This document shows, in pieces, positions 1 to 64,000 of a stretch of 64,000 nucleotides of DNA. A program made the position numbers and the translations under genes. Where the stretch lies: positions 32,985 through 96,984 of the forward strand of contig QZJF01000005.1 in the NCBI GenBank assembly GCA_003599255.1. The letters run 5' to 3'. Origin of the DNA: a candidate division WWE3 bacterium (GTDB taxonomy: Bacteria; Patescibacteriota; WWE3; UBA101185; UBA10185). How positions within the stretch are numbered: the stretch's first letter is position 1; every line of letters starts with the position of its first letter. The notes beneath the pieces were generated by a model. That model ran no database searches, was not told where the DNA came from, and saw nothing but the letters and a program-made list of their open reading frames with translations.

Positions 1-390
1 CTTTGGGATATTCAAGGTAACAAGTTTCACGAAATATTGTGGAAGATGTTACATATAGTCGACAACTATAATCCCGATATGACTGTAAAAGTCTTAGAAG
101 AAGGGTATGAAACCATTTCAATTTGGAATCAAGAGGATGTTAAAAGCATACAAAACAAACAATTAGTTGAAGATATAAATTTAAATTTACTCATTTTGAA
201 ATCCATGCATAGCGACCAATTTTGGTGGGCAAGTAATATGACCATCTATGATAAACATCTTTTTAGTCCATTAATGATCGAAAACTCCGTTAATATGTAC
301 AGAAAGATTGCACCTATGTTAAATAATGAAAATCTTTTTAATGAAATCACCGCATTATGTGATGAAGTATCTCTACTTTTGAAATCCTAA
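1..390 (+). CDS. 3' end of a gene entering from upstream of the window; likely C-terminal part of a GH57-family paralog
   Basis: The reading frame is open from nt 1 (LWDIQGNKFHEILWKM...), so the track ORF starting at M37 is the tail of a longer gene. The motif DQFWWASNMT matches DQYWWASAKPWW in the C-terminal helical domain of the adjacent GH57 ORF. Confidence 0.4.
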   Translation, partial: LWDIQGNKFHEILWKMLHIVDNYNPDMTVKVLEEGYETISIWNQEDVKSIQNKQLVEDINLNLLILKSMHSDQFWWASNMTIYDKHLFSPLMIENSVNMYRKIAPMLNNENLFNEITALCDEVSLLLKS

Positions 391-396
391 TTATCT

Positions 397-2013
397 ATGA
401 AAATAGCAGTTTTACTCCATTTTTATCAGCCGGTGAACCAACAATTGGATATTCTAAATAGAATCGTCCACGAGAGTTATTTGCCTTTAACAAGGGGATT
501 GCTTAAGTCCAAGAAGGGGAAGATTATTATTAATTTTAACGGATCCCTGGTCGATTTACTTAATGGTGACCTGTTCAAAGATACTGACACTGCGGGCATA
601 GACACTTCTGTGTATAAAGAAGTACTCGATAATATAAGAAAACTCTACGAAGACGGAAGAGTTGAGCTTACAGGGAGCGCAAAATATCATCCGTTTCTTC
701 CCTTAATTCCCGAAGAAGAAATACAAAATCAAATCAATATCAACAATAAAAGTAATATACAGGCGTTTGGTGCTCAATATAAGCCTACAGGATTCTTTTC
801 ACCGGAAATGGCTGTGTCCGATAAAGTTATGTCGGTTGTAAAAGAGCAGGGATATACATGGGTCGCAAGTCCGGAATTGTCATTTAAGAGTGATAACCCC
901 GACACGTATAAGATGTATAAGGATCGCAAATCGGGTCTAAAATTGTTGTTCAGGAATAAAAGAGTCAGTTCCATAATTTTGTCTTCTGTTTGTCGGGATG
1001 TTGAAGATCTTCTAAAAGAAACAAAGGATATATACGAGAAAGATAATTACTGGTTTTGTGTCATGGACGCCGAAACTTTTGGGCATCATAGGATAGGTCA
1101 TGAAAAATTCCTTTTTGAAATACTTGACAGCCCTTATTTTGAGCCGGTGACAGTTTCTGACATACTTTCTATGAACATGCCGGAAGAAGAAGTTGACATA
1201 AGACCCAGCACTTGGAGTAACGAGGAACAGGACTTCTGGTTGGACAGAGAAAGGAATGTACCTACAGAGGCACGTTCTTTCATATTATGGAGGGACCCGG
1301 AAAATCCTATTCACGCTCTTCAGTGGGAATTGACAAATAACGTCATAGATGTGCTTAAAAATCACAAAAATAAGGATTCCCCCGAGTACGTAGAAGCGCG
1401 TGAACTTATGGACAAGGCGATTGCTTCTGATCAGTATTGGTGGGCATCTGCAAAACCGTGGTGGAGCCTGGAGATGGTGGAACAGGGTGCCTATGAAACT
1501 AAAAAAGTTCTAGAAATTCTAAAAGCATCGCCCGACATACTGGAAAAAGCCGACAGAATATACAGAAATATTTTGGATTTGGCATTCGAGTGGCAGAGGG
1601 AGGGGATAATAAGAAAAAGACATTTGTCACACTCCGGTACATATTTGAAAGACACTTTCAAAAAACGTACTCCTCCGGATTGGTACAATCTTATGGTTCT
1701 GGAGCTTGAATTTGAAATGAAGGCATCTGCAGAACGGCGTGACTTTGAGAAAGCAATAAAGTGGAGAGATGCTCTAATAAAAATGGAAAACGGAAACGAT
1801 GTCTATGATGTACTTCATGTAGTCGATGAATTATGGTCTGCCAAACATCTTCCGACTATTAAAGCCTTTCTGCAGCATGATTGGGAGGAATTGAGCGATT
1901 TTTCTAAACAGTATTTTATTGACAGAGCCGGAAATAAAATAACACGCGAAGCGTTTGAGCTCTGGAAAAAAGAATTAGGCCATTTGTACGAGACAAAGAA
2001 GGAAGATAAATAG
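397..2013 (+). CDS. Glycoside hydrolase family 57 α-glucan enzyme (glycogen branching enzyme / 4-α-glucanotransferase-like)
   Basis: N-terminal LLHFYQP is the GH57 HQP signature. GFFSPEMAVS fits the motif-III nucleophile Glu and DAETFGHH the motif-IV acid/base. Length is 538 aa, and the gene sits directly upstream of glgA. Confidence 0.8.
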   Translation: MKIAVLLHFYQPVNQQLDILNRIVHESYLPLTRGLLKSKKGKIIINFNGSLVDLLNGDLFKDTDTAGIDTSVYKEVLDNIRKLYEDGRVELTGSAKYHPFLPLIPEEEIQNQININNKSNIQAFGAQYKPTGFFSPEMAVSDKVMSVVKEQGYTWVASPELSFKSDNPDTYKMYKDRKSGLKLLFRNKRVSSIILSSVCRDVEDLLKETKDIYEKDNYWFCVMDAETFGHHRIGHEKFLFEILDSPYFEPVTVSDILSMNMPEEEVDIRPSTWSNEEQDFWLDRERNVPTEARSFILWRDPENPIHALQWELTNNVIDVLKNHKNKDSPEYVEARELMDKAIASDQYWWASAKPWWSLEMVEQGAYETKKVLEILKASPDILEKADRIYRNILDLAFEWQREGIIRKRHLSHSGTYLKDTFKKRTPPDWYNLMVLELEFEMKASAERRDFEKAIKWRDALIKMENGNDVYDVLHVVDELWSAKHLPTIKAFLQHDWEELSDFSKQYFIDRAGNKITREAFELWKKELGHLYETKKEDK

Positions 2014-2049
2014 GTATCTATTTCAAATTTATCCATCTTTTGATAACCT

Positions 2050-3474
2050 GTGTATATGAAAGTATTGCTGCCCGCATCCGAAGTTGCGCCGATAATAAAA
2101 CTGGGGGGACTGGGGGACGTTGTAGGTTCCTTGCCTAAGGCTCTTGCAGAGCTTGGTGTCAACGTAGACGTAATTGTTCCTTTCTACCCATTTGCCAAAG
2201 TTGAGAATTTAAAACTCTATAAAAGTTTGGAGCTAAATGTCCCTTATGAGGGGACAAATGTTCCGGTAGAGGTTTATAAGACCAAACTCCCTGATTCTGA
2301 TGTAGATGTAATTTTGCTTAAGAATCATAAGTATTTTTCCGATTACGGAAAGAAAAAATCCGTTGGAGAAATTTCTGAGATTGATATGTTTTCCTTTTTT
2401 GACAGGGCAGTGGTTGAATATATTAAATCCGGGTTTAACACTTACGATCTGATTCACTGTAACGATTGGCACACAGGTATGATCACCCATTTACTTAGTG
2501 ATGAGCTTGAAAAATCGCGTCCCGCTACGCTTTTTACAGTACATAATCTTTTATATCAAGGCATAAGTTCCGCAGATTTGATCAATGATTTAGGAATAAT
2601 ACCCGGCATGCACCCCCTGATAGATTGGGACATCGCAGACGGAGATATAAACTTTATGCAGCAGGGAATCACCTCAAGTGACTTTGTAAACACTGTTTCT
2701 CCAACATATGCCAAGGAAATTCTTACGGAAGAATATGGCGGGAGTTTTGCCGATATTCTTAAAGCAAGAGAGGGGAGGCTCATGGGGATTTTAAATGGTA
2801 TAGACTACACCAGTTTCCCTAGAGAGTTTAATGAATCGAATTGGCAGGAAATTAAACCTAAATTAAAGTCGCGGCTCATTAAAGAGTTTGAACTTGATAA
2901 CGACGGGTCAAAACCCATAATTTCATTTGTAGGACGACTGGATCCCAACCAGAAAGGATTAGACATATTATGTGAAGCACTGCCAAATATCCTGGATCAA
3001 GACGTCAATTTTGTGTTACTGGGGGATGGAGATGACGTATGGAAACAGAAGTTGCTTGATATATCAAAGGAGACTAAATACAAAGGAAACCTTGGGCTAA
3101 AACTGGCATTCGATGTAGAACTTGCTAAATCAATATATTCCGGCAGTGACTTTCTTGTTGTTCCCTCCAAGTATGAACCTTGCGGGTTAATTCAGATGAT
3201 ATCAATGTGGTATGGTACTTTGCCAGTAGTTAGAGATACCGGAGGGCTGAAAGATAGTGTCAAAGACGGAAAGACAGGTATAAAATTCACTGACTATAAG
3301 TCGGAAAGCCTTTTTGATGCTGTTAAGAAAGCCAAAGACATATTTTATGGACCCGCCATGGTGGAAATGGTAAACGCTGCAATTCGTGAGGATTTTAGTT
3401 GGAAAAAAAGTGCGATGTCATATAGTGACCTGTATAAAAAAGTTGTTCAATTACGCCTAGATGCGTTGAAATAA
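2050..3474 (+). CDS. glgA: Glycogen/starch synthase (GT5)
   Basis: N-terminal EVAPIIKLGGLGDVVGSLPKAL is the K-x-GGL GT5 donor-binding motif. The protein is 474 aa and matches GlgA architecture. Confidence 0.85.
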   Translation: MYMKVLLPASEVAPIIKLGGLGDVVGSLPKALAELGVNVDVIVPFYPFAKVENLKLYKSLELNVPYEGTNVPVEVYKTKLPDSDVDVILLKNHKYFSDYGKKKSVGEISEIDMFSFFDRAVVEYIKSGFNTYDLIHCNDWHTGMITHLLSDELEKSRPATLFTVHNLLYQGISSADLINDLGIIPGMHPLIDWDIADGDINFMQQGITSSDFVNTVSPTYAKEILTEEYGGSFADILKAREGRLMGILNGIDYTSFPREFNESNWQEIKPKLKSRLIKEFELDNDGSKPIISFVGRLDPNQKGLDILCEALPNILDQDVNFVLLGDGDDVWKQKLLDISKETKYKGNLGLKLAFDVELAKSIYSGSDFLVVPSKYEPCGLIQMISMWYGTLPVVRDTGGLKDSVKDGKTGIKFTDYKSESLFDAVKKAKDIFYGPAMVEMVNAAIREDFSWKKSAMSYSDLYKKVVQLRLDALK

Positions 3475-3485
3475 AAGGAAAAAAC

Positions 3486-4433
3486 ATGAGCCAATTCATA
3501 TTTGATGAACTAACCGGAATACCTACCATACTTGCCTCGAAAAGAGCAAAGAGAACCGATCAAACAGGCGCTGTATCCAGCAAAGAAAAGAGTCCTGAAG
3601 AAAAAACAGTATGTTTTTTCTGCAAGGGCAACGAACATTTAACTCCACCGGCGACTTACCAAGATGCTGACGACTGGAATGTGCGGGTTTTTAAAAACAA
3701 ATTTCCTATAGTTGACGATCATGAAATAATCGTTCATTCGCCTGAGCATGACAAGGATTTGACGGAACTTCCGCAGGATCAAAACGTTAGATACATCAGG
3801 GCTATTCTTAATAGAGTCCATTACTACACATCCAGCGGTATGGAAGTGATGGTATTTAATAATAGGGGAGGCAAGGCGGGTGCCTCGATTTTGCACCCTC
3901 ACACCCAAATAATAGCATTGGCAGGGTTTCCCGGAATTTTGGAACTGGAAAAACACGAGGCGTTGCGATATTACAACGAGCATCATTCGTGTTACTGGTG
4001 CGACATGATAAAGTCCGAGGCGGTGATAGGCGAGCGGGTGGTTTATGAATCCAAACATTTTATAGTGCTCGTTCCTAAAGCCAGCCGTTGGAGTTATGAA
4101 ATGATTCTGGTTCCGAAATCTCACAAGCCCAATTTTGAGTTTGTAGATGAAATGGAGATTAACGACTTCGCGAGAATCCTCAAGGCCGCGCTGTATGCGT
4201 ACGATCAATTGTTTAATAGACCGGACAGGAACTTTTGGATTCACACTCAACGATATGATCCTTATCACTGGCATGTCGGATTTATACCTCACATTAAAGT
4301 TGTTGGCGGGTTGGAGCTGGGAGCCGGAGTATGGGTTAGTGACAGAGCAAGTCCGGAAGATGCCGCGTTGCAGCTGGAGCCTTACGTTAAACGTATGTAT
4401 GAGGAAGGCGACGGTATTAAAACACTTGCATAA
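3486..4433 (+). CDS. GalT-like HIT-family hexose-1-phosphate nucleotidyltransferase (galactose-1-P uridylyltransferase / ADP-glucose phosphorylase-like)
   Basis: SKRAKRTDQ near the N-terminus, the Zn-site CFFCKGNEHLTPP and the active-site HPHTQII (His-Pro-His) are class I GalT signatures. The gene is co-oriented with, and follows, GH57 and glgA. Confidence 0.7.
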   Translation: MSQFIFDELTGIPTILASKRAKRTDQTGAVSSKEKSPEEKTVCFFCKGNEHLTPPATYQDADDWNVRVFKNKFPIVDDHEIIVHSPEHDKDLTELPQDQNVRYIRAILNRVHYYTSSGMEVMVFNNRGGKAGASILHPHTQIIALAGFPGILELEKHEALRYYNEHHSCYWCDMIKSEAVIGERVVYESKHFIVLVPKASRWSYEMILVPKSHKPNFEFVDEMEINDFARILKAALYAYDQLFNRPDRNFWIHTQRYDPYHWHVGFIPHIKVVGGLELGAGVWVSDRASPEDAALQLEPYVKRMYEEGDGIKTLA

Positions 4434-4472
4434 AGCTCCGGATCATGAAGAAATAAACCTGTTAAGAAAAGG

Positions 4473-4498
4473 AAAAGCTCCCCAATTGGGGAGCTTTT
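4473..4498. terminator. Bidirectional intrinsic terminator between convergent GalT-like gene and rplL
   Basis: Perfect hairpin AAAAGCTCCCC-AATT-GGGGAGCTTTT. It is flanked by an A-run on the left and a T-run on the right, so it can act as a rho-independent terminator on both strands. Confidence 0.75.
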
Positions 4499-4522
4499 GT
4501 ATTCAATTTAAGTTAAGCAAAA

Positions 4523-4948
4523 TTACTTCAATTCTACTTTAGCGCCTGCTTCTTCTAGTTTCTTCTTGGCGTTATCTGCGTCCTCTTTCTTTGCACCTTC
4601 CAGAATTGCCTTGGGGGCCGATTCTACAAGATTTTTTGCTTCTACAAGACCCAGTGCAGGATTGATTTCCCTTACTGCCTTGATAACGGCGATTTTATTG
4701 TCACCGGCGGCTGCTAAAACTACGTCAAACTCTGTCTTTTCTTCCTGGGGTTCTGCGGCTTCACCGTTGCCTGCTGCTGCCGGCATTGCACCCATCATCA
4801 TAGGAGCGGCTGCTGTTACCCCAAATTTCTCTTCGAGAGCTTTGACCAAGTCATTAAGTTCAAGTACGGTCATTTCGCCGACTAATTCCATGACTTTTTC
4901 TGCGTTTTTGCTTAACTTTACTTCTTTTTCGTCTGCCATATCTAACAC
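4523..4948 (-). CDS. rplL: 50S ribosomal protein L7/L12
   Basis: [41 protein letters not shown], an Ala/Met/Pro hinge, then ...[57 protein letters not shown]. This is an unambiguous L12. Confidence 0.95.
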
Positions 4949-4969
4949 CTCCTTTAAATATCTTATAAA

Positions 4970-5500
4970 TTATTCGTTTTTGCTGTCAGCAATTGCCGAT
5001 AGGGCGTAAACAAATTTTCTCTGCACACCCGAGAAAGTGCTGACAATACCATTGATAGGTGATTTAAGGCCGCCTACAACCTGTGCAATCAATTGTTCTC
5101 TACCGGGTAGTTTGCTTATAACTTCCACTTCATCTGCGGTGCTGTATCTACCCTCGAATATTGCCGATTTAACCTTAGGTAACTCTAATTTGTTTATGTA
5201 ATCAAAGATGATCTTTATTGGTTTTACCGGGTCGCTGTACGCGAAGATTAGCGCAGTGGGACCCTCAAGATCCTTATTTAACTCTTCATTGCCCATTTTC
5301 TTCTCGTCCAGTGCCACCTTTACAAGGGTGTTTTTGATAACTTCAAGCTCTGCATCGTTTTCTTTTAATGTCTGTCTAAGTTCACCCAGATCGGATGCCT
5401 TAAGCCCAATATAGTCAGCAAAAGTTACTGCTCTGGCTTTTTCAAGTTTTTGTTTAATTTCGTCTACTATTTCTTTGTTTTTTTCTTTTATGGTTTGCAT
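4970..5500 (-). CDS. rplJ: 50S ribosomal protein L10
   Basis: 176 aa protein immediately upstream of rplL. AVTFADYIGLKASDLGELRQTLKE and the C-terminal L12-binding helix region are typical of L10. Confidence 0.9.
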   Translation of the reverse strand: MQTIKEKNKEIVDEIKQKLEKARAVTFADYIGLKASDLGELRQTLKENDAELEVIKNTLVKVALDEKKMGNEELNKDLEGPTALIFAYSDPVKPIKIIFDYINKLELPKVKSAIFEGRYSTADEVEVISKLPGREQLIAQVVGGLKSPINGIVSTFSGVQRKFVYALSAIADSKNE

Positions 5501-5752
5501 AAATTTTTAGTGAATATGCTATTGTTGCCGGAAATAGGCAACAAAGCACATTCTCTCCCGGGTAAAAAAATACCCACCAAAGACGGTGAGTATAAAACAG
5601 TTATGTCATTGCTAGAGCGATTAATTAAAATTGCATAGACTCATAGAATGACTTTGTTTACCTCGGCAAGATAATTAAGCTTGTCCGTTAGGGAGCAGCC
5701 CTTGCTGTCTTTGGTACAGATGCAAGTTTACTAGAATACCGCCCGTTGTCAA
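5501..5752 (-). promoter_or_regulatory. rplJ promoter and about 215-nt leader (candidate L10 autoregulatory leader)
   Basis: Read on the minus strand: TTGACA at 5752–5747 (revcomp TGTCAA on plus), a 16-nt spacer, then TAAACT at 5730–5725 (revcomp AGTTTA). This begins about 20 nt after the stop of giant gene 1. The long leader contains a perfect 8-bp hairpin TTGTTGCC-GGAAATA-GGCAACAA (5521–5544) about 20 nt before the rplJ ATG. Confidence 0.35.
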
Positions 5753-5770
5753 TAAGACACTTATATTGTT

Positions 5771-8700
5771 TTAATAACCGAAATTGACACTACCGGCGTT
5801 AAAGTCGGTTCTGATTTGGTCTGCGGTAAGAGGGTAGTTGTAAACTTTAACCTCGTCTACCAGTCCGTTAAAGAAATTTTGAGTAGTATTTAATGCCCCA
5901 ATAGTAAAAGGGGAAGTACTATCAAATATTGAACTAGGACATGTACCGGAGACAGAGGTAAATTGAGCTCGTCCATCGATATATACAATTGGGGTACTTG
6001 CATCGTAGGTAAAAGCAACATGATGCCAGTTTCCTACAACTAGCGGTGTTGTGGTTGTTGTAACCGTGCAACTAGTACCGGTGAAAGGGGCACCGTTGTC
6101 ATCGAGTAAAATGGCTACTCCGCCAAAGGGGTTAATATCAACAGAGTATGATACCTGATTGCCTCCTGCCACCCATTTGCCTATAATGCTTGCATATTCG
6201 AGGACCGTTGGATTAATCCAAGCAGTAATGGATCCCTTGGTGGTTATATCAAAAACGCTGTTATCAGTAACACTAACGTAATCATCGGTTCCGTCAAAAG
6301 CCAGTGACCCGTTTCTTTTACCGGAGGCACCATTGTACCAGGCATCTGAAGCTGACCCCGAACAAGTCCCTGCGGAGCTATGACTTCCGGATCCCCCGAT
6401 TGTAATTGTGCCATTATTGCCTCCGGACTCGTTGTTGGAAGTTCTCGAGGTATCGTTAGCTATGTCACCGCTGCATTCGTCCAATTTAAATTCCGCGACA
6501 GGTGCTCCTCTGTTGTATTCCCAAGCGATTTGTGCCGCAGTTCGAGGGTAGTTGTAGATTCTAACATCATCAAGTGTTCCGTTCAGTAAATTTGTTGAGG
6601 CTGCCTGAGCTCCAAGCAATACAGTAACGGCATTGGAGGAGGTTGTTGCGGGAATAGTACCGCTGAGAGTTAAAGCTTGTTCTTTTCCGTTGAGATAAAA
6701 CTTGAGCCTACTGGATGTTGCAAGGGAACCGTCGTATACCATGGTCCAAAGGTTCCATGTATCGGTTGTAAGTATATCGCCGGTAGTATAGCCATAGGCA
6801 GCACTTCCGTTGCTTAAGTACAGGACAACGTCATTGTTTCCACTTCCAACAGCTCCGGAACCGGCTTGCATTATTGTTCTGGCCGTGGAGTTTTGCGTTT
6901 TCGAGAAAACTGTAGCAAGGTCGGTGAGTGAATTCTGCTTTACCCATGCGGATACAGTGAATTGGGAAACACCGTCCAAATCATCGAGATCTGCAGTCGA
7001 AATGTATCCGGAAGAACCATCAAATTCGACAGCAGCTCCGATTTTACCCACCGTCCAGCTTGTTCCGGTTTGCAACGTGCCATTCTCGTTTCCGCTGTGT
7101 TCCTGCGCAATATTACTTGCTGTTGTACCTGTATTGTCATCAAGGGGCCAATGTGATATGGGGGCGGAACACGTATCAGAGCTTCCCGGCACACACATAC
7201 TTCTGCTGTCTGAGTAACTAGGTGAACCGGCGGCATCTGTTGATACTGCTCCCCAGGAAGCTGATTTCGCTCTATTAAATAGAAGTTTAATTTGGTCCGA
7301 GGTCAAAGCTGTGTCGTAGAAGGCAGTTTCGTCAATATTTCCGTTAAACTCATCTCCGTTGTCGGTTGCATCAAGGTCGCCAATTATCAGATTTGTGGCA
7401 CCGTCAAGTGAGGTTGTGGCGGAAATTGTAGTGTCGGAGTTTTGGAGTACTCCGTCCACATAAATATCTATTCGGGATGTTAAGGTTTTAACTGCTGTAA
7501 CCATGTGCCATTGGTTGTCGTAAAAATTGCGTGAGGTAGTAGCAGTGTCGTCCGGATTACATGTTGTATCGTCGTCTATTCCAAAGACCAGTTGCCCCGA
7601 AGTATTGAAATACAAAACATATCCTTTTGAGCCGGCAACACATCCTCGTCCTGCCAGATATTCGATAGACGCAGGGGCTGTAGAGGAAGACGACTTTACC
7701 CACATGTTTATGGTAAAACTTCCGGTTCCGAATGAGAATATTCCACTGGTGCTGACAGCCTTGTAAATTCCTGCCACATTATATGCTTTTCCGAATTTTC
7801 CTTCATTAGTCCAGTAACTACCGCTGGCCAAGTTATTCAAATTTAAATCCGCACTGTTTATACTTTCGTCGTAGGCAAGATTCCCGGTTCCCTCATCAAA
7901 TTTCCAATAGGCTATTGCAGATCCTACTGGAGAGCCGGGGACAGGGTGCCCGGCATTCATATCCTCAATTACTTGTGTAGATGTTCTGTCGTAATTATAA
8001 ATTTTAACTTCATCGACAGCTCCGGGCACGTAAGTTGTGTTGGCCCGGCCGATGTAGATATCCGATCCTGAGCCATCGGTTGCCGCTCCGGAAGGAGTCT
8101 GATTTTCCGTAATGGATTGCTTTACCCCGTTTATATAAATGGAAGGGTCATTGCTTGTAGAAGAAGCGTCGTAAGATACGGATATATGTGTCCAGGTTTC
8201 TTTTGGTATGTTGTATCCGGTGGTCCACTCTCCGGACACTGTCGCTCTGTCATAAGTAAAATCAATCCTCATATTATCTCCAGACTGGTCCGTATACCAC
8301 GTTCCTGCACCAGCTCCTAATATTGCCCTCGAGTTGGTATCTCCAAAATCATCCAATTTTACCCATGCAGATACCGTGCCGTTTGTGTAGTAGACGCTAT
8401 CAATTGTTGAGCCGCTTCCCACATTGATGTAGTCAGTACTTCCGTTTAGATCCAGCGCGTTTCCAAATTTACCGTTAATCCAACTCGGTGTGCCGTTTAG
8501 CGTTCCTGTATTTGAGTTTCCGCTGCTATCATAGGCAGTTGCTCCTGTTCCTTCGTCCATTTTCCAATGTCCGACAGGTCCCGGAGCCCAAAGGTATAAT
8601 TGATTTACCTCCCTTTGTGAAAGTAATCTGTTGTATACACGGACCTCATCAAGATTCCCAAGGAAAGTATCAGATGTGGAAGCGGAAAGTGAACCGATAA

Positions 8701-11700
8701 TTAAATCAGTAGTGTTTGCTACAGATCCGGTATTTCCAAAGGCTTCGTTGTCTAACAAGCCATCTATATAGATACGATGACTGCCTGTGGATTTTTCCCT
8801 GGTTAAAACCACATGGTGCCAAACTCCGTCATTGACGTCAGTGGCAGAAATAGCTGTAGTGCACGCACTACCGGATGTCCAAAAGTACACATTTCCGGAC
8901 CTGACATTTGCAAACCAATCCGACACACCGCTGCCGCAGCCTCCTAGGTCTTTGCTTATGAAGCTGTCATTAACAATATTCGTGTTGTTGGTAGTTGTGT
9001 TCATCCATAAGGAGACGGTAAAATCATCACCAAAATTTAAAGCAGAGGTTTGTGTTACAGAGATGTAATCTCCGGTTCCGTCATTGGATGTACCACGTCC
9101 ATGCTTACCAGATGTTGCCCCCACATTTCCGGCCCATGCTCCGTCATGGTTATTTCCGGAACTATCACAGGAATCATTTACACCTCCGGTACACGAGTCT
9201 GCCGCACTCTCATTCATTTTCCAATAACCTACCAGTCCATCTGTAGCAACATCATTATTAATATTTCCAAAATTTACCCCTGCTTGCGTTCCCAGTAAGT
9301 CCGTTGCTATTTGGTCTGCAGTTCTTTCGTAAGGATAAAAGACCAGCTCGTCTAAAGTTCCGGCCCAGGGATTTGATGTGGCATCACTGTCAATGCCTAC
9401 GTATAAATTACTATTAGAATCCATTGTCCCTGTTGAAACAATAGAAGTTTTGGAGTTGATCAAGACGCCGTCCATATAAATGTAAATAGTTGAAGTCCCG
9501 CTTTTTACAGCGGAGAAGTGGTGCCAGGTCGAGTCTGCGTAACTGCCATAAGTTGAAGTTGTACAAACCTCGTCATCGGGACTCCACGTTGAATCGTCAT
9601 CTACAGCAAAACATACATAACCGCTTGAGTTCATATAAATTTTGTATCCAGATGTGCCATATCTGGCCAGAATAGTATCTGTGCCCGATACTGTGGACGG
9701 GTGTCTAAACCATCCGGAAATTGTGAACGATGTGGTGCCAAAATTAAAATCACTATCTGCGTCCCTGTACAGATAGTCGTCTGTACCGTCAAATAGCAGA
9801 CTCAACGCGGTAATTCCTGTCTGACTTATGTTTGTGCGCTGCCATGTGGCTCCGGAAATGGTCAAGTCATTTTCATAAGTTGTGGAGTCGTGAGCTATAC
9901 TGCCATAGCCTTCATCAAAGTGCCATGTTGCAACGGGTTTTTGCCCCTTACCTGCAGGGAAGTAATCCACTTCGTATTGCACCTCAAATGAAACTAATCC
10001 GGCGTGGTAAGTATCTGTAACTTCAGCTTGGGAAAGTGCATCATCATAAATTCTCAGATCCGAAATGTGTGTATTTGAATGCGCAGCGTTAGTTTTATCT
10101 TGTCCTAAATAGAAGTTACCGGCTGATAGGGTAGGCGCGGAAAATGATCCACCGGTACCTGCGGCTGAGTCAACATAGATATCAAGCCCAGTTCCGGCAC
10201 TCCAGGTAGCTACAATGTGGTGCCATCCATGTTTGGTCCACGATGCCGTACTGCTTGTAGCAGAATTAGTCCCATCAGTGATTGCGATATTGTTTCCAGT
10301 TGTTTTATAGAGCTTTAGTGTTCCTGCAGATGTGTCGGCATCAAGAATTGTATGCTCAACTCCATCGTCGCCGTCCCATTCGGGATTTATCCAAACGCTT
10401 ATACTTCCTGCTGCGTCATCAATATTTGTGGAGGTTGTATAGTCAAGATCCGCTGCTGCCCTTGAGCTTGATGATTCATTTATTGTCCCGCTCCAAGTAT
10501 ATCCGGTGCCCAAGCTACCGTCCGCATAGGTTGTTGGTGCGGATTTTTCTTCCAGTACAAAGCCATCCACATAGAGGGTCTCTCCATCCGGAAGCCACAC
10601 ACCGTAATCTGCGGCCGATGCTGTACCGGTCCCGGTGTATGATAATCTCCACCATCCGCCGCCTACATTTTCGTATGTAGTGGAGCTTTGCGCGGTGCCC
10701 TGCCATACAGCTTGTGCCACCGTGTTGTCTATGGTTCCTCCTACATTTCCTGCAGTTCCTCGATATACATAAAAGGAAAATGTGTGCGTGTTGGTGTTCC
10801 CGGCATTTGTACTATGGACCAATGATGTGGCCGAACCTGCCGCCACTATTTTTGTGCTTCGGGAACCGAATTTTACATATGGTGCGCTGGTTTCTATTGT
10901 TTTAGTCAAATATTCAGGGGATTCAATTGCTGCAGCCAAAAACTTTTTACCAGATGCGGCCACGTTAGTGTAATTAGTTGTCCATCCGCTCGCAGTATCC
11001 ATAGAAACAAATGTGCCCGTGATACCGGTGGTTCCATCATCATTAGGCAAATTAACCGCTTGGTCGTCTGATAAAGTTTGGGCATTTACGGGAGATACTC
11101 CATCTTCATACGCCCAGTTGTTTGAGTAAGATTCGTTTGGATCAAAGACACTAAATCCAAAAGCTCCTGCGTTACCATCAGCGTAAGGAGTGTTCACTGC
11201 TTCTGTCATATTCTCCACTTGAAACACAAATTGTGGTGTAAATCCGGGGGCGGTTTCCGCATAATTACCGGTTGAGGTTGGAGTTGTATGAGTCCCAACC
11301 CAGGAGCTGGAAGAACTTACATCCAATGCAAGATAAAAGAAAGTGGCATTTGATGCTCCACCTGATCTTGTCGTGATAGTGAACCCGCTGGAGTCAAAAG
11401 CACTGAGCTCCCCATACCACACCAAATTTCCGTTTACCTGTGCACCGCCTACAATGCCTGTATCGATGTATCTGGTGGCCGGTGCTCCCTGGCTTGAAAT
11501 ATAAGTAAATCTGTTTGCCAATGCGTGTTGAGTTATTGTTGATCCGTTATATGTTGCCACCCCAAATGAGGAAAGATAAAATTGGGTACTTCCTACAGTA
11601 CCGTTAGTACCGAAAATTATGTCAGGCTGAAATCCCGGGGCAGTAATATCGAACGCGGAATCTTGAGTTGTTCCCAGACCCTGAGTTCCGGCATATGCCT

Positions 11701-13909
11701 GAAGTCCCGATCCTGCAAAAAGCACTACAGTTAGATGCCAGGCAGATGTAGGTGTAGTGGTCCAGTTAATTCTGACTCCGTTGGTTAAGAATTGAGTAAA
11801 TTCCGCAGTTCCAAGAGATGTTGTAGTTGAAGCAGTAGGGTCAATAATGTATACCGTTGCATCAGTACCGCCTCTTGCGTCGGTATTATCTGAGGTGAGA
11901 CCATTTTGTGTTTTAAATGCTGTGTACCATTCGTTTGTGGCTCCTGTAGCGGTGCCGTATGACATAGACACGCCGTCGGTTGCTGTATCGTCTACTGTTG
12001 TGGCAGTGGCAATAATCATTACGGCTTTAGGTGTGTTTCCACCTAAATTTGAATTTGTAATGTCCTGAGTTCCTCCGCCCGTGTTTGCGGTGGTTCTTGT
12101 CACTGCTATGACGGCACCCGAACCTGTACCCTCTACCCAGCCCGTGTCATAAGTTGTGTTTTCAAACGATGGGTTTTCTATCTTATTTGTAGTTGCTTCT
12201 TCGGTAAAAATGCCGTTGTGTGATGCAAAGGAATGTGAATGAACCCTGCCAAGATCGGGTGACAGTGTGTACAAATCACCGCTATCCCAATCGTTATCTG
12301 TACCTCCAGCAAGTGTGGCAGCGAGCGTGTTTGCGGTATTAGAAGTAATCACCCCATGTGACGCGTCCGTGGAATTTGAGAGAATGTATCCCACCCATTC
12401 ATTTGTTACCCACGACGCGTCGCTGTCTTCAAGAACAGATGAATTGCTCGTTCCCGTGTGGGAGCCAAATTCGGAAGGACCGTCGTGTCCAACAAATCCA
12501 ATAACGTAAACGCCGCCACTAAGTGTTGCGTGATTGTCATTGGCCGTTTCGTCAATAACTTTACCCGTCTGTCTTGAGTCATCTGCATCTTCGTCATAGT
12601 GATATAAGACATCGGTAAAAAAGTCATTGCTATGTGGAAAACCTGGTTCCACGAAATCCGATGTGTATCTAACGGTGTTTGAAATTCTAGTCTCGTCAAC
12701 TAGACCGGATAAATATGTATCCAAGGTTCCTGACGTGTTTTCTTTGGCACCAAGATAGAGCAGGGAAGCATTATCATCAATGGATGAGCCGGCTGATCCG
12801 ATTTGTACCGCGTCCTTTGTGCCGTTTACGTATAGGTCGATTGTCTGGGCGGATGCATCATAAACTCCTGCCACGTGATACCAGGCACTTTTTGTAATCG
12901 TAGTATTTGAGCCTGTTATTGTTACTACACTGGCAGATGTTCCGGCTGAAGAAACCGAGAATGCAAATTTGTTACCTGAGGTTACATACAATCTGTAGGA
13001 CCGGTCGTCGTTAGCGGTGGTCTCATCCCACTTTCCGATTATAGTCTGTTCGGCATCAAGGGCTCTGATTTTAACCCAAGTTTCAACAGTCAGGTCTCCG
13101 GTAACGGATAATGATGAACTGTCGGCAGCTGATGCGTAGTCATTAAAACCGTCAAACATAACTCCGCTTTTTAGGCCGGTGTATCTGAGAGATCCGCTCT
13201 CTGTATTTGCCGAAACGGAGCCACTGCCGTTTATACAGTCCGCTGTTCCTCTAAAAGGGCAGACAAATGTGGCAGTTGTCCCAGAAAAGTCAAATGCATC
13301 AACAGCTGTTGTAGTACGTGCACCTGCTTCTTTGTTTGAAAAGTATAAGTAATAGTCAGTTGTTGTTGAGCCGCTGTTAAGACCTGCCTGGAGCGGAAAA
13401 TATATCATTGTTGACTCACTTGTTGAACATGCACTGTTGTTTGGATATTCTAAATGGACAGACATCTCTGTGTTTGTTGAATCATTAGGTTGATACAATA
13501 CCCTGATATCGTCGCAATCCACCTGTGCTTTGCCTGAATCGTACAATTCTTTAGTATTTACTGATATTGCCACTGTTGTACTAGCTGCCAGGTTTTCCGA
13601 GCTTTGATTTGTAAGCGTAATTCTTTGTCTCTTTTCCCACTTGATGTGTCCCGGCGACCATAATGCTTCGACATCTTTTGAGTTTTTTAGCAAAATGAAG
13701 AAGAGAGGGATAAGTATAACCATTGTGCCTATGGCGAAGGGCACCAAGGGTCTTTTCCATTTTTTTATAAACTTAAAAGTTCTATCAAAAACCCCTAAAA
13801 GAAAATAACCCAGTTTGGTGACATATTTTGTAACCGGTCTTAGAAAAAAAAGGAATTTCGACGAAGTCCTTTTTAATATTTTTCTTATCTTTTCTTTGCT
13901 TTTTGCCAT
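5771..13909 (-). CDS. Giant surface protein 1 (2712 aa): basic N-tail, TM/extended signal peptide, shared juxtamembrane module, multiple LamG/ConA-like lectin domains
   Basis: Uninterrupted 8.1-kb ORF. The N-terminus has a K/R-rich tail, the hydrophobic stretch LVPFAIGTMVILIPLFFILL, then VEALWSP...WEKRQRITLTNQS...DCDDIRVLY, which resembles a DUF2341-like module. LamG (PF13385-type) signatures recur: LVDETRISNTVRYTSDF, LDEVRVYNRLLSQREV, VDEVKIYNYDRTSTQ, LDDVRIYNYPRTAAQI. The C-terminus is ...GSVNFGY. Confidence 0.85.
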   Translation of the reverse strand: MAKSKEKIRKILKRTSSKFLFFLRPVTKYVTKLGYFLLGVFDRTFKFIKKWKRPLVPFAIGTMVILIPLFFILLKNSKDVEALWSPGHIKWEKRQRITLTNQSSENLAASTTVAISVNTKELYDSGKAQVDCDDIRVLYQPNDSTNTEMSVHLEYPNNSACSTSESTMIYFPLQAGLNSGSTTTDYYLYFSNKEAGARTTTAVDAFDFSGTTATFVCPFRGTADCINGSGSVSANTESGSLRYTGLKSGVMFDGFNDYASAADSSSLSVTGDLTVETWVKIRALDAEQTIIGKWDETTANDDRSYRLYVTSGNKFAFSVSSAGTSASVVTITGSNTTITKSAWYHVAGVYDASAQTIDLYVNGTKDAVQIGSAGSSIDDNASLLYLGAKENTSGTLDTYLSGLVDETRISNTVRYTSDFVEPGFPHSNDFFTDVLYHYDEDADDSRQTGKVIDETANDNHATLSGGVYVIGFVGHDGPSEFGSHTGTSNSSVLEDSDASWVTNEWVGYILSNSTDASHGVITSNTANTLAATLAGGTDNDWDSGDLYTLSPDLGRVHSHSFASHNGIFTEEATTNKIENPSFENTTYDTGWVEGTGSGAVIAVTRTTANTGGGTQDITNSNLGGNTPKAVMIIATATTVDDTATDGVSMSYGTATGATNEWYTAFKTQNGLTSDNTDARGGTDATVYIIDPTASTTTSLGTAEFTQFLTNGVRINWTTTPTSAWHLTVVLFAGSGLQAYAGTQGLGTTQDSAFDITAPGFQPDIIFGTNGTVGSTQFYLSSFGVATYNGSTITQHALANRFTYISSQGAPATRYIDTGIVGGAQVNGNLVWYGELSAFDSSGFTITTRSGGASNATFFYLALDVSSSSSWVGTHTTPTSTGNYAETAPGFTPQFVFQVENMTEAVNTPYADGNAGAFGFSVFDPNESYSNNWAYEDGVSPVNAQTLSDDQAVNLPNDDGTTGITGTFVSMDTASGWTTNYTNVAASGKKFLAAAIESPEYLTKTIETSAPYVKFGSRSTKIVAAGSATSLVHSTNAGNTNTHTFSFYVYRGTAGNVGGTIDNTVAQAVWQGTAQSSTTYENVGGGWWRLSYTGTGTASAADYGVWLPDGETLYVDGFVLEEKSAPTTYADGSLGTGYTWSGTINESSSSRAAADLDYTTSTNIDDAAGSISVWINPEWDGDDGVEHTILDADTSAGTLKLYKTTGNNIAITDGTNSATSSTASWTKHGWHHIVATWSAGTGLDIYVDSAAGTGGSFSAPTLSAGNFYLGQDKTNAAHSNTHISDLRIYDDALSQAEVTDTYHAGLVSFEVQYEVDYFPAGKGQKPVATWHFDEGYGSIAHDSTTYENDLTISGATWQRTNISQTGITALSLLFDGTDDYLYRDADSDFNFGTTSFTISGWFRHPSTVSGTDTILARYGTSGYKIYMNSSGYVCFAVDDDSTWSPDDEVCTTSTYGSYADSTWHHFSAVKSGTSTIYIYMDGVLINSKTSIVSTGTMDSNSNLYVGIDSDATSNPWAGTLDELVFYPYERTADQIATDLLGTQAGVNFGNINNDVATDGLVGYWKMNESAADSCTGGVNDSCDSSGNNHDGAWAGNVGATSGKHGRGTSNDGTGDYISVTQTSALNFGDDFTVSLWMNTTTNNTNIVNDSFISKDLGGCGSGVSDWFANVRSGNVYFWTSGSACTTAISATDVNDGVWHHVVLTREKSTGSHRIYIDGLLDNEAFGNTGSVANTTDLIIGSLSASTSDTFLGNLDEVRVYNRLLSQREVNQLYLWAPGPVGHWKMDEGTGATAYDSSGNSNTGTLNGTPSWINGKFGNALDLNGSTDYINVGSGSTIDSVYYTNGTVSAWVKLDDFGDTNSRAILGAGAGTWYTDQSGDNMRIDFTYDRATVSGEWTTGYNIPKETWTHISVSYDASSTSNDPSIYINGVKQSITENQTPSGAATDGSGSDIYIGRANTTYVPGAVDEVKIYNYDRTSTQVIEDMNAGHPVPGSPVGSAIAYWKFDEGTGNLAYDESINSADLNLNNLASGSYWTNEGKFGKAYNVAGIYKAVSTSGIFSFGTGSFTINMWVKSSSSTAPASIEYLAGRGCVAGSKGYVLYFNTSGQLVFGIDDDTTCNPDDTATTSRNFYDNQWHMVTAVKTLTSRIDIYVDGVLQNSDTTISATTSLDGATNLIIGDLDATDNGDEFNGNIDETAFYDTALTSDQIKLLFNRAKSASWGAVSTDAAGSPSYSDSRSMCVPGSSDTCSAPISHWPLDDNTGTTASNIAQEHSGNENGTLQTGTSWTVGKIGAAVEFDGSSGYISTADLDDLDGVSQFTVSAWVKQNSLTDLATVFSKTQNSTARTIMQAGSGAVGSGNNDVVLYLSNGSAAYGYTTGDILTTDTWNLWTMVYDGSLATSSRLKFYLNGKEQALTLSGTIPATTSSNAVTVLLGAQAASTNLLNGTLDDVRIYNYPRTAAQIAWEYNRGAPVAEFKLDECSGDIANDTSRTSNNESGGNNGTITIGGSGSHSSAGTCSGSASDAWYNGASGKRNGSLAFDGTDDYVSVTDNSVFDITTKGSITAWINPTVLEYASIIGKWVAGGNQVSYSVDINPFGGVAILLDDNGAPFTGTSCTVTTTTTPLVVGNWHHVAFTYDASTPIVYIDGRAQFTSVSGTCPSSIFDSTSPFTIGALNTTQNFFNGLVDEVKVYNYPLTADQIRTDFNAGSVNFGY

Positions 13910-13965
13910 TATATAAATTCTAATTTACTGTTTTGTTTAATCCACTAATCCCTGCTGTAGTTCGG

Positions 13966-16900
13966 TTAGTCAAACCTTACGGCTCCGTAATTTATGATAT
14001 CTCTAATTTGCTCCACGGTTAGTGCATAATTAAACACTCTTATATCGTCAACTTGACCATTCGTTCCGTTTGCGGCTGCCGGATTGGAAACCGCAAATAC
14101 TTCTGAGTTGCTAAGATCTTCTAGAGATGTGTCCGAGTAAGAATTATCCAAGCTTCCGTCGACGTATATAAAGTGTCTTGAGGTATCTCTTCCGAATACG
14201 ATGTGATGCCAGTTTCCATCCGCCAAATTCGCTCTGACCTGGGTGTCGACTATGCCGGCAACCGGCTCATCCATTCTTAAAAACCATCCGGATGTGGGAG
14301 TCCTTCGAAATTCATACCCGGCAGCAGCCGCGCCTCTTTTTGAAATCAGGAACTGAGTAGTGTCAGTATCATCGGCTTTCATCCAAAACGATATTGAGAA
14401 AGTTTGGTCTGCGCCAAAGTCAAATATGCCGCTGGACGGATCACCCATGGTTACGTAATCATCATCCCCGTCAAAACCTAGTGATGAGTTTATTTTTCCA
14501 GAGGTGCCATCATTCCACATTTCAGTAGAAGTTCCGGATCCGCAGGTACCCGCGGAAGTATTGCCACTGGCGCCGGGTGTAATTGTACCGTTGTTGCCAT
14601 TTCCACTAGAGTCATATGCAGTTGTTCCCGAACATTCGTCAAATTTCCACCAACCTATCGGGCTGCCCTTGTTATATTCCCACGCGACCTGGGCAGGGGA
14701 ACGCGCGTAATCATAAAGTGTGACGTTATCAATTATCCCGTTCCAGTAGAAAGTGGAATTTTGTTGACCTATTCTTGACTCTGCGGACCCTCCATTTAGA
14801 CTGTTTGTTGCGGAGAAATCTGTGTCACTTGCGAGTAATTTTCCGTCAATATAGAGACTTACCGTAGTTCCACTAAATACAAGTGTGGCCATGTGCATTT
14901 TTCCGTCACTAAGACTTGTCGTAGTGTCAGTTAGGGTCTGAGCGGCCCCTCCGGAATCACGATAATCTACGCTTAAATACCGGCCGGAGTTTCTGGTTCC
15001 AAAGCCGAATCTTACATCTGAATTTGATGTTCCGGTCAGCACAAACAGTCTGCTTATGCCCGTACCTATTGAGTTATCTTTTAGCCAAAAGTTAAGAGTT
15101 GCTGCTGTATCGGTAGAGACGTAAAAGTTGCTTGATGTGCCTACATTTATATAATCACTGGAACCGTCTAAAAGTAGGCAACTGCCGGATTTACATGAGC
15201 CTGCATGACTCCATGAAGGATCGCTCGAATCAGAACCGGAAGTTGTACCAAGAGTTCCGTTATTACCACTACCGCTTGTGTCATAGGGAACTTGTCCCGT
15301 CTTTTCATCAAATTTCCACTCAGCAATTGGAGAGGTACAAGCCGACCCCTGACCCGGAGGACAGTACTCATTAGCAGACGACCATGTTGGATTGTTAGAT
15401 GAGTTGGTTCCGGTTGACCCAAAGACGGATACCATGCCTGCGTTGTGGGAAGTTTTTACCTGATCATCTGTCAGTGCAAATTTATATATCTTTGTTGAGT
15501 CGAGAAAACCGTCATAAAAATCACCTGTCACTGTAGTTTTATATGCGCCCAGGGTATCGTAAGCAGTGGTCAGGGTGCCCGCAGTGTAAAGTGTGTTTGT
15601 AAATGTAACGGACTGCGTTGTGGATAATATTCCGTCAACATAAATTTTTATTTGGTCGTTTTGAAAGTCCAATATACCAACGATATGGTGCCATTCAGTT
15701 GGATCCGAAAGGGCAGCAGTAGCTGTTTCCAAAGTTTCAGCAGCAACGCTTCTTCCTGCCACTTCTACACTGTTATCTCCATAAACACTAAGCAAAGCAC
15801 CGGAATTTCCGTCAGCCACATGAAGGCTTATCATACGTCCTCTGGAAGTCCCACCGGGATATGTCTGTGGTTTCATCCATGTTTCAAGTGTAATTGCAGA
15901 GGCTCCGTCTAGCTCGGTGGTTACGGCTCCTACTCCAAAATCAACAATAGAGTCCGAACCGTTAAAGGATAGAGCTTTGCCAAACTTTCCGCTATTTGAC
16001 CATGTAGCAGATGTGATTGTACCGTCCAGATCCGCTCCGCCGTTTCCTGAGTTATGTGCTGTACTGCCGTAACCCTCATCAAGTTTCCAATGCCCTAAAG
16101 CCGAACCTACAGGAGATCCTGGAGCAGGGTGTCCTGCGTTCATATCTTCTATTATCTGAGCACGTGTACGAGCGTAGTTGTATATCCGCACATCGTCAAT
16201 TCCACCATTTTGCATTTCCGATGATGTATCCTCTTCGCCAATGGTTATGTTATCCGAGTTAGACGCATCAGTTGTGGAAATTGATGTATCTGAGCCGTAG
16301 AGTATCCCGTCCACATAAAGATACAACCCTGCCAAGCCCGTTTTGTCACCGTCTCTATCTAAGACACATGCGATATGATGCCATTGACCGTCGTTAATAC
16401 CGGCACCTATATTGTTAGCCGTATCAAAGTTTGTTCCGTCCCCGATATAACAGTTGACTGCGCCCGCACCTCCGCCCTCGGTGTAATAGACCGTATATCC
16501 CGGTGCGTTCAATGCATCAGAGAAGCCCTTGTTTATTAGCTTTGTGCCGGCCTCGCTTTGTGTGATACGTGTCCATAATGTGTATGTGAAATCACTAGTA
16601 TCGGTTAAATCCAATAAGCCACTGGCCGGATCGGATATTGTGGTTACATCTTGAGCACCGTCCTGTGATGCCAGCATCGCAGACCCATACTTACCGAGCC
16701 CCCATCCGCTATTTGATAAAGTTCCGTTGTTCCCGTTTCCGGATGTGTCATATACTGTTGTGCCGGTATTTTCGTTAAAATTCCAGTATCCCGCGGGACC
16801 GGGTGTCCAAGCATAAAGATTCTCCACCTCATCATGGCTAACGGGTCTGTTGTATATTCTCACTTCGTCAATTTTTCCGTCAAATCTTTCGTCCTGACCC

Positions 16901-19900
16901 AGATTACTATTGCTTGAACCGTAGGATTTTCCAAAAATAAGATCCAGAGAAGAGTTATTTAACGTTAAACTTGTATCAACTGAGCTTTCTAGGATTCCGT
17001 TGATGTACAAACTTAATTTATAACCGTCATATGTGATTAGGGTGTGGTACCAGGTACCAGAGGTAAAGCTATCAGTTGTGGAAGAAATTATTTTGGTTAC
17101 ATCGGTGCCATATCTGAGAAAATGATCGTTTGAAGCTACGCCGCAAATATTGGCAACGTTGGTTGTAATTAACAGATCACCTTTCCACGATGAAATACTG
17201 TTGCTGCCATTATCGCTTGAGAAAGTACAGCCGATTGGATTGGTGAAGCTTGTACCGTCCCACATTGCGGTGCCGTCTGCCGTAGTATCTCCGCCCGCAT
17301 CTGAAAATCGACCGGTCAGCCATAACTTTCCCTGATGTACAGACATCTCCACTACATCTGGGCCTGATCCGGTTAGGGCAGCCTGTGCTCCTGTAGGCCA
17401 GCTCCATGAAGAACCGTTCCACATTGCAATGTAATTCGCATCTGCATCACCTCCGGCACTTGTAAATGTTCCCCCTGCATACAAGTTCCCGTCCCATGCT
17501 ATCATGGTTGTTACATCATTAGACAGTCCCATGCCTGTAGGCCACTCCCATGATGTTCCGTTCCATTTTGCAATTCTATCCGCATCTGCATCGCCTCCGG
17601 CATTAACAAATTTTCCTCCCACATATAACTCGCCTTTCCACGTAGCCAGATCATTTACTGTTTGGTTATTACCCAGGGTTTGTCCCGTGGGCCAGCTCCA
17701 GCTTGAACCGTCCCACTTTGCAATATAATCGGCATCAGCGTCACCGCCGGCATTTGTGAAATCACCCCCGGCATATAACTCATTATTCCAAACTATTAGA
17801 GCATTAACACTTGCGTTTAGTCCCATGCCGGTGGGCCATTCCCATGAGGTTCCGTTCCATTTTGCAATTCTATCCCCGTCAGTGTCCCCGCCGGCATCTA
17901 TAAAACTTCCGGCCGCGTATAATTCACCGTTCCATAATATTAAACTTCTGACATAACTGCTTAAGCTCTGCCCGGCGGGCCAGCTCCAGCTTGAACCGTC
18001 CCACTTTGCAATATTATCGGCATCTGTATTACCTCCGTAATCATCAAAAGATCCCCCAATGTACAAATTGCCTCCGAATTCTTGAGTGACATACACGTTA
18101 TCATAATCGAAGTCCGTGCTAGTTGCCCCTTCTACCAGAGTAAGAGATTTTGCTGAATCATCGTTGACAACAAACTTTATCTTACCGTCTGAATGATCTA
18201 AATAAAGTCTATAATCTCCCTTATCTAGAATGGTCTGAGGAAAATTACTGGAGCCGCTAAACGTACTGTCAGGATTTATCCATGCTGATATGGTGAATTG
18301 GTTAGTGGGGGATAGGCTTCCGTCATGAGGGATTGCAAGATAATCGTCAGCCCCGTCAATATCTCCCGCTTGACCGAATTTTCCTGTGGTTGTGGTGGTG
18401 ACTGCCGTACCTCCGCTGTCCATGGAGGATGTGCCGTCATTTGAATTAATTGAAGAGTCAGTGACCTCTCCCGATGTTCCGTTCCACGAACTTGAGTCCA
18501 TTTTCCAGTATCCGGTGAGACCGTGGGTTAAAGTATCAAAAGCCTGTGCTCCATATAGTTGTGCAATTTGTGATCCTAAATAGTCTTCCTTTACCTGCGA
18601 TTCATCTCTTGCATATGGATAAAAAACAATTTCATCGAGTTGGCCGGTCCAGAAATCAGAGCCATTTGAATCGGATCCCACGTATAAAGCGGATGTATTG
18701 CTCAACGTTCCGGTATTTCCTATTGTGGAATCAGTGGTTTTAAGATACCCGTCAATATAGATTTTTATTGATGTAGTAGCATCTTTTACGGCTTCAAAGT
18801 GGTGCCATTTAGAGTCCGCAAACGACTCAGTTGAACAGGCGATATCTCCGTCAAAGGTGGAATCTTGATCAATCCCAAAACATATTAACCCCCCGGCATT
18901 CATATACACCTTGTAACCTGCTTCGTTGTATTTTGAAACAATGGTATCCGTCCCGGATATTGTAGATGAATGCCTAAACCAGCCGGATATTGAAAATGAA
19001 CCGGTACCGAAATTCATTTCTTTGGATATTTGGGCCGAGGCGGATGCGTAGTCGTCTGTGCCGTCAAAGCTTAAATTTCTAGTTAATCTGCTGTACGCAT
19101 TTGCCGATTGTGTGCTCCATGTCGCTCCCGAAATTGTTAAGTCATTAGCATAAGTGGAGGAGTCGTGTGCCGTTGAACCATAACTCTCGTCGAAGTGGTA
19201 TATACCTACGGGGTTCTGTCCTTTATCGGTATCAAAAGCATCGGTTTCGTATGTACCGGAGTGGGAGACAAGACCGGCGTAGTAGAGGTCTGCCACTTCC
19301 GTGGCTGTAAGGGCAGAGTCTGTAATTCTGAAATCTGAAATAGAACCTCCGGCTTGAGTACCACCTCCATTTCCAATTTCAAAAGTGGAGGCATCCGGTG
19401 CAAAGGTCCAACTTTGCCCGGAACTGCCGGCAGTACCAGCCGCCGCATCAACATATAATTGGCACCCGTCGGCACCAGCTGAATTAGTCGTATATGTAAG
19501 TGTGATCATATGCCATTCATCTTCGTCTATGGACGGAGAAGGGTGATTTCCACAACTGCGGCTAGTTCCGCCATCGGTATAAAATTCTACGCGTAAATCA
19601 GGGTCTGTTGCATTTTGTAAGTACATATATATGTAATCTTGTGCCCCGAACCCGTCCCATTTAAACAATCTTGCATTTTGCTGTAAGTCTTGGTATTCAC
19701 GTTTATACCAAAAGGAAATAGTGCCATTTGTTGAAATGTTTCCGGAAGAGTTATATTGAATGTTTGTCCCGGTTCTTGTACTGCATTGTGTGTTCTGATC
19801 TCCTGTTTCATCTTCTCCTGCATCCAGAGTTCCATCGCAATCGTCATCCCAGAAGTAAGTGTCGGATCCTCCCGAGTCAGACTCCAAAGAACCATCAGCG

Positions 19901-22900
19901 TAAGTTGTTGTATAGGATTTGGCCTCCAACTGAAACCCATCCACATAAACCGTTTTTCCGCTTAATACATACAATCCATAAGTGTTTGAGGTGTCCGTTG
20001 TTGTGCCGGAGTAGGTGAGTCTCCACCAGCCCCCGCCCATGTCCGTGTAGGTTGTTGAGGATTGGTTTACACCCTCCCAGACAAGTTGTGCGACTGTGTT
20101 GTTTACTGTTCCTCCCACGTTTCCACTGGTGCCCTCGTATACATAAGCGGATATGGTATGCGATGATGCAGCGTTGGGGTCGATTGGAATATTAAAGTAC
20201 CCATTGCCACCACTGGCTGCCAAGGTTGCACTTTTTGCGCCGAATTTATAATAAGGAGCGGAAGAGTTTTCGGTTGCAGTTATGTCGGGTCCAAGTACCT
20301 GTGCCCATTTTATAATCCAGTTATGGGTGGTTCCGTCTACCCAAGTCAGGTAAATTCGTCCCGAGTCGCCGTAATTTGAGGAAAGCTCAGCATTGCTTTG
20401 TGAAGTGAGTCCTGTCTGAATGTTTGTTGTGGCCGCCCAGTCGCTAAGGGTAGAGCATTCCGAAGCTGCTGCAGATACATCGCATGTTGAATACATAACT
20501 GTATTTGTGTTCCAGTCATACCAGTGTCCGTACAAATCACCCGTGGAAGTATCTATCGAAATACTGGGATCCACCGCCTGGTCTCCCAGGTCCACGGCTG
20601 TCTGCCAGGTACCGTTTGTTCCTGTCCCATTGTCCCATCTGAAATATTGTGGTCCGGATGAATGCCCAACCAATAAGTGAACATCGTAGTTTGTTGTGTC
20701 GGAAACTGCTGAGGCAGGATAGCCTGTCCCTGCCGCTAGTATCAAGTCTTGATTGACACCGTTTGTACAGTCGTTGCCGCCGGAATCTTCCCATCTCCCG
20801 TCAGTTTGTGAGTCATAGAAACATCCATATGCAACAGTGCCTTCATAGTACACCGCATACACATCCCCGGAGTTTAAAGGCACTATCATGTTGACTGAAG
20901 TTACAGTACTTGTTCCTGTTCCGATATTTACAGAGGAGTTCCAAGTACTTGGGTCGTTGGTGTTCGTGCTACGTACAGCATATATGTCCATGTTACCGCC
21001 CGTGTACTCGTTGGCCGTTGCCCATAGATAATTATTTGAGTCTCTTGTAATATAGGGGCCATACCATGTGTTAGCCGTATCAAAGACTGTGTATTCGGTG
21101 CCCCATGTGAAGTTTGACCCGGGATATGACGTAGCACTTCTGGCCATAATATTTCCTCCTGTTTTGTACACAATGAACAGATTGCTCGAGTCCCCGTAAA
21201 CCGAATAATCCTGAACATTTGAGGTTAGCGCGGCTCCTGTGTTTTGCGTCCAGTTGATTCCATCCGAAGAATAAAAAAACAAGACATCACCATTACCGTA
21301 GTCATAATAGCCTGTCCAGTATCTTGTACCATCAAACCAGGTTTTTCTTTGGAAGCTCGAGCCGTTAGACTGTGTTCCAGCTGATGTTAAATTTTGTACT
21401 TCAAGATTTCCCTGGGCGTCCCAGTTGTTATTAAAAGTACTGTATTCAAATGAAGGGTTTGTGACTTTGTTTGTTGTACCTTCCTCGAGGAATATGCCCT
21501 CGTGTCCTGCATATGAGTTTCCGCCTCCGGCTTTTCCTGTCGTAGTAGAGTTGTTATCAACACCGATTAATCCGGCCACATACTTTGCTCCCGTAATCGT
21601 GCCGTGGTTAGCATTGCCTGAGTCATCAATAACCTTGCCTGTGTTTCTGGGGTCATCTCCGTTTTCGTCCAGATGGAGAAGTAGTTTCGTATACTCATCA
21701 CGAACAAAAGGGGACGTAGGAGGAGTGAAGCTTGAAGTGTATCGCACAATGTTAGATACTCTGATCTCATCCATATAGCCATGGTAATCGCGGACTTGGT
21801 TGTGTGAATTTCCAATATATAAATTGTAAGCTGCATCAGAATTTCTTGAACCCACGGCATCTTGCTTACTAGTGTAGGACACTTCAGTACCCCCAACGTA
21901 GACATGTACATTATCTGATTCTGTTGTTCCATCCCATGTTACTGTAATGTGCTGCCATGTCTCGTAGCTAATTGCGTTGCTAGCAGAAGTAACATTTAAG
22001 TCGGTTGTTGAATAGCCTACATTGAAGATCAATTGTTTAACTGAACTAATATATAATTGAATGTTATTGTTGTTAGGTGTGGCAAAGTTATCTCCTTTTA
22101 GAAATAATCGCGGTGAGCTGCTAGATCCCAAACCGTGTATATAAAACCAACCTTCAAATGTAAAGGGACCCAGATCGTCGATCGTACTTCCGGACCCGCC
22201 ATCAATATAATCGTCAGATCCGTCAAAACTAAGTGCACTCTTTTCTCCGGTATATCTGATTGCCCCGGTTTCAGTTGACGGAGTCTCGCCGGCTGCGCAT
22301 GTAGTGGTGCCATCAAATGAACATACAAGCAGAGCGTCTTTTGATGATATGTCAAACGCGTCATCCGCGCCCGATGGAGTTGCGGCGTTTTGATTATCGT
22401 AATACATGTAATACGTAGTGGCTGTTGAACCGTCGCTTAATGCCGATTGAAGTTTAAAGTAAACTTTGCTGGCTTCTGACGTTCCGCATGTACCCCCACC
22501 TGGATATGAAATGTATCTGTCCAGCTCTGTAGCGGTAGATCCTGATTGAAAAACAACGCGCAAATCGTCACAATCTGTCTGCAATTTTCCCTGATTGACA
22601 AGTTCTTTTGTATTAATCGTTACCGCAATTGTAGTCTCAGTTGCCAGACTGTCCCCACTATTGTTAGTGATATTCAATTGTTGCCTTTTGAGCCAGCCGG
22701 TACCGGATTCCTGATTTTGCCACCAGTCAGCTTGTACGTTACGGGCATTCCTGATTAAAAATATAAAAACGGGAATAAGGATTATGATCAGTCCCAGAAA
22801 GAAGGGGAGTAGAAGCTTTTTGGTGCGATTCAATACTCTTAACTTACTGAAAATCTTTTGAGCCGCAATTTTTAGCGGATTTAATAATTTTATTAAAAAT

Positions 22901-22929
22901 TTATGTATTTTTTTGAGCAGTTTCTTCAT
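13966..22929 (-). CDS. Giant surface protein 2 (2987 aa): paralog of gene 1 with LamG repeats plus a six-blade β-propeller repeat block
   Basis: It has the same N-terminal architecture: K-rich tail, LLLPFFLGLIIILIPVFIFLI, VQADWW...WLKRQQLNITNNS...DCDDLRVVF. LamG motifs include MDEIRVSNIVRYTSSF, IDEVRIYNRPVSHDEV, IDDVRIYNYARTRAQI and VDDIRVFNYALTVEQI. Six tandem repeats of about 50 aa follow the consensus GGDADADxIAKWxGSSWSWPTGxxL...LxxWxGELYAGGxF. The C-terminus is ...NYGAVRFD. Confidence 0.85.
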   Translation of the reverse strand: MKKLLKKIHKFLIKLLNPLKIAAQKIFSKLRVLNRTKKLLLPFFLGLIIILIPVFIFLIRNARNVQADWWQNQESGTGWLKRQQLNITNNSGDSLATETTIAVTINTKELVNQGKLQTDCDDLRVVFQSGSTATELDRYISYPGGGTCGTSEASKVYFKLQSALSDGSTATTYYMYYDNQNAATPSGADDAFDISSKDALLVCSFDGTTTCAAGETPSTETGAIRYTGEKSALSFDGSDDYIDGGSGSTIDDLGPFTFEGWFYIHGLGSSSSPRLFLKGDNFATPNNNNIQLYISSVKQLIFNVGYSTTDLNVTSASNAISYETWQHITVTWDGTTESDNVHVYVGGTEVSYTSKQDAVGSRNSDAAYNLYIGNSHNQVRDYHGYMDEIRVSNIVRYTSSFTPPTSPFVRDEYTKLLLHLDENGDDPRNTGKVIDDSGNANHGTITGAKYVAGLIGVDNNSTTTGKAGGGNSYAGHEGIFLEEGTTNKVTNPSFEYSTFNNNWDAQGNLEVQNLTSAGTQSNGSSFQRKTWFDGTRYWTGYYDYGNGDVLFFYSSDGINWTQNTGAALTSNVQDYSVYGDSSNLFIVYKTGGNIMARSATSYPGSNFTWGTEYTVFDTANTWYGPYITRDSNNYLWATANEYTGGNMDIYAVRSTNTNDPSTWNSSVNIGTGTSTVTSVNMIVPLNSGDVYAVYYEGTVAYGCFYDSQTDGRWEDSGGNDCTNGVNQDLILAAGTGYPASAVSDTTNYDVHLLVGHSSGPQYFRWDNGTGTNGTWQTAVDLGDQAVDPSISIDTSTGDLYGHWYDWNTNTVMYSTCDVSAAASECSTLSDWAATTNIQTGLTSQSNAELSSNYGDSGRIYLTWVDGTTHNWIIKWAQVLGPDITATENSSAPYYKFGAKSATLAASGGNGYFNIPIDPNAASSHTISAYVYEGTSGNVGGTVNNTVAQLVWEGVNQSSTTYTDMGGGWWRLTYSGTTTDTSNTYGLYVLSGKTVYVDGFQLEAKSYTTTYADGSLESDSGGSDTYFWDDDCDGTLDAGEDETGDQNTQCSTRTGTNIQYNSSGNISTNGTISFWYKREYQDLQQNARLFKWDGFGAQDYIYMYLQNATDPDLRVEFYTDGGTSRSCGNHPSPSIDEDEWHMITLTYTTNSAGADGCQLYVDAAAGTAGSSGQSWTFAPDASTFEIGNGGGTQAGGSISDFRITDSALTATEVADLYYAGLVSHSGTYETDAFDTDKGQNPVGIYHFDESYGSTAHDSSTYANDLTISGATWSTQSANAYSRLTRNLSFDGTDDYASASAQISKEMNFGTGSFSISGWFRHSSTISGTDTIVSKYNEAGYKVYMNAGGLICFGIDQDSTFDGDIACSTESFADSKWHHFEAVKDATTSIKIYIDGYLKTTDSTIGNTGTLSNTSALYVGSDSNGSDFWTGQLDEIVFYPYARDESQVKEDYLGSQIAQLYGAQAFDTLTHGLTGYWKMDSSSWNGTSGEVTDSSINSNDGTSSMDSGGTAVTTTTTGKFGQAGDIDGADDYLAIPHDGSLSPTNQFTISAWINPDSTFSGSSNFPQTILDKGDYRLYLDHSDGKIKFVVNDDSAKSLTLVEGATSTDFDYDNVYVTQEFGGNLYIGGSFDDYGGNTDADNIAKWDGSSWSWPAGQSLSSYVRSLILWNGELYAAGSFIDAGGDTDGDRIAKWNGTSWEWPTGMGLNASVNALIVWNNELYAGGDFTNAGGDADADYIAKWDGSSWSWPTGQTLGNNQTVNDLATWKGELYVGGKFVNAGGDADADRIAKWNGTSWEWPTGMGLSNDVTTMIAWDGNLYAGGTFTSAGGDADANYIAMWNGSSWSWPTGAQAALTGSGPDVVEMSVHQGKLWLTGRFSDAGGDTTADGTAMWDGTSFTNPIGCTFSSDNGSNSISSWKGDLLITTNVANICGVASNDHFLRYGTDVTKIISSTTDSFTSGTWYHTLITYDGYKLSLYINGILESSVDTSLTLNNSSLDLIFGKSYGSSNSNLGQDERFDGKIDEVRIYNRPVSHDEVENLYAWTPGPAGYWNFNENTGTTVYDTSGNGNNGTLSNSGWGLGKYGSAMLASQDGAQDVTTISDPASGLLDLTDTSDFTYTLWTRITQSEAGTKLINKGFSDALNAPGYTVYYTEGGGAGAVNCYIGDGTNFDTANNIGAGINDGQWHHIACVLDRDGDKTGLAGLYLYVDGILYGSDTSISTTDASNSDNITIGEEDTSSEMQNGGIDDVRIYNYARTRAQIIEDMNAGHPAPGSPVGSALGHWKLDEGYGSTAHNSGNGGADLDGTITSATWSNSGKFGKALSFNGSDSIVDFGVGAVTTELDGASAITLETWMKPQTYPGGTSRGRMISLHVADGNSGALLSVYGDNSVEVAGRSVAAETLETATAALSDPTEWHHIVGILDFQNDQIKIYVDGILSTTQSVTFTNTLYTAGTLTTAYDTLGAYKTTVTGDFYDGFLDSTKIYKFALTDDQVKTSHNAGMVSVFGSTGTNSSNNPTWSSANEYCPPGQGSACTSPIAEWKFDEKTGQVPYDTSGSGNNGTLGTTSGSDSSDPSWSHAGSCKSGSCLLLDGSSDYINVGTSSNFYVSTDTAATLNFWLKDNSIGTGISRLFVLTGTSNSDVRFGFGTRNSGRYLSVDYRDSGGAAQTLTDTTTSLSDGKMHMATLVFSGTTVSLYIDGKLLASDTDFSATNSLNGGSAESRIGQQNSTFYWNGIIDNVTLYDYARSPAQVAWEYNKGSPIGWWKFDECSGTTAYDSSGNGNNGTITPGASGNTSAGTCGSGTSTEMWNDGTSGKINSSLGFDGDDDYVTMGDPSSGIFDFGADQTFSISFWMKADDTDTTQFLISKRGAAAAGYEFRRTPTSGWFLRMDEPVAGIVDTQVRANLADGNWHHIVFGRDTSRHFIYVDGSLDNSYSDTSLEDLSNSEVFAVSNPAAANGTNGQVDDIRVFNYALTVEQIRDIINYGAVRFD
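17150..18070 (-). repeat. Six tandem coding repeats of about 150 nt (β-propeller blades) inside giant gene 2
   Basis: On the plus strand, the sequence ccattttgcaat / ccactttgcaat followed by gcatc(a/t)gc recurs about every 150 nt. The protein repeats read ...IAKW(D/N)G(S/T)SW(S/E)WPTG.... Confidence 0.7.
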
Positions 22930-23092
22930 TGTTAGATCCCTATTTTTCGTCAGTAAATTGTCCCATTTTTAACAAATATGAACAAGCAATTTTGCTTGAT
23001 TTCACGCCAAATAACTGAACATATAATGTGTTCGATTGCATTAAAACGTATGTTTTCAACACTTCCGCTACTTGAACACAAAAGATGTACAT

Positions 23093-26000
23093 TTAATCAT
23101 ATCCAAAGTTAACAGCCCCAGAACTATATTCGCTCCTTACCTGGTTTTCAGTCATGGCATAATTAAAGATTCTTATGTTATCTATTAGTCCACCGAAGAA
23201 GTTTCTGTAACCGTTATTGTTTATGTTTCTGGTTGCACCTATTATCAAATTATTATTTGATGCTACAACATCGACTGTACCGGTTGCTTTTAAATTTCCG
23301 TTTACATAGATATAGCTTGTAGATCCGTTGGTTATTCCTACAATATGCGTCCATGTATCATTTAAAATAGATTCGGTAGTGTCCAAACAACTGCCCCCAA
23401 ATCCGCCCAAACTGACATTTCCGCCATCGTTAATAAACAATCCCCAGCCTTCAGTTCCATTGCACGGATCGTCTGCAAGTCCGCGGGCCACTATAGCCTT
23501 ATTTCCTGTTAAATCAGTGGTTTTTACCCACGCAGATATTGTCACAGGATTTAAATCCAAATCAAGTTTGCTCGAGGCACCAGCTGTGACGGATACATAA
23601 TCATCTGTTTCGTCAAACCCAAGGGAGGCACTATGCTTACCGGTTGTACCATCGTTCCACATTTCCGTAGAAGTGCCGGAGCCACATGTACCCGCAGATG
23701 TATTTCCAGAGGCCCCGGGGGTAATGGTTCCGTTTAGTCCGTTTCCGCTGGAGTCATTGGCGGTTGTTCCGCTGCACTCGTCGAATTTCCACCAAGCTAC
23801 CGGCTCGCCGCGGCTGTATTCCCAGGCAATTTGCTCAGCGGATCGGGCGTAATTGTATAGGCGGACTTCATCAATCTTTCCTGCCCACCATTCCGAAAAA
23901 CTATCAGTTCCGCTGTCATAAACACCCACATCCAGATCCTGTGTATTTTCAGACACTCCACCGTATGTGTAATTAAGGGAAGAATTATCGACCGTACCGT
24001 TAATATATAGGTACATGTTGTCGTTAGAAGTACCGGTGGTTTCATCCATAGTAAACACAACGTGATACCACTGATTCAAATTAAGTGACGTATTAGAGGT
24101 CAGGCATGCCATGCCTATGCAGGCACTCAAGTTTTCCGAACTATCTACAGCAATATAATAGTTAGGCCCCCCGCCTTTACTCAGTACTGTTTTATATCCG
24201 GATGTGATATCAGTATCAAGATAAATCCATGTGGCTATGGTAATATCACCTGTAATATCCAGATCGCTGTCGTCAGCAAATGCAACACGGCTACTTGTAC
24301 CATTAAAGTTAAGGGCAGTCCCAGTTTTTCCGGGAGTCCAACTTGCTCCAGTAACAGTGCCGTTTGCAGTTGTATCTGCTACATTTACAACATATACGTC
24401 TGAATTCTCATCAAAGTTTGCATGAAATACAGGTGGTGTACAAGTCGAACCTTGTCCGGACGGGCAGTATGTATTGGCAGATGCCCAGGTGGGGTTGCCA
24501 GAAGAATCGGTCCCGGTTGCTCCGAAGACCTGAGCTTTGCCTTGCGCATACTCGACTTTTGCTTGTTCGGCTGTTAACACAAAATTGTATATTTTGACTT
24601 CGTCAATATGCCCATCAAATGTTTGTGTGCCTCCAACTTGGTTGTTGCCGATAGTGATGGTGCTGGTGCTGTCATCCAGCGGGGATCCGGCACCTTCCGT
24701 AGCTGTATCATGGCCGACTTCTAAGCCGTTAACATAAAAATGCACTCCCGACGAGGCTGTACCTCCGTCCCAGGTTACCATGACGTGCTGCCATTCATTA
24801 AAAGTTATTGAATTAACGGCTGAAGCCACTGTTAGATCTGTAGTGCCAAGCATTTTTCTAAAAGACATATTGCTGGCACCAGCGCTGTTGTTTATTGCCC
24901 ATCTGAATCCGTCAGTACCGGGTGTTGTTTTTGCCATGATAAAAGCAAAGTCGAATTCTCCAGCACTTTGGGGATTGATCCAAGCCGATAAAGTAAATTC
25001 TGTCATGTTATCTACACTTGACGAAGCCCCCATACGAACCACGTCATCGTTTGTGCCTGATGTTCCTCCTGCAGGCCCTTCAAATTCCAATGCTCTGTCA
25101 AATTTTCCATCATTTCTCCACTGAGGGCAGTCTGTGGTTCCGGATTGAGGACAAGTTAAGCTGCTATCTCCCAGATCCCCATCAAGTGCGCTACCGGCAG
25201 ACCCTGAATTTCTTGCTGTATCTCCATAGCCTTCGTCAAATTTCCACCACGCTACAGCGGAACCGATGGGGGAGCCCGGTGCGGGGTGGGAGGCGTTCAT
25301 ATCCTGTACAATCTGTGCCGGTGTCCTGGTGTAGTTGTAGATCTTTACGTCGTCCATAATTCCGTCCACGGCGTTGCTTGTACTTTGCTGGGCATTACCG
25401 ATAGCAAAGCTGTCGCTGTTAGTCCAGGTCTGTGCGGATGTATCGGTTGATTTTAAATTTCCGTTCACATACAAGGAGTAGGTGGTGCCGGATTTTGTAA
25501 CTGCCACATGCTGCCAGGTTTTTGTAGTCAGTGTTACGTTGTCGACCTCAAACAAACTATCGGCATTACTCTCACCAATGTTCATCAATATTTCACTTGA
25601 TGCGTAGCCCATGCACCAGTCCATGGTGGAATAAGAAAATCTCTTGCACAAGAATCCATCTACTCCCAGAGTATTTGGATATACCCAAAACATGAATGAA
25701 AAGTTATCAGTGTCATCAGTCATAAAATTTGTGGAATCCTCAATGGTTATGTAGTCATCTGTATTGTCAAACTCACAGCCGGTACCGAACTTTCCCGGTG
25801 TATTGCACTTCATGCCCGAATCGTTGGCACCGTCATATGTTGTGGCCGGATTTCCGTTTCCACTGGAGTCTTTTAGAGTTACACCGTTTCCTGCTGAGTT
25901 TTCATCCATTTTCCAGTATCCTGCGGGCCCCGGTGCCCAGTTGTGTAGATCCCTCACTTCGGAAGAAGAGAGCGCACGATTGTAAATACGGACTTCATCA

Positions 26001-29000
26001 ACTTGACCATTAAATGATCTTCCTGATATACCAGGATCATCTCCGATACTAATATCATCATCATTGGATGCAACTGACGTAGTGTTGTCATCCCCGGTGC
26101 TTATTAACTCACCGTCTATGTACAAGTAAACTTTATCGGTGTTTGTGTTCCGAACACCTACAGCATGGTGCCAGTTACCGTCGTTATATGCACCTGAACT
26201 TTCCGCATATCCCGCATTGCCTCCATAGATTCTAAATGCAACACGTTCTGTACTGTTAGTTATCATAAGCCAGAATGGGTAGGCAGGACCATTTGCGTTT
26301 TTATTTACAATAGTTCCGTTATCCGTATATTCCGCGCTGGTATTAAACCAAGCTGAAACTGTATATGAATCGTCTGTAGCACCTAAGTCGGTGGATGCTG
26401 TTTCGGCAACTCTGACCCCGTCATCTGTGCCGTCAAAACTCAAGGAGCTTCCGTACTTGCCGGTTGCCCAGCCGGTGTCACCGCTCCAAGTTGTTGAATT
26501 ATTGCTATTTCCGCTGGAATCACTAACGGATGTTCCGGTATTTTCATCCATGTCCCAGTGTGCAACTAAACCCTGTTCAAGCTGATTATATATATTCATG
26601 CCAAATGCCTGTGAAATTGGTGTTGAAGTTATATCGCCTTTGACCTGGTTCTCGGTTTTTGCATAAGGATAAATTGAGACCTCATCTATGTCAGCATCCC
26701 ATGGGTTGGAGGTTCCGTCTGAATCTATTCCTATGTATAATTTTGCGTTAGCACTCAAAGAACCCAATGTTACAGATCCTGTTTGTGCGATTTGTGATCC
26801 GTCAATAAATAATGTGATCGTTGACGTATCTTTGACAGCATCGAAATGATGCCAGGTTGAGTCAGCGTAGGAAGTAGGGGAGCATACAGAGTAATCCGGT
26901 CCCCATGAAGAATCGTCATCGACTCCAAAACATATATTTCCGGTGCTGTTCATATACACTTTCCACCCGGCCGTTCCGTACCGGGCTATCAGAGTATCGG
27001 TGCCGGTTATTGACGATGGATGTTGAAACCAGCCCTGAACCGTAAAACCTTCTGTCCCAAAGTCAAAATCACGATCCCAATCCTGATAAACATAATCGTC
27101 GGTTGCGTCAAAGTGCAAATGATTTACCGTAAGCGCGTTGGGATTTGGAGAAACTGCATGCCACTCGGCTCCTGAAACTGTCAGATGATTACCGTATTGT
27201 GATGAGTCATGTGCTGTGGTGCCGCAGCATTCATCAAAGTGCCAATAGCCCACCGGGTCTTGGCCTTTATCACCGCTGAACCGGTCGACTTCAATATTGT
27301 CAGAGCGGGAAACTAGCCCGGAATAGTATATATCAGCTGCCTGGGTTGAAGTAAGAGCAGTGTCAAAGATACGCAGGTCGCTGTATGACCAGAATTCATC
27401 CGTACTGTATTGATCCCCAAGCTCAATATTACCTATGCTGGGCGGCTCAGTTATATCCGAGTTTGTAGTACCTATAGCGCCATTGCCATATAGAGAAATT
27501 CCGTTTGTTGTATCCCAGGTAGCAACAAGGTGTACCCAAGTGTCTGCAGACAGAGAAGAAGGATTATATATTGCAGTGTAGTTTGTAGTGCAATCGATCC
27601 ATTTCTGAATCTCAAATCTGTCCCCATATCCCGGGCTTGAATACCTTAGCATGAACCCTTCGCAGTTGTTTCGCATAGAAATAATATTGTAATTGTGGTT
27701 CGATTCCATAGTGGAATCTCCTAGCATAGGTTTCACCCAAATGCTAAGTGAGCCAGAAGTTGTTGATACATTGCCTGTCTTTGTGTATGTTAGATCGGTG
27801 TCCGCTCGGGTGCTGGTGCTGTCATGTTCCGTTCCGGTCCACGCATAACCTGTTCCAATTGAGCCGTCGGTGTATGTTGTGGCGTGTTCTTTTTCTTCAA
27901 GTTGAAAGCCGTCTACATATATAACTTTTCCGGGTTCCACAGAAATTCCAAACTCTTGAACACCGGAAGCAGCCGCTCCTGTATAGCTCAACCTCCACCA
28001 ACCGCCTCCCATGTCCTTGTAAGTTGTGGTCTGTTCTGTGCCGTTAAATATTAGAGAGGCCACTGACGAACTTACGTCATATCCATAAAACAAAAAAGTA
28101 GTGCCTGAAATAACATTCGATTGACTATACACGTATGCGGATAGAGTATGGGTGTTGGTATTTCCTGCATCCACTGAGAAAGTTAAAGTCATGGGATTTG
28201 AGTCAATGATGGAGAAAATATAATCGTAGCTTGCAGTAGGTGTCCACACATTGGATTCGTTCATTCGCGTATAGGTGCCGTTTGGATATGTCGCTGAAGT
28301 ATAGTCATACAACCATTTCACAGTGCTATCAGAGTCCAAGACAGCTTGTTCAATTGTTCCATCTACGTCGGTGTACGCTATCAGAACAATGTAGTACTGA
28401 GTCCCGCTTGTTAAAGATGGCGATGAAGCAAAGCTAAATGTTACATCGGTGTAAGAGGTGAATGAGGATACCAACACTGCCTCGCTCTGACCGTTAGTAA
28501 TAGGTGTTCCGGACGGCGATCCGCCGGAGTCAGACTGTATCTCAACACGCATAGAAACGGTTGTATAGCTTGAACCAGACTTAAACATGGGCAAAATTAT
28601 TGATGAAGCCGAAGTACTCGAAGAAACCTGAAAACCCTGGGCAAGTCTTTTGGAGCTTGTATCCAGGTACAACCCTGAATATACCTGCTGTGCATTATCA
28701 AACCCATAACCCTCAACATATCCACTGAGCTTGGCGCTCTTATTGCCAAATCTTGAAAAGTTTGAAGTTGAATTCTCATTTTCAGTTAGACCTGATCCTG
28801 CCGTCCAGTCATTGACATAACTCGAGTGCTCAAATGAGGGATTAGTTATCTTGTTGGTTGTAACCTCTTCAATAAATATTCCCTCGTGACCTGAATATGT
28901 GTTTCCTCCGGCTGATTTGCCGGTATTTGTCGCCGATGCATCTACTCCCACAAGCCCTGAAATGTATCCCGGATCTGTGTTTTCTACTGCTGTAGTACTA

Positions 29001-30307
29001 CCCAGAGTTCCGTGATTGCCATTGCCTGAATCGTCGAAAACTTTTCCGGTCTGTCTGGGATCATTTCGATTTTCATCAAAGTGTAGCAACAGCTTAGTAT
29101 AATCGTCCCTTAAATAGGGGATGGTCTGAGGAGTAAAATTTGAATCATAGCGGGCGATGTTCGATATTCTGAATTCATCCATTAGTCCGCGGTAAAACCC
29201 GGTTTGACAAGCAACTGAGCCGATCCTGAAGGTGTCCGCGTCACCATTATACGCACCGACTCCAGCCGTTTGAGTAGAATATGATGCTTCGGTTCCGTTG
29301 ATAAACACTCTTCCAGTTTTATTTGAAGAAGTATAGACAATTGCCACATGGGTCCATTGATTGCCGCTCACAGTGGTGCTTGTCGTTGTAACTGTATCCG
29401 TTGTGGCGTTTTCAACGCGTAACGTGATTGCCCCACCGGATATGTCGGCACGAAATCCATCAATAGTACAGCCGTATGTACCAAAAATAAACTGTGCCGG
29501 CCCGTAGGAAATATTATTGTAATTAAGCCACATCTCTACCGTGAAGTCTCCTTCAGGCAGATTGTCCAATGTAGTGTAAGAAGTTCCAAAAAGGACAAAG
29601 TCATTTGCCCCGTCAAAGTTGAGAGCCGACTTGGATCCTGTATATCTCCCAGCCCCCGTATCCGTGGTAGGTTCTTCCAGTCCATCCCCGTTAATACAGT
29701 CCGTCGTTCCATCAAACGGGCAAATGAGAAGAGCGTTAGTCGATCCGACATCGAATGTATCCACGTTGTTTGCCGTTATTGCATCTTTATTTCCATAATA
29801 CAAATAGTAATCGTCAGCTGACGCGCCGTTTGTCAGAGCTGCCTGAAGTTTGAAATATACTTTGGCAATTCCGGATGTGTGGCACGTACCCCCACCCGAT
29901 GGCGATGTGTAACTATCCAGTTCCGTATGTGATGTGTCGTCTGTGGTATAAACAATTCTTATGTCCTCACAGTTTTCTTTAAGAACGCCTCTGTTAGCCA
30001 TACTCAACGTATCGACGGTAACTGCGACGGTTGTACCCGAGGCCAATTCATCTCCGGAATTGTTAGTTATATTAAGTTTTTGTCTCTTTTCCCAGGCTGT
30101 GTGAGCGGGGGACCATTGTGCTTCTACGGGTTTAGAGTGTCGTGCAAGATAGATAAAGATTGGGACGGTGATGATAAGTAATCCCAGCGCAAAAGGAGCC
30201 AGTACTTTTTGATACTTTTTAAAATATTTTTTTAAAATCTTTAGGCGGTGCACTTGGCTCAGGCCCTTTTTTATTATTTTATTCAACATTGAGAATCCAC
30301 CAGTCAA
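23093..30307 (-). CDS. Giant surface protein 3 (2404 aa): paralog of genes 1 and 2, LamG/ConA-like multidomain
   Basis: The track start at 30307 is a TTG codon; the first ATG is at 30289 (MLNKIIKK...). It carries the same module: VLAPFALGLLIITVPIFIYLARHSKPVEAQWSP...WEKRQKLNITNNS...NCEDIRIVY. LamG motifs include MDEFRISNIARYDSNF, VDEVRIYNRALSSSEV, IDEVKIYNFVLTAEQA and IDEVRLYNYARSAEQI. The C-terminus is ...SGAVNFGYD. Its start overlaps the stop of gene 4 by 11–29 nt. Confidence 0.85.
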   Translation of the reverse strand: MTGGFSMLNKIIKKGLSQVHRLKILKKYFKKYQKVLAPFALGLLIITVPIFIYLARHSKPVEAQWSPAHTAWEKRQKLNITNNSGDELASGTTVAVTVDTLSMANRGVLKENCEDIRIVYTTDDTSHTELDSYTSPSGGGTCHTSGIAKVYFKLQAALTNGASADDYYLYYGNKDAITANNVDTFDVGSTNALLICPFDGTTDCINGDGLEEPTTDTGAGRYTGSKSALNFDGANDFVLFGTSYTTLDNLPEGDFTVEMWLNYNNISYGPAQFIFGTYGCTIDGFRADISGGAITLRVENATTDTVTTTSTTVSGNQWTHVAIVYTSSNKTGRVFINGTEASYSTQTAGVGAYNGDADTFRIGSVACQTGFYRGLMDEFRISNIARYDSNFTPQTIPYLRDDYTKLLLHFDENRNDPRQTGKVFDDSGNGNHGTLGSTTAVENTDPGYISGLVGVDASATNTGKSAGGNTYSGHEGIFIEEVTTNKITNPSFEHSSYVNDWTAGSGLTENENSTSNFSRFGNKSAKLSGYVEGYGFDNAQQVYSGLYLDTSSKRLAQGFQVSSSTSASSIILPMFKSGSSYTTVSMRVEIQSDSGGSPSGTPITNGQSEAVLVSSFTSYTDVTFSFASSPSLTSGTQYYIVLIAYTDVDGTIEQAVLDSDSTVKWLYDYTSATYPNGTYTRMNESNVWTPTASYDYIFSIIDSNPMTLTFSVDAGNTNTHTLSAYVYSQSNVISGTTFLFYGYDVSSSVASLIFNGTEQTTTYKDMGGGWWRLSYTGAAASGVQEFGISVEPGKVIYVDGFQLEEKEHATTYTDGSIGTGYAWTGTEHDSTSTRADTDLTYTKTGNVSTTSGSLSIWVKPMLGDSTMESNHNYNIISMRNNCEGFMLRYSSPGYGDRFEIQKWIDCTTNYTAIYNPSSLSADTWVHLVATWDTTNGISLYGNGAIGTTNSDITEPPSIGNIELGDQYSTDEFWSYSDLRIFDTALTSTQAADIYYSGLVSRSDNIEVDRFSGDKGQDPVGYWHFDECCGTTAHDSSQYGNHLTVSGAEWHAVSPNPNALTVNHLHFDATDDYVYQDWDRDFDFGTEGFTVQGWFQHPSSITGTDTLIARYGTAGWKVYMNSTGNICFGVDDDSSWGPDYSVCSPTSYADSTWHHFDAVKDTSTITLFIDGSQIAQTGSVTLGSLSANAKLYIGIDSDGTSNPWDADIDEVSIYPYAKTENQVKGDITSTPISQAFGMNIYNQLEQGLVAHWDMDENTGTSVSDSSGNSNNSTTWSGDTGWATGKYGSSLSFDGTDDGVRVAETASTDLGATDDSYTVSAWFNTSAEYTDNGTIVNKNANGPAYPFWLMITNSTERVAFRIYGGNAGYAESSGAYNDGNWHHAVGVRNTNTDKVYLYIDGELISTGDDNTTSVASNDDDISIGDDPGISGRSFNGQVDEVRIYNRALSSSEVRDLHNWAPGPAGYWKMDENSAGNGVTLKDSSGNGNPATTYDGANDSGMKCNTPGKFGTGCEFDNTDDYITIEDSTNFMTDDTDNFSFMFWVYPNTLGVDGFLCKRFSYSTMDWCMGYASSEILMNIGESNADSLFEVDNVTLTTKTWQHVAVTKSGTTYSLYVNGNLKSTDTSAQTWTNSDSFAIGNAQQSTSNAVDGIMDDVKIYNYTRTPAQIVQDMNASHPAPGSPIGSAVAWWKFDEGYGDTARNSGSAGSALDGDLGDSSLTCPQSGTTDCPQWRNDGKFDRALEFEGPAGGTSGTNDDVVRMGASSSVDNMTEFTLSAWINPQSAGEFDFAFIMAKTTPGTDGFRWAINNSAGASNMSFRKMLGTTDLTVASAVNSITFNEWQHVMVTWDGGTASSGVHFYVNGLEVGHDTATEGAGSPLDDSTSTITIGNNQVGGTQTFDGHIDEVKIYNFVLTAEQAKVEYAQGKAQVFGATGTDSSGNPTWASANTYCPSGQGSTCTPPVFHANFDENSDVYVVNVADTTANGTVTGASWTPGKTGTALNFNGTSSRVAFADDSDLDITGDITIATWIYLDTDITSGYKTVLSKGGGPNYYIAVDSSENLSACIGMACLTSNTSLNLNQWYHVVFTMDETTGTSNDNMYLYINGTVDNSSLNYTYGGVSENTQDLDVGVYDSGTDSFSEWWAGKIDEVRLYNYARSAEQIAWEYSRGEPVAWWKFDECSGTTANDSSGNGLNGTITPGASGNTSAGTCGSGTSTEMWNDGTTGKHSASLGFDETDDYVSVTAGASSKLDLDLNPVTISAWVKTTDLTGNKAIVARGLADDPCNGTEGWGLFINDGGNVSLGGFGGSCLDTTESILNDTWTHIVGITNGSTSYIYVNGNLKATGTVDVVASNNNLIIGATRNINNNGYRNFFGGLIDNIRIFNYAMTENQVRSEYSSGAVNFGYD

Positions 30308-33300
30308 AACTTATATCCTGGAAGTGGGGGACATCCAGGCCAACCTTAAATGAAGTTCCATCTATCTTTTCTTTTACGATTAAAGCCTGGCCGTTTGTAC
30401 TGGATGTAGCGGTTACAAATATCTTTGATCCGGCCTTAACATTGGTATTAGCTATCAGGACTTCTGTTTGTCCTGCAGTTATTGTTCCGCTTCCTACCAA
30501 GGTCGAGGTACCTTTTACCGAGAACTCGTCTGCTACCACTTTCTCAGCATTTATAGTTCCATCAACAGTTAGTGTTCCGTTTGGTTCGAGAACAATCTTG
30601 CCATCAAATATATCCAGATTGCCTGAGAGTTCTTTTTGCAGATACAGAGTCTGTGCTTCACACAGAACCTGATTGGTTGTTCCAAGTGTTTCGTTGTAGC
30701 AGCTGGGTCCGACTATTCCAATGGAGTTGCTTAATGAATCTATTTCCACCAGTCCCGCCATCAGATCTCCGGTTACCACTAAGTTGGAAAGCGTGGTATC
30801 TCCGGTGACGTTAAGATCCGTAGTTACTGCCAGCTGACCGTCGTTGTTTTGTAATCCAAGTTCGCTGACCATGTCCTTGAAATCGTTGTAAAGGGTCTCG
30901 ATTTGGTTCAATATGCCCATTGGATCAGTGAGTAAAGTAAGCAGGTTAAATGATTCTGTTGATTCGGTAGATTCAGTTGACTCTGTCGATTCGGTGCTTT
31001 GAGTGCTAGAACCCATGCCTAGCAATTCCTTTATTAGCGCTACGTCGTTTTTTACGTTATCAACCTCTTCTTCCAGTGTGATAAAGTCATTTCCTAGGTT
31101 GTCATAGTTTTGGGTCAATTGAGCAAATTCTGATTCCAATGTGGTGATTCTTGTATCAAAACCGACCGTTGTGTCGGTTACTTGTTGATATGTATCCTGT
31201 ACGTCTGTTTGAAGTTGGGTGGTTATACCCATAACATCGCCAAAGCTGTCGATTTGAATCTGCTGTTCTTGTAGCGCTCCCAGAAGTACGACTCCTAGCC
31301 TGTCGTATTTCACACCCTTTGGTGTAATACCGTCTGCCTCATAGCTCACTAAGAATGGCATTACCTGTTCAACCTGTTCGGCGATCAAACCGAAGTCTTC
31401 CACATCAGGTGTAACTGTTGTGCTATTCCATTTAAAGGTTACGGGGTTGAGTTGTAGCACTGAATCAAGATTTATGTCCAGATCGCTTATATCTTTTTTG
31501 AATCTTTCGCTTGATGAAAGCTGAATCAGCTGATTGTTTGAATCAAAGTAGAGTGCCGTACCTGTTCCTGTAGGAATGTTGGAAACTCGGGCTGTTCCGT
31601 TTACATCCAATGTGTAACCGGGTTCAGAAGTTCCGATTCCTACATTTCCGCTCACAATCAGACCGTTGGTGGGTGCTGTGCTGACTCCTGCGTATGTGCC
31701 GAATGCGGCGTTTCCAAATACATCCAGTGTGTTTTGAGGTGTAGTGGTTCCGATTCCTATTCTGTCATTGGTTGTATCAAGATTTAACAGGTTGTTTCCA
31801 AAGTTCAAAGCCGTGGTGGAGGTGGCAAGTGACCACGCCTGTGCCTGATTTAGTGTCACTCCGCCTGCAGCATCAAGTACTACATCACCACTGTTGAATG
31901 TCCTTAGGGTAAGATTATTGCTTTCATGAGATTCTCCTACTTCAAGGTAGAGCGGTGCATAAGTTTTGATATAGCTGGAGGATTGACCGGTGAATTGAAT
32001 GTCATTTGCTATTGAAACATCTCCTGCTGCAGCGAAAGAGTGGGGGAGATAAGAAGTAATAACAGTCTGATTAATTGTAAACAGCTCACTATTGTCGTCG
32101 TATACGCCAAAGAGATTACCTCCATCAAGAGTGCCGTTTGATCCTATATTAATTTTGAACAGATCTCCGGTAGCGGTTGAAGAAGAGATAGGCGACCAGT
32201 CTATACTTGTTAGTGCCCCTGCCAGTGTGGTTGAAGTCGAAGATACCGATAGTCCTGTTCCCGTGGTCAGCCCGTCGAATGAGAATAGTGCGCCTGTACC
32301 TGTAGTTACGTTGTCTGCGAACACGCCTAGTGCACCTTGTGTAGTAGCGCTTCTAACATCAAGCTGGTAGCCAACTGCGGTGGTACCGATTCCCACATTT
32401 CCACTGACAAGCAACCCGTTTGCAGGAGCGGTGTCGGTTCCTGCATATGAACCGATTACAGCATTTCCTGATATATCGAGTTTGTTTTGTGGAGTAACTG
32501 TTCCTATCCCAACTCTTGCATTAGTGGTATCAAAGTTCATTAGTCCGGATTCAATATTAAGTGCCGTTGTTGAAGCTGCCAGATTAAGGCTCGCAGTATT
32601 TGAAGATATCCAGGTTCCTGCGTTTAGAGTAAGTGTGTCTGATGAGTCATCACCAAGTGTTGTGTCTCCGTTGACGTTGAGACCGTAATTAAAGGTAGAG
32701 TCATTTGTTCCTGATCCAATATTAAATATACTTCCGAACTGATCTCTAAAGTCGTAGGAAAGCCCATTAGTACCGTCTGCAAAGAATCTCATGGTACCGC
32801 TTCCAACACCAAGTGAATAAGTATCTATGGAAGTGTAGCTAGAATATCCGGATTCCTGAATTCGAAACCCGCCATTTATGTGAAGGGTATCCTGCGGACT
32901 TGAGTTTCCGATTCCCATTCTGGAGTTGATATTGTCCCAATAGAAATCCTGCGATGATGCCAGGGATGAACTTCCATCCCAGAATGATACTCTTCCTGCT
33001 ACACCTGTACCGGTAATTGTTCCACTGCCTGCTTCCGGAGAGCATTTCCAGACTTGCTGCGAAGAATCCCAGGTAAGAAGTTCTCCGTTACCGCAGCCAC
33101 CGAGTAATCTGAGTCCGTCTGCGGCAACCTCAAGTCCCGAATTTGATGCTGTGGTTGAAGTAGTAGACGTAGTAGCTACATCCAGTGACAAAGCCGTACC
33201 AGAAAGTATGAGTCCGTTTCCTACAAAATCTCCTATGGTTTCTCCTCCGAGTCTGATAGTTCCATTTACATCAAGTGTGGCTGCAGGGTTTGTTGTTCCG

Positions 33301-36300
33301 ATTCCAATGTTACCTGAAGTATTAATTACAAAGAATGGATTGGTTCCGGATGAAAGACCGTCTCCTATTGCAAATATGTCGTCATCTGTGCTGTCTGAGT
33401 CTTCCAGCACGCCCATCCAGAAATCGGTATCAGTACCGCTTTCTACATCGAACAACAATGTAGGATCATTGTCGTAAAGTACAAAATTGCCTCCCAAATC
33501 TGCTACGATATCTCCGGATCCGTAAGTTCTTAAGGTCAGATCATTATTTTCAAAACTCTCACCCGCAATTATTGTGAATGGTCCGTAACTTTCAATCTGG
33601 GAAGAAGTCTGATTTGTAAATATGGCATCGTAGGAGAACGATACGTCACCTGCTGAAGAGAAAGTATGTGGCAAGTAGGAGGTTATTTGCGACTGTGTAA
33701 TCGTGAACAATGGAGAATTGTCATCATAAACTGCAAACAGGTTTCCGGTAAGTGAGCCGTTTGATCCTATGTTTATACTGAACAGATCTCCGGATGCTGT
33801 GGCCGATGATAACGGTGACCAGTCAACTGCCGCCAGAGTTCCGGTTGAGAATGCAGTTGAAGTAGAGCTTATTGATAGACCGGTTCCTGTTGTCAGCCCG
33901 TCAAAAGAGAATAGAGCTCCGGTTCCTGTGGTTACAGAATCTGCAAATACTCCCAGGCCCCCTGTAGTTGACCCGCTGAACACTTCGAGCATATATGACG
34001 GATTGGTTGTTCCCACACCTACATTGGTTCCGTCGTCATAAAGAATGCCTGTGGAAAGGGTATTGTTATCGGTCCACCTCGCTACGTAATTAGCAATTCC
34101 GGTTCCGTCCGTGATATTGAGAAGGGGAGCAGTGGAGGCGGAAGTAAGTCTTCCTTCGGCATCTACGGTTACTATCGGAATTCCCGTAGTAGATCCGTAT
34201 GTTCCGGCTGCTACTCCGGTATCAGAAAGATCAATGGTTCCGGTAGAGTCGATTGTTGCATCTCCGCCCATGGCCTTAACATTCCATCCGGTTCCGGTTC
34301 CGATCAGAAGTGAACCCGATGGAGCGGTTGAAGTATCAAGTCCCGTACCTCCGTTAGTAGTTCCCAAAACATTGCTTACATTTAATGAACTGGAAAGATC
34401 GATTGCGCTTTGGGTTAGGACCTGCGATCCATCCAACGAAAGGTATGTAGCGGTGCCGGCCAGCTGAAGGGCAGGATGTGTGTCCGATGCTAAAGAGTAG
34501 TTTAAGAAATTAGCGTCCAAGTCATTAAGCACCGCCTGCACATTTGTGCTGTTTGAAAAATCGAATTCATCATTAACTCCTACTAAATATGCGCCGGAAG
34601 TTGTTGGAGCGGAAGTGCTACTCAGTCCGATCGAACCTATCAATAGATCGGAGCCCGAGGCTATTCTAATATCACCGTTTACGTCCAGAGTGAACGCAGG
34701 TGCGGTTGTTCCAAGTCCTAATCTGCCGGTACTGGTATCCCAGAAGAAACTGTCGCTGCCCGTTATTGAGGAAGTTCCATCCCAGAAAGCAACTTGTCCT
34801 ATTGAGCCCGATCCTGTAAGCCCGGCTGCAACAGATGAACATTTCCAAACTTCCTGTGAAGTATCCCAGGTTAGTGCTTCCCCGTTTGAACAGCCACCCA
34901 GTAATCTGAGTCCATCCGCGGTTACTTCGAGCCCTGAGTTTGAAGCTGTTGTAGAGGTTGTAGAAGTTGTTGTCACATCCAGTGACAGGGCAGTACCGGA
35001 CACTATTAAACCGTCACCGACAAAGTCTCCTATAGATTCTCCGCCGATATCAATTTGCCCTAATGAAGCAGTGTTTCCGTAAATAGTCCCGTCAATTTCC
35101 AGGTTTCCAAACACGTATAAATCTTCAGCTGCTGAAGCATTGTCAAACGTGTATCCCGAATCGGGGGCAACATAGAGATCCCCGCCAACGGCATGAAGTA
35201 TCGCATCCGGTGCCGTTGTACCGAGTCCCAATCTGCTTGTTCCGCTATCCCAGAATAAACTATCGTTGCCTGTTAGCGATGTAGAGCCGTCCCAAAAAGC
35301 GACTTGTCCCGCAGTTCCTGAGCCGGAAAGTCCTGCGGCAACCGCTGTACAATCCCAAACCTCTCTTGATGAATCCCAAATAAGGGCTTCTCCGTCAGCG
35401 CATCCACCTAATAATCTTAGTCCATCCGCTGTTACCTCAAGACCGGAGTTTGCCGCAGTAGTGGAGGTGGTGGAAGTTGTTGTCACATCCAATGACAGGG
35501 CAGTACCGGACACTATTAAACCGCTTCCTACAAAATCACCTATGGTTTCACCCCCGAGTCTGATCGCCCCGTTAATTTCAAGTTTTGCTGCAGGATTGGT
35601 TGTTCCTATACCTATATCACCGGAGGTTGTAATAGCAAAGAATGGATTGGTGCCCGATGAGGTTCCGTCGCCGATTACCAGCAAGTCGTTGTCGGTGTTA
35701 TCCGAATTTTCAAGTATTCCCATCCAGAAGTCGGTATCTGTTGCGGTTTCTGTGTCAAAGACTAAGGTTGGATCGTTGTCGTAAAGTACAAAATTACCTC
35801 CAAGGTCGGCAATAATGTTTCCGGTGCCGTAAGTTCTTAGAGTTAAATTATTGCTTTCAAAGCTTTCACCGGCAATTATGGAGAACGGGCCGTAGCTTTC
35901 TATCTGAGCAGAAGTCTGATTTGTAAATATTGCGTCATAGGAGAACGAAACATCCCCTGCCGCAGTAAACACGTGGGGAACCGCAGATTCAATCTGATTT
36001 TGTTGAACGGTAAATACTGCAGCACCGTCGTCGTAAACCGCAAATAAGTTTCCGGTTAATGAGCCGTTGGACCCAATGTTTATGCTAAACAGATCTCCGG
36101 ATGCTGTAGCGGAGGACAATGGCGACCAGTCAACTGCAGCAAGAGTGCCGGTTGAAAAACTGGAAGAGGTAGAACTGATGGATAGTCCTGTACCGGTTGT
36201 CAGGCCATCAAATGAGAAGAGTGCTCCAGTGCCTGTTGTTACTGAATCGGCAAACACACCAAGCCCCCCTGTTGTTGATCCGCTGTAAACATCGAGAATG

Positions 36301-39300
36301 TAGGCTGGGTTGGTGGTGCCGACACCAACGTTTGTGCCATTGTCATAAAGAATTCCTGTGGAGAGTGTATTTTCATCAGTCCACCTCGCAACATAATTTG
36401 TTATACCTGTTCCGTCGGTAACATTGAGAAGGGGAGCAGTGGACGCGGAGGTAAGTCTACCTTCAGCATCTACGGTTATTATTGGAATGCCGGTTGCAGA
36501 TCCATAGGTTCCTGCTCCAACGCCTGTATCTGAAAGGTCCAATGTACCGGTACTGTCTATTGTGGCATCACCGCCCATAGCTTTTACATTCCATCCGGTT
36601 CCTGTGCCAAGTAAAATGGAGCCTGATGGTGCGGTAGATGTATCAAGACCTGTGCCGCCGTAGGCGACTCCGAGTTGATTTGAAACATTTGAAGTATTTG
36701 ATAAATCTATAGCGCTTTGAGTCAATATCTGTGAAGCCGCGCTCAATGAAAGGTAGTTGGCGGTTCCTGCAAGCTGAAGCGCCGGATGTGTATCTCCTGC
36801 AAGTGAGTAATTTAAGAAATTCGCATCAAGATCATTGAGAACAGCTTGTACATTAGTACTATTTGAGAAGTCAAACTCATCGTTGACCCCGATAATATAT
36901 GCACCGGAAGTAGTTGGGGCAGAAGTGCTGCTTAACCCAATTGATCCAACAAAGAAATCCGAACCGGATGCAACCCTTACATCACCGTTCACATCAAGTG
37001 TGAATGCCGGTGCGGTTGTTCCAAGGCCGAGTCTGCTGGTATTGCTGTCCCAGAAGAAGCTATCGCTACCAGTTATTGAGGAGGTTCCATCCCAGAAAGC
37101 AACTTGACCTATTGTACCTGCGCCAGTGAGCCCTGCTGCAACCGAGGAGCATTTCCACACTTGCAGGGTAGTGTCCCAGGTAAGTGCTTCACCGTTCGAA
37201 CAGCCGCCCAGAAGTCTAAGACCATCTGCTGTTACTTCTAATCCGGAATTTGATGCAGTAACTGATGTTGTTCCGGTTGTTGTTGCGTCGATCGTTATGT
37301 CATTGGCGTTTACCGTTATTCCGTCTCCGGCCCCTATGTCCAGGGTAAGTACTCCTGTTGTCCCGCCACCGGTCAATCCGGATCCTGCGGTAACGCCGGT
37401 AGTTGCGTAGGTACTAACGTTTGACGAGTCTACTATGACATCAGATCCCCAGTACAAGTCACCGGTAGGTGAGCCTGCTGCTGCGGAAGTGTTCAATATA
37501 TTATTTGTACCCGCAGTACCAAGTCTTATTCCACCGCTTACATCCAGTCTCTCAACAGGGTTTGTGGTACCTATTCCTACATACCCGCTGCCATCGATAA
37601 GAAGTCTTTTAAGAGTAGATTGGCCATCAGAAATCCAGAATTCACCCTGTGTTGTGGCGGTACCGGACCCATCGACCCCTAAATTCCAGGTTCTGATATT
37701 GCTTCTAAGCGCTATGTCGATACCGGTTGTTTGGTTAAACCCATCAGCCAGTATGGCAGTTCCAACTCCAACCACATGAAGTTCTTGATTGGGGTTTGTT
37801 GTACCGATTCCGAAGTAAGTGCCAGTGTCATATGCAATTCCTGTAGATAAAGTATTGCTATCAATCCATCTGGCAACGTAATTGGCAATACCACTGCCAT
37901 CTGTGATATTAAGCAAAGGTGAGGTTGATGCGGCAGTAAGCCTGCCTTCGGAATCTACAGTGATTACTGGTATTCCGGTTGCAGATCCATATGTACCTGC
38001 TCCCACTCCTGTATCGGAAAGATCCAGAGTTCCTGTTGAGTCTATCGTTGCGTCTCCGCCCATAGCCTTAACATTCCATCCTGTTCCTGTACCTATGAGT
38101 AATGTTCCTGAAGGAGCGGTTGAAGTATCAAGTCCGGTACCACCGTAAGCTACTCCCAATTGATTTGAAACGTTAGACGTGTTTGAAAGGTCAATGGCGC
38201 TTTGAGTCAGCACCTGCGACCCATTAAGTGAAAGGTAATTGGCAGTACCTGCGAGCTGAAGAGCAGGGTGTGTGTCAGCAGCCAAAGAGTAGTTTAAGAA
38301 GTTGGCATCAAAGTCATTTAGAACGGCCTGAACATTTGTGCTATTCGAGAAATCGAATTCATCATTTACCCCTATTAAATACGCACCAGATGTTGTTGGG
38401 GCGGAAGTGCTGCTAAGTCCAATTGAGCCAACAAAGAAATCTGATCCGGATGCAACCCTTACATCACCATTAACATCGAGTTTGAATGCAGGGGCTGTTG
38501 TTCCGAGTCCTAATAGTGTTCCTGTATCGTAGAGAAGCCCTGTGGATAATGTATTGTCATCGGTCCATCTGGCAACGTAATTTGCAATGCCGCTTCCGTC
38601 AGTAATATTAAGAAGGGGAGCGGTGGACGCGGAGGTAAGCCTGCCTTCGGCATCTACAGTGAAAACAGGTATTCCTGTGGATGATCCATATGTTCCTGCA
38701 CCTACTCCGGTATCGGAAAGGTCCAGTGTTCCTGTTGAGTCTATTGTTGCGTCTCCGCCCATGGCTTTTACATTCCATCCGGTTCCGGTCCCGATCAAGA
38801 GAGTTCCTGAAGGAGCGGTTGAAGTATCAAGTCCTGTACCTCCGTAAGCTACTCCAAGCTGGTTAGTGACATTTGAGGTGTTCGAAAGATCTATCGCACT
38901 TTGTGTCAATATTTGTGAAGCGGCGTCCAATGAAAGGTAGTTGGCGGTGCCGGCTAGTTGAAGGGCAGGATGTGTATCTCCTGCGAGAGAGTAGTTTAAG
39001 AAATTGGCGTCCAGGTCATTCAATACTGCCTGCACATTTGTACTGTTCGAGAAATCAAACTCATCATTAACTCCTACTAAATATGCACCTGAGGTGGTTG
39101 GAGCAGAAGTGCTGCTTAATCCAATTGAACCTACAAAGAAGTCTGAGCCTGAAGCAACTCTAACATCGCCATTCACATCAAGAGCAAATGCCGGTGCTGT
39201 GGTACCAATTCCAAGTCTGTTTAGAGATGAATCCCAGAAAAAGCTATCACTTCCGGTCAAAGAAGAAGTTCCATTCCAGAATGTTACCTGGCCGATAGCT

Positions 39301-42300
39301 CCCGATCCGCTAACTGCACCAACACCTGAAACGGAGTTGCACTCCCACCTGTCAGCTCCTGCGTTCCAGACCAATAGCTCATTGTCTGAACATCCGCCAA
39401 GAAGTCTAAGTCCGTCCGCTGTTACTTCAAGACCCGAATTTGAGGCTGTTGTTGAGGTTGTTCCTGTGGTAGTTGCATCTATAGTTATGTCATCTGTATT
39501 AACAGTTATCCCATCCCCGGCGCCGACATTAAGGGTTAATGACCCCGGACCTGTTCCGACATTTGTCAGTCCGTCACCCCCAAACACCGAGGTTACTGCA
39601 TAAGAAGATACATTGTTACTGTCAACCAAAGTGCCTGATCTACCTTGTAGCAGATTTAGTTCTGAAGTAGTAATAAGTGCGCCGTTAAGAATATTTATTT
39701 CGGATGCGTCTGCCGTAACTTGAGTTCCGTTTAGATAGAGCGAGGTCATGTTGACGGCTCCGTTAACGTCCAAAGTATAAGAAGAGCCCGGATTGGTAGT
39801 GCCAATTCCGACTCTGGTTCCGTTGTCATAAATAACACCTGTGGAAAGTGTGTTTTCATCGATCCATCTGGCCACATAATTTGTAATACCGGTTCCGTCA
39901 GTGAAGTTAAGTATCGGAGCTGTTGAGGCAGCTGTTAATCTCCCTTCGGCGTCGACTGTGAATACCGGAATGCCTGTTGATGATCCGTATGTACCTGCGC
40001 CTACTCCGGTATCGGAAAGGTCCAGTGTTCCCGTTGAGTCTATAGTTGCGTCGCCGCCCATGGCTTTGACGTTCCATCCTGTGCCTGTGCCAATTAATAA
40101 TGTTCCGGATGGTGCAGTCGAGGTATCAAGACCGGTACCGCCGTATGCAACTCCAAGCTGATTTGAAACGTTAGAGGTATTGGACAAATCTATGGCACTC
40201 TGGGTCAAAACCTGTGATGCTGCATTCAAAGAAAGATAGTTGGCTGTACCTGCTAACTGAAGTGCAGGATGTGTGTCCGATGCTAAAGAGTAGTTTAAGA
40301 AATTGGCGTCCAGGTCATTTAGTACTGCCTGAACATTTGTGCTGTTCGAGAAATCAAACTCATCATTAACTCCCACTAAATATGCACCGGATGTGGTTGG
40401 AGCGGAAGTGCTGCTGAGACCTATGGAACCTACCAGGAAGTCCGAACCTGATGCAACCCTTACATCACCGTTTACATCAAGTGCAAAAGCCGGCGCTGTA
40501 GTACCTATACCCAGTCTGCTAAGCGTTGAATCCCAGAAGAAATTATCGCTTCCGGTTAATGACGATGTACCGTTCCAGAAAGTAACTTGTCCTGCAGATC
40601 CCGATCCGCTTACCGCACCCACGCCTGAAACGGAGTTGCATTCCCATCTGTCAGCACCAGCATTCCAGACTAACAACTCGTTGTTTGAACATCCCCCCAG
40701 TAGTCTGAGACCACTTGCAGTAACTTCCAACCCTGAGTTTGATGCAGTTGTTGAGGTTGTTCCGGTCGTAGTTGCATCTATTGTTATGTCATCTGCGTTT
40801 ACTGTGATGCCGTCTCCCGCACCTACGTTCAAAGTTAATGATCCCGGTCCTGTACCAACATTTGTTAAGCCATTTCCGCCCAAAACTGATGTGACAGCAT
40901 AAGAAGAAACATTGTTGCTATCCAGCAATGTGCCTGATCTTCCCTGTAAAAGATTAAGTTCGGTTACGGTAATCAGTGCGCCGTCCAGTATGTTCAATTC
41001 GGCCGCAGTTGAGGTAACCTGTGACCCGTTGAGATACAAAGCAGTAGTGTTTACGGCACCGTTCACATCCAAAGCGTATGTTGCCCCGGGGTTTGTAGTG
41101 CCGATTCCAACTCTGGTTCCGGTGTCATATATAACTCCGGTTGCGAGAGTATTGTTGTCGGTCCATCTGGCAACATAATTTGCAAGTCCCGTTCCGTCTA
41201 CAATATTCAGGAGTGGGGAAGTGGTCACGGATGTTAATCGTCCTTTTGAATCAACCGTGATTACGGGAACACTTGTTGAGGATCCGTAGGTTGCAGCTGT
41301 AACACCTGTATTGGCTAATGTCAGAGTACCTGTTGAATCTATTGTTGCATCTCCTCCCATGGCTTTAACGTTCCATCCGGTTCCGGTACCAAGCAGAAGT
41401 GTTCCGGAAGGAGCTGTAGAAGTATCAAGTCCGGTACCGCCGTAAGCAACACCAAGCTGATTAGAAACATTTGAAGTATTAGAAAGATCAATGGCATTTT
41501 GAGTTAAAACCTGAGAAGGGCCGTTCAAAGAAAGATAATTTGCCGTTCCTGCAAGTTGTAATGCAGGATGTGAATCTCCGGCCAAAGTACCGAACTGAGC
41601 GTCCAGATCATTAAGCACTGCCTGTACATTTGTTGAATCTGAGTAAGTAAATTCATCATTTACACCGATGAGATAGGCACCGGAAGTGGTTGGTGCAGAA
41701 GTGCTGCTTAGTCCAATTGAGCCTATCAATAAATCGGAGCCTGCGGCAATTCTAATATCGCCGTTTACGTCCAGAGCGAAGGCAGGAGCGGTTGTGCCTA
41801 ATCCAAGTCTGTTTGTGTTGTTGTCCCAGAAGAAGCTGTCGCTGCCGGTTATTGATGAGGTTCCATTCCAGAACGTCACTTGTCCGGTTGCTCCTGATCC
41901 GTTGACAGCGCCAATTCCTGAAACTGAGTTGCATTCCCATCTGTCTGCTCCGGCGTTCCATACTAAGAGCTCACTGTTAGAGCATCCGCCGAGTAATCTA
42001 AGTCCGTCTGCAGTCACTTCCAATCCTGAATTTGATGCAGTAGTTGAGGTTGTTCCGGTTGTGGTCGCATCGATTGTAATGTCATCAGCATTAACGGTGA
42101 TGCCGTTGCCCGCACCGACATTTAGTGTCAGAGATCCCGGACCTGTTCCTGCATTTGTTAATCCACTGCCGCCAAGGACAGAGGTTACAGCATAGGAAGA
42201 CACATTGTTGCTATCGAGTAAAGTACCGGAGCGGCCTTGCAATAGATTGAGTTCGGAAGTCGTAATTAAAGCACCGTCCAAAATGTTGAGTTCTGCCGCC

Positions 42301-45300
42301 GATGAGGTAACCTGTGAACCGGAAAGATATAAGGAAGTCGTATTTATTGCTCCGTTTACATCTAAAGCATATGTGCTATTAGGGCTTGTGGTTCCTATAC
42401 CGACAACGCCGTTTGTATCTATGACAAAGGGTGTTAAATCTCCAGCCGAATCATTAACCAGAAAAGCGTATCCCGAAGGAGCTGTACTCGTAATAGTGAA
42501 TAATCCGCCATCTACATCAAAGAAGAATGGGGAAGTGCTGTCTTCGCCGCCGATTGCTACATCATCCGTGGTAGCTGTTAAAAATGTTATTGCGCCGTTG
42601 TCAGTCCATTTGGAAGCTCCTGCACCTATTGCTGCGTCCAAGTCATTGAGAACAGCTTGTACATTTGTAGCGTTGCTGTTATTAAATTCATCAAAGACTC
42701 CTACGACATAAGCGCCGGATGCAGTAGCACTGGCCGAGTCACCGATACCGATATTTCCGATTATGAAGTCGGAACCTGATGCAACCCTCACATCTCCGTT
42801 TACGTCAACTGCATATGCAGGAGCAGTGGTTCCTATGCCCAGTCTGCTAAGAGTTGAATCCCAGAAAAAGTTATCACTTCCGGTTAAGGACGATGTACCG
42901 TTCCAGAAAGTAACCTGCCCTGTTGCTCCGGATCCGTTGACTGCACCGACACCTGATACAGAATTGCATTCCCATCTATCGGCAAGTGCGTTCCAGACTA
43001 ACAGTTCGTTATTTGAACATCCTCCGATCATTCTTAAACCGGAAGCTGTTACTTCCAACCCCGAATTCGAAGCAGTTGTAGAAGTTGCACCGGTTGTAGT
43101 TGCGTCTATGGTGATGTCATTAGCATTAACGGTAATCCCGTCACCTGCGCCGATGTCGAGAGTTAATGCCCCTGTGGTGCCGCCGCCGGTTAAACCTGAT
43201 CCTGCAGTTACTGCGGTTGTAGCATAAGAACTGACATTGGACGAATCCACCAAGGTTCTTGTGCCCCAGAACAGATCTCCGGTGGGGGATCCTGCGGCTG
43301 CTGATGTATTTAAAACATTGTTTAGTCCTGCTGTCCCCAGTCTGATCGCTCCTGTTACGTCAAGTATTTCAGAAGGACTTGATGTTCCCACACCTACACT
43401 TGTGCCATTGTCAAAAAGTATTCCTGTGGAAAGATTTGTGGGGTCAGTCCATCGCGCTACATAATTTGCGATTCCTGTTCCGCCTAAAGATTGTGATATA
43501 GGGGCCGTGCTGGCAGAAGTAATTCGACCTTTTGCATCTACTGTTATGACAGGAATACCTGTAGTGGATCCGTAGGTTGCCGCGGAGACTCCGGTATTTG
43601 CAAGAGTAAGTGTGCCGGTAGAGTCAATGGCTGCATCTCCGCCCATTGCTTTTACATTCCAACCTGTGCCTGTGCCGATTAAAAGAGTTCCGGACGGTGC
43701 AGTGGAGGTATCAAGACCTGTACCACCGTATGCAACACCGAGTTGATTTGAAACATTAGACGTATTGGAAAGATCTATTGCACTTTGAGTTAGAACTTGT
43801 GACGCTGCGTTAAGTGATAAATAGTTTGCGGTGCCTGCTAATTGAAGTGCAGGGTGCGTATCCCCGGATAGAGTAGAGAGCTGCGCATCCAGATCGTCCA
43901 GCACATCCTGAACTGTGGTACCTGCGGAATAAGTAAATTCATCAAAGACTCCTACTCTTGACGCACCCGAGTCTGTATTTGAAGTGCCTGTATCGTTGAG
44001 TCCGATTGTCCCTATGTATAGATCCGAGCCGGAGGCAATTCTTATGTCTCCGTTCACATCAAGTGCGTAAGCGGGAGCCGTTGTACCGATACCAAGTCTG
44101 CTGGTGTTGCTGTCCCAGAAGAATGCGTCAGTTCCTGTTACAGATGAAGTGCCGTTCCAATAGGTTACCTGACCGGCTGATCCGGACCCGCTTACTGCTC
44201 CCACTCCTGAAACCGAGTTGCATTCCCATCTGTCGGCACCCGCGTTCCATACGAGCAGCTGGTTATTTGCGCATCCTCCCAGCATTCTTAAACCTGATGC
44301 TGTCACTTCCAGCCCTGAATTAGATGCTGTAGTTGAAGTTGCACCGGTCGTGGTCGCGTCAATCGTTATGTCGTCCGCGTTGACTGTTATGCCGTTTCCG
44401 GCTCCCACATTAAGAGTTAAAGATCCGGGGCCGGTTCCTACATTTGTTAAACCATTTCCGCCTAAAACCGAGGTTACTGCGTACGATGCAATGTTATTGT
44501 TATCCAGAAGTGTTCCCGTACGACCGGAAAGGAGATTGAGTTCCGATGTGGTAACAAGTGCGCCGTCAAGAATGTTCAATTCCGAAGCATCCGCAGTAAT
44601 CTGGGAATCATTCAGGTAGAGTGCAGTCATGTTTACCGGTCCATTTACATCAAGTGTGTAGGTAGGGTCAGGACTAGTTGTACCGATACCAACTGTTGTG
44701 CCGTTGTCATAGATGATGCCTGTTGTCAGAGAATTGCTGTCTGTCCATCTTGCCACATAGTTTGTTAGCCCGGTTCCGTCAACTATGTTTATAAGAGGGG
44801 AAGTGGCTGCGGAAGTTATTCTTCCCTCAGCATCAACTGTAACTACCGGTATACCTGTTGATGATCCGTATGTACCCGCTGCGACTCCGGTATCGGAAAG
44901 ATCCAGTGTTCCGGTATTGTCTATTGTCGCGTCACCTCCCATGGCTTTCACATTCCAACCGGTTCCGGTGCCGATCAGGAGAGTTCCCGAAGGGGCGGTT
45001 GATGTGTTAAGGCCGGTACCCCCGTATGCTACACCCAATTGGTTGGAGACATTTGAAGTATTTGAAAGATCTATGGCGCTTTGAGTTAGCACCTGTGAAG
45101 CTGCGTTAAGCGACAGATAATTTGCGGTGCCCGCCAACTGCAGTGCCGGGTGTGTATCTCCCGACAGAGTAGAGAGTTGTGCATCTAAATCGTCAAGTAC
45201 ATCTTGAACATTCGCACCGTTTGAGTAAGTAAATTCATCATTTGTGCCTACCAGATATGCTCCGGATGTTGTCGGGGAAGCGGTGTCTGTTAGACCGATT

Positions 45301-47555
45301 GACCCTATATGTAAATCCGAGCCGGAGGCAACCCTCACATTGCCGTTAACATCAAGAGAATACTGTGGATTTGTTGTTCCAATACCCACATTCCCCGAAC
45401 CATCTATGACAAAGGGTGTCGTATCAGCTGAACTATCGTTCACTCTAAACGAAAAACCGGATGTTGTGTTTGTCAGCGTTAATAGTTCATTTGTTATATC
45501 CAGGAAAAACGGAGAGCCCGGTTCACTTCCGCCTATCGATAAGTTTTGTGAGGTGGACACCGGGTGAATTGTCCCTGAGGTTACTGTCCATATTCCGCTT
45601 CCACCGCCGATTGCTGCGTTGTATGCGGTATTTATTGCGTCTACTATAGCTGTGTCTCCGCTGTCAAAATCTGTGTCAATATCTGTCATGGTGATTGGGG
45701 AGGTAAGTGTCGCGTCGTCGAAAGTAAGTGTGGTACCGCTTATACTTATTGCGTCTCCACCATCACCCAGATTAACTGGGCCGTTTGCTACAAGTGCTCC
45801 GGAAGAAATGGTCACGCCACCGCCTATTGTCATCCATTGGGAGAAAGTAGATGTGCCGTTTACGGTTAAAAGTTCGGTTCCCGGGTTCCATGTTATTTGA
45901 GTATCATCGTTTGTCAGTGTTCCGGCACTATCGGCAAAGAAAACTCCGTATGGATCAAATCCCGTGGTTGTAATAGGTCCAATGACCGATCCGTAAATTG
46001 TTCCCCCAACTTCCAGACTACCTTCGATGTATTGACTTTCTGACATACCTCCAACATAAGTAGGTGCTGTTGAGCCGTCCCCGATGTGAAGGGTTGTCAC
46101 GGGGCTTGTTGTTGAAATACCTACCCTTCCTGTTTCAGTAATCCTTAATCTCGTTATGTCGTTAGTTCTAAATGAAAGTCCTACATTGTCAGTGGTACCG
46201 ATAAAGTCTACATCGGGATCCGATCCGGCATTTCCTGCCAGAAGCCAGGAAATATCTCCAAAAAAAGTGGAAGTATTGGACCACTCCGGGGTTGTGCCAT
46301 CAGATGTCAAAATGTATCCGTTTGTTCCGGTTATTGAAATTACGGATAAGGTGTTAGAAGCCGAAGCGTACAAAAGATCCCCGGTTGTGTACGATGTCAA
46401 CCCAGTTCCTCCATTTTCAGGAGCTATTTCTGTACCTTGCCATACACCCGTGGTTATTGTGCCAAGTTGTGTAATTTCAGTCTGAGGTACGCTGGTCCAA
46501 TCACCATCAACTGCCATAATTATATTGTCATCATCTGTCGATAAGTCTCCAAAGGTGGCACCGTTAATGCTGACAACAGTTACATTACCCAGTCCGGTAC
46601 CTTCCACATCCCCACCGATATCAAGAGCTTCCTCTAAAGTTGTTTCGGTGACTTCATTGATAGCTCCCAAGTTGTTCAATGCCGCCGTTCCGATAAAGTT
46701 TACTTCTCCGGCGGTTATGGCTCCGGTTCCAAAATTCGCATCGGCGTTGTTTGTAGTAATGCCGCCTAGGAGAGAGGACAATTCATTAACAGTCAGGTCT
46801 TTTTCAAGTGTAATTGTCTCTCTAAATATCCCGGGCACACTAAGTCTGAACACAAAGTTTGCGTTTCGATCAACCGCAGCCAGAACATTGTCATAGAATG
46901 ACATCTTACCGGACTGCGGTACTTCTTTTCTTTGCGCAAATGCGCCTGATATTACGTGTACAAAATTATCTTTAAAACCCATGAAGGTTAGCAATCCAAA
47001 TGCAAAAACGATGAATATTATAATGCCCCCTATCTTTGTGAGTTTAGGATTTATGTGTATATGACTAAGAATGACGGATTTTCGTTTAATATCATTTAAC
47101 TTTGTCACTTCTTCAGGAATACTAGTGTCAGTCTTTGTCGCATTGATTTCATGATCAGCTTTTGTTTGTGCACCTAAATCCTGTTTCAATTTATTTTGCG
47201 AAAGAGCTTTCAATGTTCCTGTAAGGTTTAAAAGATCCGCTCTTGGAGACGCTTGAGGAACAGGAATGGAAGTAGTGGAAGAGTTAGTATTTTTTTTGAG
47301 ATCGGCTTTTTGATTGTTTAAATCCGTTTTCAGATTTAAAACATCACTGCGTTTAAACATTCTATACCCGTTAGGTTGTCGGATGGAGTTTACTTTATTC
47401 TCGCTTTCAAATCTGCGGAGAGTTGAAGAAGATACGCCTAATAACTTAGCTGCCTCGGAAACATTTAAAAGTTGTTTGGTAGATATGCTTGAAGAACTAT
47501 GTGATTTACTTGCAGGTTTTTTTCGTCTTTTTCTTTGGGCAGAAACTGAGCTCAT
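30279..47555 (-). CDS. Giant tail-fibre-like surface protein 4 (5758 aa): N-terminal Xis/MerR-type HTH, TM helix, reiterated fibre modules, C-terminal peptidase S74 intramolecular-chaperone domain, coiled-coil/(STE)5 tail
   Basis: Uninterrupted 17.3-kb ORF preceded by an AAGGA RBS. Residues 27–76 (LLNVSEAAKLLGVSSSTLRRFESENKVNSIRQPNGYRMFKRSDVL) match the excisionase/MerR-type HTH_17 pattern. The TM helix is IGGIIIFIVFAFGLLTFMGF at residues 175–194. About 5000 aa follow, made of three module types with recurrent GIGTT(S/N/A)Px..LDVNG motifs. Near the C-terminus LSSSERFKKDISDLDINLDSVLQLNPVTFKWN...FGLIAEQVEQVMPFLV matches the S74/endosialidase chaperone domain. Confidence 0.85.
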   Translation of the reverse strand: MSSVSAQRKRRKKPASKSHSSSSISTKQLLNVSEAAKLLGVSSSTLRRFESENKVNSIRQPNGYRMFKRSDVLNLKTDLNNQKADLKKNTNSSTTSIPVPQASPRADLLNLTGTLKALSQNKLKQDLGAQTKADHEINATKTDTSIPEEVTKLNDIKRKSVILSHIHINPKLTKIGGIIIFIVFAFGLLTFMGFKDNFVHVISGAFAQRKEVPQSGKMSFYDNVLAAVDRNANFVFRLSVPGIFRETITLEKDLTVNELSSLLGGITTNNADANFGTGAITAGEVNFIGTAALNNLGAINEVTETTLEEALDIGGDVEGTGLGNVTVVSINGATFGDLSTDDDNIIMAVDGDWTSVPQTEITQLGTITTGVWQGTEIAPENGGTGLTSYTTGDLLYASASNTLSVISITGTNGYILTSDGTTPEWSNTSTFFGDISWLLAGNAGSDPDVDFIGTTDNVGLSFRTNDITRLRITETGRVGISTTSPVTTLHIGDGSTAPTYVGGMSESQYIEGSLEVGGTIYGSVIGPITTTGFDPYGVFFADSAGTLTNDDTQITWNPGTELLTVNGTSTFSQWMTIGGGVTISSGALVANGPVNLGDGGDAISISGTTLTFDDATLTSPITMTDIDTDFDSGDTAIVDAINTAYNAAIGGGSGIWTVTSGTIHPVSTSQNLSIGGSEPGSPFFLDITNELLTLTNTTSGFSFRVNDSSADTTPFVIDGSGNVGIGTTNPQYSLDVNGNVRVASGSDLHIGSIGLTDTASPTTSGAYLVGTNDEFTYSNGANVQDVLDDLDAQLSTLSGDTHPALQLAGTANYLSLNAASQVLTQSAIDLSNTSNVSNQLGVAYGGTGLNTSTAPSGTLLIGTGTGWNVKAMGGDATIDNTGTLDLSDTGVAAGTYGSSTGIPVVTVDAEGRITSAATSPLINIVDGTGLTNYVARWTDSNSLTTGIIYDNGTTVGIGTTSPDPTYTLDVNGPVNMTALYLNDSQITADASELNILDGALVTTSELNLLSGRTGTLLDNNNIASYAVTSVLGGNGLTNVGTGPGSLTLNVGAGNGITVNADDITIDATTTGATSTTASNSGLEVTASGLRMLGGCANNQLLVWNAGADRWECNSVSGVGAVSGSGSAGQVTYWNGTSSVTGTDAFFWDSNTSRLGIGTTAPAYALDVNGDIRIASGSDLYIGTIGLNDTGTSNTDSGASRVGVFDEFTYSAGTTVQDVLDDLDAQLSTLSGDTHPALQLAGTANYLSLNAASQVLTQSAIDLSNTSNVSNQLGVAYGGTGLDTSTAPSGTLLIGTGTGWNVKAMGGDAAIDSTGTLTLANTGVSAATYGSTTGIPVITVDAKGRITSASTAPISQSLGGTGIANYVARWTDPTNLSTGILFDNGTSVGVGTSSPSEILDVTGAIRLGTAGLNNVLNTSAAAGSPTGDLFWGTRTLVDSSNVSSYATTAVTAGSGLTGGGTTGALTLDIGAGDGITVNANDITIDATTTGATSTTASNSGLEVTASGLRMIGGCSNNELLVWNALADRWECNSVSGVGAVNGSGATGQVTFWNGTSSLTGSDNFFWDSTLSRLGIGTTAPAYAVDVNGDVRVASGSDFIIGNIGIGDSASATASGAYVVGVFDEFNNSNATNVQAVLNDLDAAIGAGASKWTDNGAITFLTATTDDVAIGGEDSTSPFFFDVDGGLFTITSTAPSGYAFLVNDSAGDLTPFVIDTNGVVGIGTTSPNSTYALDVNGAINTTSLYLSGSQVTSSAAELNILDGALITTSELNLLQGRSGTLLDSNNVSSYAVTSVLGGSGLTNAGTGPGSLTLNVGAGNGITVNADDITIDATTTGTTSTTASNSGLEVTADGLRLLGGCSNSELLVWNAGADRWECNSVSGIGAVNGSGATGQVTFWNGTSSITGSDSFFWDNNTNRLGLGTTAPAFALDVNGDIRIAAGSDLLIGSIGLSSTSAPTTSGAYLIGVNDEFTYSDSTNVQAVLNDLDAQFGTLAGDSHPALQLAGTANYLSLNGPSQVLTQNAIDLSNTSNVSNQLGVAYGGTGLDTSTAPSGTLLLGTGTGWNVKAMGGDATIDSTGTLTLANTGVTAATYGSSTSVPVITVDSKGRLTSVTTSPLLNIVDGTGLANYVARWTDNNTLATGVIYDTGTRVGIGTTNPGATYALDVNGAVNTTALYLNGSQVTSTAAELNILDGALITVTELNLLQGRSGTLLDSNNVSSYAVTSVLGGNGLTNVGTGPGSLTLNVGAGDGITVNADDITIDATTTGTTSTTASNSGLEVTASGLRLLGGCSNNELLVWNAGADRWECNSVSGVGAVSGSGSAGQVTFWNGTSSLTGSDNFFWDSTLSRLGIGTTAPAFALDVNGDVRVASGSDFLVGSIGLSSTSAPTTSGAYLVGVNDEFDFSNSTNVQAVLNDLDANFLNYSLASDTHPALQLAGTANYLSLNAASQVLTQSAIDLSNTSNVSNQLGVAYGGTGLDTSTAPSGTLLIGTGTGWNVKAMGGDATIDSTGTLDLSDTGVGAGTYGSSTGIPVFTVDAEGRLTAASTAPILNFTDGTGITNYVARWIDENTLSTGVIYDNGTRVGIGTTNPGSSYTLDVNGAVNMTSLYLNGTQVTADASEINILNGALITTSELNLLQGRSGTLVDSNNVSSYAVTSVFGGDGLTNVGTGPGSLTLNVGAGDGITVNTDDITIDATTTGTTSTTASNSGLEVTADGLRLLGGCSDNELLVWNAGADRWECNSVSGVGAVSGSGAIGQVTFWNGTSSLTGSDSFFWDSSLNRLGIGTTAPAFALDVNGDVRVASGSDFFVGSIGLSSTSAPTTSGAYLVGVNDEFDFSNSTNVQAVLNDLDANFLNYSLAGDTHPALQLAGTANYLSLDAASQILTQSAIDLSNTSNVTNQLGVAYGGTGLDTSTAPSGTLLIGTGTGWNVKAMGGDATIDSTGTLDLSDTGVGAGTYGSSTGIPVFTVDAEGRLTSASTAPLLNITDGSGIANYVARWTDDNTLSTGLLYDTGTLLGLGTTAPAFKLDVNGDVRVASGSDFFVGSIGLSSTSAPTTSGAYLIGVNDEFDFSNSTNVQAVLNDFDANFLNYSLAADTHPALQLAGTANYLSLNGSQVLTQSAIDLSNTSNVSNQLGVAYGGTGLDTSTAPSGTLLIGTGTGWNVKAMGGDATIDSTGTLDLSDTGVGAGTYGSATGIPVITVDSEGRLTAASTSPLLNITDGSGIANYVARWIDSNTLSTGIAYDTGTYFGIGTTNPNQELHVVGVGTAILADGFNQTTGIDIALRSNIRTWNLGVDGSGTATTQGEFWISDGQSTLKRLLIDGSGYVGIGTTNPVERLDVSGGIRLGTAGTNNILNTSAAAGSPTGDLYWGSDVIVDSSNVSTYATTGVTAGSGLTGGGTTGVLTLDIGAGDGITVNANDITIDATTTGTTSVTASNSGLEVTADGLRLLGGCSNGEALTWDTTLQVWKCSSVAAGLTGAGTIGQVAFWDGTSSITGSDSFFWDSNTSRLGLGTTAPAFTLDVNGDVRVASGSDFFVGSIGLSSTSAPTTSGAYIIGVNDEFDFSNSTNVQAVLNDLDANFLNYSLAGDTHPALQLAGTANYLSLSAASQILTQSAIDLSNTSNVSNQLGVAYGGTGLDTSTAPSGSILLGTGTGWNVKAMGGDATIDSTGTLDLSDTGVGAGTYGSATGIPIITVDAEGRLTSASTAPLLNVTDGTGITNYVARWTDENTLSTGILYDNGTNVGVGTTNPAYILDVYSGSTTGGLGVFADSVTTGTGALFSFDGLTTGTGLSISSTSSSFSTGTLAAVDWSPLSSATASGDLFSINIGSNGSLTGNLFAVYDDGAAVFTVQQNQIESAVPHVFTAAGDVSFSYDAIFTNQTSAQIESYGPFSIIAGESFESNNLTLRTYGTGNIIADLGGNFVLYDNDPTLVFDTETATDTDFWMGILENSDNTDNDLLVIGDGTSSGTNPFFAITTSGDIGIGTTNPAAKLEINGAIRLGGETIGDFVGSGLIVSGTALSLDVTTTSTTSTTAANSGLEVTADGLRLLGGCADGEALIWDSSREVWDCTAVAAGLSGSGTAGQVAFWDGSTSLTGNDSLFWDSGTSRLGLGTTAPDAILHAVGGDLYVAPDSGYTFDNASAAEDLYVFGNLEIDGTIYGNTASLGQIDIGGESIGDFVGDGLIVSGTALSLDVTTTSTTSTTASNSGLEVTADGLRLLGGCSNGEALTWDTSQEVWKCSSVAAGLTGSGSIGQVAFWDGTSSITGSDSFFWDTSTGRLGLGTTAPAFTLDVNGDIRIASGSDLLIGSIGLSSTSAPTTSGAYLVGVNDEFDFSNSTNVQAVLNDLDANFLNYSLASDTHPALQLAGTATYLSLDGSQVLTQSAIDLSSSLNVSNVLGTTNGGTGLDTSTAPSGSLLIGTGTGWNVKAMGGDATIDSTGTIDLSDTGVAAGTYGSTTGIPIVTVDAEGRLTSASTAPLLNITDGTGIANYVARWTDNNTLSTGILYDDGTNVGVGTTNPSYMLEVFSGSTTGGLGVFADSVTTGTGALFSFDGLTTGTGLSISSTSTAFSTGTLAAVDWSPLSSATASGDLFSINIGSNGSLTGNLFAVYDDNSPLFTITQSQITSYLPHTFSSAGDVSFSYDAIFTNQTSSQIESYGPFTIIAGESFENNDLTLRTYGSGDIVADLGGNFVLYDNDPTLLFDVESGTDTDFWMGVLEDSDSTDDDIFAIGDGLSSGTNPFFVINTSGNIGIGTTNPAATLDVNGTIRLGGETIGDFVGNGLILSGTALSLDVATTSTTSTTASNSGLEVAADGLRLLGGCGNGELLTWDSSQQVWKCSPEAGSGTITGTGVAGRVSFWDGSSSLASSQDFYWDNINSRMGIGNSSPQDTLHINGGFRIQESGYSSYTSIDTYSLGVGSGTMRFFADGTNGLSYDFRDQFGSIFNIGSGTNDSTFNYGLNVNGDTTLGDDSSDTLTLNAGTWISSNTASLNLAASTTALNIESGLMNFDTTNARVGIGTVTPQNKLDISGNAVIGSYAGTDTAPANGLLVSGNVGIGTTAVGYQLDVRSATTQGALGVFADNVTTGTGALFSFDGLTTGTGLSVSSTSTTLAGALTSIDWSPISSSTATGDLFKINIGSNGTLDGGNLFGVYDDNSELFTINQTVITSYLPHSFAAAGDVSIANDIQFTGQSSSYIKTYAPLYLEVGESHESNNLTLRTFNSGDVVLDAAGGVTLNQAQAWSLATSTTALNFGNNLLNLDTTNDRIGIGTTTPQNTLDVFGNAAFGTYAGVSTAPTNGLIVSGNVGIGTSEPGYTLDVNGTARVSNIPTGTGTALYFDSNNQLIQLSSSERFKKDISDLDINLDSVLQLNPVTFKWNSTTVTPDVEDFGLIAEQVEQVMPFLVSYEADGITPKGVKYDRLGVVLLGALQEQQIQIDSFGDVMGITTQLQTDVQDTYQQVTDTTVGFDTRITTLESEFAQLTQNYDNLGNDFITLEEEVDNVKNDVALIKELLGMGSSTQSTESTESTESTESTESFNLLTLLTDPMGILNQIETLYNDFKDMVSELGLQNNDGQLAVTTDLNVTGDTTLSNLVVTGDLMAGLVEIDSLSNSIGIVGPSCYNETLGTTNQVLCEAQTLYLQKELSGNLDIFDGKIVLEPNGTLTVDGTINAEKVVADEFSVKGTSTLVGSGTITAGQTEVLIANTNVKAGSKIFVTATSSTNGQALIVKEKIDGTSFKVGLDVPHFQDISFDWWILNVE
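32000..45500 (-). repeat. Large intragenic tandem repeats in giant gene 4 (about 0.65–2.3 kb units, at least 8 copies of modules A/B and 3 copies of module C)
   Basis: Opposite-strand shadow ORFs with near-identical translations recur at 34546, 36835, 38338, 39004, 40339, 41686, 42763 and 44218 (MLFEKSNSSLTPTKYAPEVVGAEVLL...). A second shadow series appears at 33151 and 35266. Protein blocks such as TSTTASNSGLEVTA(S/D)GLRLLGGCSNNELLVWNAGADRWECNSVSG are repeated at least 6 times with about 85–95% identity. Confidence 0.8.
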
Positions 47556-47582
47556 TTTTTATCCTTTTCAAATGTTGTTATA

Positions 47583-47632
47583 AAAACATTTGATAATGTT
47601 TTAATGATATGAAACACAGGTTTATGTGTCAA
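47583..47632 (-). promoter_or_regulatory. Sigma70-like promoter of giant gene 4 with an overlapping palindromic operator-like element
   Basis: Read on the minus strand: TTGACA at 47632–47627, a 17-nt spacer, then TATCAT at 47609–47604. Just downstream lies AAAACATT-tgat-AATGTTTT (47583–47602), with a further inverted copy CAAATGTT at 47569–47576 between the predicted TSS and the RBS. Confidence 0.4.
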
Positions 47633-48335
47633 CACTTTTCGAAGGTTGGAATATGTTGTTGTTACAATATATAATGCCTGTCAATGTGTATTGATAAACG
47701 TGAATATTTTTTTTGTTGTTACAGCAATAAAAGATAACCTTTATTTTTAATATAAATTCCTGCAAAAATCGAGTAAACTTTGTCCGGAATTATTTGACCT
47801 GTGACTTTGAAAATTATTTAAAAAATATTGTAAATTTTGCGATACTGTTGTCATATATTTTCCTAGTGACTTCTTTTCTCTAAGTTTTTGTGTTTCGTTT
47901 GTCCGGTTAATTGATTTGTAAAAAATTTGAAACAGTTTTAAACTTAGATTTCAAAGGTCATTAATTTTAGACATAGATTTTCATATAACCATGCCTGGGT
48001 AAAAAAGTAGTTCATTTGTTAATCTTTTAGATATCTCAAGGATGCACTGCGAACTTACATATTTTCTATTTAACCCATGTAACTCTCAAGTTTACTTAAT
48101 ACTTTAAAAAATTTTTAATTTCTGTAGAATTTTATTAACGGCTTTTACCTTTAATCTACATTTTTTAATTACGGCTTATTGCTCGGACAGCGTAGTGAGT
48201 TAAGATCCAGCTTGACGTCAATGGAGATTATTATAATGACCGTTAGAGTAGTGATGTTTTTAATGTTTACCAAATGCCGTCGATACAGCATTTAACAATG
48301 TATATTTGTTTAAATATTCTGGTTGTATCGTGTAG

Positions 48336-49124
<789 letters not shown>

Positions 49125-49153
49125 ATGAGTTTTTAGTGTGATAAACTAATTTT

Positions 49154-49888
49154 ATGCAATTACTGCCCTTGGATTTAGCTGCATTCTTGTCAAAATATCT
49201 TTATCTGATAATCACTTTTGTGATGATTCAGGGTTCGTTGACTTTTGTACTTTTATTTTTATTCATAGATAAAATTACCAGCTCCAGAAAAGTTAAGACG
49301 CAGGAATTGCTGGCAAAACAGGACGCATATGAAGAATCCTTACGTATTCTAAACGATTCCAAAGCACAATCATCCAAGCTCATCCTTGCAGCGCAGGAGC
49401 AGTCTGCCAAAATAATTCAGGGGACAAATTTTCTCAATGATTCATTTAAAGAAAAATTTGCAGAAGAGTTAAAAAGTCTTGTAGATCGTCAGGAGAGCGT
49501 TTTCAAAAATGTTGCGGATGAATTATCCAAGCAATACCAACAGGCTTTTGAGCAGGAAAAGATAACGACGCTGAGCGAACTTACCAAGGTCTCCGATACT
49601 TTACGTTCCGATATGCTGACAAAAGTTGACGAATTTAAATCTGTGTTAGAAAAAAATACTGTGGAGGCAGAGACGGAACTTAAAGGGAGAATTCAACAGG
49701 ATTATGATGAACTTAGTAAAAGGATGAAAGAGTACGAAACCATAAAAATTCAGAAAATAGATGAGAAGATATTTCTTATACTTACCCAAGTTACTAAAGA
49801 CATATTAGGATCGGCTCTTACCATAAATGAACAGGAAGAACTGGTATTTAAGGTGCTAAGTGATGCAAAAGTTAGACAAGGTATCTGA
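49154..49888 (+). CDS. atpF: F-type ATP synthase subunit b-like (N-terminal TM helix plus long coiled coil)
   Basis: One N-terminal TM helix (YLYLIITFVMIQGSLTFVLLFLFI) is followed by about 200 aa of charged heptad-rich helix. The gene lies immediately upstream of delta and alpha. Confidence 0.55.
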   Translation: MQLLPLDLAAFLSKYLYLIITFVMIQGSLTFVLLFLFIDKITSSRKVKTQELLAKQDAYEESLRILNDSKAQSSKLILAAQEQSAKIIQGTNFLNDSFKEKFAEELKSLVDRQESVFKNVADELSKQYQQAFEQEKITTLSELTKVSDTLRSDMLTKVDEFKSVLEKNTVEAETELKGRIQQDYDELSKRMKEYETIKIQKIDEKIFLILTQVTKDILGSALTINEQEELVFKVLSDAKVRQGI

Positions 49889-50402
49889 TATGTACACTTT
49901 AGATTCCCAAACAAAGCAAATAATTCTGGATACTTTAATGACACAATCTGCTGCTTTCGAGCTAATTGAGGAATTGTCATATGCTAATTCATTACTATAC
50001 AAATCTGAGCCTGATAGCGAGTCTACTTATGGTAAAGCGGTAAACAATGTGAAATATTCTGACTTATTGAATCAACTTTTTGCATCCGATGTTCAATCGG
50101 TAAGCCGACCTGAGGAATTATCCAGATTTGTCGAGGAGATCCATAACTGGTTGAAGGATATCGAGCCGGTTAGATACACTGTAGCTTTTAAGCCCGGGAT
50201 GGAGTTTACAAAAAACATGTACAAATGGACAAAAGAAAATATAAGTGGTCAGCACTTAATTGAAATAGAGACAAAGTCTGAAATTATTGGAGGAGTTATC
50301 ATCTCTGCAAATGGACGATATCACGATTTTTCTCTTGAAAAGATTATCAACCAATATTTTTCCTTAAACAAAGATGCAATCTTATCAATACTACAAAAAT
50401 GA
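49860..50402 (+). CDS. atpH: F-type ATP synthase delta (OSCP)-like subunit
   Basis: 180 aa protein between the b and alpha genes. The call rests on size and position; sequence similarity is weak. Confidence 0.45.
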   Translation: MMQKLDKVSDMYTLDSQTKQIILDTLMTQSAAFELIEELSYANSLLYKSEPDSESTYGKAVNNVKYSDLLNQLFASDVQSVSRPEELSRFVEEIHNWLKDIEPVRYTVAFKPGMEFTKNMYKWTKENISGQHLIEIETKSEIIGGVIISANGRYHDFSLEKIINQYFSLNKDAILSILQK

Positions 50403-51870
50403 ATACAACAAATGTCTGGAACTAACGGGCGAGACAGGCTATGTTGAAAGCGTGGTGCCCCCGATAGTTTATATAAATGGTCTTCCCGGAGTTCGATTTG
50501 GGGAAGTGGTTTATTTTGAAACCGGAGAAATGGGAATTGTAATATCTCTCGATTCAGATAGCGCGGAAGTATTGCTTTTTTCACGAAATCCTATTGTGGT
50601 AGGAACCCAAGCCGCCCGATCCGGCATGCCTTTAAAAATGCCCGTGGGAGGGGAGTATGTCGGACATTCTATTGATCCACTTGGAAGAAGTACCAGCGAG
50701 TCGGTTTATATTCCCAGGCCAACGGAATATCGTATATTGGACCGTCCTGCCCCCGGTATAGATATGAGGGAGAAGATAACACAGAGTTTTGAGACGGGAG
50801 TCGCCGTTGTAGATTTAATGATACCTTTGGGTAAAGGACAACGTGAGTTAGTGCTCGGGGACAGAAAGACAGGTAAAACGGAATTTCTGATGCAAGTATT
50901 ATTAACCCAGGCTAAACAAGGCAGTATATGTATTTATACGGGCATAGGAAAGAAAAAAGTTGATATCAAAAGAGCGGAAGAATTCGTACTTCGTCATAAT
51001 TTGACTCAAAATACTATTATTCTTTCAACAAGTTCAACCGATCCTCTTGGCTTAATTTATATCACGCCGTATGCAGCAATGACCCTGGCAGAGTACTTTA
51101 GAGACCAGGGCAGGGACGTTTGTATTATATTGGACGATTTATCTACACACGCGAAATTCTATAGAGAAATTTCATTAATTGGCAAAAGATTTCCGGGAAG
51201 AAACTCGTATCCGGGAGATATTTTTTATGCCCATTCCCGCTTACTTGAAAGAGCAGGAAACTTTAGGACGCAGCACGGTGTTGGGTCCGTAACATGTTTG
51301 CCGGTTGCAGAAACAATAGAAAGTGATATTTCAGGGTATATACAGACAAATCTTATGTCAATTACTGACGGTCATGTGTACTTCGACCATGAATTGTTTG
51401 AACAAGGAAGAAGACCTTCAGTAAATTATTTTTTATCAGTAACTAGGGTTGGTAGACAGACCCAAAGTAAGGTCCGTTGGGGAATTAACAGAGAACTTAG
51501 TAGTTTCTTAACATTGTATGAAAAAACTCAGCGATTTATACACTTTGGAGCGGAACTTAATGAAGGAATTAAGTCAACACTAAGCATGGGAACAAGAATT
51601 TTAAATTTCTTTGATCAGCCCATGGGACATACGGTCGGCATGGACATTCAGATATTAATTTTTTGTTTAATTTGGATAGGAGCAATTCCTGAAGAAGATT
51701 CCGCAAGACTACAATATATTACTAGTAAGTGCATGACATTGTATGACAGTAATGAGCAATTTAAAGACTTAGTTGGTAAGTTAATAGATGAAAGTAACGA
51801 TTTTAATGTGTTACTTGGGCGTATTAGTAGTCAATCGAAGCAAATAATGGAAATTATCGATAAAGGTTAA
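50374..51870 (+). CDS. atpA: F-type ATP synthase alpha subunit
   Basis: The P-loop [10 protein letters not shown] matches alpha [19 protein letters not shown] matches [43 protein letters not shown] matches [34 protein letters not shown]. Confidence 0.85.
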   Translation: [498 protein letters not shown]

Positions 51871-51880
51871 ATGAAGTAAT

Positions 51881-52756
51881 ATGCAGAATAAGAAAGAATT
51901 ATTAGACGAAATAGCAACATTAACCAGCTTAAAAAACATAGTCGAGTCGTACGAAGAAATAGCTGCTTTAAGAATGAGAAAAGTTAAAAAATCTGTTCTT
52001 CAAAACAGAGAATTCTTAACCGGACTTGATGATTTATATCAAAGAGTTATGTTTACCTATAAGTCTTATATTGAGCAGAAAAAAACTGATAAAGACAAAA
52101 AAACATGGTTACCTCTTAACACTAATGGAAAGACTGTATCCGTATTAATATCTTCAAACACAGGATTATATGGCGAAATAATTAGGACATCGTTTGATTA
52201 TTTTATTGACAATATACGAAATAAAAGTACAGATGTTGTCATATGTGGAAGAATAGGCAAACAATTATATGATTCTCTTATTTCCACAGGAAACAGTTTA
52301 CCCGAGTATCAATTCTTTGACCTTCAGGATTCAGGTGTAAATCAAAATGAATTAAAGAAAATTCTTGATTTTATATTAAATTATTCAAATGTCGTAGTGT
52401 ATCATGGATTATATGTCAGTGTTTTGAGTCAGCAACCTACGGCAACTTTTGTTACAGGAAAAGCACTTGAAGTCCAGAGTGCAGATAAAGCAAACGAGTT
52501 GAAATGCATTATTGAGCCTTCTGTACTGGAAGTTACCGAATTCTTTGAAAAACAAATTTTGTCTTCAATTTTCGAACAATCAGTCTACGAAGCTAGTTTA
52601 AGTAAATTTGCATCCAGGATGGTCAGTTTAGATCTTGCCAACGAAAATATTTCGGAGCAAATAAAAAAAGTTAATTTTAAAAAGTTAAAAGTAAAGCACA
52701 ATGATGACAATCTTCAGCAAATAGAAAGGTTGTCCGGTATATCTTTGTGGTCTTAG
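51881..52756 (+). CDS. atpG: F-type ATP synthase gamma subunit
   Basis: 291 aa protein between alpha and beta. LKNIVESYEEIAALRMRKVKKSVLQNREF corresponds to the gamma N-terminal helix ([26 protein letters not shown]). Confidence 0.6.
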   Translation: MQNKKELLDEIATLTSLKNIVESYEEIAALRMRKVKKSVLQNREFLTGLDDLYQRVMFTYKSYIEQKKTDKDKKTWLPLNTNGKTVSVLISSNTGLYGEIIRTSFDYFIDNIRNKSTDVVICGRIGKQLYDSLISTGNSLPEYQFFDLQDSGVNQNELKKILDFILNYSNVVVYHGLYVSVLSQQPTATFVTGKALEVQSADKANELKCIIEPSVLEVTEFFEKQILSSIFEQSVYEASLSKFASRMVSLDLANENISEQIKKVNFKKLKVKHNDDNLQQIERLSGISLWS

Positions 52757-52765
52757 AATTAATAG

Positions 52766-54431
<1,666 letters not shown>

Positions 54432-54434
54432 CAA

Positions 54435-55088
54435 CTAGAGCTGATTTATGTCTACTAAGAACGATGGACCCATTGTTGAACATACATAAATGCTTTTGAT
54501 CCATTCAGCCTTTGCCTTGGCTGGTTTGTTCTGTTTTAGAGTGTTATACACTTCAAAAAAATTCTCTGTTAGTTGCTTATCGCTGAAGCTTTTCTTACCA
54601 ATGATAGTGTGAATAACGGGGGAGTCTTTCTCGGTCTTTATTTCAACTTTGCCCTTTTTAATCTGTTCTACGGCTGTTTGCACATCTTCAGTTACAGTAC
54701 CGGTCTTTGGGTTGGGCATTACACCCGCAGGTCCCAGTATTTTGGCTACTTTGGCTAATTTTGGCATGAATTTTGGCTCAGCAACTAATACTTCAAAGTC
54801 CACTTTAGGTCTTAATTTTCCTTTTTCAATGTTTTCGATGTCCGATTCACTAAGTTCAAGGTCAGCGTTGGTGACTTTTTTGGATGCTAACACGGCAACT
54901 TTTTTGGTTTTCCCTGTGCCATGGGGGAGTGTTGTAGAAAACCTCACCGACTGTTCTCCTGCCTTGGCATCCTTAATAAGATTAATATGAATCTCTATTG
55001 TTGAATCAAAAGCCGTCTTGGAAGTTTCCTGTGCTTTCTTAATGGCGGTTTCTACTGTATATAAATTCATATCTTTGTTTTTTTTCAT
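54435..55088 (-). CDS. rplA: 50S ribosomal protein L1
   Basis: 217 aa. FDSTIEIHINLIKDAKAGEQSVRFSTTLPHGTGKTKKVAVL is typical of L1, and the gene is directly downstream of rplK. Confidence 0.9.
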   Translation of the reverse strand: MKKNKDMNLYTVETAIKKAQETSKTAFDSTIEIHINLIKDAKAGEQSVRFSTTLPHGTGKTKKVAVLASKKVTNADLELSESDIENIEKGKLRPKVDFEVLVAEPKFMPKLAKVAKILGPAGVMPNPKTGTVTEDVQTAVEQIKKGKVEIKTEKDSPVIHTIIGKKSFSDKQLTENFFEVYNTLKQNKPAKAKAEWIKSIYVCSTMGPSFLVDINQL

Positions 55089-55093
55089 ATGTT

Positions 55094-55537
55094 TTATTTT
55101 TCAACCTCTACACCCATTGAACGGGCGATACCTGCAATAATTCTGCTTGCTTGACTCAGATCTTTTGTATTAAGATCCGGCATTTTGGCCTGAGCTATTT
55201 CTTCAATTTGTTTTTTTGTAAGTTTTCCGACTTTTTGCTTGTTGGGGACTGCAGAACCCTTGTCAATTTTCAGAGCCTTTTTAATCAAGTGGGATGCTAC
55301 CGGAGTCTTGGTTATAAAATTGAAGGATCTGTCTTCGTACACTGTAAGTATTACTGGAATGACGTCATCTCCCATTTGCGCAGTTTTAGCATTAAACTCT
55401 TTGCAGAAATCCATTATAGCTACACCATGTTGTCCAAGTGCGGGTCCGATCGGAGGTGCGGGGTTGGCTTTACCGGCTGGTATTGCCAACTTAACGATTG
55501 CTTTAATTTTCTTTCCTTTTTTTGGTTTTACTGCCAT
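55094..55537 (-). CDS. rplK: 50S ribosomal protein L11
   Basis: [52 protein letters not shown] is a canonical L11 N-terminal domain. Confidence 0.95.
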
Positions 55538-55549
55538 ATATTTTAATAA

Positions 55550-56155
55550 TTAAAGCCTGGAAATTTGTGTGAAATCCAATTCTACAGGCGTTTCTCTTCC
55601 AAAAACTGATACAAGGACCTTGACTTTGCCTTGTTCCTCGTTCACTTCGTCAACTTTGCCCAGGAAGTCCCTGAAAGGTCCGTCCGAAATTTTTACCGAA
55701 TCTCCTACAGAGAACTTGGCTTCAAACTTAGGAGCTTCCATTTTAGCAAATTTCATCAATGTTTTGACCTCTGACTCCGGAAGGGGAGTAGGTGCTGATC
55801 CCATGCCTACAAATCCGGTTACACCGGGAGTGGATCGTACAACATACCATGCGTCATCATCCATTATCATTTGCACCATAAGATATCCGGGAAAAAGTTT
55901 TTCTTCGGTAGACCTTTTCTTTCCCTCTGTAACAACTATTTTCTGTTGCTGAGGGATAAACATCTTAAAAATTCTGTCGGTAAAGCCTCCGATTTCAGCT
56001 CTTTGCTTAAGTGTAGCGGCAACTTTATTTTCATGCCCGGAATAGGTATGCACAACATACCATTTGGCTTCCAACGGTATATCGGAATTAACGATAATAA
56101 CGCCGTCTTCCTTAGTTATATCTTTATCTATTGTGTTACTTTTACTGTTTGCCAT
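55550..56155 (-). CDS. nusG: Transcription termination/antitermination factor NusG
   Basis: KWYVVHTYSGHENKV in the NGN domain and the C-terminal KOW GDSVKISDGPFRDFLGKVDEVNEEQGKVKVLVSVFGRETPVEL. The gene sits between secE and rplK. Confidence 0.9.
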   Translation of the reverse strand: MANSKSNTIDKDITKEDGVIIVNSDIPLEAKWYVVHTYSGHENKVAATLKQRAEIGGFTDRIFKMFIPQQQKIVVTEGKKRSTEEKLFPGYLMVQMIMDDDAWYVVRSTPGVTGFVGMGSAPTPLPESEVKTLMKFAKMEAPKFEAKFSVGDSVKISDGPFRDFLGKVDEVNEEQGKVKVLVSVFGRETPVELDFTQISRL

Positions 56156-56160
56156 AAAAA

Positions 56161-56343
56161 TTAACCAATTAGACCGGTAAGGATTTCTTTAAATATATAA
56201 TCAAATCCGGTCACGAACAAGCCAACGACTAAACTAACACCAATAACATAGGCAGTCAAGCGAATAGTCTCATCTCTTGAAGGCCACTTAATGCGTTTTA
56301 ACTCTTCATATGACTCTCTGACAAAGTTTACTACTCTATTCAC
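56161..56343 (-). CDS. secE: Preprotein translocase subunit SecE
   Basis: 60 aa with a single TM helix. VRESYEELKRIKWPSRDETIRLTAYVIGVSLVVGLFV is SecE-like, and the gene lies upstream of nusG. Confidence 0.85.
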   Translation of the reverse strand: MNRVVNFVRESYEELKRIKWPSRDETIRLTAYVIGVSLVVGLFVTGFDYIFKEILTGLIG

Positions 56344-56426
56344 GTAGTGGATTCTAGCATTTTTTTTGATTGCAGCAAAGACTTTCGGGCATTTTCCGGA
56401 GGTAATGTTATAATATTCCGAGCCTT

Positions 56427-57032
56427 ATGTTTATTAGTCTTTTATTACAAAATCCGCTTATTTTTGTTCTGGTAGCCGCTGCGTTGATCGTTTCCATAAC
56501 TTTTCATGAATTCGCCCACGCGTTTTCAGCTGACAAACTGGGGGATCCCACCGCCAGATACCTTGGAAGGGTTTCACTTAATCCTGTAAAACATCTTGAT
56601 CCCATAGGAACAATGCTTCTTTTATTCGTGGGTTTCGGATGGGGGAGACCTGTGCCATTTAATCCGATAAATTTACAAAATCCAAAGAGGGATTCAGCAA
56701 TAATTTCTTTTGCCGGGCCGCTTTCAAATTTTGTACTTGCTTTTGTATTTGCGCTGTTGTTTAGGTTTGTCGGTGGAGTTGGGCTAATCGGTGATTTTCT
56801 GTATTTAAGTACATTTTATAATCTTCTTTTGGGATTTTTTAACTTATTTCCATTTCACCCGCTTGACGGATTCAAGGTTGTTTACGGACTACTCCCTATG
56901 AATTTGGCGTATCAGTGGCTACAGATGCAATCCTACGGAATGTACATTCTGCTTTTTATGATAATTACAGGTACAACCGGATCTATCATGGGTCCCTTAG
57001 TGAGTTTTTCTTTGAGATTGTTAGGTTTCTGA
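56427..57032 (+). CDS. Site-2-protease-family (M50-like) membrane metalloprotease
   Basis: HEFAHA (an HExxH motif inside a TM helix) plus NLFPFHPLDGFKV, the S2P LDG motif. The protein has about 6 TM segments and is 201 aa long. Confidence 0.6.
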   Translation: MFISLLLQNPLIFVLVAAALIVSITFHEFAHAFSADKLGDPTARYLGRVSLNPVKHLDPIGTMLLLFVGFGWGRPVPFNPINLQNPKRDSAIISFAGPLSNFVLAFVFALLFRFVGGVGLIGDFLYLSTFYNLLLGFFNLFPFHPLDGFKVVYGLLPMNLAYQWLQMQSYGMYILLFMIITGTTGSIMGPLVSFSLRLLGF

Positions 57033-57302
57033 ATAAGTCGTTAAACCGGAGTCATTTGACTGAAAGATGCGTTTTGTTAGAATGGAATAGATGGAGTTAC
57101 ATCCACTCCTGGTGTGCGCGTTCAATCTGAAGGCAAAGAATCACCTCAGCTGATTCTGAGATCAGACAACCCAGATCTTTATCCCACGGGATAAAAGGCA
57201 AGGTGTCTACTTCTAAACGAACGGGGTTTCTGCTTCAGGCCCGGCACATCGGGATGCATTTATTGCAAGTATAAAAGGTTCCGCCGAAAGGCGGAACTTT
57301 TT
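57033..57302 (+). promoter_or_regulatory. Candidate structured leader (riboswitch/attenuator or small ncRNA) ending in an intrinsic terminator immediately 5' of folD
   Basis: About 270 nt with no ORF. Local hairpins are AGTCA-ttt-TGACT, GGAGT-tacatcc-ACTCC, CTGAT-tctgag-ATCAG and ATCCC-acg-GGGAT. It ends in the perfect hairpin GGTTCCGCC-GAAA-GGCGGAAC plus TTTTT (57277–57302), 2–20 nt before the folD start. Confidence 0.35.
57277..57302 (+). terminator. Intrinsic terminator (hairpin plus U-tract) directly upstream of folD
   Basis: GGTTCCGCC GAAA GGCGGAAC TTTTT: a 9-bp GC-rich stem, a GNRA-like loop and a T-run. Confidence 0.65.
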
Positions 57303-57303
57303 A

Positions 57304-58131
57304 GTGGTGTATAATTCATCGATGGAAATTTTTAACGGTAATAGTCATGCAAAAGAGCTTGATAAGGTAATTGCCGAAAATATTAGATTGGTCAAAAGTT
57401 CGGATATTATGGCCATAGTTCAAATAGGGGATAACGAGGTTTCAGAATCCTATGTAAATCTTAAACTCCGATACTGTCGTAAAATGGGGCTTAACGCCAA
57501 GTTTTTTAAGTTCGACGCCTCATTGTCGGATAAAGAAATCTCAAAACAGGTTTCAAACATCTTTAGCGAAAAAAATGTCCGGGGAGGAATTATACAACTT
57601 CCGCTACCCAGAAAGAGTCTAAATAGTATCCTAAATCAGATTCCGCTAAACAAAGATATAGATAGGCTTTCGAGTACTTCATGGACCCAATCGGATACAA
57701 CTAGTGGGGTAGGATTATCACCGGTTGTCCGTGCGTTTAAGTTTTTTCTGAACACATATTCCATAGATATTCACAACATTTCAATTAAAATCATAGGTAG
57801 AGGTCCGCTTGTAGGAGTGCCAATAGAGGATTATTTGCTATCACGAGGGGTAAAACCGGGGTTTTTGGATAGCTATGTTGAGGGAATCCCTATTAGCGCG
57901 GACTTGGTGGTGACTTCGACAGGTATACCAAACCTAATAAAAGGATCTGACATACAATCGGGATGCGATGTTATTGACTTCGGTTCGGCCAAATTACACG
58001 GAAAAACCGTGGGCGATCTTGATTTGAATTCAGGGCTTGATCATCTGGCCAGAATTTCTCCTTCTCCCGGGGGTATGGGGCCGTTGGTTATAAGATTTCT
58101 TGTACTGAATTATCTTGGTGTTAATTTGTGA
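57304..58131 (+). CDS. folD: Bifunctional methylenetetrahydrofolate dehydrogenase/cyclohydrolase (probable true start at M57322)
   Basis: IDGKA-like N-terminus (FNGNSHAKELDKVIAENI), then AIVQIGDNEVSESYVNLKLRYCRKMGL, IQLPLPRK and the C-terminal GGMGPLVIRFLVLN. These match the FolD pattern. Confidence 0.8.
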   Translation: MVYNSSMEIFNGNSHAKELDKVIAENIRLVKSSDIMAIVQIGDNEVSESYVNLKLRYCRKMGLNAKFFKFDASLSDKEISKQVSNIFSEKNVRGGIIQLPLPRKSLNSILNQIPLNKDIDRLSSTSWTQSDTTSGVGLSPVVRAFKFFLNTYSIDIHNISIKIIGRGPLVGVPIEDYLLSRGVKPGFLDSYVEGIPISADLVVTSTGIPNLIKGSDIQSGCDVIDFGSAKLHGKTVGDLDLNSGLDHLARISPSPGGMGPLVIRFLVLNYLGVNL

Positions 58132-59137
58132 GTTTCAGTTTTTCCGCGAGTTCGACAACCTTTTCAACTACATCCTTCGGGGAGCTTGCTTTCATATTAA
58201 AACCTGCAGCCATTTTATGCCCGCCGCCGCCCATTAATTTTGCTAGCTGCGAAACATCTATGTGTTCGTAATGTGATCTTAGACTTACGTTATACATGTT
58301 ATTTTCGTCTTTAAGCTCGGTTACAACAAACACGAAGTTTGCGTTTCTGAGTCTCTTTATAATGTCAGCCGGAGGGTAGACTGTTTCATTAAGATTGATG
58401 TTGCGCTCCTCAAGATGTTTTTGCGTCAGGATTACATACGCCAATTTTCTTGCAGTATCCACTTCCATGTTAGTAAACACCAGACCCTTTAGTTTCATAT
58501 CTTCGTAATCTTCATTAAAATTCAATTTCCAAATAAGTTCGTATAGGCTAACACCCATATCCATATAGTCCGCTGCGGCCCGGAGATCTTCGGTTGTTGT
58601 AGTGTTGTACTGAAAAAACCCGTTGTCTGTAATGTTGCCCAGCAACAGGATCTTTGCGATGTCTTTGTCAATCTTAATGTTCATTTCCTTCAATAGTTCG
58701 TACAACACCGTGCAAGCCGACCCAAAGACCTTCACATAATTCAGGTCTCCATAATGAGAATTGGAGTCATGATGATCAATGTTCAGGATGGGTATTTTTA
58801 CATTTGGTGTAAAAGTTTGTGATTCTGCGATGTGTCCCAATTGTCCCGCGTCCAGTACAATTAACAAGTCATGTTTGGAGAAATCAAGGTTGTTTGGGTC
58901 AACATTCTCTTCTATCCCGCTGATATCGAAAATGTCATTAACAATTTCTCTTGTCCGTCCGCTAAATGCTCCGGTTCTGGTAATCCTTAAATCTATATCA
59001 AAATGTTTCTTTAAGACCTTTTGCAAGGCAACAGGAGCGCATAACGCATCAAAGTCAAACCTTGAGTCCATACATACTACGGGCTTTTTTGTTTTTTTCA
59101 GAAGTTCCAGAATTCTTTCCGGTGCATCATTATTCAT
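58121..59137 (-). CDS. DHH/DHHA1 phosphoesterase (NrnA-like oligoribonuclease / pAp phosphatase)
   Basis: DHH motifs VVCMDSRFDFDAL, LIVLDAGQ and NIDHHDSNSH, plus the DHHA1 motif GGGGHKMAAGF. Confidence 0.8.
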   Translation of the reverse strand: MNNDAPERILELLKKTKKPVVCMDSRFDFDALCAPVALQKVLKKHFDIDLRITRTGAFSGRTREIVNDIFDISGIEENVDPNNLDFSKHDLLIVLDAGQLGHIAESQTFTPNVKIPILNIDHHDSNSHYGDLNYVKVFGSACTVLYELLKEMNIKIDKDIAKILLLGNITDNGFFQYNTTTTEDLRAAADYMDMGVSLYELIWKLNFNEDYEDMKLKGLVFTNMEVDTARKLAYVILTQKHLEERNINLNETVYPPADIIKRLRNANFVFVVTELKDENNMYNVSLRSHYEHIDVSQLAKLMGGGGHKMAAGFNMKASSPKDVVEKVVELAEKLKLTN

Positions 59138-59156
59138 ACTTGGTTATTTTACTATA

Positions 59157-60434
59157 CTAGTTGATACTTCGATGACATGTAATTTCGGAGATTCCGGTTA
59201 AAATAGAGTTTTCATCCTCTTTTTGTTTCTCTGCCTCCTCCCAATCAAAATCACCGCGCACGTATGTCCTGGTATCTTTGTTACCCGCAACAGGGGGGAG
59301 GTTTCTCATTCCTATCTCATCCCCATAATATAGAATGTGCGCTCCGGGTAAATCGAAAAGTTTCCGATATGCTGAAAGGATTCTTCTTTTGTCACCGTTA
59401 AAAATTTCACCCACTCTTACGGATGTTTTGGAAGCAGGTTTCAGCGAATATTTATAATCGGGATCCATCCATTTACTCAGTCTTTTCTTGGTTTCGGGAT
59501 CCAACAGATACAAGGCATGCGAGTCGTGGTTATTCAGAAAAGTTGCCCATGAACAGGAATCAGGAATTCCTGAACTCTGATCGATTGCTGATTGTAGTTT
59601 ATCCTGAGAGTCTCCCATGAGTGAAAGCCACAGTTGTAACCCCAATACAAAATTCAGTCCTACGTGGCATTCATCGCCATTTCCGAAATACTTTTTAGCC
59701 TCATTTATTGGCAGATCATTTTCGGCCACAAGTATTGTTTCACTGCTTTTTTTCTCAATGTGCTTACGGATTTTACGCACTACATCATGTACTTTAGGTA
59801 AATTTACGCAGCTGGTCCCTTCTTCTTTGATAATGCGGGGGATAGAGTCTAGTCTAAATCCATCAACTCCCATGTCGATCCAGAAATCCAAAATTTTGAG
59901 CATTTCTTCAAGAACTGCGGGATTCTCCCAGTTCAGATCCGGTTGTTGAGGGTAAAAAGTTGCAAAATAATAATCGTTTGTATGTGTGTTTGGTATCCAA
60001 TTACTTGTTTTGATGTTACTGAAAGGATTTTCAGCCAGCAGCAGTTCTTTGCCTGTGTTGCTCCATATGTAGTAATCCCTGTAAGAACTCCTCAAGTCTT
60101 TTGAGGCATTTTCGAACCATATATGTTGGTTTGAAGTATGGTTAAGTGTTATGTCTATAATAACTTTAATATCCAGCACATGGGCTTCTGTAACGAATTT
60201 TTCGAAGTCATTTAGTGTTCCTAGTTCGCTTCTTACATTCAGGAAATCAGTAATGTCATATCCACCGTCAATCATTGGAGAAGGGTAGTGTGGAAGAAGC
60301 CATATCGCATCTATCCCCAGATTTTGAAGATAAGATAACTTGTCTGTTAAATTGATAAAGTTGCCTGCGAACTTATCTAAATACAGAGAATAAAATGTCG
60401 CATCTTTCCACCAATATTTTTTATCAGTATTCAC
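59157..60434 (-). CDS. GH13 α-amylase-family enzyme (α-glucosidase / trehalose-synthase-like catalytic domain only)
   Basis: All four GH13 regions are present: DITLNHTS (I), GFRLDSIPRI with the nucleophile Asp (II), ILVAENDL with the acid/base Glu (III) and FLNNHDSHA (IV). The N-terminal WWKDATFYSLY...GIDAIWLLPHYPSP...DGGYDITDF is typical. Confidence 0.8.
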   Translation of the reverse strand: MNTDKKYWWKDATFYSLYLDKFAGNFINLTDKLSYLQNLGIDAIWLLPHYPSPMIDGGYDITDFLNVRSELGTLNDFEKFVTEAHVLDIKVIIDITLNHTSNQHIWFENASKDLRSSYRDYYIWSNTGKELLLAENPFSNIKTSNWIPNTHTNDYYFATFYPQQPDLNWENPAVLEEMLKILDFWIDMGVDGFRLDSIPRIIKEEGTSCVNLPKVHDVVRKIRKHIEKKSSETILVAENDLPINEAKKYFGNGDECHVGLNFVLGLQLWLSLMGDSQDKLQSAIDQSSGIPDSCSWATFLNNHDSHALYLLDPETKKRLSKWMDPDYKYSLKPASKTSVRVGEIFNGDKRRILSAYRKLFDLPGAHILYYGDEIGMRNLPPVAGNKDTRTYVRGDFDWEEAEKQKEDENSILTGISEITCHRSIN

Positions 60435-60533
60435 ATTAGTATTTTAACAGTTGCAGGGGATTTATTTGAAACTATCAGAACGAGAGAGGAAGTGATATCC
60501 AAACTCGTTCTGATTGATTAAGAGCTTGCTGCT

Positions 60534-60797
60534 CTATCGACCGTGACTCTTGCGAGAAATCCGTTCGTCCCATTTGCGTTTGCGCGATTCATCAGAAACT
60601 GCCGCAGCAACGATGAGGACGCCTGAAACAATAGCCGGAAGCAGGGTAAACTTAAGAAGACCCGCCCAGCTCATTGCGATCATCCTGAAATATTCATTTG
60701 CGGAATAGTTCAGGGTCAGGGCCGACAGGACCATCAGCACGATTTGTGCGATGATAATGCCGAAACCAAGCGTAAGCTTTACATTGAATGGCATCAT
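60534..60797 (-). CDS. Small 2-TM membrane protein, unknown function
   Basis: 87 aa with two hydrophobic helices and a basic C-terminal tail. I recognise no motif. Confidence 0.3.
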   Translation of the reverse strand: MMPFNVKLTLGFGIIIAQIVLMVLSALTLNYSANEYFRMIAMSWAGLLKFTLLPAIVSGVLIVAAAVSDESRKRKWDERISRKSHGR

Positions 60798-60870
60798 GGT
60801 TCACCTTTCCTTTTTTAGGGTTTGTTGTTGATGTAGAAGATTTTACTACCGTTTTTATAAGTAGACAAAC

Positions 60871-62793
60871 TCAGTCTTTGACGTAAAGAGTAAGTATGGT
60901 TTGATCCAGGACTTCACCTGCAGTGTTCTCGGCAGTTAGCAATATATCAAAAGGGCCGGTTCCGTAAGTCAGCCATTCGTCGAACTCAATTTTTAATTGT
61001 TTAAAGTTTCCTGTTGAGTCATTTTTCATTTCAACTTCACCAAGCACATTTACGTTTAGTGTCATTTTGTACTGGTCCAGAGGAAGATCCTCTATATATG
61101 CTTTGATTTTCTTTTCTCCCGAGACCACAGAATTATTTTCCGGATAATTTATAACTATTTTGTATTCGGTTCCGGTTACTACGTTGTTAAGGTCGGGTTC
61201 CGGTTGGGGTGGCGCTGGGTTTGGTGTGGGGGAGGGCTCCTGGGTCTGGCCTGTATCCGTTTGAGTACCAGCCTGAGTTGCCGGTTGAAGTGATGCGGAT
61301 TCCGATATGAAAACAATGTAGTTGCTGCCGGCACCGCTTGCCGGACTTGTCATGTTCCCGCCTAAAACCACAGTCCCTGCCTGGAGTGATTTTGAATAGA
61401 TCTTAAAATTGGTATCATTTGTCTTTAAAACTCCTGTAGTAAGAGTCCAATCGGATAGCCATGCCGGTATAGTATCGGCTCTTTCATCGTAACCTATGAA
61501 AATAGTTGCAGGATTACTTATTTCGAAATTTATGTAACTAACGGAATTTATATTTTTATCCGAATTCCTTCCTTTGATATATTCAGCTCCGGACACCTCA
61601 ACCGGTATATCGGTAAATACGTATGCTCTGTCGGCATAGACGGACTTGGAGATATTTAAGATATCGGTTGAAAAACCCCCTGTCGCGCCTGTTAAATTAA
61701 TGAAAAGACTGGAAGTGAGGGTGTTAACTACAGGCGTCGGCAGACTCGTACCGGTGTCTGCTGTTGCAAAATAGTTTTTCACCGTATTTTCGGCGGTTTT
61801 ATTTTCTATAGTATAGTTTTTATCGTTAGGGCCACCGGAGTTTGGATCAACTTCCCATTCCCAAAAGTGAACACCAGCGAAATACGACTTATCTTTCCAG
61901 TATTCAAAGAAAGCGGTGTAAAGATCGCTTTGTTCCTGCATATCTACATTTGCGTTATATCCGTAATCCCAGGGTCTTGTAGATGCACCGTCTACACTTC
62001 TGTATCCGATTTCCGTAAAGATGACGGGTTTTCCGAATCTTTGTACAGCTGGAGTAACATAAGTCTGATCCAATGATTCCCACCTACTTATCATAGAAGA
62101 AACAGTCGGATTAGTAGTAGATGACAGCGGTCTGTACATTGACATACCAATCAGATCTAGTCTGTTTCCGAAAGGCAGATTAGTTTCATTATAAGAACCT
62201 GAGTCAGCGTTGGCGCTGTAGGTCAACTTTCCGGAATATACATTTCTGACATTGTCGATAAGACTGGTCCAGTAGGGAAGGTTGGCAGTATTCTGCGTTA
62301 GTGTGATAAGCTCGGCGCCTATGCTTAGCATCTCAATATTATTTTGTTGTGCCATGTTTGCATAATGCAAAATCATGTTCGAGTAATTCTGGAAAAAGCG
62401 GTTTTTATCGGACGGATTTAAGTTGGCTCTCCATGAACCTCCCTTAATATCCAGGTGGGGTTTAATCATAATTCCCATTCCCAACGAATGCGCTTTATTT
62501 ATTGTATATACCATCAGAGAATCAGAAGGGGTTCTGCTTTTCCTATCCACGTTTGACGATGTTCTGGAGTCTGTTATCCATCCGGGAGTGATAGTAACGA
62601 AATTTACTCCGATCGAATTCAATTCACTCAAGGTGACGTCGACTTCAGAATAAGACTGATCGATTAAACGTATTGTAAATCCTTTTTGCCAATCAGAAAT
62701 AGCCGCGGAAGATGTATTTTGCAGTATGAAAAAGGAAAATAAGAAAACGAGTACAGCTTGAATGGCAGGTTTAAGCATCTGTGAATTATACAA
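60871..62793 (-). CDS. Secreted clan GH-A (TIM-barrel) glycoside hydrolase with Pro/Thr linker and C-terminal β-sandwich domain
   Basis: Signal peptide; an acid/base-like IGAELITL; the nucleophile motif PVIFTEIGY; then the linker TQEPSPTPNPAPPQPEPDL followed by an Ig-like C-terminal domain. Confidence 0.5.
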   Translation of the reverse strand: MYNSQMLKPAIQAVLVFLFSFFILQNTSSAAISDWQKGFTIRLIDQSYSEVDVTLSELNSIGVNFVTITPGWITDSRTSSNVDRKSRTPSDSLMVYTINKAHSLGMGIMIKPHLDIKGGSWRANLNPSDKNRFFQNYSNMILHYANMAQQNNIEMLSIGAELITLTQNTANLPYWTSLIDNVRNVYSGKLTYSANADSGSYNETNLPFGNRLDLIGMSMYRPLSSTTNPTVSSMISRWESLDQTYVTPAVQRFGKPVIFTEIGYRSVDGASTRPWDYGYNANVDMQEQSDLYTAFFEYWKDKSYFAGVHFWEWEVDPNSGGPNDKNYTIENKTAENTVKNYFATADTGTSLPTPVVNTLTSSLFINLTGATGGFSTDILNISKSVYADRAYVFTDIPVEVSGAEYIKGRNSDKNINSVSYINFEISNPATIFIGYDERADTIPAWLSDWTLTTGVLKTNDTNFKIYSKSLQAGTVVLGGNMTSPASGAGSNYIVFISESASLQPATQAGTQTDTGQTQEPSPTPNPAPPQPEPDLNNVVTGTEYKIVINYPENNSVVSGEKKIKAYIEDLPLDQYKMTLNVNVLGEVEMKNDSTGNFKQLKIEFDEWLTYGTGPFDILLTAENTAGEVLDQTILTLYVKD

Positions 62794-62817
62794 AAAAGAT
62801 TATAGGTTGTATAGAGA

Positions 62818-63954
62818 TTAGTTAAACAAAGGTTTTGCAGTATCCCAAAAATAGGGATTATTGTTCACGTCTTTTTCCCATAACCACCATTCAGCACCCC
62901 AGAAGTAGATATCTTTAAAACCCGCTTTTTGTGCATAATTAATTGTGCCAATGAAGTCTTGTCGGGACATTGTCTGATCTTTATCCTCCTGAGTGAGTTT
63001 TGAATTAATTCCGGGCCCCCATGGTTCAGCCTGAAGTTCGGTCACAATAATTTTTTCATAGGGAACCTGGACTAAATCGGCCTTTATCTTGTAGGTCCAG
63101 TGGGCTAGGGGATACTGGAAATAGATAAATCTTCCAAGAAACACTCCCCAAAAGTCATACCAGATTTTTCTGTACATTGAAATTGCCAGATAGTCTCCAA
63201 TTTCGTAACTAGGCTTCCAGAAACCGCCTTCTCCGCTGTCCTGTATCAAAATCGGTCTGTTATCCAGAGTTCGTACAATTTTAACTTCATTTTCAACCAC
63301 CGATTTTTTTATTTCCGTGCAAACGCCAAATGGAAAGAAAGGCTCGTTTTCAACCTGCCACATCTTAATTGACGTGTAACCCCGAAGCTCAACTATTGCA
63401 TCGGTTACGTATTGGTAAAGCTCGTCATTTCTAAACTCTTCAATACTGATATCTTTCCACCATTGCGGCTCAAAGCACTCGGGAAACCTGGGAACTTTTC
63501 TGCCGACTGTCATAATTACATTTACGTTTCTTTTTTCCGCCTCGTCTAATTGCCACTTAATATCCTCAAAGTCATATTCGTCCTTTATCTTTTCTACATC
63601 GTCCCAGTAGGCTACAAGTCTGAGATTCTTTGCACCCAGATCGTCAAGAATCTGTATATAAGTTTCCTTCCAATCCATGCCAAGTTCCTCGGAATACTTT
63701 CTGCTGAAATTAACACCATAATTAATGTCTTTTTGCGGAACAGGCCTAAGGAATATGAAAAGTATAAAAGGGGAAACAATGATTAAGAATATCATCCCCA
63801 TAATAATTCTAAAAAGCCTTAGTTCGAACAGATGTTTTAGTAAAACAATAATCCTGTCAAAAGGCCTTAAAAATGACAAAGCGGTCCTTATTAAAAAGAT
63901 AGGAAAAGGATTTTCTTTTATATGTGTAAAATATTTAAGAGATTTCTTGCCCAT
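62818..63954 (-). CDS. Membrane-anchored clan GH-A glycoside hydrolase (GH5-like)
   Basis: N-terminal TM helix, the acid/base motif WQVENEPFF (an NEP motif) and the nucleophile-like IIVTELQAEPWG. The call is tentative. Confidence 0.5.
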   Translation of the reverse strand: MGKKSLKYFTHIKENPFPIFLIRTALSFLRPFDRIIVLLKHLFELRLFRIIMGMIFLIIVSPFILFIFLRPVPQKDINYGVNFSRKYSEELGMDWKETYIQILDDLGAKNLRLVAYWDDVEKIKDEYDFEDIKWQLDEAEKRNVNVIMTVGRKVPRFPECFEPQWWKDISIEEFRNDELYQYVTDAIVELRGYTSIKMWQVENEPFFPFGVCTEIKKSVVENEVKIVRTLDNRPILIQDSGEGGFWKPSYEIGDYLAISMYRKIWYDFWGVFLGRFIYFQYPLAHWTYKIKADLVQVPYEKIIVTELQAEPWGPGINSKLTQEDKDQTMSRQDFIGTINYAQKAGFKDIYFWGAEWWLWEKDVNNNPYFWDTAKPLFN

Positions 63955-64000
63955 TACACTTCAATTCTACCATTCACGCATATGTCAGCGTAGTAGTAAA

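Follow-up and report, generated by a model that had tools for sequence, protein, structure and literature searches.

How did the secE-nusG-rplK-rplA-rplJ-rplL cluster come to be divided by nearly 49 kb of DNA in an uncultured candidate division WWE3 bacterium (Katanobacteria; CPR/Patescibacteria), and could rplJ and rplL be expressed independently of what now lies upstream of them? The window, a stretch of 64,000 nucleotides of contig QZJF01000005.1 that was analysed as a whole, encodes an L10 protein 100% identical to an L10 of "candidate division WWE3 bacterium". All six genes of the cluster were recognised with Pfam at the positions given by an earlier, sequence-only reading of this DNA, on the minus strand and in their usual order: secE at 56161-56343 (PF00584, E=4e-18), nusG at 55550-56155 (NusG and KOW domains), rplK (L11) at 55094-55537 (Ribosomal_L11_N and Ribosomal_L11) and rplA (L1) at 54435-55088 (Ribosomal_L1, E=5e-44), followed after the interruption by rplJ (L10) at 4970-5500 (Ribosomal_L10) and rplL (L7/L12) at 4523-4948, or more likely 4523-4939, with the true ATG at 4939 behind an AGGAGG site. 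The spacers within secE-nusG-rplK-rplA are only 5-12 nt, which suggests a single transcript with rplA as its final gene; no secE promoter was identified, and no L1/L11-type leader was found upstream of rplK or secE, even at a relaxed threshold. The stop of rplA is 3 nt from the stop of a convergent atpC gene and 48,934 nt from the start of rplJ, with 11 genes between, as against at most about 1 kb in a cluster regarded as intact. The split of about 49 kb between rplA and rplJ that the sequence-only reading had described is thus confirmed, as is its account of the breach, which is filled by an F1-type ATPase operon on the plus strand (48345-54431; NCBIfam and Pfam) and four giant genes on the minus strand.

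The giant genes (5771-47555) encode proteins of 5758, 2404, 2987 and 2712 aa. According to Pfam and hydropathy, the product of giant gene 4 (30279-47555), the first to be read, has an N-terminal MerR-type helix-turn-helix (HTH) domain and one transmembrane helix (residues 171-196); repeats make up about 5100 aa, and a Peptidase_S74 chaperone domain lies close to the C-terminus. MerR-HTH membrane proteins look common in WWE3 genomes. Giant gene 3 (23093-30307; about 2400 aa), which probably starts at ATG 30289 and so overlaps the stop of giant gene 4, giant gene 2 (13966-22929) and giant gene 1 (5771-13909) each encode one N-terminal transmembrane helix, with eight, nine and eight Laminin_G_3 domains, respectively. 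Giant gene 4 and the ATPase operon diverge from a shared intergenic region (47556-48344), which contains a promoter-like site matching 11 of 12 positions (47632-47604, minus strand) and a 32-nt near-palindrome (47565-47596) that is conserved in relatives.

Both outer flanks of the divided cluster are conserved in WWE3. An M50 peptidase gene and folD (56427-58131, plus strand; Pfam and synteny) diverge from secE, and genes of glycogen metabolism encoding GH57, GlgA and GalT-like proteins (397-4433, plus strand; Pfam and synteny) converge on rplL. Between rplL and the GalT-like gene lies a bidirectional intrinsic terminator that they have in common, a hairpin with an 11-bp stem and A and T runs on either side (4473-4498). 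No ORF of the window matched RNA polymerase, and rpoBC are likewise missing from the 3' side of rplL in 10 WWE3 loci; the earlier description of rplL as lacking a following rpoBC and ending at a terminator common to the glycogen genes was therefore accurate.

The split had also been called unusual, with the proviso that its presence in close relatives would make it typical of the lineage, and this is what comparison of gene order revealed. The rplA-side layout (rplA convergent with atpC, the atp operon, and a divergent MerR...S74 giant gene homologous to giant gene 4 and in the same place) is found in seven other loci, one of them from a second assembly of the same organism, and in a 994-kb JGI contig; at least six other WWE3 lineages have it, including the closed genome of RAAC2_WWE3_1 (CP006914.1), published in 2013. 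On the other side, a profile search of genome contigs with an L10 alignment gave only 11 loci, a small survey of WWE3, and the rplJ-side layout (giant gene, L10 leader, rplJ, rplL and convergent GalT-GlgA-GH57) is present in six loci and the JGI contig; a giant gene is located upstream of rplJ in nine loci. Two genomes have both halves on one contig of more than 900 kb, in the same order and orientation, with rplA-rplJ gaps of about 37.8 kb and three giant genes in the JGI contig and about 35.1 kb in JBPOHV010000001.1. RAAC2_WWE3_1 (Kantor et al. 2013, PMC3812714) has the same order, FolD-M50-(secE)-nusG-rplK-rplA, followed by the convergent atp operon and the divergent MerR...S74 giant gene, the first giant gene encoding 4474 aa rather than 5758 aa; the passages searched in that paper describe a glycogen operon and an ATP synthase operon in which the membrane subunits were unrecognisable, and contain no comment on the split of the ribosomal protein cluster. 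Judged by gene order, the split is lineage-typical, an ordinary inherited rearrangement.

The best explanation, and a very probable one, is an ancestral insertion between two autonomous units followed by vertical inheritance. The ancestor of most sampled WWE3 lineages would have gained, between rplA and rplJ, a block composed of two divergent units, one the F1-type ATPase operon and the other an operon encoding the giant membrane-anchored surface proteins, and would have kept the original outer flanks, FolD-M50 beside secE and GalT-GlgA-GH57 beside rplL. The block would since have been inherited vertically, and variation in the number and size of the giant genes would account for gaps of 35-49 kb. 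Lineages whose L10 proteins are only 45-62% identical have it at the same site, so the event must be old. Two loci have identical outer flanks without the block: in L011 just an ABC-transporter gene is located between rplA and rplJ, and in L012 rplA and rplJ are contiguous. Both branch outside the giant-gene clade in a rough neighbour-joining tree of 322 columns without support values, and it is from this tree, together with the universality of the cluster, that we infer the direction of the event (insertion, not loss) and its single origin. In the locus L004, rplJL has been rearranged once more with respect to its neighbours.

Alternatively, WWE3 as a whole, or a more inclusive clade of the CPR, may have started from the split state, and L008, L011 and L012 would have lost the block and been re-joined secondarily. 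The case for this reading is L008, which seems contiguous and yet is nested beside L009 (83-89% nucleotide identity), a locus with a giant gene upstream of rplJ, so that either the block was recently lost or moved, showing that it can be lost, or the L008 scaffold is wrong. Because a scaffold gap of 87 N in L008 removes the 5' half of the L10 leader, which is undetected there, L008 was not counted as a firm contiguous case. The positions of L011 and L012 outside the split clade of the rough tree argue against an ancestral split, and a single insertion is more parsimonious than exact re-joining at one and the same intergenic site. Contiguity is, moreover, the general bacterial state: in a metagenome scan with an L1 alignment, a control sample that was unplanned and not unbiased, and in which the matches listed are generic bacterial L1 proteins (39-47% identity) with no WWE3 among them, the gap between rplA and rplJ is 0.03-0.7 kb in 51 of the 64 informative unrelated loci among the matches listed. 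An ancestral split is therefore unlikely.

An insertion at this point may have been tolerated because rplJL has its own regulatory sequences, as the sequence-only reading had correctly recognised. A promoter-like site, TTGACA-16-TAAACT (5752-5725, minus strand), has its -35 hexamer 19 nt downstream of the stop of giant gene 1, and is followed by a full-length match to the L10 leader of Rfam (RF00557; 5556-5732, minus strand; model positions 1-138; 63.5 bits compared with a gathering score of 44) that stops 55 nt before the rplJ ATG, within the 5' untranslated region of rplJ. The leader (minimum free energy z = -2.7) contains a mimic of the L10(L12)4-binding site, ACCAAAGACAGCAAGG...CUUGCCGAGG, and a terminator scan placed an attenuator hairpin at 5570-5593, followed by U7. 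Most of 11 aligned WWE3 loci retain both the ACCAAAGACAGCAAGG / CTTGCCGAGG motif and the hairpin ACTCACC...GGTGGGT-T7, the exceptions being L006, where the attenuator is not conserved, L010, where it is truncated, and L008, where the 5' part of the leader falls in the N gap. The leader also scores above the gathering threshold in five relatives. The earlier suggestion that rplJL had acquired its promoter and leader after the insertion does not survive this comparison: the TTGACA-N16/17-TAAACT promoter, the L10(L12)4-binding motif and the terminator are conserved in WWE3 whichever genes are upstream (giant gene, GalT, ABC transporter or others), and this class of leader is widespread across bacterial phyla (PMC3616713). 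By this conservation, rplJL is an ancestral self-contained unit, and its promoter and leader are not newly gained.

An ancestral insertion would then have fallen exactly between two autonomous expression units, secE-nusG-rplKA and rplJL, the second of which would have retained a near-consensus promoter, an L10(L12)4-binding leader with its attenuator, and its own terminator. Where the operons end, which promoters are used and whether attenuation occurs are all predictions from the sequence. In Bacillus subtilis the L10 leader acts through termination promoted by L10(L12)4 (PMC4538822); by analogy, binding of L10(L12)4 to the WWE3 leader would attenuate transcription and repress rplJL, and this stoichiometric feedback on L10 and L12 would be independent of upstream content. 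Transcription running on from giant gene 1 would also copy this leader and come under the control of its attenuator.

Such read-through, which the sequence-only reading had raised, may occur, though it would not be needed for expression of rplJL, and selection might have held the giant genes upstream and co-directional so that it couples the supply of L10 and L12 to expression of the giant proteins. No intrinsic terminator was predicted between the stop of giant gene 1 (5771) and the leader, and in five relatives about 8-72 nt separate the end of the giant-gene homology from the promoter or the Rfam match to the leader, as coupling would lead one to expect. Selection for coupling is nevertheless very unlikely, since the near-consensus promoter is conserved across WWE3 loci, the attenuator in the leader would terminate or gate incoming transcripts, and three loci (L004, L010 and L011) retain promoter and leader under other upstream genes, two of these on the opposite strand. 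Ribosomal proteins would also need far more mRNA than a giant-gene operon of 42 kb is likely to give.

It is highly improbable that the 49-kb block is a recent genomic island or mobile element that landed in the cluster of this organism. Two observations would fit a recent arrival: the total G+C content of the giant genes (45-46%) is above that of the flanks (36-41%), and the block is missing from L011, L012 and apparently L008. However, the higher total G+C content is due to codon position 2, reflecting proteins rich in G, T, S and A, whereas G+C content at codon position 3 (0.38-0.42, versus 0.27-0.46 in the other genes of the window) and a near-identical synonymous codon choice match the rest of the window and therefore speak against a recent foreign island. 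The window contains no tRNA gene, no integrase or transposase was found among its annotated ORFs, and the borders of the block have no flanking repeats of at least 8 nt (no common 8-mers). The foreign-island reading was rejected on these grounds, and the age of the event points the same way.

Artefactual joining of two unrelated contigs through the repeat-rich giant genes, by misassembly or misbinning, would make the 49 kb unreal. Giant gene 4 does contain repeats, 1-2.5 kb long and 70-78% identical to one another, but these are divergent rather than identical, and codon usage is uniform over the window. Positions 44435-64000 are 100% identical over 19,566 bp, including the rplA/atpC junction, to a contig of another assembly of the same organism (GCA_020059845.1), which possibly derives from the same or related reads and so is not fully independent. 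That contig breaks inside giant gene 4 and does not span the junction of giant gene 1 and rplJ; exact-sequence contig look-ups with the L10 and GalT-like proteins of the window gave no match, so this second junction is backed by synteny and not by a second assembly. Both junctions recur in several WWE3 genomes, including the closed genome and the two contigs of more than 900 kb with both halves, and this layout together with the identical second assembly implies that the split is not a chimera; the artefact reading is effectively refuted by synteny and scarcely credible.

The inserted ATPase operon is more curious than the split itself. The F1 subunits alpha, beta, gamma and epsilon of the canonical F-type operon (atpBEFHAGDC) are all present according to NCBIfam and Pfam, with clear matches for alpha (50374-51870; 411 bits, under its cutoff), gamma (51881-52756), beta (52772-54163; 453 bits compared with a cutoff of 463) and epsilon (atpC; 54135-54431). 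They are preceded by genes for a c-like fusion protein of 259 aa (48345-49124), a b-like protein (49154-49888) and a delta-like protein (49860-50402; weak match), all on the plus strand. The c-like protein bears an extracytoplasmic domain of about 150 residues and a C-terminal hairpin that aligns to c subunits in the PDB (profile match, E=0.002), but the column of the ion-binding Glu is occupied by T or F, and no conserved acidic residue is found in helix 2 across 21 homologues. Neither a multi-transmembrane ORF nor a match to PF00119 that could represent the a subunit (atpB) is present in 47556-54431 or in the operon's homologues in six relatives; a copy may exist elsewhere in the genome. The same operon adjoins rplA in five other loci and the JGI contig. 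A Falkowbacteria protein matching the c-like protein (P0329) was discarded as evidence of linkage, the match being partial and outside any ATPase operon.

In every WWE3 lineage examined, this operon is divergently paired with the membrane-anchored MerR-HTH...S74 giant fibre gene, after which come the genes for giant proteins rich in LamG domains. The block could conceivably be one functional module, in which an F1-type ATPase whose operon has no a-subunit gene would drive or control a giant surface structure used in attaching to hosts, its expression perhaps coupled to that of the giant genes through the MerR domain and the palindrome at 47565-47596, but this is quite unlikely; the adjacency within WWE3 could be pure inheritance. 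In a distant case, L098, the same unusual operon is again closely preceded by short MerR-HTH and fibre-like genes. The MerR-HTH protein of L098 was rejected as a homologue of giant gene 4, having only the HTH in common. Gliding in Mycoplasma mobile, which pairs an F1-like motor with giant leg proteins, is a loose analogy, for what is seen here is conserved adjacency alone.

The split matters little, in that WWE3, like several other lineages, breaks the cluster at the operon boundary between rplA and rplJ, and the break would be neutral because the unit behind the L10 leader is self-contained. It can serve as a synteny marker for WWE3 genomes, and it is a warning that checks based on contiguity of marker genes will wrongly flag them. 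It also illustrates neatly, in nature, that operon clusters can be pulled apart when their units have autonomous feedback leaders.

Breaks at the same point in other bacteria show that the sequence-only reading overstated the case in calling the cluster almost universally conserved, at least for this junction. The genes rplKA and rplJL are also separate in Mycobacterium tuberculosis and Mycoplasma genitalium. Among the matches listed in the control sample, rplJ/rplL are not directly after rplA in 13 of the 64 informative loci, and rplA and rplJ are split in Bradyrhizobium diazoefficiens and Actinomyces israelii (PMC12993453). Seven control loci are split at the same junction as WWE3 by lineage-specific inserts (a pst transporter, flagellar genes or an acyl-AMP ligase) or have rpoB right after rplA. 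In the three control loci whose flank included rplJ, the inserts are 2-6 kb, compared with 35-49 kb in WWE3, and the WWE3 combination of an ATPase operon with giant surface-protein genes is unlike those of the other split bacteria.

The closest parallel in organisation is the rif region of Escherichia coli and B. subtilis, which consists of an L11 operon (rplKA) and a beta operon (rplJL-rpoBC). Compared with this two-operon structure, secE-nusG-rplKA of WWE3 is apparently one unit, in which no L1-binding leader was detected, and rpoBC are downstream of rplL in E. coli and B. subtilis, unlike here. As in WWE3, rplJL has its own promoter and a leader that mimics the L10 site of 23S rRNA, and the terminator hairpin of the B. 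subtilis attenuation mechanism (PMC4538822) has its counterpart inside the WWE3 match to RF00557. The boundary between the two operons, which are separated by a few hundred nucleotides in E. coli and B. subtilis and by 48.9 kb here, coincides with the point at which the WWE3 cluster is broken.

The ORF map and family searches bore out all six gene calls of the sequence-only reading, each on the minus strand: secE (56161-56343), nusG (55550-56155), rplK (55094-55537) and rplA (54435-55088) on one side, and rplJ (4970-5500) and rplL (4523-4948, likely starting at ATG 4939 behind AGGAGG) on the other. Their separation is real: 48,934 nt, from the stop codon of rplA to the start codon of rplJ, hold an F1-type ATPase operon (48345-54431, plus strand) and four giant ORFs (5771-47555, minus strand). 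As had also been read, rplL is not followed by rpoB or rpoC, neither of which was found within the window (nor was any tRNA gene), and it shares a terminator hairpin (4473-4498, an 11-bp stem flanked by A and T runs) with the convergent glycogen genes encoding GalT-like, GlgA and GH57 proteins. At the far junction (54429-54437), the stops of atpC and rplA are convergent and 3 nt apart without a terminator, so that the convergent transcripts must overlap or collide; relatives have 52-56 nt at this position. The L10 protein matches one from a candidate division WWE3 bacterium at 100% identity. A contig from another NCBI assembly of the same organism (GCA_020059845.1) is 100% identical to positions 44435-64000, which take in secE through rplA, the ATPase operon and the first part of giant gene 4, and stops about 3 kb further on, within the repeats of that gene. 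These internal repeats are only 70-78% identical, and can therefore be assembled.

The sequence-only reading considered the split unusual, which a synteny comparison with relatives, whose loci were located by searches with L10, L1 and the ATPase operon's c-like protein, does not support. On the rplA side, the order FolD-M50-secE-nusG-rplK-rplA, a convergent atp operon and a divergent giant gene with MerR and S74 domains recurs in loci L014-L016 (74% L1 identity; one contig of 853 kb), the closed genome of RAAC2_WWE3_1 (CP006914.1, locus L017), a 994-kb JGI contig, L100 (925-kb contig) and L101. On the rplJ side, a giant gene, the L10 leader, rplJ, rplL and convergent GalT-GlgA-GH57 genes are found in L002, L003, L005, L006, L007, L009 and the JGI contig; in L004, rplJL is rearranged relative to its neighbours. 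Both halves share a contig in two cases: on the JGI contig, where the same 7185-aa gene is reached from both sides, rplA and rplJ lie about 37.8 kb apart with three giant genes between them; on JBPOHV010000001.1, record coordinates put the gap at about 35.1 kb. The same layout in at least six other WWE3 lineages, including CP006914.1, shows the arrangement to be characteristic of much of WWE3. Public data have contained it since 2013, when the genome paper on RAAC2_WWE3_1 appeared, passages of which describe a glycogen operon and an odd ATP synthase operon (PMC3812714).

A recent foreign island was rejected as an origin of the giant genes: in GC3 (0.38-0.42) and in their choice of synonymous codons they resemble the rest of the window, and their higher total GC (45-46%) is due to codon position 2 only (0.48-0.52), the proteins being rich in Gly, Thr, Ser and Ala. 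No recombinase was found in the window, and no repeats of at least 8 nt at the borders of the block. Giant gene 4 (30279-47555, minus strand; 5758 aa) encodes a cytoplasmic N-terminal MerR-type HTH (residues 29-77), a single TM helix (171-196), a huge ectodomain with repeats over approximately 5100 residues, and an intramolecular chaperone domain (Peptidase_S74) about 355 residues before the C-terminus; judged by its domains, the product would be a tail-fibre-like surface protein joined to a DNA-binding domain that is tethered to the membrane. Other WWE3 genomes carry homologues of 4474-7185 aa at this position. Giant genes 3 (23093-30307, minus strand; about 2400 aa from a likely ATG at 30289), 2 (2987 aa) and 1 (2712 aa) each encode a short N-terminal segment of basic character, a single TM helix and 8-9 Laminin_G_3 domains. 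Read from its likely ATG, giant gene 3 begins about 11 nt before giant gene 4 ends, and the remaining spacings are 56 and 163 nt, which suggests one putative transcription unit of about 42 kb, ending 19 nt before the rplJ promoter. Upstream of giant gene 4 is a promoter-like site (47632-47604, minus strand; 11/12 match), and just downstream of this site, 10 nt from the start codon, a 32-nt near-palindrome (TTTTCAAATGTTGTTA and TAAAAACATTTGATAA; 47565-47596), kept in L014 and in L100 and to some extent in L017; the MerR-type domain could use it as an operator, or it could form a hairpin in the 5' UTR.

The alpha, gamma, beta and epsilon genes of the ATPase operon are clear; delta is assigned by a weak OSCP match, and a b-like protein is also encoded. 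The operon's first product, an unusual membrane protein of 259 aa, belongs to a family in which a signal/TM segment and a conserved ectodomain (about 150 residues) are combined with a hairpin of two helices at the C-terminus; solved ATP synthase c subunits are matched by a profile of the family alignment (A4) at E = 0.002. Where c subunits have the ion-binding Glu/Asp, this family has T/F, with no acidic residue kept in helix 2, and Asn238 is invariant instead. No a-subunit gene was found in this operon, either in the window or in six relatives (L013, from the same organism, L014, L017, L098, L100 and L101); of the a, b and c subunits, Kantor 2013 (PMC3812714) says only that they were unrecognisable. 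In the distant lineage of L098 (region 6835-16851), the same odd operon lies away from rplA, has a c-like protein 31% identical and carries a small bAvd/23S_rRNA_IVP-type gene between atpG and atpD; upstream of it are a 343-aa MerR-HTH fibre-like gene, a 532-aa gene that weakly matches K1-lyase_C and a 1390-aa YadA-head/collagen-repeat gene. A MerR-HTH giant gene is divergently paired with the ATPase operon in all six WWE3 lineages seen; it is very doubtful that this adjacency marks a functional module, and it could be merely inherited.

That rplJL has its own promoter and leader directly after giant gene 1 was confirmed. A promoter-like TTGACA-16-TAAACT (5752-5725, minus strand) begins 19 nt past the giant gene 1 stop, and a full-length match to the Rfam L10 leader (RF00557; 5556-5732; 63.5 bits against a gathering threshold of 44) takes in the element ACCAAAGACAGCAAGG...CUUGCCGAGG as well as a terminator hairpin (5570-5593) followed by U7; the leader folds more stably than shuffled sequences do (z = -2.7). 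A terminator scan predicted none between the giant gene 1 stop and the rplJ promoter; the predicted attenuator would gate any transcripts reading through from giant gene 1, by analogy with the L10 leader of B. subtilis, at which L10(L12)4 promotes transcription termination (PMC4538822). The promoter and leader had been thought acquired. In an alignment of 11 WWE3 loci upstream of rplJ, where an N gap hides the promoter and 5' leader of L008, the -35 and -10 hexamers, the L10(L12)4-binding motif and the attenuator are kept in most (exceptions for the attenuator are L006, where it is not conserved, and L010, where it is truncated), and five of the aligned loci score above the Rfam gathering threshold. 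Because this conservation holds whatever lies upstream (giant gene, GalT, ABC transporter or others), the predicted feedback control of rplJL would be independent of upstream context, and the comparison argues that the control unit is ancestral, not acquired. The L10 leader class is spread widely over bacterial phyla (PMC3616713).

Some related loci lack the block. In the WWE3-like L011 the outer flanks are as in the window (NrnA-FolD-M50-secE... and ...rplL-GalT-GlgA-GH57), and a lone 581-aa ABC transporter gene with fused membrane and ATPase domains lies between rplA and rplJ (8001-9746), so the junction has accepted different inserts within the lineage. The more distant, GC-richer L012 has a contiguous cluster. 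In L008 (4671-5310), rplA is separated from rplJ by a 0.85-kb spacer with 550 nt that are AT-rich and non-coding; a scaffold gap of 87 N within the leader takes away the promoter together with the leader's 5' part. In L009, a close relative, a giant LamG gene ends upstream of rplJ (2900-3151); the two are 83-89% identical in nucleotide sequence downstream but differ upstream of rplJ. The apparent contiguity of L008 is uncertain, being either a scaffolding error or a recent loss of a 35-49 kb block, which the lack of atpC after rplA suggests may be real. A rough neighbour-joining tree of L10 and L12, without support values, places L012 and L011 outside the clade of all giant-gene loci. Minus the block, the window has the flank order of L011 and L008, the outcome expected from one insertion between rplA and rplJ.

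Breaks at this junction recur in other bacteria. At least 80 unrelated control loci were gathered from a metagenome scan with L1 alignment, 64 with enough downstream sequence; in this sample, which is not unbiased, and among the matches listed, rplJ/rplL directly follows rplA in 51/64, follows after 1.9-5.6 kb in 3/64, and is absent within the available 1.9-10 kb in 10/64. In all, 13/64 of the listed control loci lack rplJ/rplL directly after rplA, and "almost universally conserved" is too strong for this junction. Spot checks of broken loci found real genes in the breach: a pst-type phosphate transporter between rplA and rplJ (L019, 10755-15826), rpoB and probably rpoC directly after rplKA without rplJL (L020, 10856-17934), the flagellar genes FlgB, FliF and FliI after rplA (L052, 1635-7829), an acyl-AMP ligase (L033) and a xylanase-like gene (L076). 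The rplA-rplJ junction is a recurrent break point, as expected at the boundary of two units of transcription and regulation. The WWE3 split is lineage-typical, lies at this known weak point without disrupting the ancestral regulatory unit, and calls for no special mechanism. In Mycobacterium tuberculosis and Mycoplasma genitalium, too, rplKA stands apart from rplJL. The two gene pairs are likewise separate in Bradyrhizobium and Actinomyces (a 2026 paper, PMC12993453). The WWE3 arrangement is at most a further lineage example of an already known type of rearrangement.

What the first reader, a model, noticed from the sequence alone, without database searches (positions are those of the whole stretch)
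5771..47555. Array of four co-directional giant surface-protein genes (13,861 codons, about 65% of the window)
Four giant ORFs are read head-to-tail with tiny gaps: an 11–29 nt overlap between gene 4 and gene 3, 163 nt between genes 3 and 2, and 56 nt between genes 2 and 1. All four begin with a Lys/Arg-rich tail and one TM helix and are Thr/Ser/Gly/Asn/Asp-rich, which suggests extracellular β-rich proteins. Genes 1–3 are paralogs built from 10–15 LamG/ConA-like lectin domains each, recognisable by the recurring (L/V/I)DE(V/I)R(I/V)YN...(S/T)xx(E/Q)(I/V) strand. Gene 4 is a tail-fibre-like megaprotein. This is a large investment for what looks like a reduced genome. An operon of membrane-tethered lectin or fibre giants looks like a cell-surface attachment or host-interaction apparatus, for example for an episymbiont. 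As far as I can tell it is not a described system.
Basis: partly seen in the sequence, partly recalled or inferred. Interest (0 to 1): 0.85.

Follow-up and report, generated by a model that had tools for sequence, protein, structure and literature searches.

The report
Giant fibre-plus-lectin surface gene cassette
A small-genome WWE3 (CPR) bacterium spends 42 kb beside its ribosomal-protein genes on one 5,758-residue phage-tail-fibre-like membrane protein and three 2,400–3,000-residue multi-lectin proteins. This gene set recurs in related genomes and most likely builds the cell's attachment surface.

Summary
Four intact minus-strand ORFs (2712, 2987, 2404 and 5758 aa) fill 5771–47555 with the stated gaps.

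Corrections:
- Genes 1–3 carry 8, 9 and 8 LamG domains, not 10–15.
- DUF2341 is only a sub-threshold match.

Gene 4 has a cytoplasmic MerR-type HTH, one TM helix and about 5,150 aa of shuffled fibre modules. It ends with a Peptidase_S74 intramolecular chaperone (Ser-Lys dyad intact) and a conserved tailspike-like C-terminal domain. Its repeats are 82–93% identical in protein but synonymously saturated (dN/dS 0.03–0.09). That means real, old, constrained coding sequence rather than an assembly artefact.

The organism is a WWE3/Katanobacteria-like CPR bacterium. Related genomes keep the same locus: ATPase operon, then HTH-fibre, then 0–3 LamG giants, then rplJ. Fibre genes are followed by LamG giants in at least 10 distinct loci.

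An exhaustive search shows a wider family of HTH–TM–fibre giants (2,000–7,185 aa). I found no description of it in the literature I could search.

Giant LamG/DUF2341 surface proteins of CPR/DPANN are already known, and so are cellular S74 fibres (Bdellovibrio MAT). The finding is therefore a new variant of a known kind. A host or glycan attachment function is inferred, not shown.

The parts
30279..47555 (-). Gene 4 (g4): 5,758-aa HTH-TM-fibre giant
   Evidence: Intact ORF. Pfam MerR and Peptidase_S74 pass their cutoffs. Orthologous 7,185-aa protein P0162 sits in the same locus of a 994-kb contig.
47325..47471 (-). g4 aa 29-77: MerR-type winged HTH, predicted cytoplasmic
   Evidence: PF00376 E 9.5e-8, 32.2 bits against a 28.2 cutoff. 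Best PDB sequence matches are CueR and BldC 6ama. It lies in a +18 net-charge tail before the TM helix.
46971..47033 (-). g4 aa about 175-195: the single TM helix (signal anchor)
   Evidence: Only hydrophobic segment in 5,758 aa. Family members place a TM helix at a similar position, aa 110-360.
32856..45158 (-). g4 aa about 800-4900: shuffled fibre modules X (8 copies), Y (9 copies, each with a Cys pair) and Z (3 copies, the third at aa about 5077-5300, just past this range). The motif G[ILV]G[TN][TSAN]xP recurs 20 times across g4 as a whole.
   Evidence: Motif map. DNA repeats are only 60-80% identical. Protein copies are 82-93% identical with pS about 0.70 and dN/dS 0.03-0.09. Motif count.
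31347..31514 (-). g4 aa 5348-5403: Peptidase_S74 intramolecular chaperone with S-x-x-x-x-K dyad (SSERFK)
   Evidence: PF13884 E 2e-11. The dyad motif is present in g4 and relatives. 257 phage tail-protein records match this segment only.
30282..30938 (-). g4 aa about 5540-5758: conserved C-terminal domain ending FDWWILN. The last ~70 aa form a tailspike-like beta-sandwich.
   Evidence: Conserved in P0162, P0172, P0181, P0262, P0269, P0274 and P0308-P0322. K1-lyase_C scores 23.5 bits, below the 27-bit cutoff. AF2 pLDDT is 85-93 for the last ~70 aa, and Foldseek hits phage tailspike/depolymerase C-terminal domains at E 2.5e-3 to 0.1.
23093..30289 (-). Gene 3 (g3): LamG giant with 8 LamG_3 domains. 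Probable ATG start at 30289 overlaps the g4 stop by 11 nt.
   Evidence: It is 45% identical over 99% of its first 830 aa to P0121, which lies in a three-gene head-to-tail LamG array on L024.
13966..22929 (-). Gene 2 (g2): LamG giant with 9 LamG_3 domains, a unique W-rich insert (aa about 480-890) and six ~48-aa propeller-like repeats (aa about 1610-1900)
5771..13909 (-). Gene 1 (g1): LamG giant with 8 LamG_3 domains and a unique ~480-aa insert in the CBM-like module
47604..47632 (-). Promoter-like site TTGACA-17-TATCAT (11 of 12), about 50 nt upstream of the g4 ATG
   Evidence: Comparable TTGAC...TAnnAT sites lie upstream of the orthologues in L001, L002, L026 and L027. This is a consensus match only.
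5556..5732 (-). Downstream boundary: ribosomal protein L10 leader RNA, showing that rplJL keeps its own regulatory leader after the array
   Evidence: Rfam RF00557, 63.5 bits against a 44-bit gathering score.

Best explanation
The region is a conserved, chromosomal 'surface fibre plus lectin' cassette of a WWE3/Katanobacteria-like CPR bacterium.

Gene 4 encodes a type-II (N-in) membrane protein. A small MerR/BldC-like HTH stays in the cytoplasm and one TM helix anchors the protein. About 5,150 residues of phage-tail-fibre-like modules are exported. By analogy with phage fibres and Bdellovibrio MAT fibres, these modules trimerise from the C-terminus under control of the S74 intramolecular chaperone, which then cuts itself off at Ser5348. 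If packed like Bd3182 (about 0.07 nm per residue), the fibre would be about 0.3 µm long, comparable to the cell itself.

Genes 3, 2 and 1 are translationally or transcriptionally linked to gene 4. They encode paralogous exported proteins. Each has a DUF2341-like N-terminal domain, a CBM-like jelly roll holding a different inserted domain in each paralog, and 8-9 highly diverged LamG lectin domains. Together they would give multivalent, multi-specific glycan binding.

The most likely role is recognition of, and adhesion to, the surface of a host cell or other glycan-coated substrate.

Shown: ORFs, domain content, topology signals, purifying selection, conserved locus and conserved gene pairing. 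Inferred: trimerisation, autocleavage, glycan binding, the host-attachment role and any function of the HTH.
For: Domains:
- LamG_3 x8/9/8.
- MerR HTH and S74 above Pfam cutoffs.
- The S74 Ser-Lys dyad is kept in g4 and relatives.
- Relatives swap S74 for a Peptidase_G2-type chaperone but keep the same C-terminal domain.
- The C-terminal beta-sandwich resembles phage tailspike and depolymerase C-terminal domains.

Topology:
- One TM helix each.
- Basic N-terminal tails, acidic ectodomains, and every Cys in a close pair outside the membrane.

Real and constrained:
- g4 repeat copies are 82-93% identical in protein, with pS about 0.70 and dN/dS 0.03-0.09.
- GC3 equals that of flanking genes.

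Conservation:
- The same locus (M50, nusG, L11, L1, ATPase operon on the opposite strand, HTH giant, LamG gene or genes, L10) occurs in WWE3 genomes and in a 994-kb contig.
- The gene immediately after the fibre's C-terminal domain is a 2,438 to >3,335-aa LamG giant in 10 metagenomic loci (5 distinct). In one further distinct set (L035-L037) a gene with the same N-terminal module follows ~4.6 kb downstream.
- Family member P0217 fuses a LamG_3 domain into an HTH fibre.

Precedent:
- Bdellovibrio MAT fibres are cellular S74 fibres that bind prey glycans (PMC10769870).
- CPR/DPANN giant LamG/DUF2341 proteins are interpreted as host-attachment factors.
Against: - There are no expression, localisation or binding data, and no host is known for this lineage.
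- Both AlphaFold runs were poor (mean pLDDT 52 and 46). Fibre geometry and the insert folds are therefore unverified, and trimerisation could not be modelled.
- S74 cleavage would remove a conserved ~400-aa C-terminal piece whose conservation is then unexplained.
- The cytoplasmic HTH has no role in a pure adhesin model.
- Genes 1-3 may be secreted rather than anchored. They have a possible V-x-A signal-peptidase site and no LPXTG or other anchor.
- In some relatives the fibre gene is followed directly by rplJ with no LamG gene, so the partnership is not obligatory.
Confidence: 0.6

Rival explanations
1. General envelope coat: the four proteins are structural components of the cell envelope (an S-layer-like or glycocalyx scaffold that gives the fibrous surface seen on CPR cells). 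They would not be specific host-recognition adhesins.
For: The array costs about 42 kb and sits next to highly expressed ribosomal genes at a fixed chromosomal position across the clade. The g4 repeat modules are under strong purifying selection, which suits a structural role. Vampirococcus giant proteins are linked to a fibrous cell surface.
Against: The domains are typical receptor-binding modules: LamG, CBM-like, and tail-fibre/tailspike parts with S74 or G2 chaperones. Gene number (0-3 LamG genes), fibre length (2,204-7,185 aa) and the inserted domains all vary between relatives. That pattern suits specificity determinants better than a uniform lattice. No S-layer (SLH or similar) domains were found.
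Confidence: 0.15
2. Nutrient capture: the lectin arrays and the fibre bind free or particulate polysaccharide for feeding, in line with the glycan-metabolism genes that flank the array.
For: The flanks encode GH57, glycogen synthase, a GalT-like enzyme, alpha-amylase and GH113. LamG_3 and CBM-like modules commonly accompany glycoside hydrolases.
Against: No catalytic glycoside-hydrolase domain was detected inside any of the four giants. The flanking enzymes look like ordinary glycogen-metabolism genes. In relatives they are simply neighbours of rplJL, whether or not LamG genes are present.
Confidence: 0.1
3. Phage remnant or assembly artefact: gene 4 is a prophage tail-fibre gene, or the giant ORFs are chimeras produced by mis-assembly of repeats.
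For: S74, the tailspike-like C-terminal domain and GGTG-type motifs are phage-like. g4 is highly repetitive.
Against: No phage genes are nearby; the neighbours are housekeeping genes in conserved synteny. In 50,697 phage records only the S74 segment matches, at 25% coverage or less. In 2.9 million IMG/VR contigs only 2 matches were found, again to S74 alone. DNA repeats are 60-80% identical, too diverged to collapse in assembly, and their synonymous sites are saturated with dN/dS 0.03-0.09. GC3 equals the flanks. A 7,185-aa orthologue exists in the same locus elsewhere.
Confidence: 0.03
4. Signalling add-on, not exclusive of the best explanation: the HTH-TM-fibre protein is a contact-sensing, membrane-tethered DNA-binding protein. 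Fibre engagement or proteolysis would change what the cytoplasmic HTH does, either by transcriptional control or by tethering the nucleoid at the attachment site.
For: The HTH passes the MerR cutoff and resembles minimal DNA binders such as BldC and excisionases. It is conserved at the N-terminus of at least 17 giants (1,974-7,185 aa) among 22 hits of ≥1,000 aa, in one or more (often two) tandem copies as read from the sequences, and almost always followed by one TM helix. An M50 site-2 protease gene lies in the conserved neighbourhood. A 9-nt-arm palindrome lies between the -10 box and the g4 start.
Against: There is no evidence of DNA binding or cleavage. The palindrome sequence is not conserved in relatives. 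The M50 linkage may be incidental, since M50 sits beside secE-nusG. HTH-TM proteins such as RodZ use the HTH for protein contacts (own knowledge). S74 is on the opposite side of the membrane from the HTH, so it cannot release the HTH as it does in MyRF.
Confidence: 0.12

Closest known systems
Bdellovibrio bacteriovorus MAT (mosaic adhesive trimer) fibres (PMC10769870)
   Same: Cellular, not viral, phage-like fibre proteins on the surface of a bacterium that lives off other bacteria. Like 13 of the 21 MAT proteins, g4 carries a Peptidase_S74 chaperone/protease with an S-x-x-x-x-K site. Both are mosaic and modular with variable tips, have several paralogs per genome, and have a recurring Gly/Pro loop motif along the fibre.
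   Different: MAT proteins are about 1,000 aa with a cleaved signal peptide and a conserved ~130-aa N-terminal domain. g4 is 5,758 aa, starts with a cytoplasmic HTH plus a TM anchor, and carries about 350 further residues after S74 (coiled coil plus a conserved domain). The published capping-loop consensus has 0 exact matches in g4; a variant one residue shorter occurs 20 times. There is no BLAST-level homology outside S74. MAT genes are not paired with LamG giants.
Phage tail fibres and tailspikes with C-terminal intramolecular chaperones (K1F endosialidase, T5 L-shaped fibre; Peptidase_S74 and Peptidase_G2 families)
   Same: S74 domain with the dyad. Family relatives use a G2-type chaperone instead. 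A tailspike-like terminal beta-sandwich and GGTG-type motifs are shared with many tail-fibre proteins.
   Different: The context is chromosomal housekeeping genes in conserved synteny. The protein has an N-terminal HTH and TM anchor instead of a virion-attachment domain, and is 5-10 times longer. Phage and IMG/VR collections match only the S74 segment.
Giant LamG/DUF2341/FhaB surface proteins of CPR bacteria and DPANN archaea (Patescibacterium danicum PMC11809585; Vampirococcus PMC8080830; nanohaloarchaea PMC10266531)
   Same: Ultra-small, reduced-genome organisms invest in >2,000-aa membrane or surface proteins rich in LamG and DUF2341-type domains, interpreted as host-recognition or attachment factors. 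The N-terminal module of g1-3 has relatives in Chisholmbacteria, Amesbacteria, Dojkabacteria and DPANN.
   Different: Those reports treat single giants. They do not describe a conserved fibre-to-LamG cassette at a fixed locus or HTH-anchored fibres. SPEARE-type giants carry a VirB4-like ATPase that is absent here.
MyRF (myelin regulatory factor), a eukaryotic membrane-bound transcription factor with an S74/ICA domain
   Same: One polypeptide combines a DNA-binding domain, a TM helix and a phage-type S74 trimerisation/autocleavage domain (mentioned in PMC10769870; domain order from own knowledge).
   Different: In MyRF the S74 domain lies between the DNA-binding domain and the TM helix on the cytosolic side, so cleavage releases the transcription factor. 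In g4 the S74 domain is about 5,150 residues away on the extracellular side and cannot release the HTH.
RodZ-type HTH-TM-ectodomain proteins (own knowledge)
   Same: N-terminal cytoplasmic HTH, a single TM helix and an extracytoplasmic C-terminal part.
   Different: RodZ has an XRE-type HTH that binds MreB and a small periplasmic domain. There is no sequence relationship and no fibre.

Membership tests
Laminin_G_3 / ConA-like lectin (PF13385) | Profile match above the Pfam gathering score, as repeated ~155-aa jelly-roll domains | tested here: met
   g1 542.7 bits, g2 483.9 and g3 568 against a 27.6-bit cutoff. There are 8, 9 and 8 full-length copies by an HMM built from the window's own domains.
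DUF2341 (PF10102) | Profile match above the gathering score (23.4 bits) in the N-terminal domain | tested here: inconclusive
   Scores are 13.6, 17.3 and 21.4 bits at the same place in g1, g2 and g3. Homologous neighbours in L025 and L026 carry recorded DUF2341 hits.
Peptidase_S74 intramolecular chaperone | Profile match above cutoff | tested here: met
   44.4 bits against 22, at g4 aa 5348-5403.
Peptidase_S74 intramolecular chaperone | Catalytic Ser-Lys dyad (S-D/x-x-x-x-K) at the start of the domain | tested here: met
   SSERFK at aa 5348. Equivalent motifs occur in P0162, P0172, P0181, P0262, P0267 and P0269.
Peptidase_S74 intramolecular chaperone | Trimer-dependent autoproteolysis releasing the C-terminal part | not testable with these tools
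   This needs expression of the C-terminal fragment with and without S5348A. The monomer AF2 model was of low confidence.
MerR-family transcription regulators | N-terminal winged HTH matching the MerR profile | tested here: met
   PF00376 32.2 bits against 28.2; PF13411 28.6 against 21.6. CueR is the best PDB match.
MerR-family transcription regulators | C-terminal dimerisation coiled coil plus effector-binding region in a soluble ~130-aa protein | tested here: not met
   The HTH is followed by a polar linker, one TM helix and 5,560 extracellular residues. It resembles minimal BldC/excisionase-type domains only weakly.
Bdellovibrio MAT superfamily | Signal peptide followed by the conserved ~130-aa beta-rich N-terminal domain | tested here: not met
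   The g4 N-terminus is HTH plus linker plus TM helix. No MAT sequence was available for direct comparison; the architecture is read from PMC10769870.
Bdellovibrio MAT superfamily | Capping-loop motif V-G-G/N-pi-x-x-P-x-x-x-L along a trimeric beta-helix | tested here: not met
   There are 0 exact matches. A related G[ILV]G[TN][TSAN]xPxxx[LV] motif, one residue shorter, occurs 20 times in g4 and 0 times in g1-3.
Phage tail fibre (virion component) | Encoded within a phage or prophage gene set | tested here: not met
   The flanks are ribosomal, ATPase and glycogen genes in conserved synteny. Phage and IMG/VR collections match only the S74 segment.
SPEARE-type DPANN giants | VirB4/TraG-like ATPase domain plus Ig-like arrays | tested here: not met
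   No such Pfam hits were found in any of the four proteins.
Sortase-anchored or T1SS RTX adhesins | C-terminal LPXTG sorting signal, or RTX nonapeptide repeats plus a T1SS signal | tested here: not met
   No LPXTG-like motif in any protein and no GGxGxD motif in g1-3. No related Pfam hits.
TafC haloarchaeal Tat-fimbrial protein (NF052521) | Equivalog score of at least 410 bits | tested here: not met
   213.7 bits spread over six LamG repeats of g1. This is shared-domain similarity only.

The most novel reading that the evidence does not exclude
HTH-TM-fibre giants may be a previously unrecognised class of one-polypeptide, trans-envelope devices of CPR bacteria. In this reading a phage-derived, sub-micrometre trimeric fibre is physically coupled through one TM helix to a cytoplasmic MerR/BldC-like DNA-binding head. 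Host contact, sensed as tension or through regulated intramembrane proteolysis by the neighbouring M50 protease, would then be relayed directly to DNA. The relay could work by transcriptional control or by tethering the nucleoid at the attachment site. The LamG giants would be the dedicated lectin partners of this device.
Probability: 0.12. Interest if true: 0.85.

Novelty: new variant of a known kind. Interest (0 to 1): 0.6.

Why it matters
How ultra-small CPR bacteria find and hold their hosts is largely unknown. So far only type IV pili have been tested genetically, and a recent paper says the mechanisms 'are largely unknown' (PMC11623550 abstract).

This window gives a concrete candidate apparatus that can be searched for:
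- A conserved cassette at a fixed chromosomal position, made of a phage-like fibre anchored by an HTH-TM head plus a variable number of multi-lectin giants.
- Lineage-specific variation in fibre length, chaperone type, inserted domains and gene number. These are the features expected of host-range determinants.

It parallels the Bdellovibrio MAT fibres. If confirmed, it would extend the idea that bacteria living on other bacteria have repeatedly domesticated phage receptor-binding hardware.

The cytoplasmic DNA-binding-type domain on a giant extracellular fibre is unexplained. It offers a testable link between surface contact and the cytoplasm.

Tried and rejected
- AlphaFold2 of g4 aa 5330-5758 with 16 sequences gave mean pLDDT 52. 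Only the last ~70 aa were usable, and Foldseek hits were all above E 1e-3.
- AlphaFold2 of g2 aa 455-1050 gave mean pLDDT 46 and the insert was unresolved. The fold search returned only weak jelly-roll matches (Eph LBD, CBM6). My guess that the g2 insert is a BNR/Asp-box propeller is therefore unsupported; regex found no Asp-box.
- PDB sequence searches of the g1 and g2 inserts found nothing.
- Tandem Repeats Finder found nothing because the g4 periods (700-2,300 nt) exceed its limit. The repeat finder was used instead.
- The exact look-up of the window's AtpD found no record, so the source genome is not in that collection.
- Horizontal transfer was rejected. The higher GC of the giants comes from codon position 2 (amino-acid composition), and GC3 equals the flanks.
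- A diversity-generating retroelement was rejected. No reverse-transcriptase gene is present among the annotated flanks, and no near-identical template/variable repeat pair exists: all repeats are 80% identical or less.
- A prepilin-type signal in g1-3 was rejected. There is no G-F-T-L-I-E-type motif, and Pilin_N scored only E 0.13.
- TafC membership was rejected.
- MerR-style operator: a palindrome exists in the g4 5' leader, but it is not conserved in relatives.
- Literature searches found no description of HTH-TM-fibre giants. The library lacks most subscription journals, so absence is not proof.
Full report

Yes. The mechanical ORF list shows four minus-strand ORFs:
- 5771-13909 (2712 aa, 'g1')
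- 13966-22929 (2987 aa, 'g2')
- 23093-30307 (2404 aa from a TTG, 'g3')
- 30279-47555 (5758 aa, 'g4')

Together they make 13,861 codons and 65% of the window. The gaps are 56 nt and 163 nt. g3's probable ATG at 30289 overlaps the g4 stop by 11 nt (ATGTTGAATAA). A 5,758-codon open frame has a chance probability near 1e-120.

Each protein has one strongly hydrophobic segment near the N-terminus. A basic tail of +10 to +18 net charge precedes it, and an acidic remainder of -168 to -415 follows. Every cysteine sits in a close pair beyond the TM segment. Composition is Thr/Ser/Gly/Asn/Asp-rich.

**2. Domain content and corrections**

- g1-g3 match Laminin_G_3 at E 1e-146 to 1e-172.
- An HMM iterated on the window's own copies finds 8, 9 and 8 domains, not 10-15.
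- The three genes are colinear paralogs at 34-46% identity. LamG domains show positional orthology: L1 pairs with L1 and L2 with L2 (25-32% identity), and L3 with L3 at 47-56%. Other pairs are only 15-30% identical. This points to whole-gene duplication of an old, internally diverged array.
- The N-terminal domain gives consistent but sub-threshold DUF2341 matches of 13.6, 17.3 and 21.4 bits against 23.4.
- Between LamG1 and LamG2 lies a module that begins with a conserved GIFxEExTTNKIxNPSFE motif and ends with a GGGWWRLSY...YVDGFQLEEK motif. It holds a different insert in each paralog. Only its C-terminal jelly-roll part was modelled confidently.
- g2 also has six ~48-aa propeller-like repeats.

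**3. Anatomy of g4**

| Residues | Feature |
|---|---|
| 29-77 | MerR-type winged HTH, above Pfam cutoff; best PDB matches CueR and BldC |
| about 175-195 | The only TM helix |
| about 800-5300 | Three shuffled module types: X (8 copies), Y (9 copies, each with one Cys pair), Z (3 copies). The motif G[ILV]G[TN][TSAN]xP recurs 20 times in g4 |
| 5348-5403 | Peptidase_S74 with the Ser-Lys dyad SSERFK |
| after 5403 | Predicted long helices, an (STE)n linker and a conserved ~200-aa domain ending FDWWILN |

The last ~70 residues of that terminal domain model confidently as a beta-sandwich. It resembles phage tailspike and depolymerase C-terminal domains. The supporting evidence is sub-threshold: Pfam K1-lyase_C at 23.5 bits against 27, and Foldseek E 2.5e-3 to 0.1.

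**4. The ORFs are real and constrained**

The g4 repeats are only 60-80% identical in DNA but 82-93% identical in protein. Synonymous differences are saturated (pS about 0.70) and dN/dS is 0.03-0.09. These are old duplications held by purifying selection, not collapsed or expanded assembly repeats. GC3 of the giants (0.38-0.42) equals that of neighbouring genes. Their higher GC comes from codon position 2, so there is no compositional sign of recent transfer.

**5. Organism and locus**

The flanks are housekeeping genes:
- On one side: GH57, glycogen synthase, a GalT-like gene, L7/L12, and L10 with its Rfam leader.
- On the other side: an F1-type ATPase operon on the opposite strand, then L1, NusG, an M50 protease, FolD and others.

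The first 700 aa of g4 are 41-43% identical to MerR-annotated, contig-truncated proteins of candidate division WWE3. Housekeeping proteins are 55-74% identical to WWE3 genomes.

The same order recurs in two WWE3 assemblies: M50, (secE), nusG, L11, L1, the ATPase operon on the opposite strand, then the HTH giant. A third WWE3 assembly has the HTH giant (2,204 aa) followed by a DUF2341 gene. A 994-kb JGI contig has a 7,185-aa orthologue followed by 1,544-aa and 1,541-aa (LamG) genes and then L10. In a further lineage the rplKAJL cluster is intact, and two HTH giants (3,756 aa with an internal LamG_3, and 4,645 aa) lie beside the same glycogen genes.

**6. A wider family**

An exhaustive HMMER search with g4 aa 1-260 found 591 hits. 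The top 150 include 22 proteins of at least 1,000 aa, and at least 17 of them are 1,974-7,185 aa. Their layout is one or more (often two) tandem HTH copies as read from the sequences, then almost always one TM helix at aa 110-360. One smaller 623-aa hit carries eight tandem HTHs.

Most of the complete giants share the same ending. It consists of an S74 site, or a Peptidase_G2-type chaperone with a DLAEYF motif (PF11962 is recorded in P0318 and P0320), followed by a coiled coil and the FDWW(I/V) domain. Public names are only automatic ones: 'MerR family DNA-binding transcriptional regulator' and 'tail fiber domain-containing protein'.

**7. The fibre-LamG pairing is conserved**

I scanned JGI metagenomes with the C-terminal-domain alignment and scored the downstream ORFs with the window-derived HMMs. 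The results:
- In 10 loci (5 distinct), the gene starting within about 100 nt of the fibre's end is a LamG giant of 2,438 to >3,335 aa with 12-18 domain hits. In one further distinct set (L035-L037), a gene matching only the N-terminal module starts ~4.6 kb downstream.
- Two such pairs lie on one 698-kb contig.
- In one further locus (L042), a single ~4.6-kb gene lies between the fibre end and rplJ, and no LamG-type gene was detected.
- In five others, rplJ follows the fibre directly.

Head-to-tail LamG giants also occur on L004 and L024.

The locus is therefore: ATPase operon, HTH fibre, 0-3 LamG giants, rplJ. This window has the largest LamG complement that I saw.

**8. Not a phage**

tblastn against 50,697 phage records matches only the S74 segment, in 257 records at 25% coverage or less. 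The X-Y module finds six short hits. IMG/VR gives two S74-only hits.

**9. Mechanism (inference)**

g4 is most likely an N-in membrane-anchored fibre. Its ectodomain would trimerise from the C-terminus under the S74 chaperone and then self-cleave, as shown for phage fibres and for Bdellovibrio Bd3182 (PMC10769870). Scaling from Bd3182 (about 55 nm for about 780 residues) gives roughly 0.3 µm. The LamG giants would supply many diverged lectin domains plus paralog-specific inserts.

A surface attachment or recognition role fits what has been proposed for CPR and DPANN giants. It remains untested.

The cytoplasmic HTH is unexplained. A contact-signalling or DNA-tethering role is possible but speculative. 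S74 lies on the other side of the membrane, so a MyRF-like release mechanism does not apply.

**10. Novelty**

The general kinds are known: CPR giant LamG/DUF2341 proteins and cellular S74 fibres. Six literature searches found no description of the HTH-TM-fibre-chaperone architecture, its family, or its conserved pairing with LamG giants beside rplJ. I therefore rate it a new variant of a known kind, of moderate-to-good interest.

Noticed in passing
window 48345-49124 (+): A 259-aa membrane protein is transcribed divergently from g4 and is the first gene of the ATPase operon. It has no Pfam hit even at E<=1. Its aa 56-158 are 32% identical (pairwise E 1e-10) to the Peptidase_G2-type chaperone segment of fibre-family member P0274. 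Genes of 258-292 aa without Pfam hits occupy the same position next to the HTH giant in L001, L002, L026 and the P0162 locus.
   Followed up: partly
window 49154-54163 (+): The ATPase operon encodes a b-like subunit (TM helix plus long helix), delta (weak OSCP match), alpha, gamma and beta. No recognisable a or c subunit was found anywhere in the window.
   Followed up: partly
window 17381-18078 (g2 aa about 1610-1900): Six ~48-aa repeats (WNGELYAGG.F..AGGD.DAD.IAKWNG.SW), with DNA copies 63-80% identical. They look like a six-bladed beta-propeller specific to g2 and absent from g1 and g3.
   Followed up: partly
window 5556-5732 (-): A ribosomal protein L10 leader (RF00557, 63.5 bits) lies directly after the g1 stop. 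The usual nusG-rplKA-rplJL cluster is therefore split here by the ATPase operon plus the 42-kb array, whereas it is intact in relative L027.
   Followed up: yes
window 47565-47596: A palindrome, TCAAATGTT-N8-AACATTTGA, lies between the -10 box and the g4 start codon. Relatives also have inverted repeats in this leader, but with different sequences.
   Followed up: partly
window 34546-43227 (+): Seven plus-strand ORFs of 154-199 aa lie antisense to the g4 repeat modules. They recur because the modules recur and are probably not genes.
   Followed up: no
g1 aa 76-85, g2 aa 61-69, g3 aa 56-66: A conserved V-(E/Q)-A followed by (L/D/Q)-W lies about 8 residues after the hydrophobic segment. It could be a signal-peptidase I site, in which case the LamG giants would be released rather than membrane-anchored (alignment).
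   Followed up: no
L046 and L047 (contig Ga0257125_1000004, 698 kb): One genome carries two separate fibre-to-LamG-giant pairs about 37 kb apart, so the cassette can be duplicated as a unit.
   Followed up: no

What the first reader, a model, noticed from the sequence alone, without database searches (positions are those of the whole stretch)
31280..31530. Phage-type S74 intramolecular-chaperone/autoprotease domain at the C-terminal region of a chromosomal 5758-aa protein
The segment LSSSERFKKDISDLDINLDSVLQLNPVTFKWNSTTVTPDVEDFGLIAEQVEQVMPFLVSYEADGITPKGVKYDRLGVVLLGALQEQQ has the hallmarks of the peptidase S74 'chaperone of endosialidase' domain. There is a Ser followed by a downstream Lys dyad, the xLxPVxFxWK core and the GxIAQEVxxVxP helix. 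That domain trimerises phage tail spikes and fibres such as K1F endoNF and T5 pb1, then auto-cleaves off. Upstream are about 5000 aa of tail-fibre-like GIGTTxP..LDVNG modules. No phage structural, integrase or terminase genes are present, and the protein carries an N-terminal TM anchor. It therefore looks like a domesticated, cell-anchored trimeric megafibre.
Basis: partly seen in the sequence, partly recalled or inferred. Interest (0 to 1): 0.8.

Follow-up and report, generated by a model that had tools for sequence, protein, structure and literature searches.

The report
Phage-like self-cleaving giant surface fibre
A 5758-residue chromosomal protein of a tiny WWE3 (candidate phyla radiation, CPR) bacterium does carry the phage-type S74 self-cleaving trimerisation domain, so it joins the recently described class of bacterial "phage-like" surface fibres, with an unusual cytoplasmic DNA-binding-type head and an extra tailspike-like end piece.

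Summary
The quoted peptide is aa 5346-5432 of a 5758-aa ORF (window 30279-47555, minus strand). It hits Pfam PF13884 (Peptidase_S74) at E=2e-11, 44.4 bits against a cut-off of 22. The catalytic Ser5348-x4-Lys5353 dyad is present and conserved in homologues. A confident AF2 model (pLDDT 87) matches the solved MyRF and endoNF chaperone (ICA) domains.

The context is chromosomal: ribosomal proteins, ATP synthase, no phage genes, and the same gene order in a WWE3 genome.

The idea of a cell-anchored, S74-bearing trimeric fibre is not new. Bdellovibrio MAT fibres (Caulton 2024) are exactly that, with cleavage shown experimentally. NCBI already labels Patescibacteria S74 proteins as "tail fiber domain-containing".

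Four things go beyond that:
- The size of the protein.
- A conserved cytoplasmic MerR-type HTH before the single TM. At least 17 related protein clusters share it.
- S74 is internal. It is followed by a 95-aa helix, an (STE)n linker and a roughly 220-aa tailspike-C-terminus-like domain (CTD) found in 1225 protein clusters.
- In relatives, the S74 slot is filled instead by a phi29-gp12 (G2) autochaperone or a HINT domain.

Best reading: an attachment fibre that trimerises from its C-terminus and then cuts off a 44.6-kDa cassette. This is a new variant of a known kind.

The parts
30279..47555 (-). G1: 5758-aa ORF (585 kDa) encoding the giant fibre protein. The stop codon is at 30279-30281.
   Evidence: The frame is uninterrupted. 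Homologues of 2995-7185 aa share the same end-to-end architecture.
47325..47471 (-). Cytoplasmic MerR-type helix-turn-helix, aa 29-77.
   Evidence: PF00376 scores 32.2 bits (cut-off 28.2) and PF13411 scores 28.6 bits (cut-off 21.6). It is strongly conserved in 5 N-terminal homologues (A3). An HTH HMM finds it at the N-terminus of at least 17 CTD-bearing representative proteins. Pfam confirms it in four of these.
46974..47033 (-). Single transmembrane anchor, aa ~175-194 (GGIIIFIVFAFGLLTFMGF). The upstream flank is K/R-rich, consistent with an N-in orientation.
   Evidence: It is the only segment with Kyte-Doolittle hydropathy above 1.9 in 5758 aa.
32856..45458 (-). Repetitive fibre body, aa ~700-4900. 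It consists of ~430-aa modules (232-aa and 199-aa sub-units). Each sub-unit has a VGIGTTxPxxxLDVxG capping-loop motif, and each module has a Cys-x16-Cys pair.
   Evidence: Self-BLAST gives mostly 70-80% identity between modules, with distal copies down to ~48%. All 20 Cys are paired.
31515..31778 (-). Last stalk segment before the cleavage site, aa 5260-5347. It holds the two final capping-loop motifs (RIGIGTTTPQNTLDVFG and GNVGIGTSEPGYTLDVNG).
   Evidence: The sequence is. The same pair of motifs aligns to the Bdellovibrio Bd3182 MAT tip, 8ojn (profile E=7.3e-5; alignment). The motif is described in PMC10769870.
31347..31514 (-). S74/ICA core (Pfam PF13884), aa 5348-5403. The catalytic Ser5348 codon is at 31512-31514 and the Lys5353 codon at 31497-31499. 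The predicted scissile bond is Ser5347|Ser5348.
   Evidence: E=2e-11. Ser, Arg and Lys are invariant in the 5 closest homologues. Translation was checked. Foldseek matches the MyRF ICA 7dc3 with probability 1.00 and TMt 0.55-0.58. The profile against PDB gives 6f45 at 3.8e-11 and 7dc3 at 3.1e-5.
31023..31307 (-). 95-residue continuous helix, aa 5417-5511. This is the helical part of the chaperone domain and a presumed trimeric coiled coil.
30945..31022 (-). Disordered Ser/Thr/Glu linker, aa 5512-5537 (LGMGSSTQSTESTESTESTESTESFN).
   Evidence: Translation is. pLDDT is below 50 at model residues 189-209. The linker is conserved in homologues.
30282..30944 (-). C-terminal domain (CTD), aa 5538-5758. 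It has two helices and then a beta-rich domain ending in FDWWILNVE. It resembles the C-terminal part of phage tailspikes and depolymerases.
5771..30307 (-). Three further giant genes directly downstream on the same strand: G2 at 23093-30307, G3 at 13966-22929 and G4 at 5771-13909. Each has one N-terminal TM and 8-9 Laminin_G_3 domains. G2's start overlaps G1's stop.

Best explanation
G1 is a chromosomally inherited surface fibre of a WWE3 (CPR/Patescibacteria) bacterium. It is of the same kind as the Bdellovibrio MAT 'phage-like' adhesin fibres.

Topology and assembly:
- The first 174 residues stay in the cytoplasm and carry a MerR-type HTH.
- One TM helix anchors the chain.
- About 5150 residues of repetitive, disulfide-stapled fibre are exported.
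- Three chains are brought into register from the C-terminal end by the S74 intramolecular-chaperone domain (aa 5348-~5511) and the tailspike-like CTD.

Processing: once the trimer has formed, the Ser5348/Lys5353 dyad cuts the Ser5347|Ser5348 bond. This separates a 541-kDa membrane-anchored fibre from a 44.6-kDa cassette made of the ICA domain, coiled coil, (STE)n linker and CTD. As in phage spikes and in Bd3182, the cut would mature or expose the fibre tip.

Probable role: attachment to a partner or host cell surface.

What is shown here: domain identities, the conserved dyad, predicted folds, the implied topology, chromosomal context and family distribution.

What is inferred: trimerisation, cleavage, the fate of the released cassette, and the adhesive role.
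For: S74 identity:
- Pfam E=2e-11.
- Ser, Arg and Lys are invariant in the closest homologues.
- S-x4-K occurs in 84 of 94 S74 hits, and the rest are close variants.
- The AF2 model (pLDDT 87) matches MyRF ICA at probability 1.00 and endoNF 3gw6 at probability 0.87.
- The profile hits S16 gp37 (6f45) at 3.8e-11 and MyRF at 3.1e-5.

The catalytic residues are retained even though the domain is internal. Ser+5Lys is kept in 46 of 46 evaluable S74 domains of CTD-bearing proteins.

The slot between the fibre and the coiled-coil/linker/CTD cassette is filled by three unrelated autoprocessing modules:
- S74 in 33 of the 64 representatives that have more than 250 aa upstream of the CTD.
- A phi29-gp12/G2 autochaperone motif in 26 of the 35 S74-less representatives that have at least 300 aa upstream. 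The profile hits 6qz9 at 5.4e-9 and 3gqh, the cleavage product starting DFAEYFE, at 1.3e-8.
- PT-HINT at 64.8 bits in P0281.
This pattern argues that cleavage at this joint is selected.

Precedent: Bdellovibrio MAT fibres are surface-displayed, 13 of 21 end in S74, and Bd3182 self-cleaves at S782, blocked by S782A (PMC10769870). The Bd3182 tip shares the capping-loop motif with G1.

Cellular origin:
- Housekeeping flanks.
- Synteny with WWE3 GCA_003517995.1.
- GC3 equal to host genes.
- All 6 genome loci found are CPR.

Extracytoplasmic location: a single N-terminal TM, and all 20 Cys occur in 10 regular pairs.

Giant membrane proteins of CPR have been proposed as host-attachment fibres (PMC8080830).
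Against: - No multimer prediction, proteomics or biochemistry was available. Trimerisation and cleavage are therefore by analogy.
- If the CTD is the functional distal tip, cutting it off is counter-intuitive.
- The oxyanion-stabilising Arg is missing in 12 of 46 internal S74 domains, including the closest relative P0241 (SSEIFK).
- 8 of 35 S74-less relatives show no recognisable autoprotease.
- The conserved cytoplasmic HTH has no role in a pure adhesin model.
- MAT proteins have a signal peptide and a conserved ~130-aa N-domain, not an HTH plus TM.
Confidence: 0.6

Rival explanations
1. S74 acts here only as a permanent trimerisation or folding nucleus and does not cleave, or cleaves without dissociating. 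The tailspike-like CTD then remains as the receptor-binding distal tip of the mature fibre.
For: - The domain is internal.
- The CTD is the most widely conserved part of the family (1225 clusters).
- The CTD resembles tailspike and depolymerase C-terminal domains, which are retained in mature spikes.
- Arg is lost in 12 of 46 internal S74 domains.
- 8 of 35 S74-less relatives have no recognisable protease, so in those the CTD stays attached.
Against: - Ser and Lys are kept in 46 of 46 evaluable internal S74 domains.
- Substitution of the same slot by G2 and HINT autoproteases is hard to explain unless cleavage matters.
- Internal ICA domains do cleave in MYRF (PMC3742443).
Confidence: 0.22
2. 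G1 is a membrane-tethered regulator of the ToxR/CadC or MYRF type. The giant fibre senses contact, and the cytoplasmic MerR-type HTH transduces this to DNA, either while tethered or after intramembrane proteolysis. This could coexist with the adhesin role.
For: - The HTH passes the Pfam cut-off.
- It is conserved at the N-terminus of at least 17 related giant proteins, most with a TM at aa 100-215.
- An M50 (site-2-protease family) gene lies 9 kb away, and its position is syntenic in L001.
- The N-terminal cytoplasmic DNA-binding domain, TM and ectodomain order is the ToxR topology (established knowledge).
Against: - HTH and S74 are on opposite sides of the membrane and 5150 residues apart. 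S74 cleavage therefore cannot free the HTH as it does in MYRF.
- The M50 gene sits in a housekeeping secE-nusG neighbourhood, and it is absent from the ~2-10 kb of flank examined around the L002 homologue.
- No conserved operator was found upstream.
- N-terminal HTH plus TM can also be a protein-binding anchor, as in RodZ (established knowledge).
Confidence: 0.1
3. A polymorphic-toxin-like delivery fibre, in which the autoprotease releases the C-terminal module as an effector.
For: - Polymorphic toxins combine tail-fibre repeats with releasing proteases such as HINT (PMC3482391).
- A PT-HINT occupies the slot in P0281.
Against: - The CTD is conserved, not polymorphic (38-78% identity across the 150 best of 1225 representative clusters).
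- Its fold is a tailspike C-terminal beta domain, not a toxin.
- No immunity-like small gene follows. The next gene is a 2404-aa LamG giant.
Confidence: 0.04
4. A tail-fibre gene of a prophage, tailocin or extracellular contractile injection system.
For: - PHROG tail-fibre families and 260 phage records match the S74 part.
- S74 occurs in eCIS fibres, judging from the paper titles listed.
Against: - There are no capsid, terminase, integrase, sheath, tube or baseplate genes in 64 kb.
- The N-terminal HTH plus TM is incompatible with a virion fibre.
- The position is syntenic in another WWE3 genome.
- GC3 is host-like.
- No phage record covers the CTD.
Confidence: 0.02

Closest known systems
Bdellovibrio bacteriovorus MAT (mosaic adhesive trimer) fibres, S74 subgroup, e.g. 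Bd3182 (Caulton et al. 2024, PMC10769870; PDB 8ojn)
   Same: - Chromosomal, cell-surface, fibre-like proteins with a VGxGTxxPxxxL capping-loop motif before an S74 domain with an S-x4-K site. Self-cleavage has been demonstrated for Bd3182.
- Non-S74 members carry alternative tips.
- The proposed role is recognition of another bacterium's surface.
- The G1 family profile hits 8ojn at E=7.3e-5.
   Different: - MATs are ~600-1900 aa, against 5758 aa for G1.
- MATs have a signal peptide and a conserved ~130-aa beta-rich N-domain. G1 has a cytoplasmic MerR HTH plus a TM.
- In MATs S74 is terminal. In G1 it is followed by a long coiled coil, a linker and a conserved CTD.
- MATs come from a diderm predator, G1 from a CPR bacterium. 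No CPR member is listed in that paper.
Phage C-terminal intramolecular chaperone domains: K1F endoNF (3GW6), T5 pb1 (4UW8), S16 gp37 (6F45)
   Same: - The Pfam family, the Ser/Lys dyad with Arg, the fold, and the position after a fibrous stalk.
- PHROG tail-fibre profiles align at their extreme C-termini.
   Different: - In phages the domain ends the protein. The median distance from Ser to the C-terminus is 127 aa.
- G1 is a cellular, membrane-anchored protein with 411 aa from Ser to the end.
MYRF, the eukaryotic membrane-bound transcription factor with an ICA domain (7DC3; PMC3742443, PMC8326128)
   Same: - A cellular protein that combines a DNA-binding-type domain, a TM helix and a non-terminal ICA domain.
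- Best solved structural match to the S74 part (probability 1.00).
   Different: - In MYRF the order is DBD-ICA-TM, so cleavage frees the DBD.
- In G1 the order is HTH-TM-fibre-ICA, so cleavage cannot free the HTH.
phi29 gp12 pre-neck appendage autochaperone (Peptidase_G2; 3GQH, 3SUC, 6QZ9)
   Same: It occupies the same slot as S74, upstream of the coiled-coil/linker/CTD, in 26 relatives of G1. It is functionally analogous: an intramolecular chaperone that cuts itself off.
   Different: It is unrelated in sequence and uses a D-x-x-E site. It is not present in G1 itself.
C-terminal domains of phage depolymerase tailspikes (K64-1 S2-4 9K4A; K1 lyase 7W1C, Pfam PF24146; cyanophage Pam1 7EEA)
   Different: - G1 itself is below the Pfam cut-off (22.5 against 27).
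- No catalytic beta-helix of a depolymerase was detected upstream.
- In phages this domain is not preceded by an S74 domain.
RodZ and ToxR-type proteins (N-terminal cytoplasmic HTH, single TM, extracytoplasmic domain)
   Same: The topology of the N-terminal 200 aa (from established knowledge).
   Different: The HTH class differs (XRE or OmpR-type against MerR/excisionase-like), and the ectodomain is unrelated. No homology was tested.

Membership tests
Peptidase S74 / ICA domain (PF13884) | Match to the family HMM above the curated cut-off | tested here: met
   44.4 bits against a cut-off of 22, E=2e-11, profile positions 1-57 of 58.
Peptidase S74 / ICA domain (PF13884) | Catalytic Ser and Lys five residues apart, with an Arg stabilising the oxyanion (PMC3742443) | tested here: met
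   S5348, R5351 and K5353 (SSERFK). They are invariant in the 5 closest homologues. SxxRxK occurs in 81 of 94 hits, and S-x4-K in 84 of 94.
Peptidase S74 / ICA domain (PF13884) | Fold like solved ICA domains | tested here: met
   The monomer AF2 model (pLDDT 87) matches 7dc3 with probability 1.00, TMt 0.55-0.58 and 110 columns, and 3gw6 with probability 0.87. There are many BFVD S74 proteins among the hits.
Peptidase S74 / ICA domain (PF13884) | Trimerisation-dependent self-cleavage N-terminal to the Ser | not testable with these tools
   This needs a multimer model or biochemistry. It is inferred from conservation and from Bd3182, endoNF and MYRF.
Peptidase S74 / ICA domain (PF13884) | Located at the extreme C-terminus. 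This is typical of phage members but is not a universal rule, since MYRF is internal. | tested here: not met
   411 aa run from the Ser to the end, against a median of 127.
MAT superfamily (Caulton 2024) | Signal peptide followed by a conserved ~130-aa beta-rich N-terminal domain | tested here: inconclusive
   G1 starts with an HTH (aa 29-77) and a TM (aa 175-194) rather than a signal peptide. Homology of aa 196-400 to the MAT N-domain could not be tested because no Bdellovibrio N-domain sequence was available.
MAT superfamily (Caulton 2024) | Beta-helical fibre with V-G-x-x-x-x-P-x-x-x-L capping loops before the tip | tested here: met
   There are 27 GIGT-type motifs. The last two align with those of Bd3182. 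The profile E-value against 8ojn is 7.3e-5. This is a sequence-level test only.
MAT superfamily (Caulton 2024) | Surface display and a trimeric state | not testable with these tools
   Only topology was inferred, from the TM and the paired Cys.
MYRF-type membrane-bound transcription factor | DNA-binding domain and ICA on the same side of the membrane, so that ICA cleavage releases the DNA-binding domain | tested here: not met
   The order is HTH (29-77), TM (175-194) and then ICA (5348-).
MerR-family transcription regulator | N-terminal MerR HTH | tested here: met
   PF00376 scores 32.2 bits against 28.2, and PF13411 scores 28.6 against 21.6.
MerR-family transcription regulator | Dimerisation coiled coil and effector-binding C-terminal domain after the HTH | tested here: not met
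   The HTH is followed by a low-complexity linker and a TM. NCBIfam gives only sub-threshold BldC and excisionase-type hits.
Prophage or virion tail fibre | Encoded among phage structural or integration genes | tested here: not met
   The flanks are housekeeping genes, and the position is syntenic in a WWE3 genome.
Trimeric autotransporter adhesin | C-terminal YadA-type beta-barrel membrane anchor | tested here: not met
   There is no such Pfam hit. The C-terminus is a soluble beta domain and the anchor is an N-terminal TM.
K1-lyase_C (PF24146) | HMM match above the cut-off | tested here: inconclusive

The most novel reading that the evidence does not exclude
G1 would represent an undescribed CPR-wide class of 'HTH-tethered' giant fibres. 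A cytoplasmic MerR-type DNA-binding head is physically coupled, through one TM helix, to a phage-like trimeric fibre about 0.3 micrometre long (length extrapolated). The far end of the fibre carries a detachable tailspike-like cassette, released by interchangeable autoproteases (S74, G2 or HINT). On this reading, contact with a host cell, or loss of the cassette, is signalled to the chromosome. The protein would be a one-protein contact sensor and adhesin in organisms with very few regulators.
Probability: 0.1. Interest if true: 0.85.

Novelty: new variant of a known kind. Interest (0 to 1): 0.55.

Why it matters
CPR/Patescibacteria are mostly uncultured episymbionts, and how they recognise host cells is largely unknown. 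This locus shows that the phage-derived S74 fibre principle, demonstrated in Bdellovibrio, extends to CPR and to half-megadalton proteins.

It also exposes two features that can be tested directly:
- A conserved joint where three unrelated self-cleaving modules alternate in front of one conserved end-cassette. This implies that programmed removal or release of that cassette is functionally important.
- A conserved cytoplasmic HTH on an extracellular fibre. This is a possible direct link between the surface and the nucleoid.

The four adjacent giant genes take up 65% of this 64-kb window, so they are a substantial investment for a genome of the small size typical of CPR.

Tried and rejected
- The first AF2 run used a 6-sequence alignment and was too poor to use (pLDDT 45.7). 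It was replaced by a 90-sequence alignment.
- The afdb50 fold library was unavailable.
- An exact-sequence look-up of the window's L11 protein found no record, so the source genome is not in that collection.
- TRF found no DNA tandem repeats in G1, because the modules exceed its 500-bp period limit. The repeats were shown at protein level instead.
- Aligning the ~0.8-1 kb upstream regions of G1 and its L001 homologue showed no conserved operator. A repeat scan of that region failed on a strand-format error.
- NCBIfam gave nothing for the S74/CTD region or the body.
- tblastn against 50,697 phage records matched only the S74 part, never the CTD.
- The global MAFFT alignment A2 is unreliable around the dyad. 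Dyad statistics were therefore taken from A1 and from HMM-anchored motif scans.
- The prophage, TAA, MYRF-like release and polymorphic-toxin readings were considered and rejected for the reasons given under the rival explanations.
- Two family scans failed on a frame error and were repeated.
Full report
**1. The observation**

The window holds a 5758-aa ORF on the minus strand (30279-47555). Pfam PF13884 (Peptidase_S74, 'chaperone of endosialidase') matches aa 5348-5403 over 57 of 58 profile positions. The score is E=2e-11 and 44.4 bits, against a curated cut-off of 22. The site reads S5347-S5348-S-E-R5351-F-K5353. It aligns to the SSDRRIKKDI site of the phage S16 fibre chaperone 6f45. That gives Ser5348 and Lys5353 as the dyad, spaced like S578/K583 of MYRF (PMC3742443).

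**2. Conservation**

In the five closest C-terminal homologues, Ser, Arg and Lys are invariant (A1). Among 94 S74 domains from the first search, 84 have S-x4-K in the strict pattern and the rest are near variants.

**3. Fold**

A 90-sequence alignment gave pLDDT 87 for aa 5326-5758. Foldseek against PDB returns the MyRF ICA domain (7dc3, probability 1.00, TMt 0.55-0.58) and the endoNF chaperone (3gw6, probability 0.87). BFVD returns many viral 'Peptidase S74' and 'ICA domain' proteins. A family profile hits 6f45 at 3.8e-11, MyRF at 3.1e-5 and phi29 gp12 at 0.011.

**4. Context**

The flanks encode the following:
- GH57, glycogen synthase, GalT and L10 on one side.
- F-type ATP synthase, L1, L11, NusG, an M50 peptidase, FolD, a DHH phosphoesterase, amylase and GH113 on the other.

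There are no phage genes and no tRNAs. An N-terminal homologue, P0122, comes from a candidate division WWE3 genome. Its locus L001 has the same order: M50, secE, nusG, rplK, rplA, ATP synthase, then the giant gene. GC3 of the giants (0.38-0.415) is close to that of neighbouring genes (0.33-0.385). A scan of 185,579 species genomes returned six related loci, all CPR: two WWE3, two labelled 'Saccharibacteria', one Nomurabacteria and one Patescibacteria. This is a resident chromosomal gene of a WWE3-like CPR bacterium.

**5.

(a) N-terminus. A MerR-type HTH lies at aa 29-77, above Pfam cut-offs. A linker follows, and then the only hydrophobic helix of the protein at aa ~175-194. The HTH is conserved in five homologues. 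A complete 2995-aa WWE3 protein (L002) shows the same HTH-TM-fibre-S74-CTD layout in a different chromosomal neighbourhood. An HTH HMM finds the domain at the N-terminus of at least 17 related representative proteins of 1320-7185 aa, most with a TM at aa 100-215. Pfam confirms it in four of them.

(b) Body. The modules are ~430 aa long and mostly 70-80% identical to each other, with distal copies down to ~48%. They carry VGIGTTxPxxxLDVxG motifs. All 20 cysteines fall into 10 regular pairs. This fits an exported, disulfide-stapled fibre.

(c) C-terminus. S74 is internal. After the S74 core come, in order:
- A single 95-aa helix (aa 5417-5511).
- A disordered (STE)n linker.
- A ~220-aa C-terminal domain, the CTD.

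From Ser5348 to the end there are 411 aa (44.6 kDa). The median in homologues is 127 aa.

**6. The CTD**

An exhaustive search with the last 231 aa found 1225 representative clusters (E<=1e-3). In all 150 best hits listed, the match lies at or near the C-terminus of proteins of 112-7185 aa. The fold matches the C-terminal parts of phage depolymerase tailspikes:

BFVD hits are annotated 'K1 capsule-specific polysaccharide lyase C-terminal domain'. At sequence level, G1 is just under the PF24146 cut-off (22.5 against 27), while two relatives pass. No cultured-phage record covers the CTD.

**7. The slot before the cassette**

Of the 64 CTD proteins with more than 250 aa upstream of the CTD, 33 have S74 roughly 90-450 aa upstream of the CTD, most often 100-180 aa. 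In these internal S74 domains, Ser+5Lys is retained in 46 of 46 evaluable cases and Arg in 34 of 46.

Of the 35 S74-less proteins with at least 300 aa upstream, 26 have a D-x-A-E-x-[FY] motif 130-250 aa before the CTD. A profile of 12 such segments hits the phi29 gp12 autochaperone: 6qz9 at E=5.4e-9, and 3gqh, the released product starting DFAEYFE, at 1.3e-8. It also hits the Dpo31 chaperone domain at 2.9e-5. This is the Peptidase_G2 type of intramolecular chaperone.

One relative, P0281, has a PT-HINT domain there at 64.8 bits. Other Patescibacteria S74 proteins are followed by Bact_surface_Ig-like domains.

Three unrelated self-processing modules at one joint is the strongest indirect argument here that cleavage between the fibre and the cassette is a selected function.

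**8. What is already known**

The profile hit to 8ojn led to Caulton et al. 2024 (PMC10769870). Bdellovibrio encodes 21 'mosaic adhesive trimer' (MAT) fibres. They are displayed on the predator surface, and 13 end in S74 with an SDxxxK site. Bd3182 self-cleaves at S782, and S782A abolishes this. Its tip carries capping loops with the motif V-G-G/N-pi-x-x-P-x-x-x-L, which is shared with MyRF. The non-S74 members end in beta-sandwich, TNF-like or lectin tips. Homologues are listed for other predators, including Omnitrophica, up to 1915 aa. None is CPR.

G1's last two capping motifs align with those of Bd3182. NCBI already names several Patescibacteria hits 'tail fiber domain-containing protein'. 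Giant membrane proteins of the CPR predator Vampirococcus were proposed as host-attachment fibres (PMC8080830).

G1 is a divergent, much larger variant with a different anchor and an internal S74.

**9. Mechanism**

Steps shown here:
- The domain identities.
- The conserved catalytic residues.
- The predicted folds.
- The topology implied by the single TM and the paired Cys.
- The chromosomal context and the family-wide architecture.

Steps inferred:
- Three chains anchored by their N-terminal TM are registered from the C-terminus by the ICA domain, coiled coil and CTD.
- The dyad then cuts Ser5347|Ser5348.
- This leaves a 541-kDa anchored fibre with an exposed capping-loop tip and a 44.6-kDa cassette that is released or loosely held.
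- The fibre serves attachment to a partner cell. By scaling from the Bd3182 model (~550 angstrom for 922 aa), it could reach ~0.3 micrometre.

I put 0.95 on S74 identity, ~0.8 on a trimeric surface fibre, ~0.65 on actual cleavage and ~0.5 on an adhesive role. That gives 0.6 for the whole statement.

The main rival (0.22) is a non-releasing S74 with the CTD as the permanent tip. The conserved HTH is unexplained by either. A ToxR-like or RodZ-like role is possible (0.1). A MYRF-like release is excluded by the domain order. The prophage or eCIS reading (0.02) and the polymorphic-toxin reading (0.04) fit poorly.

**10. Verdict**

The finding is a new variant of a known kind and is of moderate interest. 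The S74 hit itself is not the interesting part. The interest lies in the HTH-TM head, the interchangeable autoprotease slot and the conserved tailspike-like end cassette across CPR giant proteins.

Noticed in passing
window 5771-30307 (minus strand): Three more giant genes follow G1 directly on the same strand, of 2404, 2987 and 2712 aa. Each has one N-terminal TM and 8-9 Laminin_G_3 (ConA-like lectin) domains. Together with G1 they total 13,861 aa and cover 65% of the window.
   Followed up: partly
window 30279-30307: G2's possible starts (TTG at 30307, ATG at 30289) overlap G1's last codons and its stop (30279-30281). This suggests one operon with translational coupling.
   Followed up: no
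window 4970-5500 and 54435-56155; L001 1111-2832: The usually contiguous nusG-rplK-rplA-rplJ cluster is split. L10 lies ~49 kb from L1, separated by the ATP synthase operon (on the opposite strand) and the four giants. The rplA/ATP-synthase/giant-gene order is the same in a WWE3 genome.
   Followed up: partly
G1 aa 1095-5632 (window ~30660-44273): All 20 cysteines of G1 form 10 pairs. Nine pairs are spaced exactly 17 residues apart, within motifs such as GGCxxxQxLxWxxxxxxWxC in the repeat region. One pair, spaced 13 apart, lies in the CTD. These are probably disulfide staples.
   Followed up: partly
P0246, P0251, P0260 and others; alignment A5: Relatives that lack S74 carry a phi29-gp12-type (Peptidase_G2) autochaperone with a D-x-A-E-x-F/Y site in the same slot. 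P0281 carries a PT-HINT domain there.
   Followed up: yes
G1 aa ~317-428 (window ~46272-46607): A stretch of roughly 65 aa within this region is ~55% identical to more than 100 otherwise unrelated proteins of 250-780 aa and matches phrog_30390 (unknown function). It contains the sequence ...ITQLGTITTGVWQGTEIAPENGGTGLTSYTTGDLLYAS.... It may be a widespread fibre 'adapter' motif.
   Followed up: no
L002 228-2199: The complete 2995-aa WWE3 homologue is preceded by a PEGA-domain protein and a divergently oriented sortase. G1's CTD has no LPXTG-like signal.
   Followed up: no
window 56427-57032; L001 190-798: A short (201-202 aa) M50 site-2-protease-family gene sits beside secE-nusG in both genomes, 9-10 kb from the HTH-TM giant gene. 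Its relevance to the tethered HTH is unknown.
   Followed up: no
window 48345-50402: Three ORFs upstream of atpA (259, 244 and 180 aa) have no Pfam hit at E<=1e-3. They presumably include the divergent a and b/delta subunits of the ATP synthase.
   Followed up: no
window 47556-47700: Two sigma-70-like TTGACA boxes with downstream TATA-like hexamers lie within ~130 nt upstream of G1's start. There is no sequence conservation with the upstream region of the L001 homologue.
   Followed up: no
P0043, P0061, P0027, P0094 (other Patescibacteria): Internal S74 domains followed by Bact_surface_Ig-like (PF16403) domains. A non-terminal S74 seems common in CPR proteins generally.
   Followed up: partly

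What the first reader, a model, noticed from the sequence alone, without database searches (positions are those of the whole stretch)
47330..47490. Cytoplasmic Xis/MerR-type HTH fused in-frame to the N-terminus of the giant fibre protein
Residues 27–76 of gene 4 read LLNVSEAAKLLGVSSSTLRRFESENKVNSIRQPNGYRMFKRSDVL, which follows the HTH_17 / excisionase-MerR pattern (helix, turn, recognition helix and β-wing). About 100 aa of polar linker follow, then a single TM helix at residues 175–194, then about 5500 extracytoplasmic residues in the same ORF. The topology is ToxR/CadC-like: a DNA-binding domain inside and a giant ectodomain outside. The giant surface protein could itself be a one-component membrane-tethered transcription factor that couples surface engagement to gene control, possibly autoregulation through the palindromes just upstream. 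A less likely alternative is that the HTH marks a degenerate excisionase fusion.
Basis: partly seen in the sequence, partly recalled or inferred. Interest (0 to 1): 0.7.

Follow-up and report, generated by a model that had tools for sequence, protein, structure and literature searches.

The report
DNA-binding tail on giant surface fibre
A 5,758-residue surface fibre of an ultra-small (candidate division WWE3) bacterium carries a conserved MerR/BldC-type DNA-binding domain on its short cytoplasmic tail. This layout recurs in more than a hundred related protein clusters, which suggests a direct but still untested link between cell-surface fibres and the DNA inside.

Summary
ORF 30279-47555 (-) encodes, in one frame, five parts:
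- a basic N-terminal arm;
- a MerR-type winged HTH at res 29-92 (PF00376 and PF13411, both above gathering score);
- a disordered linker of about 77 aa;
- one TM helix at res about 170-197;
- about 5,560 T/G/S-rich residues ending in a Peptidase_S74 trimer-chaperone domain.

The fusion is not an artefact. Met1, the HTH and the TM are kept in syntenic WWE3 orthologues. Of the 150 best cluster representatives, 147 have the HTH and 104 show one to eight tandem HTHs followed by a single TM, in proteins of up to 7,185 aa.

The HTH is closest in fold to BldC, Xis and RacA, the minimal MerR-like DNA binders that lack a coiled coil. The arginines that contact DNA in BldC are 92-95% conserved across the family.

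Nothing shows regulation, however, and an architectural DNA tether is a serious rival.

The upstream palindrome is real, but it behaves as a conserved 5'-UTR hairpin. Its arms differ between clades while the recognition helix does not, so it is probably not the HTH's operator. The excisionase-remnant and wrong-start ideas are rejected.

I rate this a new variant of a known kind, of moderately high interest.

The parts
30279..47555 (-). Complete giant ORF, 5,758 aa: HTH, linker, TM, fibre ectodomain
   Evidence: ORF list and translation. Only one hydrophobic segment. Composition T 13.6, G 13.1, S 11.0 %.
47472..47555 (-). Basic N-terminal arm, res 1-28 (MSSVSAQRKRRKKPASKSH...)
   Evidence: Translation. 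M1, A6 and Q7 are invariant in the first four sequences aligned; only M1 stays invariant when a fifth is added.
47280..47471 (-). MerR/BldC-type winged helix-turn-helix, res 29-92
   Evidence: Pfam MerR and MerR_1 above gathering score. AF2 pLDDT above 90. Foldseek best matches are BldC, Xis and RacA. Invariant T45, R47, R48, R59, Y64, R65.
47049..47279 (-). Polar linker, res 93-169, poorly conserved and predicted disordered
   Evidence: AF2 pLDDT is below 50 for most of 98-168. Length and sequence vary between orthologues. The family median gap from HTH to TM is 52 aa.
46965..47048 (-). Single transmembrane helix (type II signal anchor), res about 170-197
   Evidence: Kyte-Doolittle 19-aa windows above 1.6 only here. 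AF2 helix 170-193.
46602..46892 (-). Conserved juxtamembrane (JM) ectodomain module, res 222-318 (LSSLLGGITTNNADANFGTG...LNNLGAINEVTETTLEEALDI); no Pfam family
   Evidence: Strongly conserved in orthologues. Present in 61 of 150 family representatives, 58 of them with the HTH. No Pfam hit.
31347..31514 (-). Peptidase_S74 intramolecular-chaperone domain, res 5348-5403, the mark of a self-trimerising fibre
   Evidence: PF13884 44.5 bits against gathering 22. Tail-fibre and baseplate PHROG hits lie in the same C-terminal part. A similar domain occurs in 10 of 33 family proteins of 1,000 aa or more (the window's protein included).
47604..47632 (-). Sigma-70-type promoter TTGACA-17-TATCAT of the giant gene
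   Evidence: 11 of 12 consensus match. The -35 and -10 boxes are conserved in five orthologous upstream regions.
47568..47593 (-).
   Evidence: Inverted repeats I9 and I22. MFE -7.5 kcal/mol, z -3.1. An equivalent hairpin occurs in four orthologues, z -2.3 to -4.8. 88.9% of cells paired, against 29-42% in slid controls; 5 pairs with changes on both sides.
47573..47721 (-). Three same-strand copies of TAACAACA (47573-47580, 47657-47664, 47714-47721) around the promoter
   Evidence: Only 5 copies in the 64-kb window, 3 of them here. Meaning unknown.
5771..30307 (-). Three co-directional downstream giants (2,404, 2,987 and 2,712 aa). Each has an N-terminal TM and 8-9 Laminin_G_3 lectin domains, and none has an HTH
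   Evidence: Translations. Pfam. The same partners follow the HTH giant in related loci.
48345..54163 (+). Divergently transcribed F-type ATP synthase operon, separated by a 790-bp intergenic region of 27.8% GC
   Evidence: Pfam. GC content. The same neighbour is found in 7 of 10 informative family contexts.

Best explanation
Gene 30279-47555 encodes a type-II (N-in) membrane-anchored, probably trimeric, giant surface fibre. Its roughly 170-residue cytoplasmic tail carries a minimal MerR-like winged HTH of the BldC/Xis/RacA kind.

Shown:
- the domain order;
- its conservation in syntenic WWE3 orthologues;
- its recurrence, with 1-8 tandem HTHs, in over a hundred Patescibacteria protein clusters;
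- near-invariance of the residues that contact DNA in BldC.

Inferred:
- The HTH binds DNA from the membrane on a flexible leash of about 50-100 residues, which should reach much of the nucleoid in an ultra-small cell.
- Minimal MerR-like domains such as BldC are monomers that bind DNA only as cooperative head-to-tail arrays. DNA binding here would therefore be set by how many tails are brought together: three per assembled fibre, more where fibres cluster or where HTHs are tandem.
- The output is most likely transcriptional control, making the protein a transmembrane transcription regulator that reports fibre assembly or engagement. Candidate targets are its own giant-gene cluster and the divergent atp operon.
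- The upstream palindrome is most likely a 5'-UTR RNA hairpin, not the operator.
For: - HTH identity: Pfam MerR and MerR_1 above gathering score. PDB sequence hits to CueR, BldC and SoxR. AF2 model with pLDDT above 90. Foldseek best matches are BldC-DNA complexes (TM 0.71-0.78, rmsd 1.4 A, 32% identity), Pukovnik Xis and the RacA DNA-binding domain.
- DNA contacts: ungapped alignment to BldC puts its base-contacting R30 on R48, T27 on T45, wing R47 on R65 and R41 on R59 (residue roles from PMC5859096). Over 235 family HTH domains these columns are 88-95% conserved, while neighbouring columns vary.
- Topology: one TM only, a basic N-terminal part, and a T/G/S-rich acidic remainder with a fibre chaperone domain.
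- Conservation: same Met1, HTH and TM in P0001, P0002, P0004 and L003, with kept synteny. A full-length 7,185-aa orthologue lies at the same locus.
- Family: 2,177 hits at E<=1e-3. Of the best 150, 147 have the HTH and 104 have an HTH followed by a TM (101 of them with a single TM); 29 are 1,000 aa or longer.
- Precedent: a census found 50,302 transmembrane transcription regulators, 56% single-pass. It lists MerR (386), MerR_1 (350) and HTH_17 (151) among their DNA-binding domains (PMC10269533).
- Divergent arrangement from the atp operon in six loci.
Against: - No binding site or regulated gene is identified.
- The only conserved palindrome differs in sequence between clades although the recognition helix does not.
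- The promoter spacer is 17 bp, not the 19-20 bp of classical MerR-activated promoters.
- There is no coiled-coil dimerisation helix or effector domain.
- Arrays of up to 8 tandem HTHs, and a protein with at least nine tandem HTH units and no TM, look more like architectural DNA binders than specific regulators.
- Two adjacent paralogous HTH giants in one locus (L009, L012) argue for a generic rather than a signal-specific role.
- It is unclear how a signal would pass along about 5,560 residues, one TM and a disordered linker.
- An HTH next to a TM is not proof of DNA binding. By my own knowledge, not checked with these tools, RodZ's HTH binds MreB, yet the HTH_25 plus DUF4115 architecture that I recognise as RodZ is counted in the regulator census.
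Confidence: 0.42

Rival explanations
1. Architectural tether. The HTH binds DNA with low specificity and high avidity (three or more copies per fibre, more in tandem-HTH relatives). It ties the fibre base and membrane to the nucleoid, as RacA ties the chromosome to the cell pole. There is no regulatory output. The DNA would serve as an internal anchor or as a positional cue for where fibres sit.
For: - RacA and Xis, architectural proteins that do not act in transcription (PMC5859096), are among the best fold matches.
- Tandem arrays of 2, 3 and 8 HTHs lie before the TM, and poly-HTH proteins exist.
- The recognition residues are nearly invariant across very divergent family members and adjacent paralogues, as expected for a generic DNA grip.
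- No conserved operator was found.
Against: - There is no evidence on sequence specificity either way.
- Position 44, equivalent to base-contacting K26 of BldC, varies (S 40%, D 26%, K 14%). That could tune specificity.
- The divergent placement next to an operon is typical of regulators.
Confidence: 0.25
2. The HTH has been re-used for a role that does not involve DNA. It could be a protein-binding module, as in RodZ, whose HTH binds MreB. Or it could simply be a fast-folding basic domain that fixes N-in topology and stops the single TM from being pulled through the membrane.
For: - RodZ shows that an HTH, a TM and an ectodomain need not make a transcription factor. The RodZ role is from my own knowledge; the HTH_25 plus DUF4115 architecture is counted in the census.
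- No operator was found.
- A few JM-domain relatives lack the HTH (3 of 61).
Against: - The conserved columns are the ones that contact DNA in BldC (R48, R65, T45, R59), at 88-95%.
- A mere topology plug would not need them.
- No conserved partner gene with a cytoplasmic product lies next to the family members.
Confidence: 0.15
3. Artefact or remnant. Either a small HTH or excisionase gene was fused to the fibre by a sequencing or assembly error or a wrong start codon, or the HTH is a decaying mobile-element excisionase.
For: - HTH_17 and PHROG excisionase profiles give sub-threshold or moderate hits.
- One orthologue (L002) has a broken reading frame further downstream.
Against: - The same in-frame fusion appears in independent assemblies of many lineages.
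- M66 is not conserved.
- No integrase or recombinase is present in the window.
- GC and GC3 are within the range of the window's housekeeping genes.
- No relative was found in viral contigs.
Confidence: 0.02

Closest known systems
BldC (Streptomyces; PDB 6ama, 6amk)
   Same: Minimal MerR-like winged HTH with no coiled-coil dimerisation helix and no effector domain. It is the best structural match. The base-contacting Arg and the wing Arg are conserved. Tandem HTHs in family members recall BldC's head-to-tail multimers on direct repeats (PMC5859096).
   Different: BldC is a soluble 68-aa protein. Here the domain is tethered to a TM helix and a 5,560-aa ectodomain. The score against the NCBIfam BldC model is far below its cut-off (24.9 against 77). 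No direct-repeat operator was identified.
Transmembrane transcription regulators (ToxR, CadC, TcpP; census in PMC10269533)
   Same: An N-terminal cytoplasmic DNA-binding domain, a flexible linker, a single TM and an extracytoplasmic C-terminal part. MerR-type DNA-binding domains occur in this class (736 MerR or MerR_1 domain counts in the census).
   Different: By established knowledge, not tested here, ToxR and CadC use an OmpR-type winged helix and have compact periplasmic sensor domains. Here the DNA-binding domain is MerR/BldC-type, and the outside part is a giant fibre with a trimer chaperone domain and no recognisable sensor domain.
RacA (Bacillus subtilis chromosome anchor; PDB 5i44)
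   Same: A MerR-like winged HTH used to tie DNA to a fixed cellular site. It is a good fold match (TM 0.64), and it uses an Arg equivalent to BldC R30 (PMC5859096).
   Different: By established knowledge, RacA reaches the membrane indirectly, through a coiled coil and DivIVA. Here the tether is a covalently attached TM helix.
RodZ
   Same: A bitopic protein with an N-terminal cytoplasmic HTH, one TM and an external domain.
   Different: By established knowledge, RodZ has an XRE-type HTH that binds MreB, not DNA, and a small periplasmic domain. It serves here as a caution, not as a relative.
Phage tail fibres and endosialidases with a Peptidase_S74 intramolecular chaperone
   Same: A C-terminal S74 domain with the SSxRxK-like motif (SSSERFKKD). 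Tail-fibre PHROG hits.
   Different: The gene is cellular, chromosomally syntenic and membrane-anchored at its N-terminus. No relative of the N-terminal module was found in viral contigs.

Membership tests
MerR-type HTH domain (Pfam PF00376 / PF13411) | Profile match above the curated gathering score | tested here: met
   36.6 bits against 28.2, and 33.3 bits against 21.6.
Classical MerR-family regulators (MerR, CueR, SoxR, BmrR) | Long antiparallel coiled-coil dimerisation helix after the winged HTH | tested here: not met
   The AF2 model has a single helix at 69-92, followed by a largely disordered linker of about 77 aa. The match to CueR stops at residue 72.
Classical MerR-family regulators (MerR, CueR, SoxR, BmrR) | C-terminal effector-binding domain | tested here: not met
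   No such domain in Pfam or NCBIfam. The HTH is followed by a linker and a TM.
Classical MerR-family regulators (MerR, CueR, SoxR, BmrR) | Palindromic operator inside a promoter spacer of 19-20 bp | tested here: not met
   The own promoter has a 17-bp spacer, and the palindrome lies downstream of the -10 box.
BldC family (NCBIfam NF033787) | Profile score above the cut-off (77 bits) | tested here: not met
   24.9 bits. The resemblance is structural only.
BldC family (NCBIfam NF033787) | Cooperative head-to-tail binding to direct repeats | not testable with these tools
   This needs EMSA or a structure. No tandem repeat matching the 9-bp BldC direct repeat was found upstream: TRF reported only two weak AT-rich arrays of period 10-11, score 32-35.
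Excisionase / HTH_17 (PF12728, TIGR01764) | Profile above cut-off | tested here: not met
   26.4 bits against 27, and 21.6 against 28.8.
Excisionase / HTH_17 (PF12728, TIGR01764) | Association with an integrase or mobile element | tested here: not met
   The neighbours are ribosomal-protein, ATP synthase and glycogen genes. No recombinase is present.
Transmembrane transcription regulators as defined by Demey et al. 2023 | A DNA-binding domain plus at least one TM region in one protein | tested here: met
   This definition is purely architectural.
Transmembrane transcription regulators as defined by Demey et al. 2023 | Regulates transcription while membrane-bound | not testable with these tools
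   No expression or binding data exist for this uncultured lineage.
ToxR/CadC-like receptors | OmpR-type winged-helix DNA-binding domain (Trans_reg_C) | tested here: not met
   No Trans_reg_C hit. The domain is MerR-type.
Peptidase_S74 fibres (intramolecular chaperone) | PF13884 above gathering score near the C-terminus | tested here: met
   44.5 bits against 22, res 5348-5403.
Peptidase_S74 fibres (intramolecular chaperone) | Trimerisation and self-cleavage | not testable with these tools
   Inferred from knowledge of the family only.

The most novel reading that the evidence does not exclude
A bacterial counterpart of Notch, adhesion-GPCR or RsgI signalling. Pulling on the host-bound giant fibre would expose or cleave the conserved juxtamembrane module. 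A site-2 protease would then cut the TM; an M50 gene lies about 9 kb away and is kept in orthologous loci. That would release the BldC-like domain to act on DNA. Host attachment of an ultra-small episymbiont would thus be converted mechanically into gene control, or the fibre would physically couple host contact to the nucleoid.
Probability: 0.1. Interest if true: 0.9.

Novelty: new variant of a known kind. Interest (0 to 1): 0.62.

Why it matters
Patescibacteria (CPR) are a large share of bacterial diversity. Those that have been cultivated live attached to host cells, and how they sense attachment is unknown. By my recollection, not checked here, they also have very few recognisable regulators.

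A conserved DNA-binding domain on the inner end of their largest surface fibres is a concrete, testable candidate for a link between the surface and the genome. It would extend the transmembrane-regulator class to a very different kind of outside domain: a trimeric fibre thousands of residues long rather than a small sensor.

It also explains an annotation oddity. Proteins of 3,000-4,000 aa are named 'MerR family DNA-binding transcriptional regulator' in public records.

Tried and rejected
- Rfam scan of the upstream region: no match.
- Homologue search with the juxtamembrane domain alone: no hit, because the word prefilter gave only 26 candidates. The linkage of HTH and JM was therefore taken from the profile search instead.
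- AlphaFold2 of the JM module as a monomer with 21 sequences: pLDDT 51.7, uninformative, so no fold search was run.
- Viral contig scan for the N-terminal module: none found.
- Tandem-repeat search for BldC-like direct repeats upstream: only two weak AT-rich arrays.
- Compositional test for foreign origin of the HTH part: GC 36% and GC3 0.26, at the low end of the range of housekeeping genes. This is not informative.
- ATP synthase adjacency as proof of a regulatory target: present in 7 of 10 informative contexts but absent in L012, L014 and L015. I kept it as an unexplained observation only.
- Literature searches for a described family of MerR-HTH giant fibres in CPR: none found. Kantor et al. 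2013 mention surface proteins of up to 5,900 aa in the WWE3, SR1, TM7 and OD1 genomes but no HTH.
- Palindrome as the HTH operator: rejected as the leading reading, for the reasons given in the full report.

Full report
**1. What is in the sequence**

The finding lies in ORF 30279-47555 on the minus strand, which encodes 5,758 aa. ATG 47555 is the first possible start after the upstream in-frame stop. An AAGGA Shine-Dalgarno sits at 47562-47566 (read).

Pfam places MerR (PF00376; 36.6 bits, gathering 28.2, E 3.9e-9) on residues 32-67. MerR_1 (PF13411; 33.3 bits, gathering 21.6) covers residues 31-77. HTH_17 scores 26.4, just below its gathering score of 27. NCBIfam gives only sub-threshold matches to BldC, HspR, FtsR, excisionase, CueR and RacA models. 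PHROGs give excisionase or regulator families.

A hydropathy scan finds a single hydrophobic segment in the whole protein, with windows covering residues 168-197. Residues 1-174 hold 32 K+R against 14 D+E. The remaining roughly 5,560 residues are T/G/S-rich with only 2.8% K+R.

AlphaFold2 on a four-sequence alignment models residues 29-92 with pLDDT above 90, as strand, helix, helix, beta-hairpin wing and helix 69-92. Most of residues 98-168 falls below pLDDT 50. There is a helix at 170-193.

**2. The outside part is a fibre**

Residues 5348-5403 match Peptidase_S74, the intramolecular chaperone of endosialidases and tail fibres (44.5 bits, gathering 22). The sequence there reads SSSERFKKD. 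The C-terminal region also hits tail-fibre and baseplate PHROGs. From knowledge of that family, the protein should fold as a trimer. That is inference, not something shown here.

The three genes that follow on the same strand are 2,404, 2,987 and 2,712 aa long. Each has an N-terminal TM and 8-9 Laminin_G_3 lectin domains, and none has an HTH.

**3. Genomic setting**

The window is cellular DNA. On the minus strand it carries nusG, rplK and rplA (56155-54435). An F-type ATP synthase operon lies on the plus strand (48345-54163). A 790-bp intergenic region of 27.8% GC follows, then the four giants, then rplJ and rplL (5500-4523) and glycogen genes. The closest relatives come from candidate division WWE3.

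**4. Is the fusion real and conserved?**

It is. P0001, P0002, P0004 and the L003 gene are 35-45% identical over the N-terminal 320 aa. They share Met1, the HTH, a variable linker, the TM and a strongly conserved juxtamembrane module. They sit in the same place, divergent from the atp operon and next to rplA, rplK and nusG. Most are cut by contig ends. A 7,185-aa full-length orthologue lies at the same locus on a 994-kb contig, and it also carries MerR and Peptidase_S74 hits.

That refuter fails.

**5. A large family**

A profile of the first 310 positions was searched against 1.84 billion cluster representatives. It gave 2,177 hits at E<=1e-3 and 325 at E<=1e-10. I scanned the best 150 with my own HTH and JM profiles and a hydropathy filter:

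| Feature | Count among the best 150 |
|---|---|
| Have the HTH | 147 |
| HTH followed by a TM | 104 (101 with exactly one TM; median gap 52 aa) |
| No TM detected | 43, of which 40 are shorter than 300 aa and probably fragments |
| One HTH copy (among the 104) | 60 |
| Two HTH copies | 41 |
| Three HTH copies | 2 |
| Eight HTH copies | 1 (P0122) |
| HTH-then-TM proteins of 1,000 aa or more | 29 |
| HTH-then-TM proteins of 2,000 aa or more | 13 (largest 7,185 and 6,147 aa) |
| Carry the JM module | 61, of which 58 also have the HTH |

An S74-like domain is found in 10 of the 33 proteins of 1,000 aa or more, a set that includes the window's own protein. NCBI names two members 'MerR family DNA-binding transcriptional regulator [Patescibacteria group bacterium]'. 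No relative of the N-terminal module was found in viral contigs.

**6. What kind of HTH is it?**

Sequence search of the PDB finds CueR (E 3.7e-4), BldC (0.008), SoxR and CarH. Foldseek ranks BldC-DNA complexes first (TM 0.71-0.78, rmsd 1.4 A, 32% identity). Mycobacteriophage Pukovnik Xis and the RacA DNA-binding domain follow, and classical MerR regulators come after those.

Like BldC, the domain lacks the coiled-coil dimerisation helix and any effector domain. BldC is a monomer that binds direct repeats as cooperative head-to-tail multimers. [quoted passage not shown]

An ungapped BLASTP alignment puts BldC R30 on R48, T27 on T45, R47 on R65 and R41 on R59.

Over 235 HTH domains from 150 proteins in the scanned family set, these columns are 92% R, 88% T, 95% R and 93% R. 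R47 is 94% R. Flanking columns vary. The profile used to collect the family contains these residues, so there is some ascertainment bias. Even so, the contrast with neighbouring columns argues for selection on a DNA-binding surface.

**7. The upstream palindromes**

The best promoter match is TTGACA-17-TATCAT at 47632-47604. It is conserved in the orthologous upstream regions. It lies at 47593-47568, starting about 4 nt after the predicted transcription start and ending just before the Shine-Dalgarno sequence. As RNA it folds with -7.5 kcal/mol and z -3.1.

Four WWE3 orthologues have a hairpin at the same place, with z from -2.3 to -4.8. Their arm sequences differ:
- window: TTATCAA...;
- L007: GGTTATCAA/TTGATAACC;
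- L001, L002 and L003: TTTACTA(T)/(A)TAGTAAA.

On the five-sequence alignment, a nine-pair helix is 88.9% paired, against 29-42% for slid controls. Five pairs change on both sides. Only about three independent lineages are involved.

A palindromic operator could also change symmetrically. However, the recognition helix (STLRRFE) is unchanged between these clades. I therefore read the element as a 5'-UTR hairpin, or as a site for another factor, rather than as this HTH's operator. Its role is unknown; mRNA stabilisation for a 17-kb message is plausible.

No BldC-like tandem direct repeats were found. Three same-strand copies of TAACAACA lie within 150 bp of the promoter, out of five in the whole window. 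I could not evaluate their meaning.

**8. How it most likely works**

The shown facts are the architecture, its conservation and the DNA-competent HTH.

The inferred steps are these. The tail stays in the cytoplasm and holds a DNA-binding domain on a flexible leash. Domains of this minimal type need cooperative assembly, so fibre trimerisation, fibre clustering or tandem duplication would set DNA affinity. The output is either transcriptional control or plain tethering.

I rank transcriptional control first, at about 0.4. Three things favour it:
- the large precedent class, 50,302 predicted transmembrane regulators including MerR-type ones (PMC10269533);
- the divergent placement next to an operon;
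- position 44 of the recognition helix varies, which could tune specificity.

Plain tethering, as in RacA, comes second at about 0.25. The tandem arrays, the poly-HTH relatives, adjacent paralogues with the same recognition residues, and the lack of any operator favour it.

A non-DNA role, as with the HTH of RodZ, remains possible at about 0.15. An artefact or excisionase remnant is excluded for practical purposes.

**9. Comparison with what is known, and novelty**

Transmembrane regulators and minimal MerR-like binders are both known, and automated annotation already labels family members as MerR regulators. I found no paper describing the combination seen here. That combination is a BldC-like domain, in one to eight copies, on the cytoplasmic tail of trimeric fibres thousands of residues long, conserved across Patescibacteria and leading clusters of poly-lectin giants. 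I therefore rate it a new variant of a known kind. Function is untested.

**10. Limits**

- No SignalP or TMHMM was available, so topology rests on hydropathy, charge and the nature of the domains.
- Family taxonomy is known only for a few members.
- Counts come from the best 150 representatives only.
- The trimer state and self-cleavage are inferred from Pfam family knowledge.
- The JM module could not be modelled.

Noticed in passing
window 48345-54163 (+), with loci L001, L008, L009, L010, L011 and the P0127 locus: The HTH-giant gene lies beside the F-type ATP synthase operon in 7 of 10 informative contexts. It is divergent in six and co-directional just after atpC and a probable tRNA in L011. 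AtpD identity between these loci is only 52-63%. The operon is absent near the gene in L012, L014 and L015. Either synteny is unusually persistent or there is a functional link.
   Followed up: partly
window 4523-56155: The usual nusG-rplKA-rplJL ribosomal-protein cluster is split by the atp operon and about 42 kb of four giant surface-protein genes. The same arrangement is seen at the P0127 locus.
   Followed up: partly
window 47568-47593 (-), with L007, L001, L002, L003: A conserved stem-loop sits at the very 5' end of the predicted giant-gene transcript. Paired changes between clades preserve the stem. It may be an mRNA stabiliser or a translational control element for a 17-kb message.
   Followed up: partly
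window 47573-47580, 47657-47664, 47714-47721: Three same-strand copies of TAACAACA lie around the giant-gene promoter, spaced 84 and 57 bp apart. There are only five copies in the 64-kb window.
   Followed up: partly
proteins P0122 and P0163 (family relatives): P0122 has eight tandem MerR-like HTH units followed by a TM. P0163 (1,015 aa) consists almost entirely of tandem HTH units and has no TM. These are covalent arrays of a domain that binds DNA as head-to-tail multimers in BldC.
   Followed up: partly
window 46602-46892 (-), res 222-318: A conserved juxtamembrane module (LSSLLGGIxTxNADANxGTG...LNNLxAIxxxTETTLEExLDI) has no Pfam family. It is present in 61 of the 150 best family representatives. 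The AlphaFold2 monomer model is uninformative.
   Followed up: partly
window 56427-57032 (+); L001 190-798; L008 215-856: A short Peptidase_M50 (site-2 protease) gene lies next to secE and nusG, about 9 kb from the giant's start. It is kept in orthologous loci. It is a candidate for intramembrane cleavage of the tail, but nothing links the two.
   Followed up: no
window 47556-48344: The intergenic region is unusually long (790 bp) and AT-rich (27.8% GC) for a compact genome. It has no Rfam match and only short ORFs. The orthologous regions are 197-1,037 bp.
   Followed up: partly
window 30279-30307: The giant ORF overlaps the predicted TTG start of the next giant by 29 nt, which suggests translational coupling or a later true start for gene 2.
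   Followed up: no
L002 5488-5629: The orthologue P0001 stops at residue 529, and the homologous sequence continues in another frame. This is a frameshift, a pseudogene or an assembly error in that metagenome contig.
   Followed up: partly
window 48345-50402 (+): The first three ORFs of the atp operon (259, 244 and 180 aa) have no Pfam match at E<=0.001. The membrane and stalk subunits are very divergent.
   Followed up: no
L009 8001-30040; L012 8001-27271: Some genomes carry two HTH giants in one locus: 4,679 and 2,855 aa in L009, and 3,756 and 4,645 aa in L012.
   Followed up: no
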